DNA from: Chlamydiota bacterium
GTDB taxonomy: Bacteria > Chlamydiota > Chlamydiia > Chlamydiales > SM23-39
DNA length: 64,000 nt
Reading direction: 5' to 3'
Assembly: GCA_027366035.1 (NCBI GenBank)
Contig: DAHXLK010000052.1
Span: forward strand, 1,949-65,948
The position numbers and the translations under genes were made by a program. Positions within the stretch are counted from its first letter, which is position 1. Each line of letters begins with the position of its first letter. This document shows positions 1 to 64,000 of the stretch, piece by piece. The notes beneath the pieces are model-generated. The model was given only the letters and a program-made list of their open reading frames with translations. It was not told where the DNA came from and searched no databases.

Positions 1-185
1 AAACTACAAAGAAGCACTTAAAAAAAATTGCTGCTTTGAAATTGCTCTTATTCGGGGCTTTCTCATAGAGAAAATGGTGCAAAAATAGTAGCAAATACAG
101 GATCCTGTTATATTTTATAACGACAAGGTCCAAATAAAATTTTATCTATTATGGTTTATGATGAAGTTTGTAGTCTTCTAAGAAG

Positions 186-956
186 ATGAAAACGGTTTTA
201 TTAGCCGGTGGTCTTGGCACAAGGATTTCCGAGCTTACCTATCAAATTCCCAAGCCAATGGTAGAGGTGGGGGATAAGCCTATTTTATGGCATATCATGA
301 ACCTCTATTCCCATTATGGTTTTCATGAGTTTGTTATTGCTTTAGGGTATAAAGCAGAGGTTATAAAAGGCTATTTCCTCCATTACTATGAAAAAAGCGG
401 AGACCTTACGGTCGATCTAAGATCGGGGAAAATAATTACCCATAATAAAGAAGCACCGGATTGGAAAATCCATTTAGTAGATACAGGCTTGCATACACAG
501 ACAGGAGGGAGGATCAAGAGATTAAAAAAATGGATTGGCAATGAGACATTTTTATTAACTTATGGAGATGGAGTTGCCGATATCGATTTGCCGGCACTTG
601 TAGCTTTTCATAAAAAACATAAGAAACTGGCTACGGTAACGGCAGTGCGTCCTCCCGCAAGATTTGGAGCTTTAGAAATAGAGGATACTCACGTGACCCA
701 ATTTTCAGAAAAAAGCCCTTCGAAAGAGGGGTGGATAAATGGTGGATTTTTTGTCTTAGAACCGGAGATTTTCGATTTTATTCACGGAGATGAGACGGCA
801 TGGGAAAAAGACCCTTTGGAAGCTTTAGCTAAGGCAAGAGAACTGACTGCCTATTGCCACCATGGATTTTGGCAGCCCATGGATACTTTAAGAGATCATC
901 GTCATTTAGAACATCTTTGGATAACAGGTCAAGCTCCCTGGAAGATATGGCAATAG
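186..956 (+). CDS. rfbF: glucose-1-phosphate cytidylyltransferase
   Basis: The N-terminal nucleotidyltransferase loop LLAGGLGTRISE..PKPMVEVGDKPILWHIM and the 256-aa length are typical of RfbF/DdhA. Its stop overlaps the next gene's ATG. Confidence 0.85.
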   Translation: MKTVLLAGGLGTRISELTYQIPKPMVEVGDKPILWHIMNLYSHYGFHEFVIALGYKAEVIKGYFLHYYEKSGDLTVDLRSGKIITHNKEAPDWKIHLVDTGLHTQTGGRIKRLKKWIGNETFLLTYGDGVADIDLPALVAFHKKHKKLATVTAVRPPARFGALEIEDTHVTQFSEKSPSKEGWINGGFFVLEPEIFDFIHGDETAWEKDPLEALAKARELTAYCHHGFWQPMDTLRDHRHLEHLWITGQAPWKIWQ

Positions 957-1960
957 AAAACTTTTGGCAAGGTAAAAGGATATTGATTACAGGGGCTACG
1001 GGGCTGGTAGGCGGGTGGCTCTCTGAGGCCCTTATCAAAAAAGGGGCTGAGATTATTTTCCTCATACGAGATCTCGATCCTAATAGCCTGCTTGTTTTAA
1101 AAGATACTTTAAGAAAGGGTCAAGTAGTGCAAGGCTCACTGGAAGATGGGGTCTCTTGTGAGAGGGCGATAGTAGAGTATGGGGTGGATACGGTATTTCA
1201 TTTGGCCGCACAGGCTATTGTAGAGACAGGTTTGCGCAGCCCTCTTATTACCTTTGAAGCCAATATTCGGGGGAGCTACCTCCTTTTCGAAGCTTGTCGA
1301 AGGCAAAAGGAGCTGGTACAGAGAATCGTTGTTGCATCCAGCGATAAGGCTTATGGCTCGAGTCCCCATTTACCCTATACCGAGAAGATGCCCCTAGCCG
1401 GAAGGCATCCTTATGACGTCTCTAAATCGTGTGCCGATCTGCTTGCAGTATCTTATTTTCATACCTACCACCTTCCAATCGTTATTGCCAGATGTGGCAA
1501 TATCTTTGGTGGAGGAGACCTTCACTTTAGCCGGATTGTTCCGGGGACTATTCGGAGTTTATTAAAAGATGAAACACCCGTTATTAGAAGTAATGGTCTT
1601 CTGACACGCGACTATATTTATGTGGAAGATGTGGTCGACGCCTACCTCTCTTTAGGAGAGCAGCTGAGAAGGGAAGGAGTCCAAGGAGAGGCTTTTAATT
1701 TTGGACCCAACCGCCCCTATTCGGTAAAAGAGATGGTCGCTGCTTTACAAACTCTTATGGGAAAAACTCATCTGAAACCAAAGATACTCGATCAGGCCCA
1801 CTTGGAAATCAAAGATCAAACACTTGACTCGTCTAAGGCTAAAAAGATCCTCGGTTGGAAACCCAAATATAGCCTTGAAGAAGGACTAGCAAAAACTATA
1901 CAATGGTACAAACACTATTTTATATGCACGTCAAATGTCGATTTTGCTCCCACCCCTTAA
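947..1960 (+). CDS. rfbG: CDP-glucose 4,6-dehydratase (extended SDR)
   Basis: Internal ATG at 947 gives MAIENFWQGKRILITGATGLVGGWL, the classic RfbG N-terminus. The YDVSK catalytic motif is present. The tracked ORF start at 854 lies inside rfbF and is rejected. Confidence 0.8.
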   Translation: MAIENFWQGKRILITGATGLVGGWLSEALIKKGAEIIFLIRDLDPNSLLVLKDTLRKGQVVQGSLEDGVSCERAIVEYGVDTVFHLAAQAIVETGLRSPLITFEANIRGSYLLFEACRRQKELVQRIVVASSDKAYGSSPHLPYTEKMPLAGRHPYDVSKSCADLLAVSYFHTYHLPIVIARCGNIFGGGDLHFSRIVPGTIRSLLKDETPVIRSNGLLTRDYIYVEDVVDAYLSLGEQLRREGVQGEAFNFGPNRPYSVKEMVAALQTLMGKTHLKPKILDQAHLEIKDQTLDSSKAKKILGWKPKYSLEEGLAKTIQWYKHYFICTSNVDFAPTP

Positions 1961-3153
1961 AGCATACCTTTTGTGATTTTGGTCAAACCCCCCTTTCCAA
2001 TGCCTATGTAAAGGGGGGAGATTTGCTAAGCGAAGAGCCCCGTTTTCCTCTACATGCCTATGTGTGTGAAACTTGTTTGTTGGTTCAGTTACAAGAGTTT
2101 CAATCTCCCGATCAGATATTTTCAGAATATCTCTATTTTTCTTCCTACTCTACTTCTTGGCTAGCACATGCAAAAAAGTATGTCGAAGGGATGGTCGAAA
2201 GATTCTCCTATGATCCCTCTTATCAAGTAGTCGAAATCGCAAGTAATGATGGGTATCTACTCCAATATTTTCAAAAAAAAAACATCCCCGTTTTGGGGAT
2301 CGACCCGGCGAGGAATGTAGCAGATGTAGCGAATGCAAAGGGGATCCCCACTCTCCCCCTTTTTTTTGGAGCCCGTACTGCTTTGGATCTAGCAGGGCAA
2401 GGGAAAAAAGGGGATCTGATCATCGGGAATAACGTATTAGCCCATGTTCCCGATATCAATGATTTTGTAAAAGGTTTGAAAATTTTGCTGAAGCCGGAAG
2501 GGATAATTACCCTAGAATTTCCCCACCTTCTTCAACTAATGGAACAAAATCAATTCGACACCTTGTACCATGAACATTTTTCCTATCTCTCGTTGTACAC
2601 AACTGAAAAAATTTTTGCGGCGCATGGTCTAAAATTATTCGATGTGGAGGAGCTGACAACTCATGGGGGCTCCTTACGAGTCTATGCCTGTCATATAGAG
2701 TCGAAGAGGAATAGATCTTCGAAAGTGGAAGATGTATTACATAAAGAGGTGGCTTATGGCTTAACGAATATTACCACCTATCTATCTTTTGCTGATAAAG
2801 CGAAGAAAATAAAATCAGATCTATGCTATCTCTTGATTTCATTAAAAGGTCAGGGAAAAAAGGTAGTGGGATATGGAGCTCCCGCGAAAGGTAATACGTT
2901 ATTAAATTTTTGTAATATCACAGCGGAATTATTGGAATATACGGTAGATATTAATCCGCACAAACAAGGACTGTTTTTACCGGGGACTCATATTCCCATT
3001 TACCCCCCTGAAAAAATCAAAGAGACCAAGCCGGACTACATTATTATTCTCCCCTGGAACTTACAAGAGGAGATTCAGAGTCAGATGTCTTTTGTTCGTC
3101 AATGGGGGTGTCGCTGGATACTCCCTATGCCCCATGTAACAATTTTGCCTTAA
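1924..3153 (+). CDS. NDP-hexose C-methyltransferase-like protein (Zn-ribbon N-terminus, SAM-MT core, C-methyltransferase C-terminal domain)
   Basis: CxxC..CxxC N-terminus (CRFCSH..CETC), SAM-binding core VVEIASNDGYLL, and C-terminal VVGYGAPAKGNTLLN..DINPHKQG. This architecture matches the TylCIII-type family. The start at 1924 (MHVKC) is preferred over 1903. Confidence 0.7.
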   Translation: MHVKCRFCSHPLKHTFCDFGQTPLSNAYVKGGDLLSEEPRFPLHAYVCETCLLVQLQEFQSPDQIFSEYLYFSSYSTSWLAHAKKYVEGMVERFSYDPSYQVVEIASNDGYLLQYFQKKNIPVLGIDPARNVADVANAKGIPTLPLFFGARTALDLAGQGKKGDLIIGNNVLAHVPDINDFVKGLKILLKPEGIITLEFPHLLQLMEQNQFDTLYHEHFSYLSLYTTEKIFAAHGLKLFDVEELTTHGGSLRVYACHIESKRNRSSKVEDVLHKEVAYGLTNITTYLSFADKAKKIKSDLCYLLISLKGQGKKVVGYGAPAKGNTLLNFCNITAELLEYTVDINPHKQGLFLPGTHIPIYPPEKIKETKPDYIIILPWNLQEEIQSQMSFVRQWGCRWILPMPHVTILP

Positions 3154-3156
3154 GGG

Positions 3157-4818
3157 GTGCCGGTAATGAGATCGTTGAAATCTCTTCTAAAAAAAGTCGT
3201 CAAGAGAGGAATATTTTGTGCTCTCTATGTTTTCTTAAAGCTGCAAGATGCCACATTTTTATCGATAGGTTCTTACATAAGAAGATTATTAAATTTCATT
3301 TTTTGGAGTCTAAAAGATCGAGCCTACTACCTAATGCCTATAATTCTTGCTTATCAAAGCGCTTCTCATCGAGCTAATCTTTTTATCCCAACGGTCAGGT
3401 TTTCTTCTTCTCAAAAATATAAACTAATGTTTCTTTATATTTCTAATGGCCTTTTACGATTATCGCAAAACATAGCTATCGAACTTTTAGGACAGCTTTC
3501 CGACCCATTTCTTGCAAAACAGTCTTTAGCAATCTATCGTTATGCGGGTATTAATGCTTTCATGTTGGGTCAAAATAAAGAAGCCCTTTTTTATTGGGGA
3601 ATGTCGGGAAAGATTAAGAAAAACTATATACAAGCTACCACCCCTACCCACTACCGGATATTAGGATCCTCATGGTTTGCAGCCGTAGGGCATATCATCC
3701 AGTTGGAATTTTATTTTAAATACCTCCTTCTTTATAAACAAAATCACCTACGTATCATAGCGATACTCCCCTTAAATGATCCTATATGGAAACGAATGGG
3801 ATGTGCTATCAACATCCTTCGAAAATTTCAAGCAAAAGGTCTTACGATCTTACACGAAGGAGAGATAGAACAAGACTATGATGTCTGGGCTATGGAAAAT
3901 AATTGTCTACGTTGGCAAGAGCTCAGCGAGGAAGACAAAAAATCCATGGTCGATGAGTTTTGGGAATATGAACTGGAAGAAGGCAACTTTACCGGTTATA
4001 CCCATTTTTGTTATTGGGTTCAAAAAAAGTGGGATGAAAAAAAATATCCCCCATTGTTTTCGATAACCTCTTCCGAAAGGATAGGGCTGCAACGGTATTT
4101 GCAGGATTTAGGGATACCACAAAAGGCCTGGTATGTCTGCCTGCATGTACGGGAAGGGGGATTTCATAAAGAATGGAACAGGCAATTGCCCTCTATGCGA
4201 GACTCCTCTATTGAAGATTATTATTCTGCCATTAAAGAGATCACTCGGGCAGGAGGATGGGTAATACGGATTGGGGACGCCAGCATGAAGCCCCTTGTTT
4301 CGATGCCTCAAGTGATCGATTATGCCCACCACCCCCGTAAAATCGCTACTTTTGACCTACTATTTCTCGCTACTTCCCTTTTTTTCTTGGGCACCAACTC
4401 GGGGATTGCCAATATCACACATCTTTATGGAATTCCTTGTGCATATACAAACTGGGTCCCTATCGGATGGCCTATGTGGAGTGAGCAAGATCTGATGATT
4501 TGTAAGCTTTTTATAGAAAAGAGAAGTGGATGTTTTTTATCTTTAAAAGAGATCTTTGCACAAAATCTTGCTTTTTTGCAAAATGTGGAAGACTTGCCTA
4601 AAGAAATTGAGATCGTATGCAATTCGCCAGAGGATATCCGACAGCTAACACTCGATATGTTATCTTCCTTGCATTTTAAAAATAAGTCTTTTGAAGATAT
4701 TGCAGCTCCTGAAGCCGTACAAAAATCCTATTCGAAAATAGCCTCTCAGCATGGGACTTATACCTATACAAAGTTAGCCGGGTTTTTTGTAGAAAAATAT
4801 TCCGCAGTTTTTCAATGA
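3157..4818 (+). CDS. putative glycosyltransferase, TIGR04372-like C-terminal half; N-terminal half unknown
   Basis: The C-terminal region WYVCLHVREGGF..AGGWVIRIGD..FFLGTNSGI is paralogous to the product of 9298..10500. The family name is recalled from memory and not verified. An alternative ATG start lies at 3166. Confidence 0.4.
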   Translation: MPVMRSLKSLLKKVVKRGIFCALYVFLKLQDATFLSIGSYIRRLLNFIFWSLKDRAYYLMPIILAYQSASHRANLFIPTVRFSSSQKYKLMFLYISNGLLRLSQNIAIELLGQLSDPFLAKQSLAIYRYAGINAFMLGQNKEALFYWGMSGKIKKNYIQATTPTHYRILGSSWFAAVGHIIQLEFYFKYLLLYKQNHLRIIAILPLNDPIWKRMGCAINILRKFQAKGLTILHEGEIEQDYDVWAMENNCLRWQELSEEDKKSMVDEFWEYELEEGNFTGYTHFCYWVQKKWDEKKYPPLFSITSSERIGLQRYLQDLGIPQKAWYVCLHVREGGFHKEWNRQLPSMRDSSIEDYYSAIKEITRAGGWVIRIGDASMKPLVSMPQVIDYAHHPRKIATFDLLFLATSLFFLGTNSGIANITHLYGIPCAYTNWVPIGWPMWSEQDLMICKLFIEKRSGCFLSLKEIFAQNLAFLQNVEDLPKEIEIVCNSPEDIRQLTLDMLSSLHFKNKSFEDIAAPEAVQKSYSKIASQHGTYTYTKLAGFFVEKYSAVFQ

Positions 4819-6284
4819 TACCTGCCGTAAATGAAATTAAAAACCAGATACCGAAAAATAAGAAAGTTGCTTTCATTTCAGGTAATTTCAATGTCGTCCA
4901 TCCGGGACATCTCCGACTGATCAATTTTGCCGCCGAATGTGCCGATTATGTAGTCATAGGGCTATTTCCCGACGGATCGCGAGATGCCTTTATCCCACAA
5001 GATTTGCGCCTTCAAGGGATACAGGCTCTATCGCAAGTACACTTCTCTCTCATACTACCTAGCAAGGTAGAAGAGTTTATTCAATATTTACGGCCGGATA
5101 TCGTGGTAAAAGGAAAAGAGCATGCTTTTTTAACCAATGTAGAGCAGCCCATTGTGGAGGCCTATGGTGGGGAATTGCTTTTTGCCTCCGGAGAAACTTG
5201 GTTTTCTTCTCTGAACCTTTTGAAAAAGGAATTACAAGCTCACTCCTTAAAAACATTCAATAAACCTATATCTTTCTTAAATCGTCATGTTATCGATAAC
5301 CATAAGTTATCGAAAATTATCGATCAGTTTCCCGATCTACATGTCGTAGTATTGGGAGATTTGATTGTTGATGAGTATATCTTTTGCACCCCCTTGGGAA
5401 TGTCACAGGAAGACCCTACCCTTGTTATGACTCCGATCAAGCGGGAACGCTTTCTTGGAGGTTCAGCTATCGTAGCTGCTCATGCTAAGAGTTTAGGGGC
5501 AAAAGTGGACTATTTTACTTGTGTGGGAAATGACCCTATAGCTACCTATGCAAGACATACCTTAAACACCTATCATGTCGACTTTCATTTTCTCATCGAT
5601 GAGAGTAGGCCTACGACATTAAAACAACGCTTTCGATGTAAAGGGAATACCTTACTCAGAATCTCAGAGCTAAGACAACATGAAATCAGCCCGCAGCTAC
5701 AAAAGGAGCTTTTGAATAAGCTCTACTGTAGTCTTACTACGGCCAACCTATTGGTCTTTTCCGATTTTAACTATGGTTTTTTACCCCAATCTTTGGTAGA
5801 TGCTATTACCTCTTTTTGCTTAGCTAAAAATATCCCTATGGTTGCCGATAGCCAGTCCTCTTCTCAAATAGGCGATATCGGCCGGTTTAAAGAGATGTTG
5901 CTCATCACCCCAACTGAAAGGGAAGCAAGGCTTGCTATACAAGATTCCCATTCAGGGTTGATAGAGGTGGCAGATAAGCTGAGGAAAAAAGCCAAAGCCA
6001 AACATCTCTTACTCACTTTAGGAGAAGAGGGTGTATTGATCTATTCCCCAGAAAACGGGGCCAATACATTCAACGCTGACGAACTGCCGAGGTTTAATCT
6101 AGAGGCCAAAGACCCTTCCGGAGCGGGAGATTCCTTGTTCATCTCCTCTTCTATGTCGTTGATTTTAGGTGCCAGCATTTATGAGAGTGCCTACTTAGGC
6201 TCCATTGCTGCTGCTTGCCAGGTCAGTCATATCGGCAATATCCCCTTACAACCCGAAGAATTAAAAAAAGAGCTTTTGATATGA
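4815..6284 (+). CDS. bifunctional cytidylyl/adenylyltransferase-like plus PfkB heptose-7-phosphate kinase-like protein (HldE-like, reversed domain order)
   Basis: The N-terminal FISGNFNVVHPGHLRLI carries the HxGH nucleotidyltransferase motif. The C-terminal VVVLGDLIVDEY..GGSAIVAAHAKSLGA..DPSGAGDS matches the RfaE domain I / PfkB kinase. Confidence 0.7.
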   Translation: MIPAVNEIKNQIPKNKKVAFISGNFNVVHPGHLRLINFAAECADYVVIGLFPDGSRDAFIPQDLRLQGIQALSQVHFSLILPSKVEEFIQYLRPDIVVKGKEHAFLTNVEQPIVEAYGGELLFASGETWFSSLNLLKKELQAHSLKTFNKPISFLNRHVIDNHKLSKIIDQFPDLHVVVLGDLIVDEYIFCTPLGMSQEDPTLVMTPIKRERFLGGSAIVAAHAKSLGAKVDYFTCVGNDPIATYARHTLNTYHVDFHFLIDESRPTTLKQRFRCKGNTLLRISELRQHEISPQLQKELLNKLYCSLTTANLLVFSDFNYGFLPQSLVDAITSFCLAKNIPMVADSQSSSQIGDIGRFKEMLLITPTEREARLAIQDSHSGLIEVADKLRKKAKAKHLLLTLGEEGVLIYSPENGANTFNADELPRFNLEAKDPSGAGDSLFISSSMSLILGASIYESAYLGSIAAACQVSHIGNIPLQPEELKKELLI

Positions 6285-6982
6285 AGGCGCTACTTGTAGC
6301 CGCAGGGTTAGGGACGAGGTTACGGCCGATTACCTATAAAATCCCGAAATGTTTAGTCCCCATTCATGGTAAGCCCCTCTTAGGGTACTGGATAGAGCGA
6401 TTAGTAGAGCAAGGGATAGAACATATTTATATCAATACCCACTACTTAGCGGAGGCGGTAGAGGCTTATGTCGGATCCCATCCTCTTCGCAATCACATTA
6501 CCCTTGTCTATGAAGAGAGGTTACTGGGGACTGGAGGAACCCTGAAAAAACTAGGAGCTCTATTAGGAGGACAAGCCTTCTTATTTGCCCATGCCGACAA
6601 CCTCACGAAATTTGAGCTTGCCTCTTTTATCGAAGCTCACCAAGCTCGAGGAGAGGGGGTAGAGATTACGATGATGACTTTTCTAACCGATACTCCCCAC
6701 GCTTGCGGCATTGTCGAATGGAATCAAGATAGGAGGGTCACCGCTTTTTATGAGAAAGTGGTTGATCCTCCCGGAAATCATGCCAATGCAGCCGTATATC
6801 TCTTGGAGCCGAGTGTCCATCATTTCCTATCTCTTATCCCTAAAGAGGTAATCGATTTTAGCACCGAAGTATTGCCCCACTATCTTCATCGGATGCAAGT
6901 CTTTTCTAATTCTACCTATCATCGAGATATAGGATCGTTGAAAAGCCTCTATTTAGCAGAGCAAGAGTTTGCTTATGATTGA
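6281..6982 (+). CDS. sugar-1-phosphate nucleotidyltransferase (HddC/ManC-like)
   Basis: MKALLVAAGLGTRLRPITYKIPKCLVPIHGKPLL signature. ATGA overlap with the upstream stop. The tracked 6215 start is rejected. Confidence 0.7.
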   Translation: MKALLVAAGLGTRLRPITYKIPKCLVPIHGKPLLGYWIERLVEQGIEHIYINTHYLAEAVEAYVGSHPLRNHITLVYEERLLGTGGTLKKLGALLGGQAFLFAHADNLTKFELASFIEAHQARGEGVEITMMTFLTDTPHACGIVEWNQDRRVTAFYEKVVDPPGNHANAAVYLLEPSVHHFLSLIPKEVIDFSTEVLPHYLHRMQVFSNSTYHRDIGSLKSLYLAEQEFAYD

Positions 6983-7640
6983 AAAGCAATATGAGGGCCA
7001 TTTAGAACTTAAACGAAAAAAGGGGTTGACTCGGCTAGGTATTGAGAAAAGTGCTAGTTGGCAGCTAGATCCCAGACATTTAGCGTTTTCCCTTTCTCGC
7101 TACAAATTTGTGGCTAAGATGCTTTCAGGAAAAAAAAATGTGTTAGAGGTAGGGTGTGGAGATGGTTTTGCTATACCAATTGTTTTGCAAGAGGTAGGGT
7201 CTGTCCATGCGGTGGATATCGATCCCGTTTTTATCGAAGACATAGCAGAAAGGGTAGAGGATACTTGGCCTTTTACCTTTGCGGTTCATGATATCCTCTC
7301 AGGATCCCTTCCCAACATATATGATGGGGCATATTTTCTCGATGTTTTTGAACATATACCGATGAGTCATGAGAGAATATTGTTAAAAAATATTGCCAAC
7401 AGCCTTATATCCACCGGAGTATGTATTTTGGGGACCCCTTCTTTGGAATCACAAGCTTATGCATCTAGTTTAAGTAAACAAGGACATATAAATTGCAAAA
7501 GCGGACCGGATCTAAAAAAGCTGATGTTAGACTATTTTGATAATGTTTTTCTTTTTTCTATGAATGATGAGATTGTCCATACCGGATATTATGTTATGGC
7601 TCACTACTTATTTGTGATAGGGTGTGGGGTAAAAAGATGA
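6975..7640 (+). CDS. class I SAM-dependent methyltransferase
   Basis: Motif I VLEVGCGDGF and a post-I acidic residue (AVDID). The ATG at 6975 overlaps the upstream stop by 8 nt. Confidence 0.65.
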   Translation: MIEKQYEGHLELKRKKGLTRLGIEKSASWQLDPRHLAFSLSRYKFVAKMLSGKKNVLEVGCGDGFAIPIVLQEVGSVHAVDIDPVFIEDIAERVEDTWPFTFAVHDILSGSLPNIYDGAYFLDVFEHIPMSHERILLKNIANSLISTGVCILGTPSLESQAYASSLSKQGHINCKSGPDLKKLMLDYFDNVFLFSMNDEIVHTGYYVMAHYLFVIGCGVKR

Positions 7641-8743
7641 AAGTTCAGTGTACGATATGCCGAGGAAGTAAAGTAAAAACGGTTGTCGATTATGGCCTTC
7701 AACCTCCTGCCAATCAATTTCTTCCGGTAGATGAAACGGCGCAATATTATCCTCTATCTCTTGGCTATTGTTCCGAGTGTAATACCATCCAATTATCCCG
7801 GCCTATGCCCTTTAAAGCGATAGAGTCTCCCTTCCCATGGATTACTTATACCGAACCTGAAGGTCATTTAGACGATGTAGCCTCTATCTTACGATATCTT
7901 CCTAACATTTCCCCCTCCTCCTCAGTATTAGGGATAACTTACAAAGACCAAAGTACCCTAGATCGTTTACACGCCCTTGGAATTAAAAAAACCACCTCCC
8001 TTTCTAAGGAGGAATTTTCGATTTTTCGATCCCCTTCGGTCCAATCTAAAACAAAAGGGGTAGATCTTCTGATAGCTAGACATGTTGTGGAACATGCGAG
8101 AGATGCCACAGCTTTCATGTATGAATTAAAAAGTCTCCTGTCAGAAGGTGGGTACCTTGTCTTAGAGCTCCCTGCTTGTGAAAAAATTTTTCAAAAGCAC
8201 CATCACCCTTTTATCTGGGAAGAGCATTTCACCTATTTTACCGAAGAGTCACTAAACACTTTGATACAACAGGTGAAAGGAAAACTCGTGTGTCTGAAGA
8301 GGTATCCCTATCCTTATGAAGATTCTCTCATTGCCGTTTTACGATTTTCCTTTTCTAAAGGAGGAAATACCCGTTCTCACACTCCCGAGCCGCTCCTTCG
8401 ACAATTTTCTCAGAGTTTGCAAGAAGAAAAGAGGTATTGGAGGGGGCTCCTTTCCTCTTATCCGGGACCTATTGCCCTTTTTGGAGGGGGGCATTTGGGG
8501 GTAAAGTGGGTCAATTTTTTTGAACTGGGTGATCTTATAGACTGTGTCATTGATGACAACCCTCATAAAAGAGGAAGGTATATGCCTGGTTCAGGGCTCC
8601 CTATTTTCCCTAGTCCTGCCTTGGAGGATAGAAAAATCCAGGTATGCGTCTCGACCCTTTCCTCTGAAAGTGAGAAAAAGGTGAAAGAAAAGCTCTCACG
8701 CTACTTTCACCGTGGAGGAATATGGATACCTGCATTTCATTAA
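7637..8743 (+). CDS. C-methyltransferase-family protein (Zn-ribbon N-terminus, divergent MT core)
   Basis: MKVQCTICRG..CSECNTIQL Zn-ribbon and C-terminal IALFGGGHLGVKWVN..DDNPHKRG, paralogous to 1924..3153 and 19586..20809. ATGA overlap with the upstream gene. Confidence 0.6.
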   Translation: MKVQCTICRGSKVKTVVDYGLQPPANQFLPVDETAQYYPLSLGYCSECNTIQLSRPMPFKAIESPFPWITYTEPEGHLDDVASILRYLPNISPSSSVLGITYKDQSTLDRLHALGIKKTTSLSKEEFSIFRSPSVQSKTKGVDLLIARHVVEHARDATAFMYELKSLLSEGGYLVLELPACEKIFQKHHHPFIWEEHFTYFTEESLNTLIQQVKGKLVCLKRYPYPYEDSLIAVLRFSFSKGGNTRSHTPEPLLRQFSQSLQEEKRYWRGLLSSYPGPIALFGGGHLGVKWVNFFELGDLIDCVIDDNPHKRGRYMPGSGLPIFPSPALEDRKIQVCVSTLSSESEKKVKEKLSRYFHRGGIWIPAFH

Positions 8744-9219
8744 ATGATGAAGTCTTTTTCCTAAATGAAGACGTCATTGCCCTAGATCAAAGATCCATCG
8801 GATTTGTGACAGAAAAAGCTCTACAGAATAAAAGGGGGAGAGCTCGGATCTGTGCGCACAAAAATCCTGAGGATTCTTTACATGAGATGGTGATTGCGAT
8901 CCGATCCGATAGCTACATTTGTCCCCATCGGCATCTTGGTAAGGTCGAATCCTTTCACCTTATCGAAGGAAAAGGAGAGGTCGTTTTATTCAATGAAAAG
9001 GGGGAGGTCATCCGTCGTATTCTTTTAAGTAAAAAGGATAATTTTTATTATCGACTGAATGCTTCTTTGTATCATACTGTACTTATCCATAGTCCAATTT
9101 TGGTGATACATGAAACGACAAATGGCCCTTTTTCCCCTCCTGAGTTTGCCCCTTTTGCCCCTTTAGAAGGGGCTTCTACTACCCGAGAATATATAAAGAG
9201 TTTGCAATGTTTTTTCTAA
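8722..9219 (+). CDS. WbuC-family cupin-fold protein
   Basis: RARICAHKNPEDSLHEMVIAI..YICPHRH..ESFHLIEGKGEVVLF resembles the WbuC cupin family seen in O-antigen loci. Confidence 0.6.
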   Translation: MDTCISLNDEVFFLNEDVIALDQRSIGFVTEKALQNKRGRARICAHKNPEDSLHEMVIAIRSDSYICPHRHLGKVESFHLIEGKGEVVLFNEKGEVIRRILLSKKDNFYYRLNASLYHTVLIHSPILVIHETTNGPFSPPEFAPFAPLEGASTTREYIKSLQCFF

Positions 9220-9228
9220 AAGGTCTAT

Positions 9229-9275
9229 GGAAGCAAGGGTAAAATTTTAACCAACCGGGAGATCGAAACAGTCCC
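9229..9275. repeat. partial copy of the palindromic element family (A-prime arm only)
   Basis: ggaagcaagggtaaaattttaaccaaccgggagatcgaaacagtccc matches the right arm of the full copies. It carries the ccggg variant shared with 11605 and 46551. Confidence 0.85.
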
Positions 9276-9297
9276 ACTTTTAAAGTTTTAAAAAGTT

Positions 9298-10500
9298 ATG
9301 AGGGTCTACAAAAAATGGAAAGAGAGAGGGTCTTGGTGGGTTCTTAAACGGATATTTTTCGAAATAGCCGGGCTCTTCTTGAGCCCCTTTTTCTTACTCC
9401 TACATAAATGTGGAGTGCAAAGGGTGGGTATCCTGATACAACACATCGGTCACTTGGTAGGTGAATGTGACTGCTTTTTAAAATGGCAATCTCTCCAGTT
9501 AACCCCTAAAAAAAAGTACTATATTAGCTCTCCGGTTCCACTAACTTCTAACCCTTGTTTTCTTAGCTATTTACATCAGCATTTTTCCATAACTACCCAC
9601 CCTTTGCTTCATGAATTATTCCCCAAAAGAATAAAAGGCGCTTTTTACAATGTCTCCGATTTAATAGCCACAGAACATGGCGCGGCTAAATATTACGAAA
9701 CATATGCCTTATGGGGAAATAAAGGGCCCCTTTTTTCCCTTACTCCTTCTCATAAGAGTAGAGGGAGAGAGGTATTAAAGCGTTGGGGAATACCGGAAGA
9801 TGGTTGGTTTGTCTGTCTCCATATCCGCGAACAGGGGTTTATCCCCGAAACAGATGGTGAGCATAACTATCGAAATGCCAATATAAAAAATTACTTTGAA
9901 ACTATCGAATCTCTTACTGCTAGGGGAGGATGGGTGATTCGCATGGGAGGCAACTATTGCACGCCGCTACCCCAGTTTCCAAAGTGTATCGATTATGCTC
10001 TTAGTAAGGATAAAAGTGATTGGATGGATATCTTTCTTGCGGCTTCCTGTAAGTTATTCATAGGGTGTTCTTCAGGACTTTTTTTCGTCAGCGTCGCTTT
10101 CGGACCGCCATGTGTCTTAGTGAATATGGTCCCCTTTGCTGCAGCAGGATGCAGACCAAAGGATCTCTATATTCCCAAATTAATGCGGGATAAAAAGAGC
10201 GGCCGGCTAATCCCTTTCGCTGACATTTTCTCATCGCCTATTGCCAATTTTCGTCATTCTCACCTTTTCGAAGAGGCGGGAGTCGATGTTGTCGAAAATA
10301 CTTCCGATGAGATTCTGGCGGTTGTGGAGGAGGGGCTCCTTCGGATCGATGAAAAATGGTCTTGCTCTTTACTTGATGAGGAAAGACAGTTGGCTTTCAA
10401 AAAGCTATTTACTCCGGCCCATTATGGCTATAAAAATGCTTCTCGTATAGGAGCTAAATTCCTAGAAAAACATGAGTCAATGTTGTTGGGCAAAAAGTAA
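9298..10500 (+). CDS. putative glycosyltransferase, TIGR04372-like (paralog of 3157..4818 C-terminal half)
   Basis: WFVCLHIREQGF..RGGWVIRMGG..LFIGCSSGL aligns by eye with 3157..4818. Confidence 0.4.
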   Translation: MRVYKKWKERGSWWVLKRIFFEIAGLFLSPFFLLLHKCGVQRVGILIQHIGHLVGECDCFLKWQSLQLTPKKKYYISSPVPLTSNPCFLSYLHQHFSITTHPLLHELFPKRIKGAFYNVSDLIATEHGAAKYYETYALWGNKGPLFSLTPSHKSRGREVLKRWGIPEDGWFVCLHIREQGFIPETDGEHNYRNANIKNYFETIESLTARGGWVIRMGGNYCTPLPQFPKCIDYALSKDKSDWMDIFLAASCKLFIGCSSGLFFVSVAFGPPCVLVNMVPFAAAGCRPKDLYIPKLMRDKKSGRLIPFADIFSSPIANFRHSHLFEEAGVDVVENTSDEILAVVEEGLLRIDEKWSCSLLDEERQLAFKKLFTPAHYGYKNASRIGAKFLEKHESMLLGKK

Positions 10501-10659
10501 CTAACCCTACAGGATAAAGAGGATATGGCGATCTAAATATATTACAAAAGACTTAAGCGTTAAGGAAGATTCTTTTTATTTTGCTGTGTAATGATCCCCA
10601 ATGATTTACCTAAATCACACCGATTAAGTATATTTATGATTTAGTTTTTTTGAGGGCTG

Positions 10660-11604
10660 ATGAAAATTCTTGTTACGGGGGGATGTGGGTATAAAGGACA
10701 CAGATTGATCCCCAAACTTTTGGGGGAGGGTTATGAGGTCATCGCTTTTGACATCCAGTGGTTTGGGAATTTTTTACCGCCACACCCTAAGCTCAGAGTT
10801 GTTCAGGGAGATATCTTAAAACCGGACACCATTCCTTTAAATGGTGTCGATACAATTATCCATCTTGCCTCTATAGCCAACGACCCTTGCGCCGATTTGG
10901 ATCCCAAACTCACCTGGGAAGTGGTAACTTTAGCTACCATGCAGCTGGCGAATAGGGCTAGAAAATTTGGGATTCGACGGTTTCTCTATGCTTCGTCGGG
11001 AAGCGTTTATGGGGTAAAGGGGGAAGAAAAGGTGACGGAAGAGCTTTCTTTAGAGCCGTTATCTGAATACAATAAGGCGAAGATGGTCGCAGAAAGGGTC
11101 CTGCTGAGCTATCAAGATGAGATGGAGATATACATCGTCCGTCCGGGGACTGTTTGTGGGTATTCTCCTAGGATGAGGTTTGACGTAGTAGTCAATATGA
11201 TGGTGATGCAGGCGTTATCCAAAGGAAAAATGACGGTGCTGGGAGGGGGTCAGATCCGTCCCAATATACACATTGAAGATATCTGTGATGTCTATCTCCA
11301 CCTCTTAAATTATCCCGAGTATGTGGGGATCTATAATGCCGCTTTTGAAAATCTCTCTATCATAGAGATCGCCAAGCTTGTCCAAAAATATCTTCCTGTA
11401 GAAATCGAGATCAAACCCTCGAATGATCCTAGATCGTACCGGATGAATTCCGACAAACTTCTACGTACCGGATTTCAACCTAAAAAAAATGTGGAAGAAG
11501 CTATTGGTGAGATGATCTCCCAATTTCGAGGTAAGGCAGATGAGGATCGCTATTACAATGTGAAATGGATGAAACAAACGGTTTTGACAGGAAGCATCCA
11601 ATGA
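10660..11604 (+). CDS. NAD-dependent sugar epimerase/dehydratase (extended SDR)
   Basis: MKILVTGGCGYKGHRL Rossmann motif and YNKAK catalytic motif. Confidence 0.75.
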   Translation: MKILVTGGCGYKGHRLIPKLLGEGYEVIAFDIQWFGNFLPPHPKLRVVQGDILKPDTIPLNGVDTIIHLASIANDPCADLDPKLTWEVVTLATMQLANRARKFGIRRFLYASSGSVYGVKGEEKVTEELSLEPLSEYNKAKMVAERVLLSYQDEMEIYIVRPGTVCGYSPRMRFDVVVNMMVMQALSKGKMTVLGGGQIRPNIHIEDICDVYLHLLNYPEYVGIYNAAFENLSIIEIAKLVQKYLPVEIEIKPSNDPRSYRMNSDKLLRTGFQPKKNVEEAIGEMISQFRGKADEDRYYNVKWMKQTVLTGSIQ

Positions 11605-11691
11605 GGAGACTGTTTCGACCTCCCGGTTGGTTAAAACTTTACCCTTGCTGCTCCGGATTTAATTTTTTTAAAAATGTCTATACCTTAGCGG
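11605..11691. repeat. partial copy of the palindromic element family (A arm plus left part of core)
   Basis: ggagactgtttcgacctcccggttggttaaaactttacccttgctgctccggattt..aaaatgtctataccttagcgg. It starts at the nucleotide after the TGA of 10660..11604. Confidence 0.85.
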
Positions 11692-11700
11692 AGATCGCCA

Positions 11701-12273
11701 ATGAGTGAAACATTTTTCCAAAATTACTCGCGACAGCTACAAACTGTTTTAGCTTCTGCTCCCTGGGAAGAGATCTCTAAGTTAGGGCAAGATGTACAAA
11801 AATGTTGGGAGGAGGGTAGGCAGTTTTTTCTCTGTGGAAATGGAGGAAGTGCGGCAAATGCGATCCATTTAGCTAATGACTATCTCTACGGTATCGCCGG
11901 TGTCTTAAGGCAAGGGATGAGGGTCCATGCTTTACCTGCTAATTCAGCAATCCTCACCTGCCTTGCCAACGATATAAACTATGAGCAAGTCTTTGCAGAA
12001 CAATTAGCTGTGTTAGGAAAAGCGGAAGACCTCCTCCTTGTTTTATCGGGAAGCGGCAATTCACCCAATATTATCGAGGTCTTGAAAATGGCCAAAAAAA
12101 TGTCAATTAAATCTTATGCCATTTTAGGGTTTTCCGGGGGGAGAAGTAAACTATTGGCAGATGTACCGATCCATTTTCCCATTCAAGATATGCAAATCGC
12201 AGAGGATATACAGTTAATAGTTGGCCATATGATCATGCAGTTTTTAAGTTATGAAACTATTAGTTATAGGTAG
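11701..12273 (+). CDS. gmhA: D-sedoheptulose-7-phosphate isomerase (SIS domain)
   Basis: FLCGNGGSAANAIHLANDY and LVLSGSGNSPN motifs, with the 190-aa length typical of GmhA. Confidence 0.8.
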   Translation: MSETFFQNYSRQLQTVLASAPWEEISKLGQDVQKCWEEGRQFFLCGNGGSAANAIHLANDYLYGIAGVLRQGMRVHALPANSAILTCLANDINYEQVFAEQLAVLGKAEDLLLVLSGSGNSPNIIEVLKMAKKMSIKSYAILGFSGGRSKLLADVPIHFPIQDMQIAEDIQLIVGHMIMQFLSYETISYR

Positions 12274-13234
12274 CAACTCATTTTCGGGTTCTAGCTTCAT
12301 CGATTTTGCACTTTCGCAAGGATTTAGGGTATTGGGGTGTAGTAGATCATCGGAGCCTATAGCCCCCTTTTTGCCCTATACATGGAGAGAGAAGAAAGAT
12401 TTTATTTTTCGAAAATTAGACCTCAATTACGACCTACCCCAAATTTTGGAGTGGATTGAAGGGGAAAAACCTGAATACGTTGTCAACTTTGCCGCACAAA
12501 GTATGGTGGCTCAAAGTTGGGATCACCCTAAAGATTGGTTTATGACCAATGTTGTCTCCACTATCGAGTTGCACCATGCATTACGAAAATACCCCTTTTT
12601 AAAGAGATATGTACATGTCTCCACTCCCGAAGTATATGGAAGTACTTCTTGTAAGGTCTCCGAGGAGTGCCCTATGAATCCGAGCACCCCTTATGCCGTA
12701 TCCAGAGCAGCTGCCGATATGAGCCTTGCCTCTTTTTATGCTGCTTATAAGTTTCCCGTAGTTACAACAAGGGCCGCTAACGTCTATGGACCCGGCCAGC
12801 AGCTTTACAGAATTATCCCTCGGACTATTTTATTCATCCTGTTGGGTAGAAAAATTGAGTTACATGGCGGCGGGATATCTACCCGCTCTTTCATCCACAT
12901 ACGGGATGTAGCAGAGGCTACGTGGCAACTACTTTTCTTAGGGAAAAATGGGGAGACCTACCATATTTCGACAGGTGAGATGATCTCTATTTTTGAGCTG
13001 GTCACAAGGATTTGTCAAAAGATGAATGTCTCGCTTGAAGATCATGTGGTCATGGGAGAGGAGCGACTTGGAAAAGATGCCACTTACCATCTCGATAGTT
13101 CCAAGATCCGTAAAACCCTGGGCTGGAAAGACCGGATCTCGTTAGAGCAAGGTTTAGAGGAGTGTATAGAGTGGGTGGAGAGACATTTTGAGAAGTTGAA
13201 AGATCAAAACTATGACTATATCCACAAAAAGTGA
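12251..13234 (+). CDS. NDP-sugar 4,6-dehydratase/epimerase-like extended SDR with atypical YxxxR active-site motif
   Basis: MKLLVIGSNSFSGSSF Rossmann-like N-terminus. PYAVSRAAADM stands where YxxxK is expected (codon aga). Confidence 0.65.
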   Translation: MKLLVIGSNSFSGSSFIDFALSQGFRVLGCSRSSEPIAPFLPYTWREKKDFIFRKLDLNYDLPQILEWIEGEKPEYVVNFAAQSMVAQSWDHPKDWFMTNVVSTIELHHALRKYPFLKRYVHVSTPEVYGSTSCKVSEECPMNPSTPYAVSRAAADMSLASFYAAYKFPVVTTRAANVYGPGQQLYRIIPRTILFILLGRKIELHGGGISTRSFIHIRDVAEATWQLLFLGKNGETYHISTGEMISIFELVTRICQKMNVSLEDHVVMGEERLGKDATYHLDSSKIRKTLGWKDRISLEQGLEECIEWVERHFEKLKDQNYDYIHKK

Positions 13235-14033
13235 TTTAAAACTTCTTTCTAAAGAGATAAGGAAAAGGATCCTTGTCACCTCCCATAAAGCGAAAGTTCC
13301 CCACGTAGGCTCCTCTCTTTCCTGTGTCGATATTTTGACCCTCCTTTATTTCTCTGTCCTTAAAATAGATCCTACCTATCCTCGGGCAGAGGAGAGGGAC
13401 CGTTTTATCTTGAGCAAAGGGCATGGAGCCCCTGCCTTATTTCAAGTGCTTGCCCTTCGGGGATTTTATCCTGAATCCCTTTTAGAAAGGTATGGAGAAG
13501 ATGGGGGGATTTTTGCCGAACACCCCCCTTCTCCCGATCGGCTGCCGGGGATAGAGGCAGCTACCGGCTCTTTAGGCCATGGTTTTCCCATGGCGATAGG
13601 GATGGCGTTAGCCGCCCGTATCCGGAAAAAATCTTACCGGGTCTATGCCCTCCTCAGTGATGGAGAGTGTAATGAAGGCTCTATTTGGGAAGGGGCCCTT
13701 TTTGCAGCAGCTCAAAATTTAGATAATCTCTGTATTTTAATCGATTTCAATAAGTGGCAGGCGACAGGGAGGAGTTGTGAGATCCTCTCCCTCGAGCCTT
13801 TGAGGAAAAAATGGGAAGCTTTTGGATGGGAGACCTATGAGGTAGATGGGCATGATTTGCAAGCGTTAACAAGAACACTACAATTGTTTCCTTCAATCGG
13901 AAAAAAGCCGGTGGCTATTATTGCCCATACTGTGAAAGGAAGAGGGGTCTCTTTTATGGAAGATGATAATAATTGGCACTATGCTATTCCCACTGCCGAA
14001 CAACTCCTTATAGCACTACAAGAGCTTTCATGA
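13212..14033 (+). CDS. transketolase, N-terminal (ThDP-binding) subunit
   Basis: HVGSSLSCVDILTLLYF..LSKGHGAPALF..GSLGHGFPMAIGMAL..LLSDGECNEGSIWE are split-transketolase signatures. Confidence 0.85.
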   Translation: MTISTKSDLKLLSKEIRKRILVTSHKAKVPHVGSSLSCVDILTLLYFSVLKIDPTYPRAEERDRFILSKGHGAPALFQVLALRGFYPESLLERYGEDGGIFAEHPPSPDRLPGIEAATGSLGHGFPMAIGMALAARIRKKSYRVYALLSDGECNEGSIWEGALFAAAQNLDNLCILIDFNKWQATGRSCEILSLEPLRKKWEAFGWETYEVDGHDLQALTRTLQLFPSIGKKPVAIIAHTVKGRGVSFMEDDNNWHYAIPTAEQLLIALQELS

Positions 14034-14953
14034 GAAATGCTTTTGCCGAAGCTGTAACCCTTCTAGCTGAAGAGAACCCAAACCTCGTTTTACTCACTGC
14101 CGATATCGGCAATCGTCTTTTTGACCGTTTTAAACTGCGCTATCCTGACCGTTTCTACAATTGCGGCGTTGCCGAAAGTAATATGATTTCGGTGGCAGCG
14201 GGGCTTGCCCTCTGTGGGCTAAGACCTATTACCTATACCATCACCCCTTTTACAACCACCCGCCCTTTTGAACAGATCCGTGTGGGGGTTTGCTATCATA
14301 ATGCCCCTGTGATCATCGTAGGTACGGGGGCGGGGCTCGCCTATGCCGAACTGGGCCCTACCCACCATTCATTAGAGGATCTGGCTATTTTGCGAACTCT
14401 TCCGGGGATGAAGGTCTTAGCGCCTTGTGACTCTATTGAACTTAATTCTCTCCTCAAAGAGGCGGTGACAGAAACTTCTGCCGTCTATATCCGGATTGGC
14501 AAAAAAGGGGAGCCTATCCTCTCACCTTTGACAACTACCGATATAAAGATCGGGAAAGCCCACACCTTGCGGCCGGGAAGAGACCTCCTCCTCCTAGCTA
14601 CAGGGACAATTATGCAAGAGGTCCTCCTAGCAGGAGAAATCTTACAGGAAAAAGGGATAGTTTCTGAAATTGTGAGCGTTCATACGATCAAACCGTTAGA
14701 CCAAGATTTTTTACGGAAAGCTTCTCGTTTCAAACTATGGGTAGTGGTAGAAGAACATGGGAGAATCGGGGGGTTAGGGAGTGCTATTTCCGAATGGAGG
14801 TGTCAAGAAAATGTCATTTGTAGACAGATCAACCTAGGATTACCCGATGAATTTATCCATGAAGTAGGAAGCCAAGAATATATGAGGAGACACTATGGCC
14901 TTAATGGAGAAGAGGTGGCTAAAACAATCCTCTATCATTGGGATAGACTTTGA
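14030..14953 (+). CDS. transketolase, C-terminal (pyrimidine-binding) subunit
   Basis: MRNAFAEAV..LLTADIG..FYNCGVAESNMISVAAGLA..THHSLEDLAILR. ATGA overlap with the N-terminal subunit. The tracked 13973 start is rejected. Confidence 0.85.
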   Translation: MRNAFAEAVTLLAEENPNLVLLTADIGNRLFDRFKLRYPDRFYNCGVAESNMISVAAGLALCGLRPITYTITPFTTTRPFEQIRVGVCYHNAPVIIVGTGAGLAYAELGPTHHSLEDLAILRTLPGMKVLAPCDSIELNSLLKEAVTETSAVYIRIGKKGEPILSPLTTTDIKIGKAHTLRPGRDLLLLATGTIMQEVLLAGEILQEKGIVSEIVSVHTIKPLDQDFLRKASRFKLWVVVEEHGRIGGLGSAISEWRCQENVICRQINLGLPDEFIHEVGSQEYMRRHYGLNGEEVAKTILYHWDRL

Positions 14954-15485
14954 TAATACCATAGTAAATTACGATAAGGCCTTTTATAAGGCGGCCCGTG
15001 AGTGGCAGATAATCCCTGAGAGCCTACCCCAAGCAAAACTCGCCGTTCGTAACTATTTACATAGGAGAAATGAGGGGGAGGTCTGGACAAAACTGCAAGG
15101 GTATGTCTATGGTACTTTAATGGATGAAGCTGAGCTGTTTTTGGGATGTGGCGATTTCCTTACAAGATATAGAGAAAAAATCTTTGTCATCAGCCACAAA
15201 ACGGTCCATCCCATTATAGGTCCGAGATGGAATCTACATGCCGCTGCTAGAGCGTGGATCGAGACACACCTCTCTTTAAAAAACAGTCAGATATTTTTCG
15301 AAACTACCATAGAGGAGAAAATCAAAAGAATCCAACTCTCTCAGTGTGATGTTTTTATCGATGATCTTCCTGAAATTCTCCTCCACCCCCAATTTCCAAA
15401 AAGTGCGATCCCCCTACTTTTTGATCCTGAAAAGGGTAACGCTCTTCATTTGCAAAGCTTTTCCTCTTGGAAGGAGCTATGTTAA
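14895..15485 (+). CDS. HAD-superfamily hydrolase-like protein (possible sugar-phosphate phosphatase)
   Basis: DxDxT motif IGIDFDNTIV and a later VFIDDLPE. The start is uncertain (14895 or 14904), and either overlaps the transketolase gene end. Confidence 0.45.
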   Translation: MALMEKRWLKQSSIIGIDFDNTIVNYDKAFYKAAREWQIIPESLPQAKLAVRNYLHRRNEGEVWTKLQGYVYGTLMDEAELFLGCGDFLTRYREKIFVISHKTVHPIIGPRWNLHAAARAWIETHLSLKNSQIFFETTIEEKIKRIQLSQCDVFIDDLPEILLHPQFPKSAIPLLFDPEKGNALHLQSFSSWKELC

Positions 15486-16408
15486 AAGAGATTTCTGCCC
15501 TTCTCTTTACTTGTGGTGTTTCGGCTCGTCCCTTTACGGTTTCTTCACACGGAGCAGGGGGGAACAATCAAACCTATAAAGTAGAGGCTAATGGTCAATT
15601 ATTCTTACTAAAAAGATATTACTCACTAGATAGGCTACAAGCCGAATATCGATTTTTACAATATGCGGGAAGGGTAGCTCCTGAATATGTACCAAAAGTA
15701 TATGGAAAAATAGATGGATACAATATGGGGCTATATGAATATCTCGATGGGGAAAAGGTAACCCATATTGGTGAGAGGGAAATAGAGGGAGCGATCGATT
15801 TTTTCTCTCGTCTCAATCATCCTGAAAGTAAAATATATGCGCAGGATTTAGGAGAGGCAAAAGAGGCCTGCTTCTCTTTACGAGACCACGTTGATCTTGT
15901 GAAGGGGAGGATTGTAGAGCTGCAGCAAATTCCTGAAACGAGCCAAGAGGCGACAGAGGCAAAAGAGATTGCCTATAAGCTGGAGCGATTGTTACCGATA
16001 TTCGACGACCCTACCCCTTTGTCTGTTGAAGATAGGTGTATATCCCCTTCTGATTTTGGTTTCCATAATGCACTTCGGACCAAAATAGGAGCCCTTTATT
16101 TTTTCGATTTCGAATATGGGGGATGGGATGATCCCGGAAAGATGGTAGGAGATTTTTTTTCCCAAATTGCCGGCCCTATCCCTTATACCTTTTTCCCCCT
16201 CTTTACCGAGAAAACTCTCCGATCAAAAAGATTGATCGAGCGGGCAAAACAGCTCCTCCCTCTTTACCGGATAAAGTGGTGTACCATTGTCCTTAATATC
16301 TTTCTCCCCTATCATCTCCATCGTCGAAAATTTGCTGGCAATAGGGATGCCCTTACCCTTTTACAAAGGAAGCAATTGGAGAAAGTCAAACACTATGGCT
16401 TATATTGA
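15479..16408 (+). CDS. aminoglycoside/choline-kinase-family phosphotransferase
   Basis: SPSDFGFHNAL catalytic loop and FFDFEYGGWDDP metal-binding segment. Alternative start at 15467. Confidence 0.6.
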   Translation: MLKEISALLFTCGVSARPFTVSSHGAGGNNQTYKVEANGQLFLLKRYYSLDRLQAEYRFLQYAGRVAPEYVPKVYGKIDGYNMGLYEYLDGEKVTHIGEREIEGAIDFFSRLNHPESKIYAQDLGEAKEACFSLRDHVDLVKGRIVELQQIPETSQEATEAKEIAYKLERLLPIFDDPTPLSVEDRCISPSDFGFHNALRTKIGALYFFDFEYGGWDDPGKMVGDFFSQIAGPIPYTFFPLFTEKTLRSKRLIERAKQLLPLYRIKWCTIVLNIFLPYHLHRRKFAGNRDALTLLQRKQLEKVKHYGLY

Positions 16409-17066
16409 TTTCATGTCAACCCTTCACAAAAGTACTCGAAGGGATTATCTCGCGAGAGTAAATGATCCTGAATATCCAAAAGAGAGGGCGGCAGAGCTTG
16501 CGAAAAAATGGGGTTATGAATACTGGGATGGAGATAGGAGGATCTGTTATGGTGGATATAAATATTTAGAGGGGAGATGGGAAAAGGTAGCTAGAGCTCT
16601 CATTGAATACTACAAGATCAAACCCAAAGATAAGATTTTAGATATTGGGTGTGGGAAAGGCTTTTTGCTTTTTGATTTCACCAAGATAGTGCCTGGGGTA
16701 GAAATCTATGGCATCGACATCTCGGAATATGCGATTTCTCATGGAAAAGAGGAAATCAAAGATCACCTACAGGTGGGGAGGGCCACTTCTTTGCCGTTTG
16801 CAGATAACACTTTTGACCTTGTAATTTCTATTAATACCTTTCATAATCTTTATAACTACGAGCTAGATAAAGCCTTGCGGGAGATGGAACGTGTAGGGAA
16901 ACAATGTAAATACCTGTGTGCCGAGTCTTACCGTAATGAAAAAGAGAAAGTCAATCTCCTTTACTGGCAGGTTACATGCGAGACTTTTTGTACTCCGGAA
17001 GAATGGGAGTGGTGGTTTTTTCATACCGGTTATACGGGTGACCATTCTTTTATTTATTTTGAATGA
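16395..17066 (+). CDS. class I SAM-dependent methyltransferase
   Basis: ILDIGCGKGFLLFDF motif I. The ATG at 16395 is preferred, because the tracked 16287 start lies inside the kinase gene. Confidence 0.7.
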   Translation: MAYIDFMSTLHKSTRRDYLARVNDPEYPKERAAELAKKWGYEYWDGDRRICYGGYKYLEGRWEKVARALIEYYKIKPKDKILDIGCGKGFLLFDFTKIVPGVEIYGIDISEYAISHGKEEIKDHLQVGRATSLPFADNTFDLVISINTFHNLYNYELDKALREMERVGKQCKYLCAESYRNEKEKVNLLYWQVTCETFCTPEEWEWWFFHTGYTGDHSFIYFE

Positions 17067-18100
17067 CCATGTTAGCAGCGATACTTGTACAGCAAAAAAC
17101 TCCTCTTATTATCGATGAAGTCGAGTTGCCCAAGCATCTAGGTGTAGGGCAGCTTCTTGTGAAGGTGCATTATAGTGGTATTTGCGGCTCTCAATTAGGG
17201 GAGATCGACGGGGTTAAGGGAACAGATAAATATCTCCCCCATCTTTTGGGACATGAAGGTTCAGCAGAGGTGGTCGCAATAGGGGAGGGGGTATCGGAGG
17301 TGCAGCCGGGAGATAAGGTGGTCCTTCATTGGAGAAAGGGGAAGGGGATTGAAGGCAAACCCCCTATCTATTCCTGGAAGGGGAGGGAGGTGAATGCCGG
17401 GTGGGTGACTACTTTTAACGAATATGCTGTCGTTTCTGAAAATAGGGTAACCCCTTTACCTAAAGGGGCTGACCTACAGGTAGCTGCCCTATTTGGCTGT
17501 GCTATCACCACCGGTTTTGGCGTGGTGGTCAATAATGCTAAGCTGACGATTGGAGAATCTGTTGTTGTCTATGGTTCGGGAGGAATCGGCCTTCATATTT
17601 TACAAGGGGCAGCTTTAAGTGGGGCTTATCCTATCATTGCGATCGATCGGATCGAAGGGAGGTTAGAGCTTGCGAAACAATGTGGAGCTACCCATCTTAT
17701 CCATAGCGAAAAGGAGGATCTTGCCGGTGCAATCCGGAGGGCGACCCCTCTTGGCCTCGACTGCTTTATCGACAATACAGGAAATCCACAAGTGATCCAA
17801 ATGGGCTACTTGGCGACCAAACCAAAAGGGAGGGTTATTTTGGTAGGGGTACCTAATGTGGGCAATGATATTGTGATACACTCACTTCCCCTTCATTTTG
17901 GCAAAGAGATTCGGGGTTCTCATGGAGGAGAGGCAGAGCCTCATATCGATATTCCAAAGTATTACGCCCTTTTACAGGCGGGGCGCCTCTCTTTCAAAGA
18001 GTGTGTGACCGACATTTTTCCACTTACAGAGATCAATCAAGCCATACAAGCCATGCGTGAAGGGAGGACGAAAGGGAGATGTCTTATTCAAATGGGGTAA
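17063..18100 (+). CDS. zinc-dependent alcohol dehydrogenase family (MDR) oxidoreductase
   Basis: GICGSQL..GHEGSAEVVAIGEGV zinc-ligand region and VVYGSGGIGL NAD-binding motif. Confidence 0.8.
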   Translation: MTMLAAILVQQKTPLIIDEVELPKHLGVGQLLVKVHYSGICGSQLGEIDGVKGTDKYLPHLLGHEGSAEVVAIGEGVSEVQPGDKVVLHWRKGKGIEGKPPIYSWKGREVNAGWVTTFNEYAVVSENRVTPLPKGADLQVAALFGCAITTGFGVVVNNAKLTIGESVVVYGSGGIGLHILQGAALSGAYPIIAIDRIEGRLELAKQCGATHLIHSEKEDLAGAIRRATPLGLDCFIDNTGNPQVIQMGYLATKPKGRVILVGVPNVGNDIVIHSLPLHFGKEIRGSHGGEAEPHIDIPKYYALLQAGRLSFKECVTDIFPLTEINQAIQAMREGRTKGRCLIQMG

Positions 18101-18105
18101 CTAGG

Positions 18106-18858
18106 ATGAAAGAGCAAGTTTTTGGCGATAGGGGCTACTCATCGGATATGCATCTTGATCCTTATGAGCTAGCGATTTTTCAAACACATATCTATCAGCA
18201 GTGGATCGATGTCCTTGGATCAAAATATCCGGCGTTGCGAGAAAAAGGGGAGAGTTTGGGGATCGTTTATTACCATTACTTCTCTGACCGGATCGATCAT
18301 AGTTCTTTATGGCCCAAAAAAAATCGCCTCCTCCCTCCTCATGCTGTAGCCGAGATCAAATCGCTGTCCTTTATGCAGAGGCTTCGAGAAGAATTTGGTG
18401 ATTTTTCCCTTTCCGACATTTATGACACCCATCAGCACCATGGAGAGGAGGAGATTTATTGGAGGTTAGTCCGTCCTCGTCAACAGGGAGATGTAGGTTC
18501 GCTTCATCGCGATTGTTGGTTCCATGAGGCGTTTAATAATGGGAAGGGGATGTTTCCGAAAGGGACAACGACGATAAAGGTATGGATACCCATTTACTGC
18601 GAACCGGGAAAAAGTGGTCTTGCTATTGTGGCTGGTTCTCATTTAAGAACCTGGAGGTATCATGTGGAAATGGTGGGGGGGAATCCGAAACCCATTTTGG
18701 ATGAAGATATAAGTCAGATTGAGGCAAAATTAATCCCCACAGAGCCCGGTAATCTATTGATTTTTAATGAAAATGTCTTACATGGAGGCGCTCTGAACCG
18801 GGGTGAAAAAACAAGGGTGAGTGCAGAGATAACCTTAGTATTAAGAGAGCCTTTATGA
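18106..18858 (+). CDS. Fe(II)/2-oxoglutarate dioxygenase, PhyH-like (putative)
   Basis: HxD (GSLHRDCW), a distal His (NVLHGG) and an Arg (TRVSAEI), in the PhyH-like order. Start chosen at MKEQVF. Confidence 0.45.
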   Translation: MKEQVFGDRGYSSDMHLDPYELAIFQTHIYQQWIDVLGSKYPALREKGESLGIVYYHYFSDRIDHSSLWPKKNRLLPPHAVAEIKSLSFMQRLREEFGDFSLSDIYDTHQHHGEEEIYWRLVRPRQQGDVGSLHRDCWFHEAFNNGKGMFPKGTTTIKVWIPIYCEPGKSGLAIVAGSHLRTWRYHVEMVGGNPKPILDEDISQIEAKLIPTEPGNLLIFNENVLHGGALNRGEKTRVSAEITLVLREPL

Positions 18859-19589
18859 ATCATTCGGTAGTGGTTGGCGGCACTAAAGGTCTAGGAAAGG
18901 TGGTCGTTAAAAAATTGCTGGCAAGAGGGGACCTTGTCTCTATTTTAGCTAGAAATAGTTATTCCGATCTTTTTTCTGAAAACGCCCACTCTTTTCCTGC
19001 CGATATTACCCAAAAAGAGGAACTATTATCCTCGTTACAGAGTATTGTGGAGAAGTTTTCAAAGGTGAACTACCTCGTCTTTTTACAACGTTACCGTGGG
19101 GACAAAGATGATTGGGAAGGGGAGTTTCATACTAGCCTTACCGCCACCCGCCATATCATCGATTTTTTTATTCCTCATTTTCAAGAGGTTGGAGATAAAG
19201 CGATCGTCATGGTGAGCTCGGTCTTTGCTAAATATGTGGGAAAGGGGCAACCTCCAAGTTATCATGTGATGAAGGCGGGACTCGATCAGCTGATGCGTTA
19301 TTATGCGGTGAATTTAGGGGAACAGGGGATTAGGTCAAATGGGATCACCCCCTTTACCTTTTTAAAAGAAGAGTCAAAACATTTTTATCTCAATAATGAG
19401 CCTCTACATAATTTATATAAAAAGATCATCCCTCTGCAGCGGATGGGAACCACCGAAGATTCGGCCGATGTGATTGAATTTTTATGTAGTCCTAAGGCGG
19501 GTTATCTGACGGGGCAAAATATCGTTGTAGATGGTGGTCTTTCGTTAGTATGGCCTGAAACGTTAGCTAGGAGTCTCGCAAAATTATGA
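18855..19589 (+). CDS. short-chain dehydrogenase/reductase (classical SDR)
   Basis: VVVGGTKGLGKVV cofactor motif and YHVMK catalytic motif. Confidence 0.75.
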   Translation: MNHSVVVGGTKGLGKVVVKKLLARGDLVSILARNSYSDLFSENAHSFPADITQKEELLSSLQSIVEKFSKVNYLVFLQRYRGDKDDWEGEFHTSLTATRHIIDFFIPHFQEVGDKAIVMVSSVFAKYVGKGQPPSYHVMKAGLDQLMRYYAVNLGEQGIRSNGITPFTFLKEESKHFYLNNEPLHNLYKKIIPLQRMGTTEDSADVIEFLCSPKAGYLTGQNIVVDGGLSLVWPETLARSLAKL

Positions 19590-20809
19590 AGCGAGATCGA
19601 TGTATCCTCTGTGACGAAGAAAGGCTTGTCAAAATCCTTCCTATGAGGCCTTCACCTATTGCCGACGCTTTTGTCTGTGAAAAAGTAGAGCAAGAGTTGA
19701 TCCCCTTAGATCTCTATCAGTGTGGGAAGTGTGGCCATACTCAAAATATCGACCGAGTCGACCCCGAACGTCTTTTTAGAAAATATCTCTTTACCACAAA
19801 AAGCTCCCCTTATCTGGTCAAACATTTCGCTGCTTATGCTGAAGAAGCAGTAAAAAGGTTCTCTCTTCCTCCGCAAGCGTTTGTGTGTGAAATAGGAAGC
19901 AATGATGGGACCCTCCTACAATTTTTCAAGGAGAAAAAGATGTCGGTATTAGGGGTTGACCCTGCTGTGGAAATTGCCAATCTAGCAACAGGGCAAAATA
20001 TTCCTACTATCCCCGATTTTTTTTCTTCTATCCTTGCTGCTTCGATAAAAAAGGAAAAAGGGGTAGCAAAACTGATTGTTGCCAACAATGTTTATGCCCA
20101 TACCGACCGGCTAAGAGACATCACGAAAGGGATTGAATTATTACTCGATGACGATGGGGTGTTTATCTTCGAAGTCTCCTATCTTTTAGATATTATCGAT
20201 AATTTTCTTTTCGACACCATCTATCATGAACATCTCTGCTATCATTCGATCACACCATTAATCCCCTTTTTTCAAGGGTTGGGATTAGAACTCTTTTCAG
20301 TAGAGAGGATTCCTAGCAAAGGGGGATCAATCCGTGCTTTTGTGCAAAAACAAGGGGGGCCTCACAAAAAAGAAGCTGTGATCGATCAGATGGTCGAGAA
20401 TGAAAAGAAAAGGGGGTTACATCTCCCGGAAATATTTCGCCGGTTTTATCAAGATATAAACAAAAAAAAGGGGGCTCTGTTAGAGGCTATTGCCCGGGCA
20501 GAGTCTGAGAAAAAACAGATCGTAGGCTATGGCGCTTCGAATACGGTGACAACTCTGATCTATCAATTTGAGCTGGAAAAACGACTAACCTATCTTGTCG
20601 ACGATAATGTTAAAAAACATCACCTTTTCAGCCCCGGGGCTCATTTAAAAGTTTTTCCAAGCAAAGCCCTTTATGAAAATTTTCCCGCCCTCGTGATCCT
20701 TTTGGCCTGGCAATACGCTACACCGATTTTGCAAAAACATAGCCAATTTATCGAAAATGGGGGTGTTTTTATTATCCCCCTACCTACTTTACAGATAATA
20801 AAAAAATGA
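19586..20809 (+). CDS. NDP-hexose C-methyltransferase-like protein (third paralog)
   Basis: CILCDE..CGKCGH Zn-ribbon, VCEIGSNDGTLL core, and IVGYGASNTVTTLIY..DDNVKKHH C-terminal domain. Confidence 0.7.
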   Translation: MKRDRCILCDEERLVKILPMRPSPIADAFVCEKVEQELIPLDLYQCGKCGHTQNIDRVDPERLFRKYLFTTKSSPYLVKHFAAYAEEAVKRFSLPPQAFVCEIGSNDGTLLQFFKEKKMSVLGVDPAVEIANLATGQNIPTIPDFFSSILAASIKKEKGVAKLIVANNVYAHTDRLRDITKGIELLLDDDGVFIFEVSYLLDIIDNFLFDTIYHEHLCYHSITPLIPFFQGLGLELFSVERIPSKGGSIRAFVQKQGGPHKKEAVIDQMVENEKKRGLHLPEIFRRFYQDINKKKGALLEAIARAESEKKQIVGYGASNTVTTLIYQFELEKRLTYLVDDNVKKHHLFSPGAHLKVFPSKALYENFPALVILLAWQYATPILQKHSQFIENGGVFIIPLPTLQIIKK

Positions 20810-21927
20810 CCCATTTAGACTTTTACCAAGCTCACCGTATCGCCCCTGTCAGTTATGACATGTCGGATATGGAGGCCCATCTCAAACGGAGGGAGTCGCT
20901 CTATCTCCATTTAAAGCTACCTCCGATTGCCTTTCGCGGGGCTAAGGTGTTAGAGGTGGCGGCGGGGTTAGGGCATAATAGTCTCTACGTTGCCCATATG
21001 AGACCTTCTAAGCTTGTCCTTTTGGAACCGAATCCTACTGCAGTGGAGGGGATCCATCATGCCTTTGCGACTTTCGACAAAAAGCACACTTTTCCTGAGG
21101 TGGTTGCGGAGAAATTGGAAGAATATATTTCCCAAGATCCTTTCGACATTGTCCTTTGTGAAAATTGGTTGGGAACTTCAAAACATGAGCGTTCTTTATT
21201 GCATAAGCTACTAAACCTTTGTTCTTCTTCCGGGCATCTTGTGATCACGACGATCTCTCCGATTGGTTTTGTTCCTAACCTCCTCCGGAGGTTTTTAGCT
21301 CGATTTATAGCTCCTATATCGTTAGATTTTCAGACGAGGACCTCTCGGCTATTAAAAGCATTTTCCCCCCATCTTAAAACGGTACAAAGCATGACTCGGA
21401 GCCATAAAGATTGGGTGCAAGATAACCTGTTAAACCCTGCCTATTTTGGGATAGCTCTCAGCCTCCCCAAAGTGATCGAAGAAATTGGGGGGAGGTGTTA
21501 TGTGATCGGTACTTCTCCCTCTTTTATCGAGGATTGGCGCTGGTTTAAAAGTCTTTATCGAGATTCTCAAAAATGGAATGAACTTGCCCTGTTACAATAC
21601 CGGATAAAAGCCCATAATTTTTTAGACTATCGTGAGCCTCCGACAACAGGGGACCCATTAGTGAATCAAGCCTTAGAAGAAAAGGCCGAAGCGCTTATCG
21701 AGGCGGTGCATAAAGATGAAATTAACCCCTCTTTTCAAAATGTCCTTACCTTATTACAAGAGTTTTTATCTCTCCTCCCTCCTCATCTACCTGCTTTTGC
21801 TGCCTTACAGGAAGTAGAAGTAGCCGTAGGAGAGCTGATGAAGGGAAAACCCCTTCCTCCTATGCAAAAATTTTCACCGCTATTTGGCCGTGAGACTCTC
21901 TACCTTTCTTTAAAGACGTACTCATGA
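20806..21927 (+). CDS. SAM-dependent methyltransferase-like protein with long C-terminal extension
   Basis: VLEVAAGLGHNSLYVA motif-I-like segment. The remainder is unrecognised. Confidence 0.5.
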   Translation: MTHLDFYQAHRIAPVSYDMSDMEAHLKRRESLYLHLKLPPIAFRGAKVLEVAAGLGHNSLYVAHMRPSKLVLLEPNPTAVEGIHHAFATFDKKHTFPEVVAEKLEEYISQDPFDIVLCENWLGTSKHERSLLHKLLNLCSSSGHLVITTISPIGFVPNLLRRFLARFIAPISLDFQTRTSRLLKAFSPHLKTVQSMTRSHKDWVQDNLLNPAYFGIALSLPKVIEEIGGRCYVIGTSPSFIEDWRWFKSLYRDSQKWNELALLQYRIKAHNFLDYREPPTTGDPLVNQALEEKAEALIEAVHKDEINPSFQNVLTLLQEFLSLLPPHLPAFAALQEVEVAVGELMKGKPLPPMQKFSPLFGRETLYLSLKTYS

Positions 21928-22224
21928 ATAGGATACGTTCCAATATTGATTTGCAAGAAAAAGAAAAGAACTGTAAAAGCAAACAATAGATCTCTTGCGT
22001 AACCAAGGCTTCGCCGCTTTTGGGGATTATTGTGGCCGATTTTTGCTTTTTTTCGCAGACAATGGAATACAACCCCCGCAAAAAGAATCGAAAACACGGC
22101 TTAAAAGAACCCCAAAATCGACAAAAGCTTAGTTACGCAAAAGGTTAAATAGAAGTTGCTTGAAAGTCGAGACCTTGGAAAGACTTATGGCCTTATCGCA
22201 CAATTTTTTAGATACAAGCATTTT

Positions 22225-22809
22225 ATGAGGTATGCCTTACTTTTTTTATTCTTCTTTCCCCTTTATGGAGTTACACAGGAAGAGGCCTTCAACCGTTTAA
22301 TCATAGGGAACAAACAGTTTGCGAAAGGGGAAAGTGGCTATGCCAAGGAAGAACGAACTGACATAATTGCTCAACAAAACCCCTTTGCTATAATCCTCTC
22401 TTGCTCCGACTCTAGATTACCTCCAGAATCGATTTTTAACCAGAGATTGGGGGACCTTTTCGTAGTGAGGGTGGCAGGCAATGTAGCCGGCCCCATAGAA
22501 TTGCAAAGCATCGAGTATGCTGTTTTACACTTACACCCACGTTTACTAGTTGTCCTTGGCCATGAGAACTGTGGAGCCGTTACGGCCACTCTTACCGGAG
22601 ATACTCAAGATATTGAAACCATTGCGGAACTCATCAGACAAGCCGTAACCAAAGGAGAGGCTCTACAACAAGCGGTTAAAGCTAATGTCAAAAATGTAAT
22701 CAGATATCTTCAACAAACGCCTCATCTAAAATCTCTTATTGATCAAGGGAAAATAGAGATAAAAGGTGGATACTATTCAATGCAGACCGGTTTAGTGACA
22801 TGGCTGTAA
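22225..22809 (+). CDS. beta-class carbonic anhydrase with N-terminal signal/anchor
   Basis: CSDSRLPPE and GHENCGAV zinc-ligand motifs. The start at MRYALLFLFFFPLYG is preferred to the tracked TTG at 22156. Confidence 0.8.
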   Translation: MRYALLFLFFFPLYGVTQEEAFNRLIIGNKQFAKGESGYAKEERTDIIAQQNPFAIILSCSDSRLPPESIFNQRLGDLFVVRVAGNVAGPIELQSIEYAVLHLHPRLLVVLGHENCGAVTATLTGDTQDIETIAELIRQAVTKGEALQQAVKANVKNVIRYLQQTPHLKSLIDQGKIEIKGGYYSMQTGLVTWL

Positions 22810-22810
22810 C

Positions 22811-24474
22811 TATTTGTTAGCGTTTTTTAGAAATGTCACCCTCATTACTCCAAAGCGGGTGCCACTGTTTGATTGTTACGAGTCTATTTTAGCATGAATG
22901 TCTTTGCTATGCCAGGCTTAGCTTTTGTCCGCGCCGGCAGGCTGGGGGGAGTTTGAGGGGGCTTTCCCCCTCATAAAAACTCTATAAATACGCGAAGCAT
23001 TAGAGTCCAAAATCAGATGTCGGTCGCCTCGACCGCATCTGATGCGGAGCGGGGGGTGCCGGGGGGCTTGGCCCCCCGACAAGACGTAACATGCACAAGA
23101 TTGAGGGTTCAACTCCTACTGGCCAGTACCGGCCTCCGGCTAAAGCCACGCGGCCCACTCTTCCACGGATGGCCCCGTCCGGGTCGATATTTCGTTGTAT
23201 TTTTGTTTTGCAGTTTTTCCATCAGCTCCTTAGCACTGACCTCCTCTGCTCGAGCTTGCATTTGGTGGTAGGGCACCGCTTTCAGAACATTGCCTTTGTA
23301 CTCGATGCTGATCCGTCCGTCTCTAAATTCCAACACTTCCACTGATGCTTTCCTCATTGCATAACTCGCCCTTTCACTAATGATTTGATAAATCACGTTC
23401 TTGTATTGTAAAGTCAGATTCTTGGACAGCTGCCTCCGCGTCTTCAAACACAGGATCCTATCGAGAGATTGCGTGGGGAGGATGGGTCGGTGCGCGTTGG
23501 TTGTATCTTGTGGGGGTTTGGCAAATCGTTTGTTAAAATCGTCGATAAAAGACGACAAGAAAGCATTCGCTTCTTCGAGGGTGGCAATCTTCTCTAGTCG
23601 CATTGCTTTGATCAATCGGTCTTGTAAATCTCTATGACGCCTTTCAACGCGCCCTTTTGCTTGCGGAGTATTTGCACAAATCAGTTGGATATCCAATTCT
23701 TTCATTGCTCGGCCGAATTCGGTCATCCCATTTCCTGATAATGCCCCTTCTCGATTCACGCGGAATACTGCGTGTTTATCAGGATACAGTGCTTGCGGTC
23801 GTCCATAACGCTCGATGTATTCACTCATCACCTCTAAATAATCGAGCAAGTTTTCGGATTTTACAAATTTGAGCAACAGGATCTTGCTCGTCGCATCATC
23901 GATAAATGATAGGAGGGTACAATAAGGCCCACGCCCCTCAAACCATTCATGTTCGGAACCATCCAATTGGATCAATTCCCCTTCTCTAGGTCTCCTCGGT
24001 CTCAATTGAAATATCCGCCTCCTTCGATGTTTCTTGGGAAGCCAAATCCGGTGCTCAACCATCACATTTCGAACTGTACTTATCGAGATGGGCAGGCGGT
24101 CCTTTTCGGATAAATACTCCTGAGCCAGGGTAGGCCCAAAATCGGTATAATGGTCTCGGATTAGGCCTAGAGCCAGTTCCTTCAATCCAGTGGGCAGCCG
24201 GTGATTCCCAGGCTTGCCCACTTTCCGGGATATTAGCCCTGAAGGGCCCTCTCTTTTGAGTCGTTTGGATAGCCGTTTAACCTGCCTTGTGCTCAGTCCC
24301 AGGATAGCGGCGGTCTGTGCTAACGTTTGCCGTTTTTCATGAGCCTTTTGCAGCTCCTCATATCTAGACAAGTCCTTGTCACTCATTGATATACGCTCCT
24401 TCATGCGTCACTCCACTAAGATTCAATATCTTACGGATATCAAAGGTGACGTTTTAAAAAAACGCCTACAAATA
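22811..24474 (-). mobile_element. insertion sequence, ISNCY-type, about 1.66 kb, apparently intact
   Basis: Terminal inverted repeats match at about 25 of 30 positions: tatttgttagcgttttttagaaatgtcacc (22811-22840) and the reverse complement of ggtgacgttttaaaaaaacgcctacaaata (24445-24474). There is a single transposase ORF. Composition is visibly more GC-rich than the flanks. Confidence 0.75.
23109..24404 (-). CDS. DDE (rve-type) transposase, ISNCY family-like
   Basis: N-terminal HTH (LGLSTRQVKRLSKRLKREGPSGLISRKVGKPGNHRL), then LIQLDGSEHEWFEGRG..FIDDATS..LYPDKHAVF..AKGRVERRH, a pattern recalled from ISNCY transposases. Confidence 0.7.
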   Translation of the reverse strand: MKERISMSDKDLSRYEELQKAHEKRQTLAQTAAILGLSTRQVKRLSKRLKREGPSGLISRKVGKPGNHRLPTGLKELALGLIRDHYTDFGPTLAQEYLSEKDRLPISISTVRNVMVEHRIWLPKKHRRRRIFQLRPRRPREGELIQLDGSEHEWFEGRGPYCTLLSFIDDATSKILLLKFVKSENLLDYLEVMSEYIERYGRPQALYPDKHAVFRVNREGALSGNGMTEFGRAMKELDIQLICANTPQAKGRVERRHRDLQDRLIKAMRLEKIATLEEANAFLSSFIDDFNKRFAKPPQDTTNAHRPILPTQSLDRILCLKTRRQLSKNLTLQYKNVIYQIISERASYAMRKASVEVLEFRDGRISIEYKGNVLKAVPYHQMQARAEEVSAKELMEKLQNKNTTKYRPGRGHPWKSGPRGFSRRPVLASRS

Positions 24475-24834
24475 AATTTATTAAATTGTAAAATTTATTA
24501 TAAATATAATATAATTAATGTTAGCGATAGTAATAAATAAAATTAAATTAAGGATTGTTTTATGAGCGGGAATGCTACACGTCTATTAGGACAAGGACAA
24601 CAAAGAACATATGGTTCAGCAGCAGGCAAGGACATTTGTCCTCAAGCCGCCGCCCCTGCTTCTTCCGAAGTACGACTGGTGGCGAAGAAGGTCCAACTCT
24701 GGTTGTCATCATTTAGCGGCAAAGCAGAACGCGCACCGTTGAATAATCGTTCCTGAAATAAGAAGCAAATTTTTTAGGATCAGACTGTTAACATTGAAAG
24801 TGGCTTTGTTGGATAATTACGCGCTACGCGCGTT

Positions 24835-24945
24835 CATCGAGTAGGAGGGGGCAATTAACCCCCGTCCTACTCGATGACGAGAGAGCTGCTCTTTGATCGA
24901 AGTGCAGCGCGCTTTACATGGATCATGGATTGCGTAAGGTGAGTT
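24835..24945. repeat. second repeat module (module C, long form) containing a 17-bp-stem hairpin
   Basis: gacgagagagctgctctttgatcgaagtgcagcgcgctttacatggatcatggattgcgtaaggtgagtt matches the reverse complement of 37852-37920 and the short form at 54145-54183. Hairpin catcgagtaggaggggg-caattaa-cccccgtcctactcgatg lies at 24835-24876. Confidence 0.75.
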
Positions 24946-24957
24946 TACAGCCTGAAA

Positions 24958-25018
24958 GGGACTGTTGAAATCTCCCATTTGGTTACAATTTTACCCTTGC
25001 TTCCCCGGATATGTCTAT
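24958..25018. repeat. partial copy of the palindromic element family (A arm, truncated core)
   Basis: gggactgttgaaatctcccatttggttacaattttacccttgcttccccggat, followed by atgtctat. It lies just downstream of the clpC stop. Confidence 0.8.
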
Positions 25019-25036
25019 TGAACACAAAGGATTTTG

Positions 25037-27529
25037 CTATTCAGCGAGGTTTACAAGCTGGGCAGCCTTTTTCCTCTCTTTAAAGACAATTTTCTCATTC
25101 TCTATAGAGATAATAAAGACCTTATCTTGCCCCGGTTCTTTGAGAAGCTTCTCCGCTAGTGGATCTTCGATAAACTGCTCAATAGTCCTCCTGATCGGCC
25201 TTGCCCCCATTTCAGGTTGATACCCTTTTTCTACCAAGAACTCTTTAGCTTTGGGGTCAAGCTCAAGGACAATTTTTTTATCAGCAAGCCTATTTTGTAA
25301 CTTGCCGAGTTCTAGATCGATTACCGTTTTTAAAGACTCTTTATCGAGAGTTTTAAAGATGACAATTCCATCGATCCTATTGAGAAGCTCGGGTTTAAAA
25401 TGTTTTTTCACGGCTCCTAAGATTTTTTCTTCCATTGTTTTATAGTCTAGGACCCCCTCTTTTGCCCCGAAGCCTACCTCGGTGGATTTGCGGATGAGGT
25501 CGGCCCCTAAATTAGAGGTCATGATGATGATGGTATTACGGAAGTCGATCTTGCGCCCAAGAGAGTCGGTCAGCCGCCCCTCTTCGAGGATTTGAAGGAG
25601 GAGGTTCATCACATCGGGATGGGCCTTTTCAACCTCATCAAAGAGGACGACACAGTAGGGCCTTTGCCTTACCTGTTCTGTAAGTTGGCCCCCTTCTTCA
25701 TAGCCCACATAGCCCGGAGGCGATCCGGTCATCCGACTGATGGCAAATTTTTCCATGTACTCGGACATATCGACTTGGATGAGGGCGTCTTCCCCTCCAA
25801 ACATATGGGCAGCTAGTTTTTGTGCCATGAGGGTTTTGCCAACGCCTGTAGGGCCTAAAAACAGGAAGGCGCCAATAGGTCTATTGGGATCTTTGATATT
25901 GGCCTTACTTCTACGGATCGCTCTACAGATCATTTTAAGGGCGTCATCTTGTCCGATGATCTCCTTTTTTAGCTCCTCTTCCATTTTTAAGATTTTTTGC
26001 GTCTCCTCTTCTGTGAGCCGGGTAACGGGAATGCCTGTCTGTTTGGCTACTACTTTGGCAATCTCCTCTTCATCGACGATGGCCAGATGCTCTTCTTTAT
26101 GACTTTCCCACTGAACCCTAGTCTGTTGCAACTTCTCTCTTAACTTTTTCTCGGTATCTCTCAGCTTAGCTGCCTTTTCATATTCCTGCTTTCCGATGGC
26201 TTCTTCTTTGGCAATCCGGCTTGTTTCAATCTCTTTTTCTAGGTCGGTCACCTCAGAGGGCTGATGCATCGACTGAATCCTCGCCTGGGCCCCTGCTTCA
26301 TCTAGAAGGTCGATCGCTTTATCGGGTAAGAACCTGCCGGTAATGTACCGGTTGGAAAGATCGACGGCACTTTTAATCGCGTTATCGGTATAGCTACATT
26401 TATGATGCTCTTCGTATTTGGGTTTAAGCCCAACTAAGATGGCAACACTTTCTTCTAGGCTAGGAGGGGTAACTATGATTTTTTGGAACCTCCTCTCAAG
26501 TGCCGCGTCTTTTTCGATATGCTTGCGATATTCATCTAAGGTAGTAGCGCCGATACACTGGATTTCTCCGCGGGAAAGGGCAGGTTTTAAGATATTGGAG
26601 GCATCTATAGCCCCTTCGGCAGCACCAGCGCCTACAATCGTATGTATTTCATCGATAAAGAGTAAGACGTTGCCATTTTTTTTAATCTCATCCATTACCG
26701 CTTTGATACGCTCTTCAAATTGCCCCCGGTATTTGGTCCCTGCGATCATCAAAGTAAGGTCGAGAGATATTAATTTTTTATTTCTCAAATTCTCAGGGAC
26801 GTTGCCGCTGACTATTGCATGAGCAAGCCCTTCGACGATAGCGGTTTTTCCAACGCCTGCTTCTCCGATGAGTACAGGGTTGTTTTTCCTCCTTCGGCAG
26901 AGGATGAGAATCAACCTTTCTACCTCTTCTTTTCTTCCGATGACCGGATCCATTTTCCCTTCCCGGCACATCTCGGTAAGGTCATGGCCATAAGCCCGAA
27001 GGGCCGGCATTTTATCGGCCGCCTGCGACCGATCTTGTGGCCGCTGTGCAGCTGTCATACTGCCGGCTCCTACAGGAGGGAGTTGTAGGTTGAAAGTTTC
27101 TAACTCCTTTAAGACCTCTTTGCGGATCTCTTTTAGGTTGACGTTAAGATTTTCCAGCACTTGCGCGGCCACCCCATCGGTTTGCCTAAGCAGAGCAAGG
27201 AGAAGATGTTCAGTCCCGACATAGTTATGTCCCAGGCCGGTTGCTTCTTCATTGGCATATTCAAACACTTTTTTTACCTTGCCGGTCAAAGCAGGGTCTC
27301 CGTAGACTTGTAATTCAGGGCCAAAGCCGACAATCCTCTCTATTTCGGCACGGATGATTTCGTAATCGAGATTGAGGTTGCGTAGCACATTGACGGCGAT
27401 CCCTTGACCTAACTTCAAAAGTCCGAGTAGGATATGTTCGGTCCCCAAATAATTGTGGTTGAGTCTTTGGGCCTCTTTTTTGGCTAATTTGATGACTTGT
27501 TTGGCTCTATTAGTAAATTTATCAAACAT
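25037..27529 (-). CDS. clpC: ATP-dependent Clp protease ATP-binding subunit ClpC
   Basis: Clp_N repeats ([38 protein letters not shown]), two Walker A sites ([16 protein letters not shown]) and a UVR-like linker. 830 aa. Confidence 0.95.
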
Positions 27530-27586
27530 GTATGCTCTCTTTGGTTAAGGCTACAAATTACTCCTATATAGTATTGTACCTCTTTT

Positions 27587-28327
27587 TTGTCATTTTTGTC
27601 AGATCTAGGGAAGGACATAGTGCTAAAAATTTTAGATACAGGGGCATCTGACGCAAAAAAAAATATGGAAATAGATGGGGAGCTCCTCGCTTCTCTGCAG
27701 GAGCCCACCCTCCATTTCTATGACTGGAAGGGAGATTCTCTTACCTATGGGTATTTCATCCGTCTTGAAAAATTTTTGAACCTTAACGCACTAGATAGGT
27801 TGCAGATAGGATATGCGAGAAGGCCTACAGGAGGCGGCATTACTTTTCATCTATGGGACTTTGCCTTTTCTTTTCTTTTGCCTGCTACCTCTTTTTATTT
27901 TTCTTTAAATCCATTGGAAAATTATCGGTTTGTAAACTGTATAGTCTTAAACGGTATAAAAAACTATTTCGGCCTAAAAAATATCGAGCTCGTCTCGTTT
28001 AAAGGCAAAGGAGCTTGTCATTTTTGCATGGAAAAACCTACCGAATATGATGTTGTCTATCAGGGACTCAAAATTGCAGGGGCGGCGCAAAGGTTAAAAA
28101 AACAGGGCTACTTGCATCAGGGGAGTATCTCTTTAGTCCCCCCTGAGGAAAAGATCTTATCCCAAGTGCTCCTCTCAAACGAGGTTCTTAGCAAGATACA
28201 AACCTATAGCTTTGCCCCCGTTGCTTCTCCTTTACAGCTACAAGGGACAAGAAGGGGGATCAAAGAAATGCTTATCCAAGAGTTTCGAAAAATTATTTCG
28301 TGTGATACCCTTTACTCCTCATTATGA
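27587..28327 (+). CDS. lplA: lipoate-protein ligase / octanoyltransferase family protein
   Basis: RRPTGGGITFH and KIAGAAQR motifs of the BPL/LplA/LipB family. It is divergent from clpC, as in Chlamydia. The tracked start is a non-ATG codon. Confidence 0.7.
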   Translation: MSFLSDLGKDIVLKILDTGASDAKKNMEIDGELLASLQEPTLHFYDWKGDSLTYGYFIRLEKFLNLNALDRLQIGYARRPTGGGITFHLWDFAFSFLLPATSFYFSLNPLENYRFVNCIVLNGIKNYFGLKNIELVSFKGKGACHFCMEKPTEYDVVYQGLKIAGAAQRLKKQGYLHQGSISLVPPEEKILSQVLLSNEVLSKIQTYSFAPVASPLQLQGTRRGIKEMLIQEFRKIISCDTLYSSL

Positions 28328-29796
28328 AGAAAAGAACTGCTATTACCCCTACTCGTGCCGAAAATTATCCGCAGTGGTACCAAGAGGTGATTCAAGCCGC
28401 TGATCTGGCAGAACACTCCAAGGTTCGTGGGTGTATGATTATCAAGCCCTGGGGATTTGGAATTTGGGAGCTGATGCAAAAGCTTTTAGATGAGAAAATT
28501 AAAGAGACAGGACACCAAAACGCCTATTTCCCCCTCTTCGTCCCTCTCTCCTATCTGCAAAAGGAGGCGGAGCATGTCGAGGGTTTTGCAAAAGAGTGTG
28601 CCATCGTTACCCACCATCGGTTGGAAAAGGATGCTGCAGGGAATCTTATCCCCACCTCCCCTTTAGAGGAGCCCCTTATTATAAGGCCAACCTCTGAGAT
28701 GATCATTGGAGAGGCATTTTCTAGATGGATACAGTCGTATCGAGATCTCCCCCTCTTGATCAATCAGTGGGCCAATGTGGTCCGGTGGGAGATGCGGACC
28801 CGCCTGTTTTTGCGGACGACTGAATTTTTATGGCAGGAAGGGCATACGGCCCATGCTACTGAAGAGGAGGCAAAGACAGAAACTCTTAAAATGCTTCAGG
28901 TGTATGCGAGTTTTGCTAAAGAGGCTCTTGCTATCCCCGTCATCATGGGGGAGAAGACTGAAGCTGAAAGATTTCCCGGGGCCGTTGCTACTTATACCAT
29001 AGAGGCGATGATGCAAGATCGTAAAGCGTTGCAGGCAGCTACTTCTCATATGTTAGGGCAAAATTTTGCCAAATCGTGCGGTATCCAATTTCAAAATGTT
29101 CAAGGAGATCTGCAATATGCCTGGACCACCTCTTGGGGATCGACGACTAGGTGGATAGGGGCCCTCATCATGACCCATAGCGATGACGATGGACTTGTTT
29201 TACCTCCTCCGGTGGCCCCATTTCAGCTGGTAATACTCCCTATTATCCACTCCGAAGAGATGCGAAAGGAAATTTTGCATTATTGTGAAGCTTTGAAAAA
29301 AGAGCTTGTAGGGATCCGAGTTACGATCGACGATCGCCCTATCCGTGGGGGGGAAAAGAGCTGGCATTGGATAAAAAAAGGGGTCCCTTTACGCCTCGAG
29401 GTGGGACAAAGAGAGATCGAACGAGAGACTATTTCTCTCTATAGACGGGATAAGGGTCATAAAGAGGTGGAGGCCGTATCTAAAAGAGAGCTCTCTATAA
29501 AAGTGAGATCTTTTTTGAAAGAGATCCAGGAGCACCTCTATGAAAAAGCCCTTCAATTCCAGAGAGATAATACTATAGATATCTCGAATAAAACCTCTCT
29601 TATCGACTTCTTTTCTTCTAACGATGGATTTGTCCTCGCCCATTACTGTGAAGATAAAGGGCTAGAAGAGCGGATGAAAGAGGAGTTAAATGTCTCTGTC
29701 CGTTGTATCCCCTTGGGGCAAAGTGGAGAAGAGGGGAAGTGTATTTTTACCGGTAAAAGGGCAAAAGTAAGAGCAATATTAGCAAAGGCTTATTAA
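28324..29796 (+). CDS. proS: proline--tRNA ligase (archaeal/eukaryote-like type)
   Basis: TPTRAENYPQWYQEVIQAADLAE..VRGCMIIKPWGFGIWE N-terminus, class II motifs, C-terminal ..ILAKAY. Confidence 0.9.
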   Translation: MKKRTAITPTRAENYPQWYQEVIQAADLAEHSKVRGCMIIKPWGFGIWELMQKLLDEKIKETGHQNAYFPLFVPLSYLQKEAEHVEGFAKECAIVTHHRLEKDAAGNLIPTSPLEEPLIIRPTSEMIIGEAFSRWIQSYRDLPLLINQWANVVRWEMRTRLFLRTTEFLWQEGHTAHATEEEAKTETLKMLQVYASFAKEALAIPVIMGEKTEAERFPGAVATYTIEAMMQDRKALQAATSHMLGQNFAKSCGIQFQNVQGDLQYAWTTSWGSTTRWIGALIMTHSDDDGLVLPPPVAPFQLVILPIIHSEEMRKEILHYCEALKKELVGIRVTIDDRPIRGGEKSWHWIKKGVPLRLEVGQREIERETISLYRRDKGHKEVEAVSKRELSIKVRSFLKEIQEHLYEKALQFQRDNTIDISNKTSLIDFFSSNDGFVLAHYCEDKGLEERMKEELNVSVRCIPLGQSGEEGKCIFTGKRAKVRAILAKAY

Positions 29797-29801
29797 ATAA
29801 T

Positions 29802-31634
29802 ATGTTACGGTTTTTTCGAAAATACCAACGATTTTTTTTCATCGTGATTACTGTGATGGTGATCTTCGCTTTTGCTTTTTTTGGTGTTTTTTCGGTACTT
29901 ATAGAGGGATCTAGTCAAAAGGGCTTATCCAAAGAGGAAAGGGAGATAAAACAGTTGAGCTTCTTTTTATTAGCCGAGCCCAACTTATTTTCTGATGATT
30001 TTTTATCAAAAGATTTTTTAAAGGATAAGCTGGCGCATGTCCTGGTAAAAGAGTATCAGGAAAAGCTCGGGAAAAAATTGCAAGAATCCTGGGAGAGGAT
30101 GCAACGATTTGTCCCTTATCAACATCCTCAATATCCTCATATTTCTTCTATTGCCTTGTGGAGCCAATTTGCCCCTAAGATTCCTCCTTTACTTAAAGAG
30201 ATAAAAGGAGAAGCGTCTTTTTCTTTTCCTCAGATGGCAGAGCTTTATTTACAAAAGGATCTCATTTCTTCAGACATGCTAAGGCGGATCCTCTTTCATC
30301 AGATGGAAAAAATAGGACCGGATCCTAAGCTTCTACAGGATGACTGTAGCCTTTTTGGTTATCATTCGGCTGCCGACTGGTTTTCCTTGGAGTTCATCGA
30401 TCTTGTCTCTCAGACGGTATTACAAGTTGTGAAGGCAGCGAAAGAAAAAGGCTTTACCGTATCTAAAAAAGAGGCATTGGAAAAGATGCAGCATGTTTTT
30501 TTAGAAAACTTGCGAAAGTATTCGCAAGAGGTAGATAGCAAAGAGGTCTATGTCAAACAGTTACACGGTTTAGGGATGGGGGAAAAGGAGTTGATAGCCC
30601 TTTGGCAAAAGATCCTCCTTTTTAGAAAGTATTTAGATAAAATAGCCAATGAAGTGGTTAGTGACTCTACTATCTCCGGAGATAAAAAAGAGAGCGTAGT
30701 GGTAGAAAAATGTGAGCTCCCTAAAAGTATGCAAAATAAGGGAACTTTGAAGGCCTACTTACGGCGAGTTTCTTCTCCCCAAGATCTCTTCAGCCCGGCA
30801 CCCGTAGAAGAGGTGAAAGCAAGGGCTCCTGAACTTATCAAACGAAAATATACGGTAGTGATGAAAACTACTAATTTAGAAGAAGTAGAGTTAAAAGTTA
30901 CGGTAAAAGAACGGGGAGATTGGGAACTTTCCGATGAGGGATGGAAGGCATTACAAAAAGAATTTCCTAGCCTGAAAGGAGATCTACCTACCCGTGAGGA
31001 GAGGTTTCACCGAATTTGTAAAGTAGTAGATAGAGAAAAGATCGATAATTATGCAGTAAAAACAATTGCCAGCCTTCATCCCGAATGGATACAAAAAACT
31101 TTGCAGAGTAAAGTAGGGAAAGAGAGGGAGATCTCCCTTTTTCCTTATATAGTCCATGAGTCTTTGGGAATCAAAGATTCGGTCAAGTTAGCCGGTTTGC
31201 TAGATAGTTTAGATGAAATTCCCCTCTATACCGATGATCAAAAGAGCTTTTTTTCTTTTACTGTCTTAAAAAGAAAGGAAGATGAGGTTGTATCTTATGA
31301 CGAAGCGTTTGCCCTACACTTGCTAGAGGAGGAGGGAGACTTTCAAGAAATAGACCTTACTGCCCTTTTAGAAAGGGGAAAAGATAGGTGGAAACTTGTA
31401 AAGCATACCTTGGTTTTATCTAATGAAAGTGAGGAATACCTACAACATGGTCTAGCTTTTCTTTCTGAAAAAGAGAGTTCTAAAGTCTTTTTAGGAAAAG
31501 ATGGCCCTTATTTTTATACCCTTTTAGAGAAAACCATCCAGGATGGCAGAGAAGAGAAGAGGCTCCTTTTACAACAAGAGGCAAAGAGAGATTATATAAA
31601 AGGGCTTACGAAGGGATGTTTGATAAAGTCTTAG
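29802..31634 (+). CDS. membrane-anchored hypothetical protein (PpiD/SurA-N-like topology suspected, no PPIase motif seen)
   Basis: A single N-terminal TM (FFFIVITVMVIFAFAFFGVF) followed by a long charged helical region. Function is not established. Confidence 0.5.
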   Translation: MLRFFRKYQRFFFIVITVMVIFAFAFFGVFSVLIEGSSQKGLSKEEREIKQLSFFLLAEPNLFSDDFLSKDFLKDKLAHVLVKEYQEKLGKKLQESWERMQRFVPYQHPQYPHISSIALWSQFAPKIPPLLKEIKGEASFSFPQMAELYLQKDLISSDMLRRILFHQMEKIGPDPKLLQDDCSLFGYHSAADWFSLEFIDLVSQTVLQVVKAAKEKGFTVSKKEALEKMQHVFLENLRKYSQEVDSKEVYVKQLHGLGMGEKELIALWQKILLFRKYLDKIANEVVSDSTISGDKKESVVVEKCELPKSMQNKGTLKAYLRRVSSPQDLFSPAPVEEVKARAPELIKRKYTVVMKTTNLEEVELKVTVKERGDWELSDEGWKALQKEFPSLKGDLPTREERFHRICKVVDREKIDNYAVKTIASLHPEWIQKTLQSKVGKEREISLFPYIVHESLGIKDSVKLAGLLDSLDEIPLYTDDQKSFFSFTVLKRKEDEVVSYDEAFALHLLEEEGDFQEIDLTALLERGKDRWKLVKHTLVLSNESEEYLQHGLAFLSEKESSKVFLGKDGPYFYTLLEKTIQDGREEKRLLLQQEAKRDYIKGLTKGCLIKS

Positions 31635-32176
31635 CCCTTAGTCCATTATCCTTTTTTCAGCTGGAAATAGAGATTAAGCCTTGGGAGAAAAAGTTTCCGT
31701 CAAAAGAGTTTTTACTTCCCGATACCTCTTGCTATCTTGGTCTAGAGTCTTTTGCTAAAGTGTATGCTGCTCATAGAAAAGATGGCCTAATTTTTTTTGT
31801 AGCCGGGGAGGTAGAGACTTGTGAGCTTTTTCTCGACACGAAAGATATAAAAAGTAAAAGTGGGAGCCATCAATTTTTTCATCATTTTATGTGTAGTGAG
31901 GAGGGGGGATTAGAGGTCACCCGATTTCGGGGGGAAAATAGCCACCCTCTTTGTAATCCTAGGGATATTGAGGTAAAGTTTAAGCCAAAATCGATGCAAA
32001 TTTTTCTACCTCAAATTTGTCTATACGGTTATGATCCTCGTTATTTTGATCGTGTAGGTTTTACCTATAAGATTTTGCATAAGGCAGGCTATGTGCAAGA
32101 TTTTTCTTTGAGCTCTGAAGAGTATAAAATCGAACATCACCCGGAGTTGTGGGCATCATGCAAACTACAAAAATAG
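31616..32176 (+). CDS. hypothetical protein
   Basis: A 186-aa ORF that overlaps both neighbours co-directionally. No motif recognised. Confidence 0.5.
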   Translation: MFDKVLALSPLSFFQLEIEIKPWEKKFPSKEFLLPDTSCYLGLESFAKVYAAHRKDGLIFFVAGEVETCELFLDTKDIKSKSGSHQFFHHFMCSEEGGLEVTRFRGENSHPLCNPRDIEVKFKPKSMQIFLPQICLYGYDPRYFDRVGFTYKILHKAGYVQDFSLSSEEYKIEHHPELWASCKLQK

Positions 32177-32493
32177 ATAAACAGTATACAGAAACCCACG
32201 AATGGTTTTTTTTGCAAGGTAAGATAGCAACTATTGGGATTTCGATAAAAGCCAAAAATGAGCTTGGCGAAGTGGTTTATGTTGAACTGCCTAAAGTAGG
32301 GAGTTGTATAAAAAAGGGGGGGGTCCTCTTGGTTTTGGAATCGACCAAGGCTGCGGCCGACATCTATGCCCCTCTTTCCGGAAAGGTGGTAGCGATAAAT
32401 GAGTCTTTACAAGAACATATCGAAAAACTCAACCTTTCCCCGGAGGGAGAAGGATGGCTTGTCCAGCTAGAAATAGACGATAGGTGTGAATAA
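32158..32493 (+). CDS. gcvH: glycine cleavage system H-like lipoyl carrier protein
   Basis: THEWFF..GKIATIGIS..LGEVVYVELPKVG..LVLESTKAAADIYAPLSGKV, including the lipoyl-lysine ESTK. Confidence 0.85.
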   Translation: MQTTKIDKQYTETHEWFFLQGKIATIGISIKAKNELGEVVYVELPKVGSCIKKGGVLLVLESTKAAADIYAPLSGKVVAINESLQEHIEKLNLSPEGEGWLVQLEIDDRCE

Positions 32494-35400
32494 AAAGATC
32501 TTTTTTATCCTTTTGCTATTAGTCACCCTTTTTTTTTGGAAGGGTATTTTTTTATCGATACTCTCTTATAAAATTCAAAAAAATTACCATACCTCTTTTT
32601 CTTCCAAAGGACTGGCCCTTTCGGGTAGATCCCTTCATTTTTATGATGTCGAGCTAAAAGGGGGGGGGTATTTCGTTAAGGTAGATGAGATAGAGGTCCT
32701 CTTTACTTTATTTCCTTTTTCGACTCATACGGTGGTCCGAAAACCTTTAGTATTTTTACAAGAGGGCTCTTTAGCTCCGTTTTTTGGAAAAAAAAGGGGA
32801 GGGTTTTTAAAAAGCTTTGAAATAAAGGAGGGGAGGTTTCAGATCTTGCAAGGAGAGGCCTTGCGGGAGGCTTTTTTCTCTTTTTCTTCTTCCAACCCTT
32901 TTTTTAAACTCCATTTTTCAAAAGAATCTGATTCTCATCTTACCTTTCAATGGAAGGAGGGGTTGACTTGGGAGTTGCATAAGATGCCGGGAGAGGAACT
33001 TCTGGCGCTGGCTTCTTTATTTACTAAAGATCCCCTTTTCCCTACAAAGTTGGGAGGAACCTATGATGGGACTATTCAGCTTGCAAAGGGGAGGTTGGAA
33101 GGGGCCCTTCAAGGGAAAAAGATGGTATTTGCCCTGCAAGGATGGGAAGGGGTCATAGAAGAAGGTAATTGGGAGTGGAATTATGAAGACAACCTAGTTT
33201 CTTGTAGGGTCCAATTGGAAAAAGGAGAGGTAAACAAAAAAGATTTTAAAGTAAGCCGGCTATCCATGCAGGTGGCTTATAACCCCGAAATGGGGCTAAA
33301 GGGTTATGTAAGTGGAGTTTTTCCTAGCGCAAAGCTATTTCATCTGGAAGGAAAAGGATTTTTTGAAAGTCAGGTGCAAGATTGGTTAGATGTCGTCCTT
33401 ACTGTGGAAGGTGGAGGGGTATTCTCCTGTAGCCTTTTAGATATTAGAAGAGATCGGATGGCAATCCAGCTTCAATCTGAGTCGCTAGATGTGGAGATGG
33501 CAGCTTTTTTGCAAAGTCTATGGTCTCCTTTCCCTTTACACATGACAGAAGGGATAATTTCGGCATCTGCCCGCCTTTTGTTTCAAGACAAGGCGTTAGC
33601 CTTATTTTCTTTGCAGAAGTTGAGGGGTGACAACCTTTCTTTTCAGGTGCCGGATACCCTTTCTTTTCATTTGCCGAAGATAGAAGGAGGGGCGTTTTGG
33701 GAAAAAGATCAAAAGCTCACCTCTTCTTGTCATATAAAGGTGGAGGGGGGAAGTGGGACTTTTTATGCTCCGGATACAAAAAAAGCCTGTTTTCAACATC
33801 TACAAGGAAATGTTGATCTCGCGGGAGGGAAGTTTTCAAAGGGGCAAATTTCTTGTGAACTGCAAGGGAGAAAAACATCCCTTAACCTTTTGGGCTCTTT
33901 AGAAGAGTGTTTCCTTTCATTGCAGGTACTTGGAGATCTGTCGGTACTTGATCCTTTTTCTTTAGGACAGGAAGAGGAACAAAATGCCAATGTAAATTGC
34001 AAGTGCTATGTAAAAGATAACGGATGGGTATTTGCAGGGGAGGGGATGATTGAAAAAGGGAAAGAAAGGGTCGAAAATTGGAGCTTTGAACTTGCCTATC
34101 CCCAGCAAGGATGGGTCGAAGGGGAAGGAGAGCTGCCTAGGTATCCTTTTTTATTTCCAAAGGAGTCGCAGTGTGTAAGTGGTAAAGGGAAATTTAAAGG
34201 GAGGTTGCAAAAAGGAAAATGGTTTTTTTTAGCCACAGTAGACAATGTTGAGTTAAAAACTCCCGACTGGGAAGCCCGGATCCCTCATATCGAAGGGTTG
34301 CATGGTTCGGTAGAAGATAAGGCGAGGGTAACCTTTCCTTTTGAAAATATCACTGTCTACTTACCTAAAAAAGATCTCTATTTTTATGAGGCGAAAGGGC
34401 GATTTACTTTGGTGGATCAAGCACTCACTTTAGACATACAGCACACTCGAGCGGAAGAGCTTGCTTTAGCCGGAGAAGTGGTCTTTCATCTCGATAAGGA
34501 AAGGACCCACCTTGGAATTGTGACGAAAAAGATAGAGGGGACGATTGAAGGGGGGAGGAGATTTTTTTCCCATTTCCATAAATCTTTTTTCACCGAAATT
34601 CCTATGCAAGGGATTTTGCAGAGTTTTACAAATGGTTTTTACCTTGCCACTACTCTGGGAGAGATGGGTCCTATACAGTGTGGCGGCACTTTTTATATAA
34701 AAGAGGGAAAGATACAGTTTCCTCATCAGAGCTATTTACGAGATTTTCAAGCAGCTATGCAGTGGGACTCTGAAAGGGGGTGTTCTTTTCAAGACGCTAC
34801 TGCCCAGCTTGTATGGAAAGAGAAAAACTATCCTGTCGAGCTTACTGAACTACAGATGGTAAAAGAGGATAAGTGGCTTTTTGACCTTCGTCTTACTAAA
34901 AGTTATTGGGATATTTTGAGGCTAAAGGGCTCTTTTGTAGCGGAAGAAAAGCCGGGTAGTCCCATGTTAGCAACTTTTTCTTTTGATGATAAGCTAACTG
35001 AACTCTACACCTCTCCTTTGCATATCGATCAGCTAATCTTAAAAGAATTTTCGGAAATAGTCGCTTTACAGATGCATCCCGAGATCAATTTGCAAGTCTT
35101 AAATGAAATCTTCGATGTTTCCATGACAGGGATCTATCAGGGGATTGTGACAAAGGATTCTTTTTCTTTTGCAGGAGAAAAGGGAGAAATTTTAGGGAAA
35201 TTTTCTCCTCTGCAAGGAGAGGTCCGTTTTAAAGATTTTTATGGAAATTTTTTAGAAAGAGAAGATGGGTTTCGTATTTGGAATGTACGGGGAGATTTAT
35301 CTCGTTGGACTCCGTTGCAAGGTAAGTTTTCTGCAAACGGGAAGGTCTCTTTTTCCAAAAAGGGGTGGAGAGCTGAAGTAGAAGCCGAGCTATTAGACGC

Positions 35401-36751
35401 TTCTTTTCAAGGAAAGGCTATCGAGAATCATAATTCTCTTCACTGCCTTTTGGATAGTCAAAATCACCTGCGAATAGATGGGATTTATCTCTTTTATAAA
35501 GACCTCCTCCTCCTTTTTCCTAAAGAGCTCTCTTTTCTCCCTATCGATGAGGATACCCCTATTCAAGGTTCTTTAGAGAAAGAGGATACCATTCGAATTT
35601 TTATTCAAAAGCTCCCTTTTAATATTTTAGGGGATACTAAAGAGGTGCAAGATCTTTCCATTATCTACGATACCGAAAGTATTCGGCTAGATGGACTACT
35701 TATGGGTCAGATCAAGATGCAATTACATATGCGACTTGACGACCATCCTTATGGCTATTGTAGCTTTGAAATTCCGGGTAGCGGCTCGTTTCCCCTTTCT
35801 ATCTACTGGTCCTCTTATCCAAAATTTCAAATCGACCATGTGGAGGGGGCTTGCTCAGGTATCGAGGCCTATTTTGATGCGACGAGTACCCAGACATTGA
35901 CAGGTAAAATGAAGGTTAACTTTCATGAAGCCAAAAAGCTTTTTCCTGAACCTCTTTATAAGTTTTTAGACACCTATCAAATAGGTTCCGGCTTTGAATG
36001 GAAGGGAAAGTTGACGATGGATCCTATGCAGTTTGAAGGGATCGTGATAGGCAAGCAGCTGCAGTGCCTGGGAATACAACTAAAAACCCTTTTTGCGAGG
36101 GTATCCCTTTCTTTAAATGGGGCAAAACTCTCTGATATCAAGCTCAGTGATTCGGCGGGGACCCTTACAATCGATTCTTTACAGATCTACAAAGAAAAGG
36201 AAACATGGAAATTGAAGATGCCACACCTAAGGATCGAGGAGTTTCGCCCCTCGCTACTTCAAAAGATTGGCTCTTCGCTTCCGGAGATCGAGCCTTTTTT
36301 AATACGGAAGCTTCAGCTGAATGATTTTACCGGCTCTTTAGGGGACATTGCTACCTTTACGGGTAGTGGGGCTATGATCTTTCTTAATTCCTTCAAAAGA
36401 GAGCATACTATTTTTGATATCCCCTCAGATGTGCTGGGGAGTATTTTCGGATTAGATCTCGAACTTTTGATACCGGTGAAAGGGACGATGGATATTGAAG
36501 TGAAGGATGGGAAATTTATTTTTTCTAACTTGCACAACTCTTTTTCAGAAAATAACCGTTCCACATTTTTCTTTGTTTCCGGAAGTGCCGGTCTGCCATA
36601 TATGGATTTCTACGGAAATCTCAATGTAAATATCCGGATGAAACAATATGTCCTTTTCAAGTTTACCGAGCAGTTTGTCATTTCGATTACCGGCAACCTA
36701 TTACAGCCTAAATATAATTTGCGGAAAAAACGGTTTTTTTCCATTTTATAA
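32486..36751 (+). CDS. very large N-terminally anchored envelope protein, TamB/AsmA-like (putative)
   Basis: 1421 aa with N-terminal TM MNKKIFFILLLLVTLFFW, a long beta-rich repetitive body, and a C-terminal ..FVISITGNLLQPKYNL reminiscent of the DUF490/TamB end. Confidence 0.55.
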   Translation: MNKKIFFILLLLVTLFFWKGIFLSILSYKIQKNYHTSFSSKGLALSGRSLHFYDVELKGGGYFVKVDEIEVLFTLFPFSTHTVVRKPLVFLQEGSLAPFFGKKRGGFLKSFEIKEGRFQILQGEALREAFFSFSSSNPFFKLHFSKESDSHLTFQWKEGLTWELHKMPGEELLALASLFTKDPLFPTKLGGTYDGTIQLAKGRLEGALQGKKMVFALQGWEGVIEEGNWEWNYEDNLVSCRVQLEKGEVNKKDFKVSRLSMQVAYNPEMGLKGYVSGVFPSAKLFHLEGKGFFESQVQDWLDVVLTVEGGGVFSCSLLDIRRDRMAIQLQSESLDVEMAAFLQSLWSPFPLHMTEGIISASARLLFQDKALALFSLQKLRGDNLSFQVPDTLSFHLPKIEGGAFWEKDQKLTSSCHIKVEGGSGTFYAPDTKKACFQHLQGNVDLAGGKFSKGQISCELQGRKTSLNLLGSLEECFLSLQVLGDLSVLDPFSLGQEEEQNANVNCKCYVKDNGWVFAGEGMIEKGKERVENWSFELAYPQQGWVEGEGELPRYPFLFPKESQCVSGKGKFKGRLQKGKWFFLATVDNVELKTPDWEARIPHIEGLHGSVEDKARVTFPFENITVYLPKKDLYFYEAKGRFTLVDQALTLDIQHTRAEELALAGEVVFHLDKERTHLGIVTKKIEGTIEGGRRFFSHFHKSFFTEIPMQGILQSFTNGFYLATTLGEMGPIQCGGTFYIKEGKIQFPHQSYLRDFQAAMQWDSERGCSFQDATAQLVWKEKNYPVELTELQMVKEDKWLFDLRLTKSYWDILRLKGSFVAEEKPGSPMLATFSFDDKLTELYTSPLHIDQLILKEFSEIVALQMHPEINLQVLNEIFDVSMTGIYQGIVTKDSFSFAGEKGEILGKFSPLQGEVRFKDFYGNFLEREDGFRIWNVRGDLSRWTPLQGKFSANGKVSFSKKGWRAEVEAELLDASFQGKAIENHNSLHCLLDSQNHLRIDGIYLFYKDLLLLFPKELSFLPIDEDTPIQGSLEKEDTIRIFIQKLPFNILGDTKEVQDLSIIYDTESIRLDGLLMGQIKMQLHMRLDDHPYGYCSFEIPGSGSFPLSIYWSSYPKFQIDHVEGACSGIEAYFDATSTQTLTGKMKVNFHEAKKLFPEPLYKFLDTYQIGSGFEWKGKLTMDPMQFEGIVIGKQLQCLGIQLKTLFARVSLSLNGAKLSDIKLSDSAGTLTIDSLQIYKEKETWKLKMPHLRIEEFRPSLLQKIGSSLPEIEPFLIRKLQLNDFTGSLGDIATFTGSGAMIFLNSFKREHTIFDIPSDVLGSIFGLDLELLIPVKGTMDIEVKDGKFIFSNLHNSFSENNRSTFFFVSGSAGLPYMDFYGNLNVNIRMKQYVLFKFTEQFVISITGNLLQPKYNLRKKRFFSIL

Positions 36752-36809
36752 AGTTAATTCGTCTTAACTTTGGCGAAGTGGTGACATTACAACTTTGGTG
36801 TTACATCCA

Positions 36810-36974
36810 GGGACTGTTTCGATCTCCCATTTGATTAAAGTTTTACCATTGCTTTCCCGGATTTGATCTTTTTAAAAGTGCCTATACCTTAGTAGGATAT
36901 GTCACTTTCAAAAAAATTAAACCGGCTTTGCAAGGCTCAAATTTTAACGAAAAAGCGAAGATCGAAACAGTCCC
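36810..36974. repeat. full copy of the palindromic element (A arm - core - B-prime arm)
   Basis: Begins gggactgtttcgatc and ends gatcgaaacagtccc, a perfect 15-nt terminal inverted repeat. The core is tttttaaaagtgcctataccttagtaggatatgtcactttcaaaaaaa. Confidence 0.9.
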
Positions 36975-37028
36975 ATCCATGAAAAAAAAATAGACTTTAA
37001 AAATATCGTTCGCTATTCTATTGCTCTT

Positions 37029-37778
37029 ATGAAAAAACTTTTTCTTCTTTTTTTCGCCGTCTCTCTTCTAGCCCTCACTCCTCCCGAGGAATCGCTTCTA
37101 AACAAGGTCGATAACGAATATCAAAATGCTTCTCAGGCCAAAGAAGAGATGTGCTTTGTGCAAAATAGTGAAGAAATGCAAAAAAGCATTCGTGAGGTTA
37201 TGGAGCAGTCGTATGCTTTATATATACAGAATATGCAGCAGGTACAAAAAATCTATGCAACCTATCCGGAAGATCCGGTATTGAAAAGCTTAGAGGATAA
37301 GATAGTTTCTCTCCCGACTTTTAAAGAACAGCAAGAAAAAATGAGTTATGCCCTTCTAATCTATTTCGGAGCGGCCCCCATCCAAGATTCAAAGGTAGCA
37401 GATATTATCCGAGAGCTGGCTTTAGAGTATGGGCTAAAGATGAATTTTGCCTCTTTATCTTGGGAATATGAAGATGTGATGATTGCTCATGTGATTGATT
37501 TTCTTGAAAAAGAATTTTTTTCTAAACTGCTCGCCTTGGCAAAAGGATCCGATGACCCTTTTTTACAACGATTTTTTCAACAATGTCACGATTTTCCCGA
37601 TTTTAAATCCTATCTCGCCGACAGCTCTTTTCAAGAAAATTTTGAACAAGCAATTCTTAATAAACCTCTCACCGATGCGCAAAGGCAAGTCCAAGCTGTT
37701 TTAAAAGAGCTTGAACAAGCGGCAGATAAGCTTTCTGTGAACATACAAGGACTGTTTCGATCTTCGCTTTTTTGTTAA
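37029..37778 (+). CDS. secreted hypothetical protein (signal peptide); last 10 codons and stop lie inside a repeat copy
   Basis: MKKLFLLFFAVSLLALTPPEE signal-like N-terminus. The C-terminal GLFRSSLFC-stop is encoded by ggactgtttcgatcttcgcttttttgttaa of element copy 37749. Confidence 0.6.
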   Translation: MKKLFLLFFAVSLLALTPPEESLLNKVDNEYQNASQAKEEMCFVQNSEEMQKSIREVMEQSYALYIQNMQQVQKIYATYPEDPVLKSLEDKIVSLPTFKEQQEKMSYALLIYFGAAPIQDSKVADIIRELALEYGLKMNFASLSWEYEDVMIAHVIDFLEKEFFSKLLALAKGSDDPFLQRFFQQCHDFPDFKSYLADSSFQENFEQAILNKPLTDAQRQVQAVLKELEQAADKLSVNIQGLFRSSLFC

Positions 37779-37851
37779 CATTTGAATCTTGCAAAGCCGA
37801 TTTGATTTTTTTGAAAGTGACATATCCTAATAGGGTATAGGCGCTTTTAAA
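37749..37851. repeat. partial copy of the palindromic element (B arm - core), truncated by module C
   Basis: ggactgtttcgatcttcgcttttttgttaacatttgaatcttgcaaagccgatttgatttttttgaaagtgacatatcctaatagggtataggcgcttttaaaa. Confidence 0.85.
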
Positions 37852-38010
37852 AACTCACCTTACGCAATCCATGGTCCATGTAAAGCGTTCTGCACTTCGT
37901 TCAAGAAGCAGCTCTCTCATCGGCCATAGACATTTAGTTATGGCCTCCTCAAGACCTCTAACGCTTCTACTCCCTGATCGAAGTTCGCTTGCACTTTCAT
38001 TGGACCATGG
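37852..38010. repeat. module C, long form, opposite orientation to the 24835 copy
   Basis: aactcaccttacgcaatccatggtccatgtaaagcg..ctgcacttcg..agcagctctctcatcg, then hairpin ggccata-N10-tatggcc (37922-37945), ending ..ggaccatgg. Confidence 0.75.
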
Positions 38011-38013
38011 AAA

Positions 38014-38180
38014 GGGACTGTTGAAATCTTTAGCTTTGCCGTTAAAATTTGGGCCTTGCAAAGGCGGTTTGATTTTTTTTGAAAGTGACATATCCTACTA
38101 AGGTATAGGCACTTTTAAAAAAATAAAATCCGAAGAAGCAAGGGTAAAATTTTAACCAAATTGGAAGTCGAAACAGTCCC
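38014..38180. repeat. full copy of the palindromic element (B arm - core - A-prime arm)
   Basis: gggactgttgaaatc...gtcgaaacagtccc, with the same core in reverse orientation. Confidence 0.9.
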
Positions 38181-38251
38181 TTTAGCTCTCAACAGCTTCT
38201 AGTGAAAAGTTTCTCTGCCAAAAAAAAATGAGATCTGCCATATTTTTTTAG

Positions 38252-38989
38252 ATGAAATTTTTCCTGTTTTTTTTATTTCCTTTTCTATTGCTAGGAGATC
38301 TTCATAGCGAGATGGCCTTTGTAGAAGATAGATATCAAGAGGCGCTACGACATGGCAGTAACGACGAATTTTATGATTTCTACGAGTATATGACAGCCTT
38401 TGTTGGCCACCCGATTGCTATCTGGCAAGTAGGAAATCTTGTAAATGATATCCTTGCCGTCTTTGATGGTTACTGGGAAGAATTAAGAAATATTGTGATA
38501 AAAGAGAGGATTGATTATTTACAAGCAACTCTAGTTAAGAGTATTAGCGCGTATGATCGCAAGAAAATGGCTAACTGTATCCTCATTTCTCTTTTTGGTA
38601 TGGGGGAATTTTCCGATGAGGTCAGCCGCAAAAAGATCCGAGACCAAGTAGTAGAAACTTCGGTGAAAAAAAAGATCGTAGAATCCTTTTGGGAATTGGA
38701 CAAAGAACGCCTCTTACGCAAACTAGAAGAGGAAAAGCTGAAGAAGTTACTCCAAATCTTTTGTGAGGCTTCCGATCCTTACTTAAGAGAAATTGTCGTA
38801 CGAGAGTTCCAAGGGTGTGCTACAGTAGGGGAGTATCTACAGCGGTATGATATGGCTGAGCTTTTAAAGCTCCATGATTATGTGTTTCACGAAGAACCCC
38901 TTTCCGATGCTGTCAAAAACTTCTACTTTCGCTTTGCAAAAAAAGTTGAAGAATTGAAAGCCGAATATGGATATTATCTAGATTTATGA
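38252..38989 (+). CDS. secreted hypothetical protein, distant paralog of 37029..37778
   Basis: MKFFLFFLFPFLLLGDLHSE signal-like N-terminus. It is similar in length to its neighbour, with colinear patches (see findings). Confidence 0.6.
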   Translation: MKFFLFFLFPFLLLGDLHSEMAFVEDRYQEALRHGSNDEFYDFYEYMTAFVGHPIAIWQVGNLVNDILAVFDGYWEELRNIVIKERIDYLQATLVKSISAYDRKKMANCILISLFGMGEFSDEVSRKKIRDQVVETSVKKKIVESFWELDKERLLRKLEEEKLKKLLQIFCEASDPYLREIVVREFQGCATVGEYLQRYDMAELLKLHDYVFHEEPLSDAVKNFYFRFAKKVEELKAEYGYYLDL

Positions 38990-39114
38990 TAATAAATATT
39001 TCACCGTTCGCTGCTTTGATTGCAGGTATTTTAGTCCTTATTTTTCCTAAGTTTCTCAATATTGTTGTAGCCATCTACCTTATTCTCATAGGAATACTTG
39101 GGTTTATCCATTGA
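38986..39114 (+). CDS. small membrane protein, DUF3096-like (42 aa; absent from the ORF track)
   Basis: Manual translation gives MIINISPFAALIAGILVLIFPKFLNIVVAIYLILIGILGFIH. ATGA overlap with the upstream stop, and its TGA overlaps the TTG of the next ORF. Confidence 0.55.
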   Translation: MIINISPFAALIAGILVLIFPKFLNIVVAIYLILIGILGFIH

Positions 39115-40568
39115 GACAGCCTAAAGCCCTTTACATCCTTTTCTTTACCGAGCTTTGGGAGAGATTTGGGTTTTATACCCTGCAGACGATCTTAATTCTT
39201 TACATGAGCAAAGCTCTCCTCTATTCGGATAAAAATGCTTATTTACTCTATGGGACGTTTAGTTCGATGCTTTATTTATTTCCTGTCGTTGGTGGGTATG
39301 TGGCCGATCGCTACATTGGGTACCGGCGTGCTATTATCTTGGGAGCTATCTTATTTATTATTGGTTATGTGACGATAGCGGTTCCGAAAATCGTTTTTTT
39401 CTACCTTGGCCTCGGAATCATCGTATTGGGTAATAGTTTTTTTAAGCCCAATGTTTCCAGTATCGTAGGAGAACTTTATCATCAAGAGGATCCGAGGAGA
39501 GAAGGGGGATTCACCATCTTTTATATGGGGATCAATTTAGGAGCCCTTTTTCCCCCCTTATTTGCGGGAGCCGTAGTCTCTTACTGGGGATGGCAATGGG
39601 GGTTTTTAATAGCAGCTATGGGCCTCTTAATTGGTCTTACCACTTTTTTGTCAGGAAGAAAGTTTTTAGGTGGCTCTGGTAGCCTCCCTGAAAGGAGTCG
39701 TTTAAGAAAAAATGGGAAAAGTTTCTACCTCCTCCTTATCCTAGGCGTCCTTGCAGGTATTGCCATTATCCCTTGGATTTTTTTATTTCCCCAAGAGGCC
39801 AACTATCTTTTAATAGTGGTTACTATTTGTATTATAGCGACAGTGTTTTACTTCCTTTCTAAAGAACATAAGGTTCAGAGGAATAAAATGATTGCTTGTC
39901 TAATCTTGATCGTGATCTCTATGGGATTTTGGTCTATCTATGTCCAGACATTTACTTCTCTCATGCTCTTTGCGGATAGGAATATGATCAAACATTTTTT
40001 AGGATTTACTATCGATGCTGAGTTCACCCAGTTTTTTAATCCTTTCTTTATCATTGCCTTAAGCCCTGTTCTCAGTAAATTTTGGCTTTTTTTAGAATCG
40101 AAGAAACAAAATCCGACCATTCCTCTTAAATTTTCCTATGGAATTTCCATGATGGCAATTGGTTATTTTCTTTTGGCCATTTGTTCTAAATATTTTTCTC
40201 ATGATGGGATGGCGAGTCCTTGGTGGTTGGTAATGAGCTATTTTTTACAAACGATTGGTGAGCTGTTCATTTCTCCAATAGGTCTTGCCATGATCACCCG
40301 TCTTGTCCCCAAGCACATGATGGGGCTTATGATGGGAGTATGGTTTTTAACCCTTTCTGCCTCCTTTGCTATTGGGGGGAAGCTGGCTACATTAGCCTCT
40401 ATCCCTAAGCATGCCTCTCTTGTAGAGGCGGTGGCTATTTATTCTCATGCTTTTTTAGTGTTTTCCCTTTTTTCTGCAGCCCTTGCGGTAGTTAGCTATT
40501 GTCTTGTCCCTTTTCTCAATAAACTTATACGAGGGGATTTGCCGGAATCGACAATTAAAGGCCCTTAA
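39111..40568 (+). CDS. proton-dependent oligopeptide transporter (POT/PTR2 family)
   Basis: LYILFFTELWERFGFYTLQTILILYM and GGYVADRYIGYRRAI POT signatures, with about 12 hydrophobic segments. TTG start as tracked. Confidence 0.85.
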   Translation: MRQPKALYILFFTELWERFGFYTLQTILILYMSKALLYSDKNAYLLYGTFSSMLYLFPVVGGYVADRYIGYRRAIILGAILFIIGYVTIAVPKIVFFYLGLGIIVLGNSFFKPNVSSIVGELYHQEDPRREGGFTIFYMGINLGALFPPLFAGAVVSYWGWQWGFLIAAMGLLIGLTTFLSGRKFLGGSGSLPERSRLRKNGKSFYLLLILGVLAGIAIIPWIFLFPQEANYLLIVVTICIIATVFYFLSKEHKVQRNKMIACLILIVISMGFWSIYVQTFTSLMLFADRNMIKHFLGFTIDAEFTQFFNPFFIIALSPVLSKFWLFLESKKQNPTIPLKFSYGISMMAIGYFLLAICSKYFSHDGMASPWWLVMSYFLQTIGELFISPIGLAMITRLVPKHMMGLMMGVWFLTLSASFAIGGKLATLASIPKHASLVEAVAIYSHAFLVFSLFSAALAVVSYCLVPFLNKLIRGDLPESTIKGP

Positions 40569-40691
40569 ATTCGATTTCACTTTTCGAATATCTATCTGAT
40601 CCGGCATGCTATTCATAATCTGTAGAGGTGTTTTATGTTAAAATTTCTTATGGCAATTTTATGCGGATATTTTCCTTTACAAGGTGAGGTT

Positions 40692-41195
40692 ATGAAAAAA
40701 ACAATTGTTGTTATCGAAACTACAGAAGGCAATATCGAAGTTGCCCTATGGCCGGAAGTGGCTCCAAAAGCATGTGAAAACTTTATCCGGTTAGCGGGAA
40801 AAGGTTATTATAACGGGACGATCTTCCATCGTGTGATCAAAGGCTTTATGATCCAAGGAGGCGATCCTACAGGTACCGGCGCAGGGGGGGCTTCCATATG
40901 GGGGACTCCTTTTGATGATGAAATAAAAACAAATATAAAATTTGATAAAGGGGGCTTCCTCGCTATGGCTAATCGTGGCCCTAAGACAAATGGAAGTCAG
41001 TTTTTTATCACTACAGTCCCCACCCCTTGGCTCAATCAAAAACATACCATTTTTGGTGAAGTAATCTCAGGGATGGATGTGGTCAAAAAGATCGAAGCAA
41101 AAGAAACAGGCCGTGGAGATCTCCCCTTGGAGCAACAAAAAATCGTGAAAATTTATCCTAAAAAGGAAGCAAACTCTTCACCCTGCCGGGGATAG
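40692..41195 (+). CDS. peptidyl-prolyl cis-trans isomerase, cyclophilin type
   Basis: FHRVIKGFMIQGGDP..GTGAGGASIWG..MANRGPKTNGSQFFIT. The ATG at 40692 follows aggtgagg. The tracked 40635 start would add a hydrophobic leader. Confidence 0.85.
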   Translation: MKKTIVVIETTEGNIEVALWPEVAPKACENFIRLAGKGYYNGTIFHRVIKGFMIQGGDPTGTGAGGASIWGTPFDDEIKTNIKFDKGGFLAMANRGPKTNGSQFFITTVPTPWLNQKHTIFGEVISGMDVVKKIEAKETGRGDLPLEQQKIVKIYPKKEANSSPCRG

Positions 41196-41805
41196 ATTTG
41201 ATTAGGCTCGGAAGGCTATATTCTCTAAGTATAGATTTTATTATCTCGTTAAATATTGCCTTTTCGATCTGATCGACCGGTATCCCGGATTCATCAGAGA
41301 TATCATAGAAAACCATCTGTTGTAAGGTAGGATAGGTCTTAGTATTGCCGCTACTTTGTGTAATACTAACCGTAAGATTATTGATTACTACCCTTTTAAT
41401 CAGGTATCTGTGACTCGACTTCTTTTTTTTAGAACTTTTTACAAGGATCGTCCAGTTGCTGGAAGATTGCCCGTTGTCGTAATATTCAATGTTTACATTG
41501 ACGTTTGAAAGCTGAAGATCTTCGATAATAAGGGGATTAGAAAAAAGCCTTGTTAAGGAACTATGGATATCGATTTTTTCACTTTGAAAGGCTGTAGAGC
41601 TAACGGATCCTGATGGGTTTGCGATGGTAAGATTTCGTATAAAGATATGCCCCTTTTCATAGTCGAGTGTCGAAAGAGTTACGGGTACTTTTAAGTCTTT
41701 AGAGAGATAATAGGAAAGGAGGCTCATCCGGCTTGTCCAGACGAAAAACATAAGGACAACTACAGAAAATATAATTATAAGTAGTACTATGAAAAACTTT
41801 TTCAA
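41158..41805 (-). CDS. membrane-anchored hypothetical protein
   Basis: N-terminal TM FIVLLIIIFSVVVLMFFVW. Its TTG start lies in the T-tract of the groEL terminator. Its 3' end overlaps the convergent cyclophilin ORF by 38 nt. Confidence 0.5.
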   Translation of the reverse strand: MKKFFIVLLIIIFSVVVLMFFVWTSRMSLLSYYLSKDLKVPVTLSTLDYEKGHIFIRNLTIANPSGSVSSTAFQSEKIDIHSSLTRLFSNPLIIEDLQLSNVNVNIEYYDNGQSSSNWTILVKSSKKKKSSHRYLIKRVVINNLTVSITQSSGNTKTYPTLQQMVFYDISDESGIPVDQIEKAIFNEIIKSILREYSLPSLIKSIPGRVKSLLPF

Positions 41806-41838
41806 AGAAAAAACCCCATCTTTTCCGGATGGGGTTTT
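41804..41838 (-). terminator. intrinsic terminator downstream of groEL
   Basis: On the minus strand the sequence is aaaaccccatc-cggaaaa-gatggggtttt followed by a T-run, 11 nt after the groEL stop. Confidence 0.55.
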
Positions 41839-41848
41839 CTATATCAGA

Positions 41849-43486
<1,638 letters not shown>

Positions 43487-43501
43487 CTAAATTTTTTAAA
43501 G

Positions 43502-43819
43502 TTATTTCTCTATAATCGCGATGATATCATCGGCTTTGACCAGGATGTATTCTTCATCATCGATCGTCACTTCCTGACCAGAATATTTGTCCATAAGGAT
43601 TGTATCGCCAACATGTACCGGGACAGCGATGACTTTGCCGTCATCTAATTTTTTTCCGGGACCTACTGCTAATACAGTGGCGGTTTCCTGCTTTTTCTTC
43701 GCAGAATCGGGAATGATAATTCCCCCTTTTAATGTTTCATCTTGTTCCAGCCTTTTAGCAAGCACACGGTTGCCTAGGGGCTTTAGTGTAATCTTTTTTT
43801 CTGTTGTTTGTTGTGCCAT
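43502..43819 (-). CDS. groS: co-chaperonin GroES
   Basis: ITLKPLGNRVLAKRLEQDETLKGGIIIPDSAKKK..; 105 aa, immediately upstream of groEL. Confidence 0.95.
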   Translation of the reverse strand: MAQQTTEKKITLKPLGNRVLAKRLEQDETLKGGIIIPDSAKKKQETATVLAVGPGKKLDDGKVIAVPVHVGDTILMDKYSGQEVTIDDEEYILVKADDIIAIIEK

Positions 43820-43885
43820 ATTGATAATACCTCCGAAAAATCTAGACCATCATCTTAAAAGAACTAGAGGATTTTTTGCAAGAAT

Positions 43886-43924
43886 TTAGCAACGAATTCA
43901 GCAACGATAGCTAAAGGGTGCTAA
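43886..43924 (-). promoter_or_regulatory. candidate degenerate CIRCE-like (HrcA operator) element upstream of groES
   Basis: The minus strand reads TTAGCACCC-tttagctat-cgtTGCTgA-attcgtTGCTAA. The left half matches TTAGCACTC at 8 of 9 positions. The right half is weak and appears duplicated. Confidence 0.3.
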
Positions 43925-43925
43925 T

Positions 43926-44090
43926 GGGGCTGTTTCGATCTCCCATTCGGGTTAAAATCTGAGACTTGCAAAGCCGGTTTGATTTTTTTTGAAAATGACA
44001 TATCCTGCTAAGGTATAAGCACTTTTAAAAAGATCAAATTCGGAGAAGCAAGGATAAAATTTTAACCAAATGAGAGATCGAAACAGCCCC
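43926..44090. repeat. full copy of the palindromic element (hybrid A/B arm - core - A-prime arm)
   Basis: ggggctgtttcgatctcccattcgggttaaaatctgagacttgcaaagccggtttgat...gagatcgaaacagcccc, in the groES/pepF divergent intergenic region. Confidence 0.9.
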
Positions 44091-44236
44091 TTTTAGCAAT
44101 TTTTTGCAGAAGTTGAATGGAAGAAAATTCTATGAAATGTAAAAATTGCGTTAGTGCAAAAAGATCAAGAAATTATTGAGTAGGATCTTATTCAGAATTT
44201 TCTTAACAAACAACATGTGTTACCATACAGCCTTTT

Positions 44237-46027
44237 ATGATTCCTGACCGAGCGGATATTCCAAAAGTACATAGGTGGAATGTAGAGGCAATGTACTCTA
44301 CTACGGAAGAGTGGTATGAAAATTTTGAAAAATATAAGAGCTCTTTGAAACTTTCCCGGCTTTTAAGTTATAAAGGGAAACTGTCTGACCCCGTGTCGTT
44401 AGAAAAGGCCCTTTTCCACTATTTTGATATCGATGAGGAGCTTACAAAGCTCTATACCTATGCCCATCTAAAACACGATGAGGATACAGGTGAGGAAGAG
44501 CATAAAAAAAATTGGATGCAAGCAATCTCTTCGGTTACCCAATTTCAAACCGATATTTCTTGGCTGATGCCGGAGATACTGAATATCTCTGATAATAGTT
44601 TTAACCGACTTTTAACTACGGATAGCTTAAAGCTTTACCACTTTTACCTTCAGCAAATTCATCGGATGAAAGAGCATACTCTTTCGGAGAGGGAAGAAAA
44701 GCTCCTCGCTTTAAGCGCTAAGCCATTAGAGGCTGCCTCCAGGGCCTTTCGTGCTTTTAACAATGCCGATATGAAATTTGAAGACATCTTAGATGGCCAA
44801 GGAAATTCCCACCCTTTAAGCCACGGTCTTTTTCAGATCTATATGAAAAGTAAAGACAGGGTCCTCCGAAAAAATGCATTTCAAGGACTAAGTGGCGCCT
44901 ATCTTGCTCATGAAAATACCCTTGCCGAATTACTTTCCGGACAAGTAGAGGCCCATATATATGCTGCGAAGGCAAGAAACTATGCCAATGCTCTTGAGGC
45001 GGCACTCTACCCTTATAATATAGATCCAAAAATTTATCGTAACTTGATCGACACGGTCCATAAATTTCTCCCGATTATGCATCGTTATATCGCTTTGAGA
45101 AAAAAATGCCTCCGACTCGATGCAATTTATCCTTACGATACGTCGGTATCTCTAGTAGAAGACATAGACTTTCACAAAGAATATAAGGAAGCCTTGCAGT
45201 TAGTGCTAGAGTCAGCAGCCCCTTTGGGGGAGAACTATCAAGCCATTATGCAAAAAGGGGTCACCAAAGAAGGGTGGGTCGATATCTATGAAAATCGAAG
45301 GAAGCGATCCGGCGCCTATTCCAGCGGGTGCTATGGGAGCATGCCCTATATTCTACTCAACTATCATGGTTCGATTAGAGATGTGTTTACTTTAGCGCAT
45401 GAGCTAGGGCATAGCATGCATACTTATTTAAGCCACAAACATCAGCCTTATCTATACTCCGCGTATCCAATATTTGTAGCTGAAGTGGCCTCCACCTTTA
45501 ATGAACAACTTCTTTTAACCACTTTTTTAAACAACGCGCAAGATAAAAAAATGAGAGGGTATTTGATAGATTATGCGATCGACACTATTCGTGGAACACT
45601 CTTTCGGCAAACCCTTTTTGCTGAATTTGAGCTGAAACTCCATGAGTGGGTCGAGGCAGGGGTCTCTTTGACCCCACAATTTCTAAAAGAAGAGTATGGC
45701 AAGTTATATTCTCTCTATTATGGTCCCGATTTTATTATCGATGATACCCTTTGTATTGAATGGGCGAAGATCCCCCATTTTTATTATAATTTTTATGTCT
45801 ATCAGTATGCGACGGGGATATCGGCTGCTTTAGCCCTAGCGGAAGAAGTGCAAAAAGGAGAGGAAAATCGAGATAAATATCTCCAATTCCTCTCTTCCGG
45901 AGGCTCTAACTACCCTTTAGAACTTCTCCGAATAGCCGGAGTCGATATGGCGACAAAGAAACCTATCGAATCGGCCCTTACACATTTTGAAAATCTCGTC
46001 AATGAACTAGAAACTTTACTTGAATAA
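44237..46027 (+). CDS. pepF: oligoendopeptidase F (M3B metallopeptidase)
   Basis: HELGHSMH zinc motif and RADIPKVHRWNVEAMY N-terminus. 596 aa. Confidence 0.9.
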   Translation: MIPDRADIPKVHRWNVEAMYSTTEEWYENFEKYKSSLKLSRLLSYKGKLSDPVSLEKALFHYFDIDEELTKLYTYAHLKHDEDTGEEEHKKNWMQAISSVTQFQTDISWLMPEILNISDNSFNRLLTTDSLKLYHFYLQQIHRMKEHTLSEREEKLLALSAKPLEAASRAFRAFNNADMKFEDILDGQGNSHPLSHGLFQIYMKSKDRVLRKNAFQGLSGAYLAHENTLAELLSGQVEAHIYAAKARNYANALEAALYPYNIDPKIYRNLIDTVHKFLPIMHRYIALRKKCLRLDAIYPYDTSVSLVEDIDFHKEYKEALQLVLESAAPLGENYQAIMQKGVTKEGWVDIYENRRKRSGAYSSGCYGSMPYILLNYHGSIRDVFTLAHELGHSMHTYLSHKHQPYLYSAYPIFVAEVASTFNEQLLLTTFLNNAQDKKMRGYLIDYAIDTIRGTLFRQTLFAEFELKLHEWVEAGVSLTPQFLKEEYGKLYSLYYGPDFIIDDTLCIEWAKIPHFYYNFYVYQYATGISAALALAEEVQKGEENRDKYLQFLSSGGSNYPLELLRIAGVDMATKKPIESALTHFENLVNELETLLE

Positions 46028-46058
46028 AACAGCCTCTTTGGGTATGTAATTGCTATAT

Positions 46059-46340
46059 ATGCCGGAGAAGAAAAGCAGTGGAACCTTCATTGTTAAAAAT
46101 GATAAAGGGCTCCATACTAGACCTTCTACCGAACTCGTCAAATGCGCAGCTAACTTTAGCTCCAGGGTCAGCCTCTCTTATAGAAATTATACGGTGAATG
46201 CCAAATCTCTTTTGGGGATATTGATGCTCGCCGCAGAAAGGGGTTCTAAAATTATCGTGGAAGCTTCAGGAAAAGACGCAAAAGAGGCGATCGAATCTAT
46301 ACTCACACTCGCCAAGAACAAGTTCAATATTACTTATTAG
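46059..46340 (+). CDS. ptsH: phosphocarrier protein HPr
   Basis: GLHTRPS active-site His region and AKSLLGILML (Ser46 region). Confidence 0.85.
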   Translation: MPEKKSSGTFIVKNDKGLHTRPSTELVKCAANFSSRVSLSYRNYTVNAKSLLGILMLAAERGSKIIVEASGKDAKEAIESILTLAKNKFNITY

Positions 46341-46414
46341 ATTTCTTTCGAAATCTCCATTTGCTCGCTAAAATTGTCCTTTTTGACAGCTTTACAGCAA
46401 AATTTTTCAACCAT

Positions 46415-46580
46415 GGAACTGTTTCGATCTTCGCTTTGTCATTAAAATTTGAACCTTGCAAAGCCGGTTTGATTTTTTTTGAAAGTGACATATACTACTA
46501 AGGTATAAGCGCTTTTAAAAAGCTCAAATCCGAGGAAGCAAGGGTAAAATTTTAACCAACCGGGAGATCGAAACAGTCCC
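46415..46580. repeat. full copy of the palindromic element (B arm - core - A-prime arm)
   Basis: ggaactgtttcgatcttcgc...ccgggagatcgaaacagtccc. It ends 1 nt before the stop codon of the convergent rpiA. Confidence 0.9.
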
Positions 46581-46581
46581 T

Positions 46582-47253
46582 CTATTGAATCTCAACTTTG
46601 CCATTTTTATAGCCGACAAGGAGACGTCCGGCCAGATGAAAGAAAAAGCCGGTGTCGACCACTCCCGGAATCTTCAAGATTTTTTCTTCTTCATCTTCAG
46701 GACGATTTAAAGGATGAGGAAAGGTAATATCGAAAAGAAAATTGCCGTTATCTGTTTGGTAGTAAGCCCCATCTTTAGCTAGTCGCCATTTGCCTAGGTA
46801 ACCTTTTTTTTTTAGCTTTTTTTCAGTAAAGAGGTGGCCGAAGGGGAGGACTTCTATCGGAAGCTTGCCCTTGCCTAGTTTCTCTACCAGTTTTGTCTCA
46901 TCAACGATGATTATCAGCTCTTTACTTGCCGAAGCTAAGATTTTTTCTCGAACATGGGCTCCTCCTCTTCCTTTAATCATCCGTTTTTTAGGGTCGATTT
47001 CATCAGCGCCATCGACAGTAATATCGACGTAGGAGACTTTATCTAGGTCGGTAACAGGAATACCCCCTTCTTTTGCTAGTTGCAAAGATCTATGAGAGCT
47101 ACCCACTGCTTGAATGGTAAGCCCTTTTCTACATCGTTGGATGAGGCTCCGGATGAAACAGGTAGCAGTCGTACCGCTACCCAACCCCACGATCATACCA
47201 TCTTGTATTAACTCGGCAGCGGCAAAGGCAACAGCTTCTTTTGTTTTTTTCAT
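46582..47253 (-). CDS. rpiA: ribose-5-phosphate isomerase A
   Basis: VGLGSGTTA, VDGADEID and KGRGGAH motifs. Confidence 0.9.
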   Translation of the reverse strand: MKKTKEAVAFAAAELIQDGMIVGLGSGTTATCFIRSLIQRCRKGLTIQAVGSSHRSLQLAKEGGIPVTDLDKVSYVDITVDGADEIDPKKRMIKGRGGAHVREKILASASKELIIIVDETKLVEKLGKGKLPIEVLPFGHLFTEKKLKKKGYLGKWRLAKDGAYYQTDNGNFLFDITFPHPLNRPEDEEEKILKIPGVVDTGFFFHLAGRLLVGYKNGKVEIQ

Positions 47254-47307
47254 ATTGAATTTTTAAGATGCCATTTTTACAATCAATTATCAACCTAATA
47301 GGTTTTC

Positions 47308-47595
47308 ATGGAAGATAGGAAGCATGCGAGAGAGAGCCTGCAGACGAAAAAGGCAAGGGAAAAGCTAAAAAAACAGCTGGAGGATATCGAAAAGAAGATT
47401 ACCCCTGAAGCATTAAAAGAAAAAAGCCAAGAAATTCACCGCTGGATCGCTAGACACGCCCACACAAGGGTGACGTTAAAAAGCAAAAATATTTATCTAT
47501 TCGATGAAAATCAAAATGCAGCTACCATATCCAAGCGGGTATCTATGATAGCTCAAAATCTCAAAGACGATTTTTTTTCGCATAACAAAAAATGA
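47308..47595 (+). CDS. small basic hypothetical protein
   Basis: A 95-aa Lys/Glu-rich ORF with an ATGA overlap with tyrS. Confidence 0.45.
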   Translation: MEDRKHARESLQTKKAREKLKKQLEDIEKKITPEALKEKSQEIHRWIARHAHTRVTLKSKNIYLFDENQNAATISKRVSMIAQNLKDDFFSHNKK

Positions 47596-48857
47596 ATATT
47601 ATTAAGGATTTAACTGCCAGAGGCTTTATCGATCAGGTTAGCAGTCCGGATCTAGAAAAGCTCGTAACTAAGCCCATCAAAGCCTATATCGGTTTTGACC
47701 CTACCGCCGATAGTCTACATGTAGGAAACTTAGTTGGGATCATGGCCCTTGTTTGGATGCAGAAATACGGGCATACCCCTTATGTGATTCTAGGAGGAGG
47801 AACAGGGAGAATTGGCGACCCCTCAGGGAAAAGTCGGGAAAGGCCCCTATTAGATGAAAAGCTTTTGCAAGCGAATGTTTTGGCTTTAGAAAAATTCTTT
47901 AAAGGGATTTTTCCAAAAACAGATAAAACCGTTCCGGTTATTTTGAATAACGATAGCTGGCTGCAAAGGATGAGTTTTATCCATTTTTTAAGGGATGTAG
48001 GAAAAGAATTTCGCTTAGGGGTGATGCTTGCAAAAGAAAGTGTCAAAGCTCGACTCGAGTCGGAAGAGGGGATGAGTTTTACCGAATTTTGCTACCAAAT
48101 TTTGCAGGCCTATGACTTTGCCTACCTTGCAGACAAAGAGGGGGTCGTTTTGCAGATGGGGGGATCGGACCAGTGGGGCAATATTATCGCAGGGATTGAG
48201 TTTGCTAGGAAGAAGATGGGAAAGGCGCTTTATGGTGCTACCTTTCCCCTCCTTACTCGAAGCGATGGAAAAAAGTTTGGAAAAAGTGAAGAGGGGGCTA
48301 TTTGGTTATCTAAGGAAAAACTTTCTCCTTATGACTTCTACCAGTATTTTGTCCGCCTGCCGGATGGAGATGTGATTAAAATGATGCGGATGCTCACTTT
48401 TATGAGTCTAGAAGAGATTGCCCATTATGAAAAAAAGATGGGAGAAAACCCCAATTTTGCCCAAAAAAAGTTGGCCGAAGAGGTGACGCGATTTGTCCAT
48501 GAAAAAGGTGGCCTACAAATGGCATTAAAGGTAACCCAAGGGGCAGCTCCCGGAGCAAAGGGAGTTTTGACGAGTAGGGTATTGGAGGAAATGGCGGAAG
48601 GGATGCCATCTTTTTCCTGCAAAAAAAGTGAGGTTATCGATGTGAAATTTGTTGAAATCTCCTATAAATCGGGCCTTGTTCCCAGCAAATCAGAAGCAGT
48701 GAGGTTGATAAAAAATGGAGGAGCTTATTTGAATAACGAAAAGATAGAAGATCCCTTATTTCGTTTAGAAGAAAGGCATTTAATTGATGGGAAATATGCG
48801 GTGATCAGCGCCGGGAAAAAGAAGAAAATCTTGTTGAATATCAAAAACGACTTGTAG
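47592..48857 (+). CDS. tyrS: tyrosine--tRNA ligase
   Basis: GFDPTADSLHVGNL (HIGH-type), KFGKS (KMSKS-type) and a C-terminal S4-like domain. Confidence 0.92.
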   Translation: MNIIKDLTARGFIDQVSSPDLEKLVTKPIKAYIGFDPTADSLHVGNLVGIMALVWMQKYGHTPYVILGGGTGRIGDPSGKSRERPLLDEKLLQANVLALEKFFKGIFPKTDKTVPVILNNDSWLQRMSFIHFLRDVGKEFRLGVMLAKESVKARLESEEGMSFTEFCYQILQAYDFAYLADKEGVVLQMGGSDQWGNIIAGIEFARKKMGKALYGATFPLLTRSDGKKFGKSEEGAIWLSKEKLSPYDFYQYFVRLPDGDVIKMMRMLTFMSLEEIAHYEKKMGENPNFAQKKLAEEVTRFVHEKGGLQMALKVTQGAAPGAKGVLTSRVLEEMAEGMPSFSCKKSEVIDVKFVEISYKSGLVPSKSEAVRLIKNGGAYLNNEKIEDPLFRLEERHLIDGKYAVISAGKKKKILLNIKNDL

Positions 48858-48908
48858 GAAAATAACTTCTCTAAGAGAATGGGTTAAGTATTCATGAAGG
48901 AGCGCCGC

Positions 48909-49199
48909 ATGTCAACTATTACAAAAAAAAGGTTAATCCAACTGATTTCTCAAAACAGAGGATTACACCCAAACGATGTTCGCAATGTTATTCAAGCTTT
49001 TTTGGATGCGATGACCGATTCTCTTTCAACTGGAGATCGTCTCGAGTTTCGAGATTTTGGTGTGTTTGAAGTAGTTGAAAGAAAACAAAAGATCGGAAGA
49101 AATCCTAAAAATGCAGGGATTCCTATCGTCATTCCGGCGAGAAAAGCCGTCAAATTTACTCCTGGAAAAAAGATGAGAAAACTGATCGATACCAAATAG
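48909..49199 (+). CDS. HU/IHF-family DNA-binding protein
   Basis: FRDFGVFEVVERKQKIGRNPKNAGIPIVIPARKAVKFTPGKKM arm region. Start chosen at MSTITKK. Confidence 0.85.
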   Translation: MSTITKKRLIQLISQNRGLHPNDVRNVIQAFLDAMTDSLSTGDRLEFRDFGVFEVVERKQKIGRNPKNAGIPIVIPARKAVKFTPGKKMRKLIDTK

Positions 49200-49316
49200 A
49201 GAGCTAAAAAATTTTTTTGGCATTAAAATAGAAGTACAATAGCTCTCTCATCCCTCCATAATAGTAAAATTTTGGTTATGTTGCCGGAAATTACAGTTTG
49301 AAAGATAATTGTAGGT

Positions 49317-64000: not shown

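Follow-up and report, generated by a model that had tools for sequence, protein, structure and literature searches.

The locus studied here occupies positions 186-21927 of a 64-kb stretch of DNA (the window), where exactly 23 ORFs of at least 165 aa were listed, all on the + strand, as is every cluster gene described below. Eighteen of the 22 ORF junctions overlap and the remaining four are gaps of 3, 78, 159 and 96 nt, a count based on maximal ORFs in which some long overlaps arise because each ORF begins at its earliest candidate start. In a separate gene prediction for Logan contig L001, whose sequence is identical, rfbG begins at 947 and the nucleotidyltransferase at 6281. The initial annotation, which had described 23 co-directional and frequently overlapping genes, was borne out on these points, and its functional assignments were all reproduced with Pfam and NCBIfam HMMs, complemented by PDB, Foldseek and AlphaFold comparisons for selected proteins; the exception in the HMM searches was the HAD protein, which is backed by its motif and by homology. 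As the HMM scores of RfbG, GmhA, both HldE domains and RmlB lie under the curated equivalog cut-offs, their substrates may differ from those of the namesake enzymes.

The first gene (186..956) encodes RfbF, a glucose-1-phosphate cytidylyltransferase forming CDP-glucose (TIGR02623, 386 bits, above the 300-bit cut-off; Pfam NTP_transferase). The second encodes an RfbG-like, CDP-glucose 4,6-dehydratase-like extended SDR (854..1960, probable true start 947; GDP_Man_Dehyd/Epimerase; TIGR02622, 213 bits, below the 278-bit cut-off). The third product (1903..3153; Methyltransf_13 and Methyltransf_14) was assigned as an NDP-4-keto-6-deoxyhexose 3-C-methyltransferase, with 320 bits to the D-mycarose 3-C-methyltransferase 4rv9 and about 230 bits both to TcaB9 and to a sugar 3-C-methyltransferase. 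A long TIGR04372 glycosyltransferase (3157..4818) follows.

The next gene (4815..6284; CTP_transf_like and PfkB) encodes an HldE-like fusion in reversed domain order: a cytidylyl/adenylyltransferase-like domain (HPGH) precedes a PfkB heptose-7-phosphate-kinase-like domain (GAGD). Both domains score below their cut-offs (rfaE_dom_I, 185 bits; rfaE_dom_II, 53 bits), and the sole PDB match is the heptose 7-phosphate kinase 4e84. A ManC/HddC-like sugar-1-phosphate nucleotidyltransferase (6215..6982, probable true start 6281; NTP_transferase, 115 bits), whose counterparts in other loci invariably accompany the HldE-like gene, matches GDP-mannose pyrophosphorylases and the "6-deoxy-D-mannoheptose pathway protein" 6jq8/5xhw in the PDB. 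A class I SAM methyltransferase, probably an O-methyltransferase (6969..7640; Methyltransf_23/25/11), has orthologues at 67-68% identity in L003 and L005. In other loci it travels together with a divergent sugar C-methyltransferase-like protein (7622..8743; Methyltransf_13 and Methyltransf_14, 44 bits each), a WbuC-family cupin (DUF6016; 8722..9219; TIGR04366, 131 bits against a cut-off of 42) and a TIGR04372 transferase, the short form of which lies here at 9298..10500.

Downstream lie an extended SDR of the nucleotide-sugar C4 oxidoreductase/epimerase type (10660..11604; Epimerase, 126 bits; PDB 6vo6/6vo8, 109 bits), with orthologues in L003, L009, L089 and L090 at 58-72% identity, and a GmhA-like SIS sugar-phosphate isomerase (11701..12273; SIS_2, 77 bits; TIGR00441, 113 bits, below the 209-bit cut-off). 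An RmlB-type NDP-sugar 4,6-dehydratase-like SDR (12251..13234; TIGR01181, 212 bits, below the 365-bit cut-off) matches the dTDP-glucose 4,6-dehydratase 6bi4 with 170 bits and the GDP-heptose 4,6-dehydratase 7us5 with 71 bits.

The annotated split transketolase is present as an N-terminal, diphosphate-binding subunit (13212..14033; Transketolase_N; 228 bits to the split transketolase 6yak) and a C-terminal, pyrimidine-binding subunit (13973..14953; Transket_pyr and Transketolase_C; 191 bits to 6yaj). Alignment of the N-subunit to 6yak shows the conserved H, SKGH, HP and WH positions, and the donor-site histidines are kept. In the C-subunit, THAGLTVGEDG has become TGAGLAYAELG and GR has become GK in 13 of 13 glycan-cluster orthologues, so that three canonical acceptor-site residues are replaced in all of them. 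The protein is therefore predicted to be something other than an ordinary pentose-phosphate enzyme.

The HAD-superfamily phosphatase (14895..15485) has no HMM match; it carries a DxDxT motif (GIDFDNT) and shares 47% identity with the N-terminal, HAD half of the HAD::APH fusion P0313. The neighbouring APH/choline-kinase-fold small-molecule kinase (15467..16408; Pfam APH, 26 bits) has an AlphaFold model of pLDDT 94, for which the best Foldseek match is 5-methylthioribose kinase, followed by APH(9), choline and macrolide kinases; it is probably an anomeric sugar kinase. Since the two proteins are fused in homologues of about 545 aa in other genomes, the HAD protein is the predicted functional partner of this kinase. 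It had been placed in a heptose entry, and its presence holds, but it is not simply GmhB.

The most conserved protein of the unit is a class I SAM methyltransferase (16287..17066; Methyltransf_31/11/25), at 73-76% identity in L035, L089 and L090. A Zn-dependent medium-chain dehydrogenase/reductase (Zn-ADH; 17063..18100; ADH_N and ADH_zinc_N) comes next, and its orthologues (63-65% identity) lie directly 3' of the methyltransferase in L089 and L090. A PhyH-like Fe(II)/2-oxoglutarate dioxygenase (18079..18858; PhyH, 32 bits) weakly matches TIGR04324, "sporadic carbohydrate cluster 2OG-Fe(II) oxygenase" (21 bits); its slot in L089 is held by an acyltransferase. The cluster ends with a classical short-chain dehydrogenase/reductase, a ketoreductase candidate (18855..19589; adh_short_C2, 114 bits; L089 orthologue, 48% identity), a second full-length sugar C-methyltransferase (19586..20809; Methyltransf_14, 135 bits; Methyltransf_13, 42 bits; L089 orthologue, 47% identity) and a methyltransferase whose C-terminal half of about 200 aa is uncharacterised (20806..21927; Methyltransf_23/31 over residues 34-159 only; no NCBIfam match; 43% identity to a homologue in L043). 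Six methyltransferases are thus encoded, three with the Methyltransf_13/14 architecture of sugar C-methyltransferases.

The two TIGR04372 proteins (long, 180 bits; short, 216 bits; cut-off 45) are the only glycosyltransferase candidates in the cluster, as initially annotated, and no backbone glycosyltransferase of GT2 or GT4 type was found there. The long protein has an N-terminal extension of about 150 aa before its GT-B body; residues 120-553 align to other family members, some of them TPR-fused, and it is 41% identical to a 593-aa protein of L005. The short protein has an AlphaFold model of pLDDT 95, whose best Foldseek matches are the GT9 structure 3tov, TibC, WaaF and WaaC (E about 5e-5, TM 0.3-0.56), a modest similarity at 10-15% identity. 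This model predicts a GT-B fold closest to GT9 heptosyltransferases. A profile search with a TIGR04372 transferase gave a marginal WaaF match (E = 0.98), the cluster transferases do not match Pfam Glyco_transf_9, no sequence-level relative was found in the PDB, and our literature search found no paper mentioning TIGR04372.

The GroEL of the genome has its best named matches, at 80-82% identity, among Parachlamydiales, Chlamydiales and Chlamydiia MAGs, which supports the chlamydial origin claimed for the host. A horizontal origin of the cluster had been proposed for checking, and its composition gives no sign of recent transfer (GC 0.429 in both cluster and host; codon-frequency correlation r = 0.95). 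Two of the cluster gaps contain fragments of a repeat family that also occurs all through the window and in the spacer upstream. Together with the intact, tightly packed ORFs and the host-like composition, these repeats point to a locus that has probably been long resident and under selection rather than a relic. The cluster's flanks contain a transposase-like gene (23109-24404) and mobile repeats.

Neither Wzx, Wzy, Wzz or Wzm/Wzt nor an initiating transferase or a ligase was found in the 64-kb window or in the 658 nt upstream, which were recovered from ENA contig L002. The reported lack of assembly and export genes was therefore confirmed across the window, and the upstream stretch held no O-antigen assembly genes. 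A tblastn search of the window with the Wzm/Wzt of relatives found no counterpart, and hydropathy predicted no transmembrane segment in any of the 23 proteins. At 51156-53072 the window does encode an ABC exporter of the MsbA type.

Comparison with other genomes showed the cluster to be a mosaic whose modules recur, with 36-76% identity, in Gammaproteobacteria (one of the contigs is linked to the cultured Methylomonas sp. YC3, which carries a syntenic locus), Omnitrophota, Alphaproteobacteria and a PVC genome of 2.28 Mb; none of the best 80 genome loci bears a Chlamydiota label. L003 contains an 11-gene block corresponding to window positions 6969-16408 (44-72% identity). L089 is collinear with 10660-20809 (39-76% identity, exceeding 47% in nine of 11 genes) and has 14 genes in common with the cluster in all; L009 shares 12, and in L090 the genes from the HldE-like one to the ADH form a single run. 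Of the six best syntenic loci, five have canonical polysaccharide machinery next to the modules: rmlBDAC with Wzm/Wzt in L089, Wzm/Wzt with a GT2-GT1 fusion in L003, Wzm/Wzt with GT2 enzymes in L005, a Wzt with the cap-binding Wzt_C domain in L009, and a Bac_transf (WbaP-type) transferase with Wzz in L090. By this family relationship the cluster is a predicted O-polysaccharide-type locus, whose unusual part is the local lack of exporters.

No characterised member or relative of the module was found; the homologous modules are themselves uncharacterised. This, with the gene content, the chlamydial host and the missing assembly and export genes, makes an undescribed glycan or glycolipid, as first suggested, the right general conclusion, but not a chlamydial peculiarity, since the modules recur across phyla. 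Judged from sequence comparison, our best reading is that the locus is the chlamydial version of a module that is widespread in O-polysaccharide-type loci but biochemically uncharacterised, with its export genes elsewhere or its sugars placed directly onto Kdo-lipid A.

Between these, we tentatively lean towards a cytoplasmic sugar factory with two transferases that adds rare sugars to a lipid-linked surface glycan, with the export genes elsewhere. From gene content, family assignments, folds, synteny and active-site substitutions, we infer the substrates, step order, acceptor and export route as follows. In a first branch (genes 186-4818), RfbF would form CDP-glucose, the RfbG-like dehydratase would convert it to CDP-4-keto-6-deoxyglucose, and the MtmC/TcaB9-type enzyme would methylate C3; reduction would then give a CDP-3-C-methyl-6-deoxyhexose, transferred by the neighbouring long TIGR04372 enzyme. 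In a second branch (genes 4815-21927), the GmhA-like isomerase, the HldE-like and HddC-like enzymes and the HAD/APH kinase pair would produce an activated heptose or heptose-derived sugar. Its C4-C6 region may be remodelled by the RmlB-like 4,6-dehydratase and the second extended SDR, with further tailoring by the transketolase of altered acceptor pocket, the Zn-ADH, the short-chain reductase and the dioxygenase, and with O- and C-methyl groups from up to five methyltransferases, before transfer by the short, GT9-like-fold TIGR04372 enzyme. Both enzymes would act on the cytoplasmic side of the inner membrane, with a lipid-linked glycan destined for the cell surface as acceptor. If the syntenic loci are a guide, this acceptor may be an O-polysaccharide-like chain that carries the rare sugars as side or terminal residues; its backbone transferases and Wzm/Wzt exporter would then be encoded beyond the window.

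A possible, somewhat less likely alternative is of lipo-oligosaccharide type: the two GT9-like transferases would add the rare sugars directly to Kdo-lipid A at the cytoplasmic face, as do the heptosyltransferases WaaC and WaaF, and housekeeping MsbA and Lpt would export the product. As this route requires no Wzm/Wzt, Wzx/Wzy, initiating transferase or ligase, it would explain a locus of 23 soluble proteins without assembly or export genes. It is also consistent with the match between two sugar branches and exactly two transferases, none of them for a backbone, with the LPS heptosyltransferases as nearest folds of the short transferase and the marginal WaaF match, with the MsbA-type exporter in the window, and with the Kdo-only rough chlamydial LPS. 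However, every well-conserved relative has polymer export or assembly genes alongside the module, the GT9 fold similarity is modest and lacks a Glyco_transf_9 match, and acceptor specificity is not readable from sequence.

Cytoplasmic protein glycosylation, in which the TIGR04372 enzymes would modify secreted or outer-membrane proteins before export, much as the GT9-like heptosyltransferases TibC and AAH act on autotransporters, would likewise require no glycan exporter and suits a locus devoid of membrane or export genes. TibC is among the best structural matches, and many TIGR04372 members carry N-terminal TPR repeats, a protein-binding module. We consider this improbable: Pfam detects no TPR domain in either window protein, no neighbouring gene encodes a candidate substrate, the syntenic relatives lie within polysaccharide loci, and the similarity to TibC is no better than that to the LPS heptosyltransferases.

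Such C-methyltransferases, APH-type kinases and sugar-acting thiamine-diphosphate enzymes are typical of antibiotic deoxysugar pathways, and membrane machinery is absent; a soluble glycoside or free modified sugar (an antimetabolite or compatible solute) instead of a surface glycan is nevertheless very unlikely, as aglycone, scaffold and efflux genes are absent and the homologous modules lie consistently within O-polysaccharide-type loci. We give equally little credence to a horizontally acquired remnant, non-functional after losing the exporter and backbone genes, because, despite the missing exporters of relatives and the flanking transposase-like gene and mobile repeats, none of the 23 reading frames is interrupted over the 22 kb, the HPGH, GAGD and DxDxT motifs and the transketolase donor histidines are kept, the composition is fully host-like, and the sequence is identical among independent assemblies.

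Several points speak against the tentatively favoured reading, a sugar factory serving a lipid-linked surface glycan. In relatives the export and assembly genes are normally contiguous with the module, whereas they are absent from the chlamydial window; backbone glycosyltransferases are missing from the cluster, several pathway HMM scores fall below their cut-offs, kinase and nucleotidyltransferase functions occur in duplicate, and none of the 80 best genome loci is Chlamydiota-labelled. As the same uncharacterised gene set lies inside ordinary surface-polysaccharide loci of many other bacteria, the surface glycan of this chlamydia is probably richer than the bare Kdo lipopolysaccharide known from textbook chlamydiae.

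The cluster at 186–21927 comprises 23 plus-strand ORFs, and the ORF listing showed no rival long ORF on the opposite strand. When maximal ORFs are taken, 18 of the 22 junctions overlap and the remaining four are gaps of 3, 78, 159 and 96 nt; some of the long overlaps are artefacts of ORF definition, since independent gene calls on a Logan contig 100% identical to the window place two starts later, at 947 and 6281. The functional labels given in the initial annotation were all reproduced by Pfam and NCBIfam. Nucleotide-sugar synthesis genes and glycosyltransferases thus stand together in one operon-like block, in which the only glycosyltransferase candidates are two TIGR04372 proteins, a long one at 3157–4818 and a short one at 9298–10500.

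The first reading had also noted that no assembly or export genes were in view, and HMM, tblastn and hydropathy analyses confirm this for the window. Throughout its length, nothing resembled Wzm, Wzt, Wzx, Wzy, Wzz, WaaL or an initiating transferase, and ABC2_membrane had no match; neither a polyprenyl-phosphate initiating transferase of the WecA or WbaP type nor backbone transferases were found within it. The sole tblastn match of the Wzm and Wzt proteins of L003 and L005, two loci of other genomes carrying related modules, was the MsbA-like gene at 51156–53072. None of the 23 proteins showed a credible transmembrane segment in the hydropathy scan, and the whole locus is therefore cytoplasmic. 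Inspection upstream, which had been recommended, was possible for 658 nt on an ENA contig of the same organism (L002) and showed a repeat-rich spacer and an 81-codon fragment. This divergent ORF (L002 1–249, minus strand, about 410–658 nt upstream of window position 1) carries a lipoprotein signal (…ILGGCHLGPKY…) and looks like the N-terminal part of a NodT-type outer-membrane efflux lipoprotein; as it ends in a stop codon, it is possibly a pseudogene fragment. A scan for promoters and terminators was uninformative as a whole, with promoter counts at chance level, and Rfam and tRNA scans of the window gave zero matches.

GroEL (41849–43474, minus strand) is 80–82% identical to Parachlamydiales, Chlamydiales or Chlamydiia proteins, with the nearest relatives at 88%, and therefore the window derives from an uncultured Chlamydiota. 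Outside the cluster, the window encodes housekeeping functions, namely beta-carbonic anhydrase, a ClpB/ClpC-type (Clp/Hsp100) ATPase, LplA, ProRS, GcvH, a POT transporter, cyclophilin, GroES/GroEL, an M3 peptidase, RpiA, TyrRS, HU, an L,D-transpeptidase, AccA, the MsbA-type ABC exporter, pyruvate dehydrogenase E1 alpha, E1 beta and E2, and CorA. Lipoate-protein ligase lies at 27587–28327, a GcvH-like lipoyl carrier at 32149–32493 and the pyruvate dehydrogenase operon at 58802–62063; its E1 beta subunit is a domain-level paralogue of the C-terminal transketolase subunit of the cluster and an ordinary housekeeping gene. A 1421-aa ORF at 32486–36751 (plus strand) has no Pfam match, and the same applies to the ORFs at 37029, 38252, 53061 (minus strand), 54276, 56055 and 56759; these may be lineage-specific chlamydial proteins.

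Recent horizontal transfer of the cluster is not supported, as its composition matches that of the rest of the window (GC 0.429 vs 0.429, GC3 0.409 vs 0.424, codon usage r = 0.95). The 60–76% identity to gammaproteobacterial proteins despite this host-like composition argues for an inter-phylum transfer, but an old one. At 1.2 kb downstream of the cluster, past the beta-carbonic anhydrase gene (22156–22809, plus strand), a 431-aa transposase-like ORF (23109–24404, minus strand) with HTH domains and a weak rve_3 match may mark an old insertion boundary. Two of the three sizeable gaps in the cluster are filled by fragments of an intergenic repeat family (9229–9284 and 11581–11688). The family is palindromic and MITE/REP-like, about 60–165 nt long, 60–95% identical, present in both orientations and without a match in Rfam. 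Further intergenic copies lie at 24876–25013, 36785–36986, 37748–37853, 38006–38189, 43916–44114, 46403–46600, 53956–54153, 62105–62291 and 63255–63418, with another in the upstream spacer (L002 at about 400–570); one of the copies is the point where the Logan assembly breaks.

Compared protein by protein with related loci, the cluster is a patchwork of modules that are widely shared and move as units: rfbF with a 3-C-methyltransferase (module A); the HldE-like fusion with a nucleotidyltransferase (B); the 6969 methyltransferase with a C-methyltransferase-like protein, WbuC and a TIGR04372 transferase (C); an SDR, the SIS protein, another SDR, both transketolase subunits, HAD and APH (D); and the 16287 methyltransferase with the Zn-ADH (E). 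Of the three loci with the strongest synteny, L003, from a 2.28 Mb PVC genome, holds modules C and D at 44–72% identity, and L090 holds B, D and E in a single run. L089 is collinear with window positions 10660–20809 at 39–76% identity (above 47% for nine of 11 genes) and continues with module C, giving 14 shared genes in total. Modules in these relatives are embedded in ordinary polysaccharide loci: L089 encodes rmlBDAC, wzm and wzt; L003 encodes wzm, wzt and a GT2-GT1 fusion; L005 encodes wzm, wzt, GT2 enzymes, an LPG_synthase_TM protein and polytopic membrane proteins; L009 has a Wzt bearing the cap-binding domain Wzt_C; and L090 has Bac_transf and Wzz. None of these five syntenic relatives is characterised.

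Based on these comparisons, the shared genes form a conserved unit of 11–14 genes that spans phyla and has no characterised member. It consists of the HldE-like fusion, nucleotidyltransferase, SIS isomerase, two SDRs, a variant transketolase, a HAD/APH pair, methyltransferase, ADH and C-methyltransferases, together with TIGR04372 transferases. Literature searches on transketolase, heptose and methyltransferase combined, and on O-antigens in environmental chlamydiae, returned nothing relevant. Proteins of the related loci without a family obtained no names from Pfam or NCBIfam, and hydropathy showed that some of them are membrane proteins with 9–10 transmembrane segments (L003 18994–20532, L005 6203–9274). 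An LPG_synthase_TM (flippase-like) membrane protein is encoded between WbuC and the transferase at L005 4194–5183 and in a further related locus at L088 2524–3531. The presence of both kinds of membrane protein in relatives is a hint that, in some of its versions, the system has a periplasmic step dependent on a lipid carrier. An FAD-dependent oxidoreductase (Pfam DAO) directly adjoins the TIGR04372 transferase in many genomes (L003 11236–12456, L009 11118–12356, L035 11086–12345, L088 4713–5933 and, on the minus strand, L006 11255–12457); it is absent from the window cluster. The genome of L003 is labelled 'uncultured Verrucomicrobiae', and L003 1–1183 (minus strand) encodes a topoisomerase I-SWIB fusion, a typical chlamydial trait, so that the label may hide a chlamydia-related organism. 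An iterative HMM search for Wzt_C across the loci drifted into generic ABC ATPases, and its result was discarded.

Two nucleotide-sugar branches can be discerned among the enzymes. RfbF exceeds the cut-off of its family (TIGR02623, 386.4 bits vs 300.25), and the RfbG-like protein has TIGR02622 as its best family at 212.9 bits, below the cut-off of 278.45. The protein encoded at 1903–3153 has a Zn-binding N-terminal domain, a SAM domain and a C-terminal Methyltransf_14 domain, the features of NDP-hexose 3-C-methyltransferases of the TylC3/MtmC/TcaB9 type, and aligns to 4rv9 over residues 11–416 with 320.7 bits; it is a close relative of the structurally solved NDP-4-keto-6-deoxyhexose 3-C-methyltransferases. 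The protein at 19586–20809 has the same architecture, and that at 7622–8743 matches weakly. RfbF, the RfbG-like dehydratase and the 1903 enzyme would define a CDP-3-C-methyl-6-deoxyhexose branch; nucleotide sugars of this kind have a precedent in the CDP-vinelose of Azotobacter.

In the heptose branch, the GmhA-like SIS protein scores 113 bits against the TIGR00441 cut-off of 209, and the HldE-like fusion (4815–6284) scores 185 vs 345 bits for rfaE_dom_I and 53 vs 181 for rfaE_dom_II, with the domain order reversed. Both halves of the fusion keep their motifs (HPGH, GAGD), and the sole PDB match of its C-terminal half is heptose 7-phosphate kinase (HldA). The nucleotidyltransferase at 6215 is ManC/HddC-like; it scores 67.5 bits against the cut-off of 300 for the HddC equivalog NF049965, and the HddC-type structures 6jq8 and 5xhw align with it over the full length. 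The RmlB-type SDR at 12251 has a further match in 7us5, the GDP-heptose 4,6-dehydratase of C. jejuni, and the best PDB match of the SDR at 10660 is 6vo6, which we take to be the GDP-heptose C4-dehydrogenase Cj1427.

The APH-like protein (313 aa, without extension; model pLDDT 94) is predicted to be a small-molecule kinase. Foldseek placed 5-methylthioribose kinase, an anomeric sugar kinase, first, followed by aminoglycoside, choline and macrolide kinases. In homologues of about 545 aa, HAD is fused to this kinase; the 196-aa protein at 14895, which had no HMM match in Pfam or NCBIfam, contains the HAD motif GIDFDNT and shares 47% identity with the HAD half of a fusion protein. Such a pair of phosphatase and anomeric kinase would shift a phosphate from the end of the sugar chain to C1. 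We considered whether the kinase and a methyltransferase could form a WbdD-like methyl-phosphate terminator, and this is not supported by the small-molecule kinases returned by Foldseek or by HAD as the fusion partner. In the APH-fold protein we found neither a WbdD-related kinase nor a coiled-coil ruler nor a fused methyltransferase; whereas a methyltransferase is fused in WbdD-type terminators, it is the HAD phosphatase that is fused to the APH-like kinase in other genomes.

Concerning the transketolase, both subunits (13212–14033 and 13973–14953) have their best match in the split transketolase of Carboxydothermus hydrogenoformans (6yak/6yaj; 228 and 191 bits), with which the two-gene architecture is shared. 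The Transketolase N, pyrimidine-binding and C-terminal domains and, in the N-terminal subunit, the donor-site histidines are present, and the acceptor site is not canonical. In the C-terminal subunit, the canonical THAGLTVGEDGxSHQ is replaced by TGAGLAYAELGPTHH and the downstream GR by GK, changing His to Gly, Asp to Leu and Arg to Lys. We take these changes to be His461 to Gly, Asp469 to Leu and Arg520 to Lys in E. coli numbering; in the E. coli enzyme, His461 and Arg520 presumably bind the acceptor phosphate and Asp469 the acceptor C2 hydroxyl. The acceptor site of the characterised split enzyme (6yaj) is canonical, with THAGLTVGEDG and GR, whereas the glycan-cluster enzymes have TG(A/S)GL(A/S)YAELG and GK. 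The three canonical residues are lacking in all glycan-locus orthologues compared (13 of 13, L089 and L090 included), among which Gly and Lys are invariant and the residue before Leu varies.

The possibility that the transketolase merely supplies sedoheptulose 7-phosphate was rejected in view of this acceptor site and of the retention of the enzyme in the module in free-living Proteobacteria. Such a role is unlikely also because two loci of other genomes, L051 and L053, hold the heptose core without transketolase, HAD or APH. More probably, judging from these sequence features, the enzyme performs a specialised ketol transfer in sugar tailoring, and its retained donor-site histidines imply that a glycolaldehyde unit, not an acetyl unit, would be transferred. 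The acceptor may be an NDP-keto-sugar or a free deoxy-aldose; the addition of two-carbon branches to NDP-4-keto sugars by thiamine-diphosphate enzymes has precedents in yersiniose and paulomycose (PMC4753412).

The TIGR04372 proteins were assigned by NCBIfam, whose cut-off for this 207-position domain is 45 bits; the long protein scored 179.5 bits over profile positions 1–206 and the short one 215.9 bits over positions 1–207. Among 5.8 billion proteins, the short protein had no homologue above 52% identity except itself, and its 217 relatives in species-representative genomes are spread over many phyla. The full-text literature search found no mention of TIGR04372. Structure prediction was needed for the short protein, because a sequence search of the PDB gave nothing significant and the best hit of a profile search was WaaF at E = 0.98. 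The model (pLDDT 95) has a GT-B fold, and its top Foldseek matches were the GT9 structures 3tov, 4rap, 1psw and 2gt1 (E 5e-5 to 1e-3, TM 0.3–0.56), so the nearest solved relatives are the GT9 heptosyltransferases 3tov, TibC, WaaF and WaaC. As this similarity is modest, it indicates resemblance to GT9 without establishing membership. By sequence the TIGR04372 proteins do not belong to GT9, with no Pfam family and hence no Glyco_transf_9 at E <= 1e-3. The short protein shares with WaaC, WaaF and TibC the GT-B fold and a genomic context rich in heptose genes; in contrast, its identity to them is 10–15%, and TIGR04372 is a separate, uncharacterised family that is often fused to TPR. N-terminal TPR repeats occur in a large fraction of its proteins (e.g., P0059, P0065, P0073 and P0109), and Microcoleus (cyanobacterial) genomes carry several copies per contig.

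As to the product of the locus, we tentatively favour a reading in which each of two rare activated sugars would be added by a dedicated TIGR04372 enzyme to a lipid-linked glycan of the cell surface. By analogy with the syntenic loci, this glycan would be a chain of the O-polysaccharide type, with its backbone and Wzm/Wzt genes outside the window. Somewhat doubtful, and nearly as likely as this, is that the two GT9-like enzymes decorate Kdo-lipid A directly, with export by MsbA and Lpt. This would account for an intact, wholly cytoplasmic 23-gene locus that has no membrane partner; the relatives, for their part, stand in polysaccharide loci. A bolder proposal, which we regard as unlikely, is that the conserved sub-unit of transketolase, HAD, APH-type kinase and SIS isomerase makes a higher-carbon or branched sugar by a new pathway. 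Ketol transfer to a non-phosphorylated deoxy-aldose or an NDP-4-keto-6-deoxy sugar would be followed by (re)activation through the phosphatase/anomeric kinase and nucleotidyltransferase and by methylation, and the resulting eight- or nine-carbon or glycolyl-branched methylated sugar, undescribed in any glycan, would in this chlamydia be placed directly on Kdo-lipid A without O-antigen machinery. Protein glycosylation of the TibC type appears improbable; the TPR-fused TIGR04372 architecture, reminiscent of protein-directed glycosyltransferases, speaks for it, and the polysaccharide genes of the syntenic relatives speak against it. A soluble small molecule as the product and a dead remnant are both very improbable.

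In textbooks, the LPS of chlamydiae is a minimal glycolipid with Kdo as its only sugar, and it serves as a genus antigen. An intact 22 kb pathway for methylated and C-branched sugars implies a far more elaborate surface glycan on at least some environmental chlamydiae, which bears on host recognition and on the envelope evolution of the phylum. The L089 contig encodes a protein identical to one named from the cultured Methylomonas sp. YC3; because the contig with the unit is in this way connected to a methanotroph in culture, the sugar and the transketolase reaction are directly testable.

Among the known systems closest to the cluster are ABC-transporter-dependent (Wzm/Wzt) O-polysaccharide loci. 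Its syntenic relatives stand directly beside Wzm/Wzt (L003, L005, L089) or beside a Wzt bearing Wzt_C (L009), the carbohydrate-binding domain that reads the terminal cap in E. coli O8/O9a. Dedicated nucleotide-sugar genes, methyltransferases and single-addition cytoplasmic transferases are common to both. Unlike those loci, the window lacks Wzm/Wzt, backbone transferases, an initiating transferase and any membrane protein in the cluster, and its kinase has the small-molecule APH fold, with a sugar-1-kinase as the top structural match, and is not of the WbdD type.

In the Campylobacter jejuni capsular heptose pathway, GmhA, a kinase, a phosphatase and HddC are followed by Cj1427 or a 4,6-dehydratase, epimerases and reductases (PMC10680097). 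The cluster follows the same scheme, in which an isomerase, a kinase, a phosphatase and a nucleotidyltransferase would act before extended SDRs remodel C4/C6. However, its PfkB/HldA-like kinase forms a fusion with an HldC-like domain, the order of the two being reversed, its dehydratase is nearer RmlB than the GDP-mannose dehydratase type, and the transketolase, the HAD/APH pair, the three C-methyltransferases and the dioxygenase have no C. jejuni counterpart. The virenose system, compared at the level of its description, provides an LPS of an intracellular bacterium that bears C-methyl-branched 6-deoxy sugars, as an intracellular chlamydia would do here, and it likewise uses a 4-keto-6-deoxy intermediate and a C-3 methyltransferase. 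Virenose is proposed to be GDP-linked and derived from GDP-mannose, whereas the cluster enters from CDP-glucose via RfbF.

For yersiniose and C-4-branched antibiotic sugars, YerE and E1-type enzymes (paulomycin, avilamycin) add a two-carbon branch that then undergoes ketoreduction (PMC4753412). The cluster enzyme is a transketolase and not of the acetolactate-synthase or pyruvate-dehydrogenase type found there; shared traits are the CDP-hexose entry through RfbF and an RfbG-like protein, as for yersiniose, a thiamine-diphosphate enzyme of two subunits encoded immediately after a 4,6-dehydratase, and candidate ketoreductases (Zn-ADH, SDR) nearby. As a kind of system, a locus of nucleotide-sugar and glycosyltransferase genes is already known. 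Three points are new: such a locus is present in Chlamydiota, where it lacks assembly genes; a conserved, uncharacterised unit that spans phyla has been recognised; and this unit has a variant transketolase, a HAD/APH pair and GT9-like TIGR04372 transferases.
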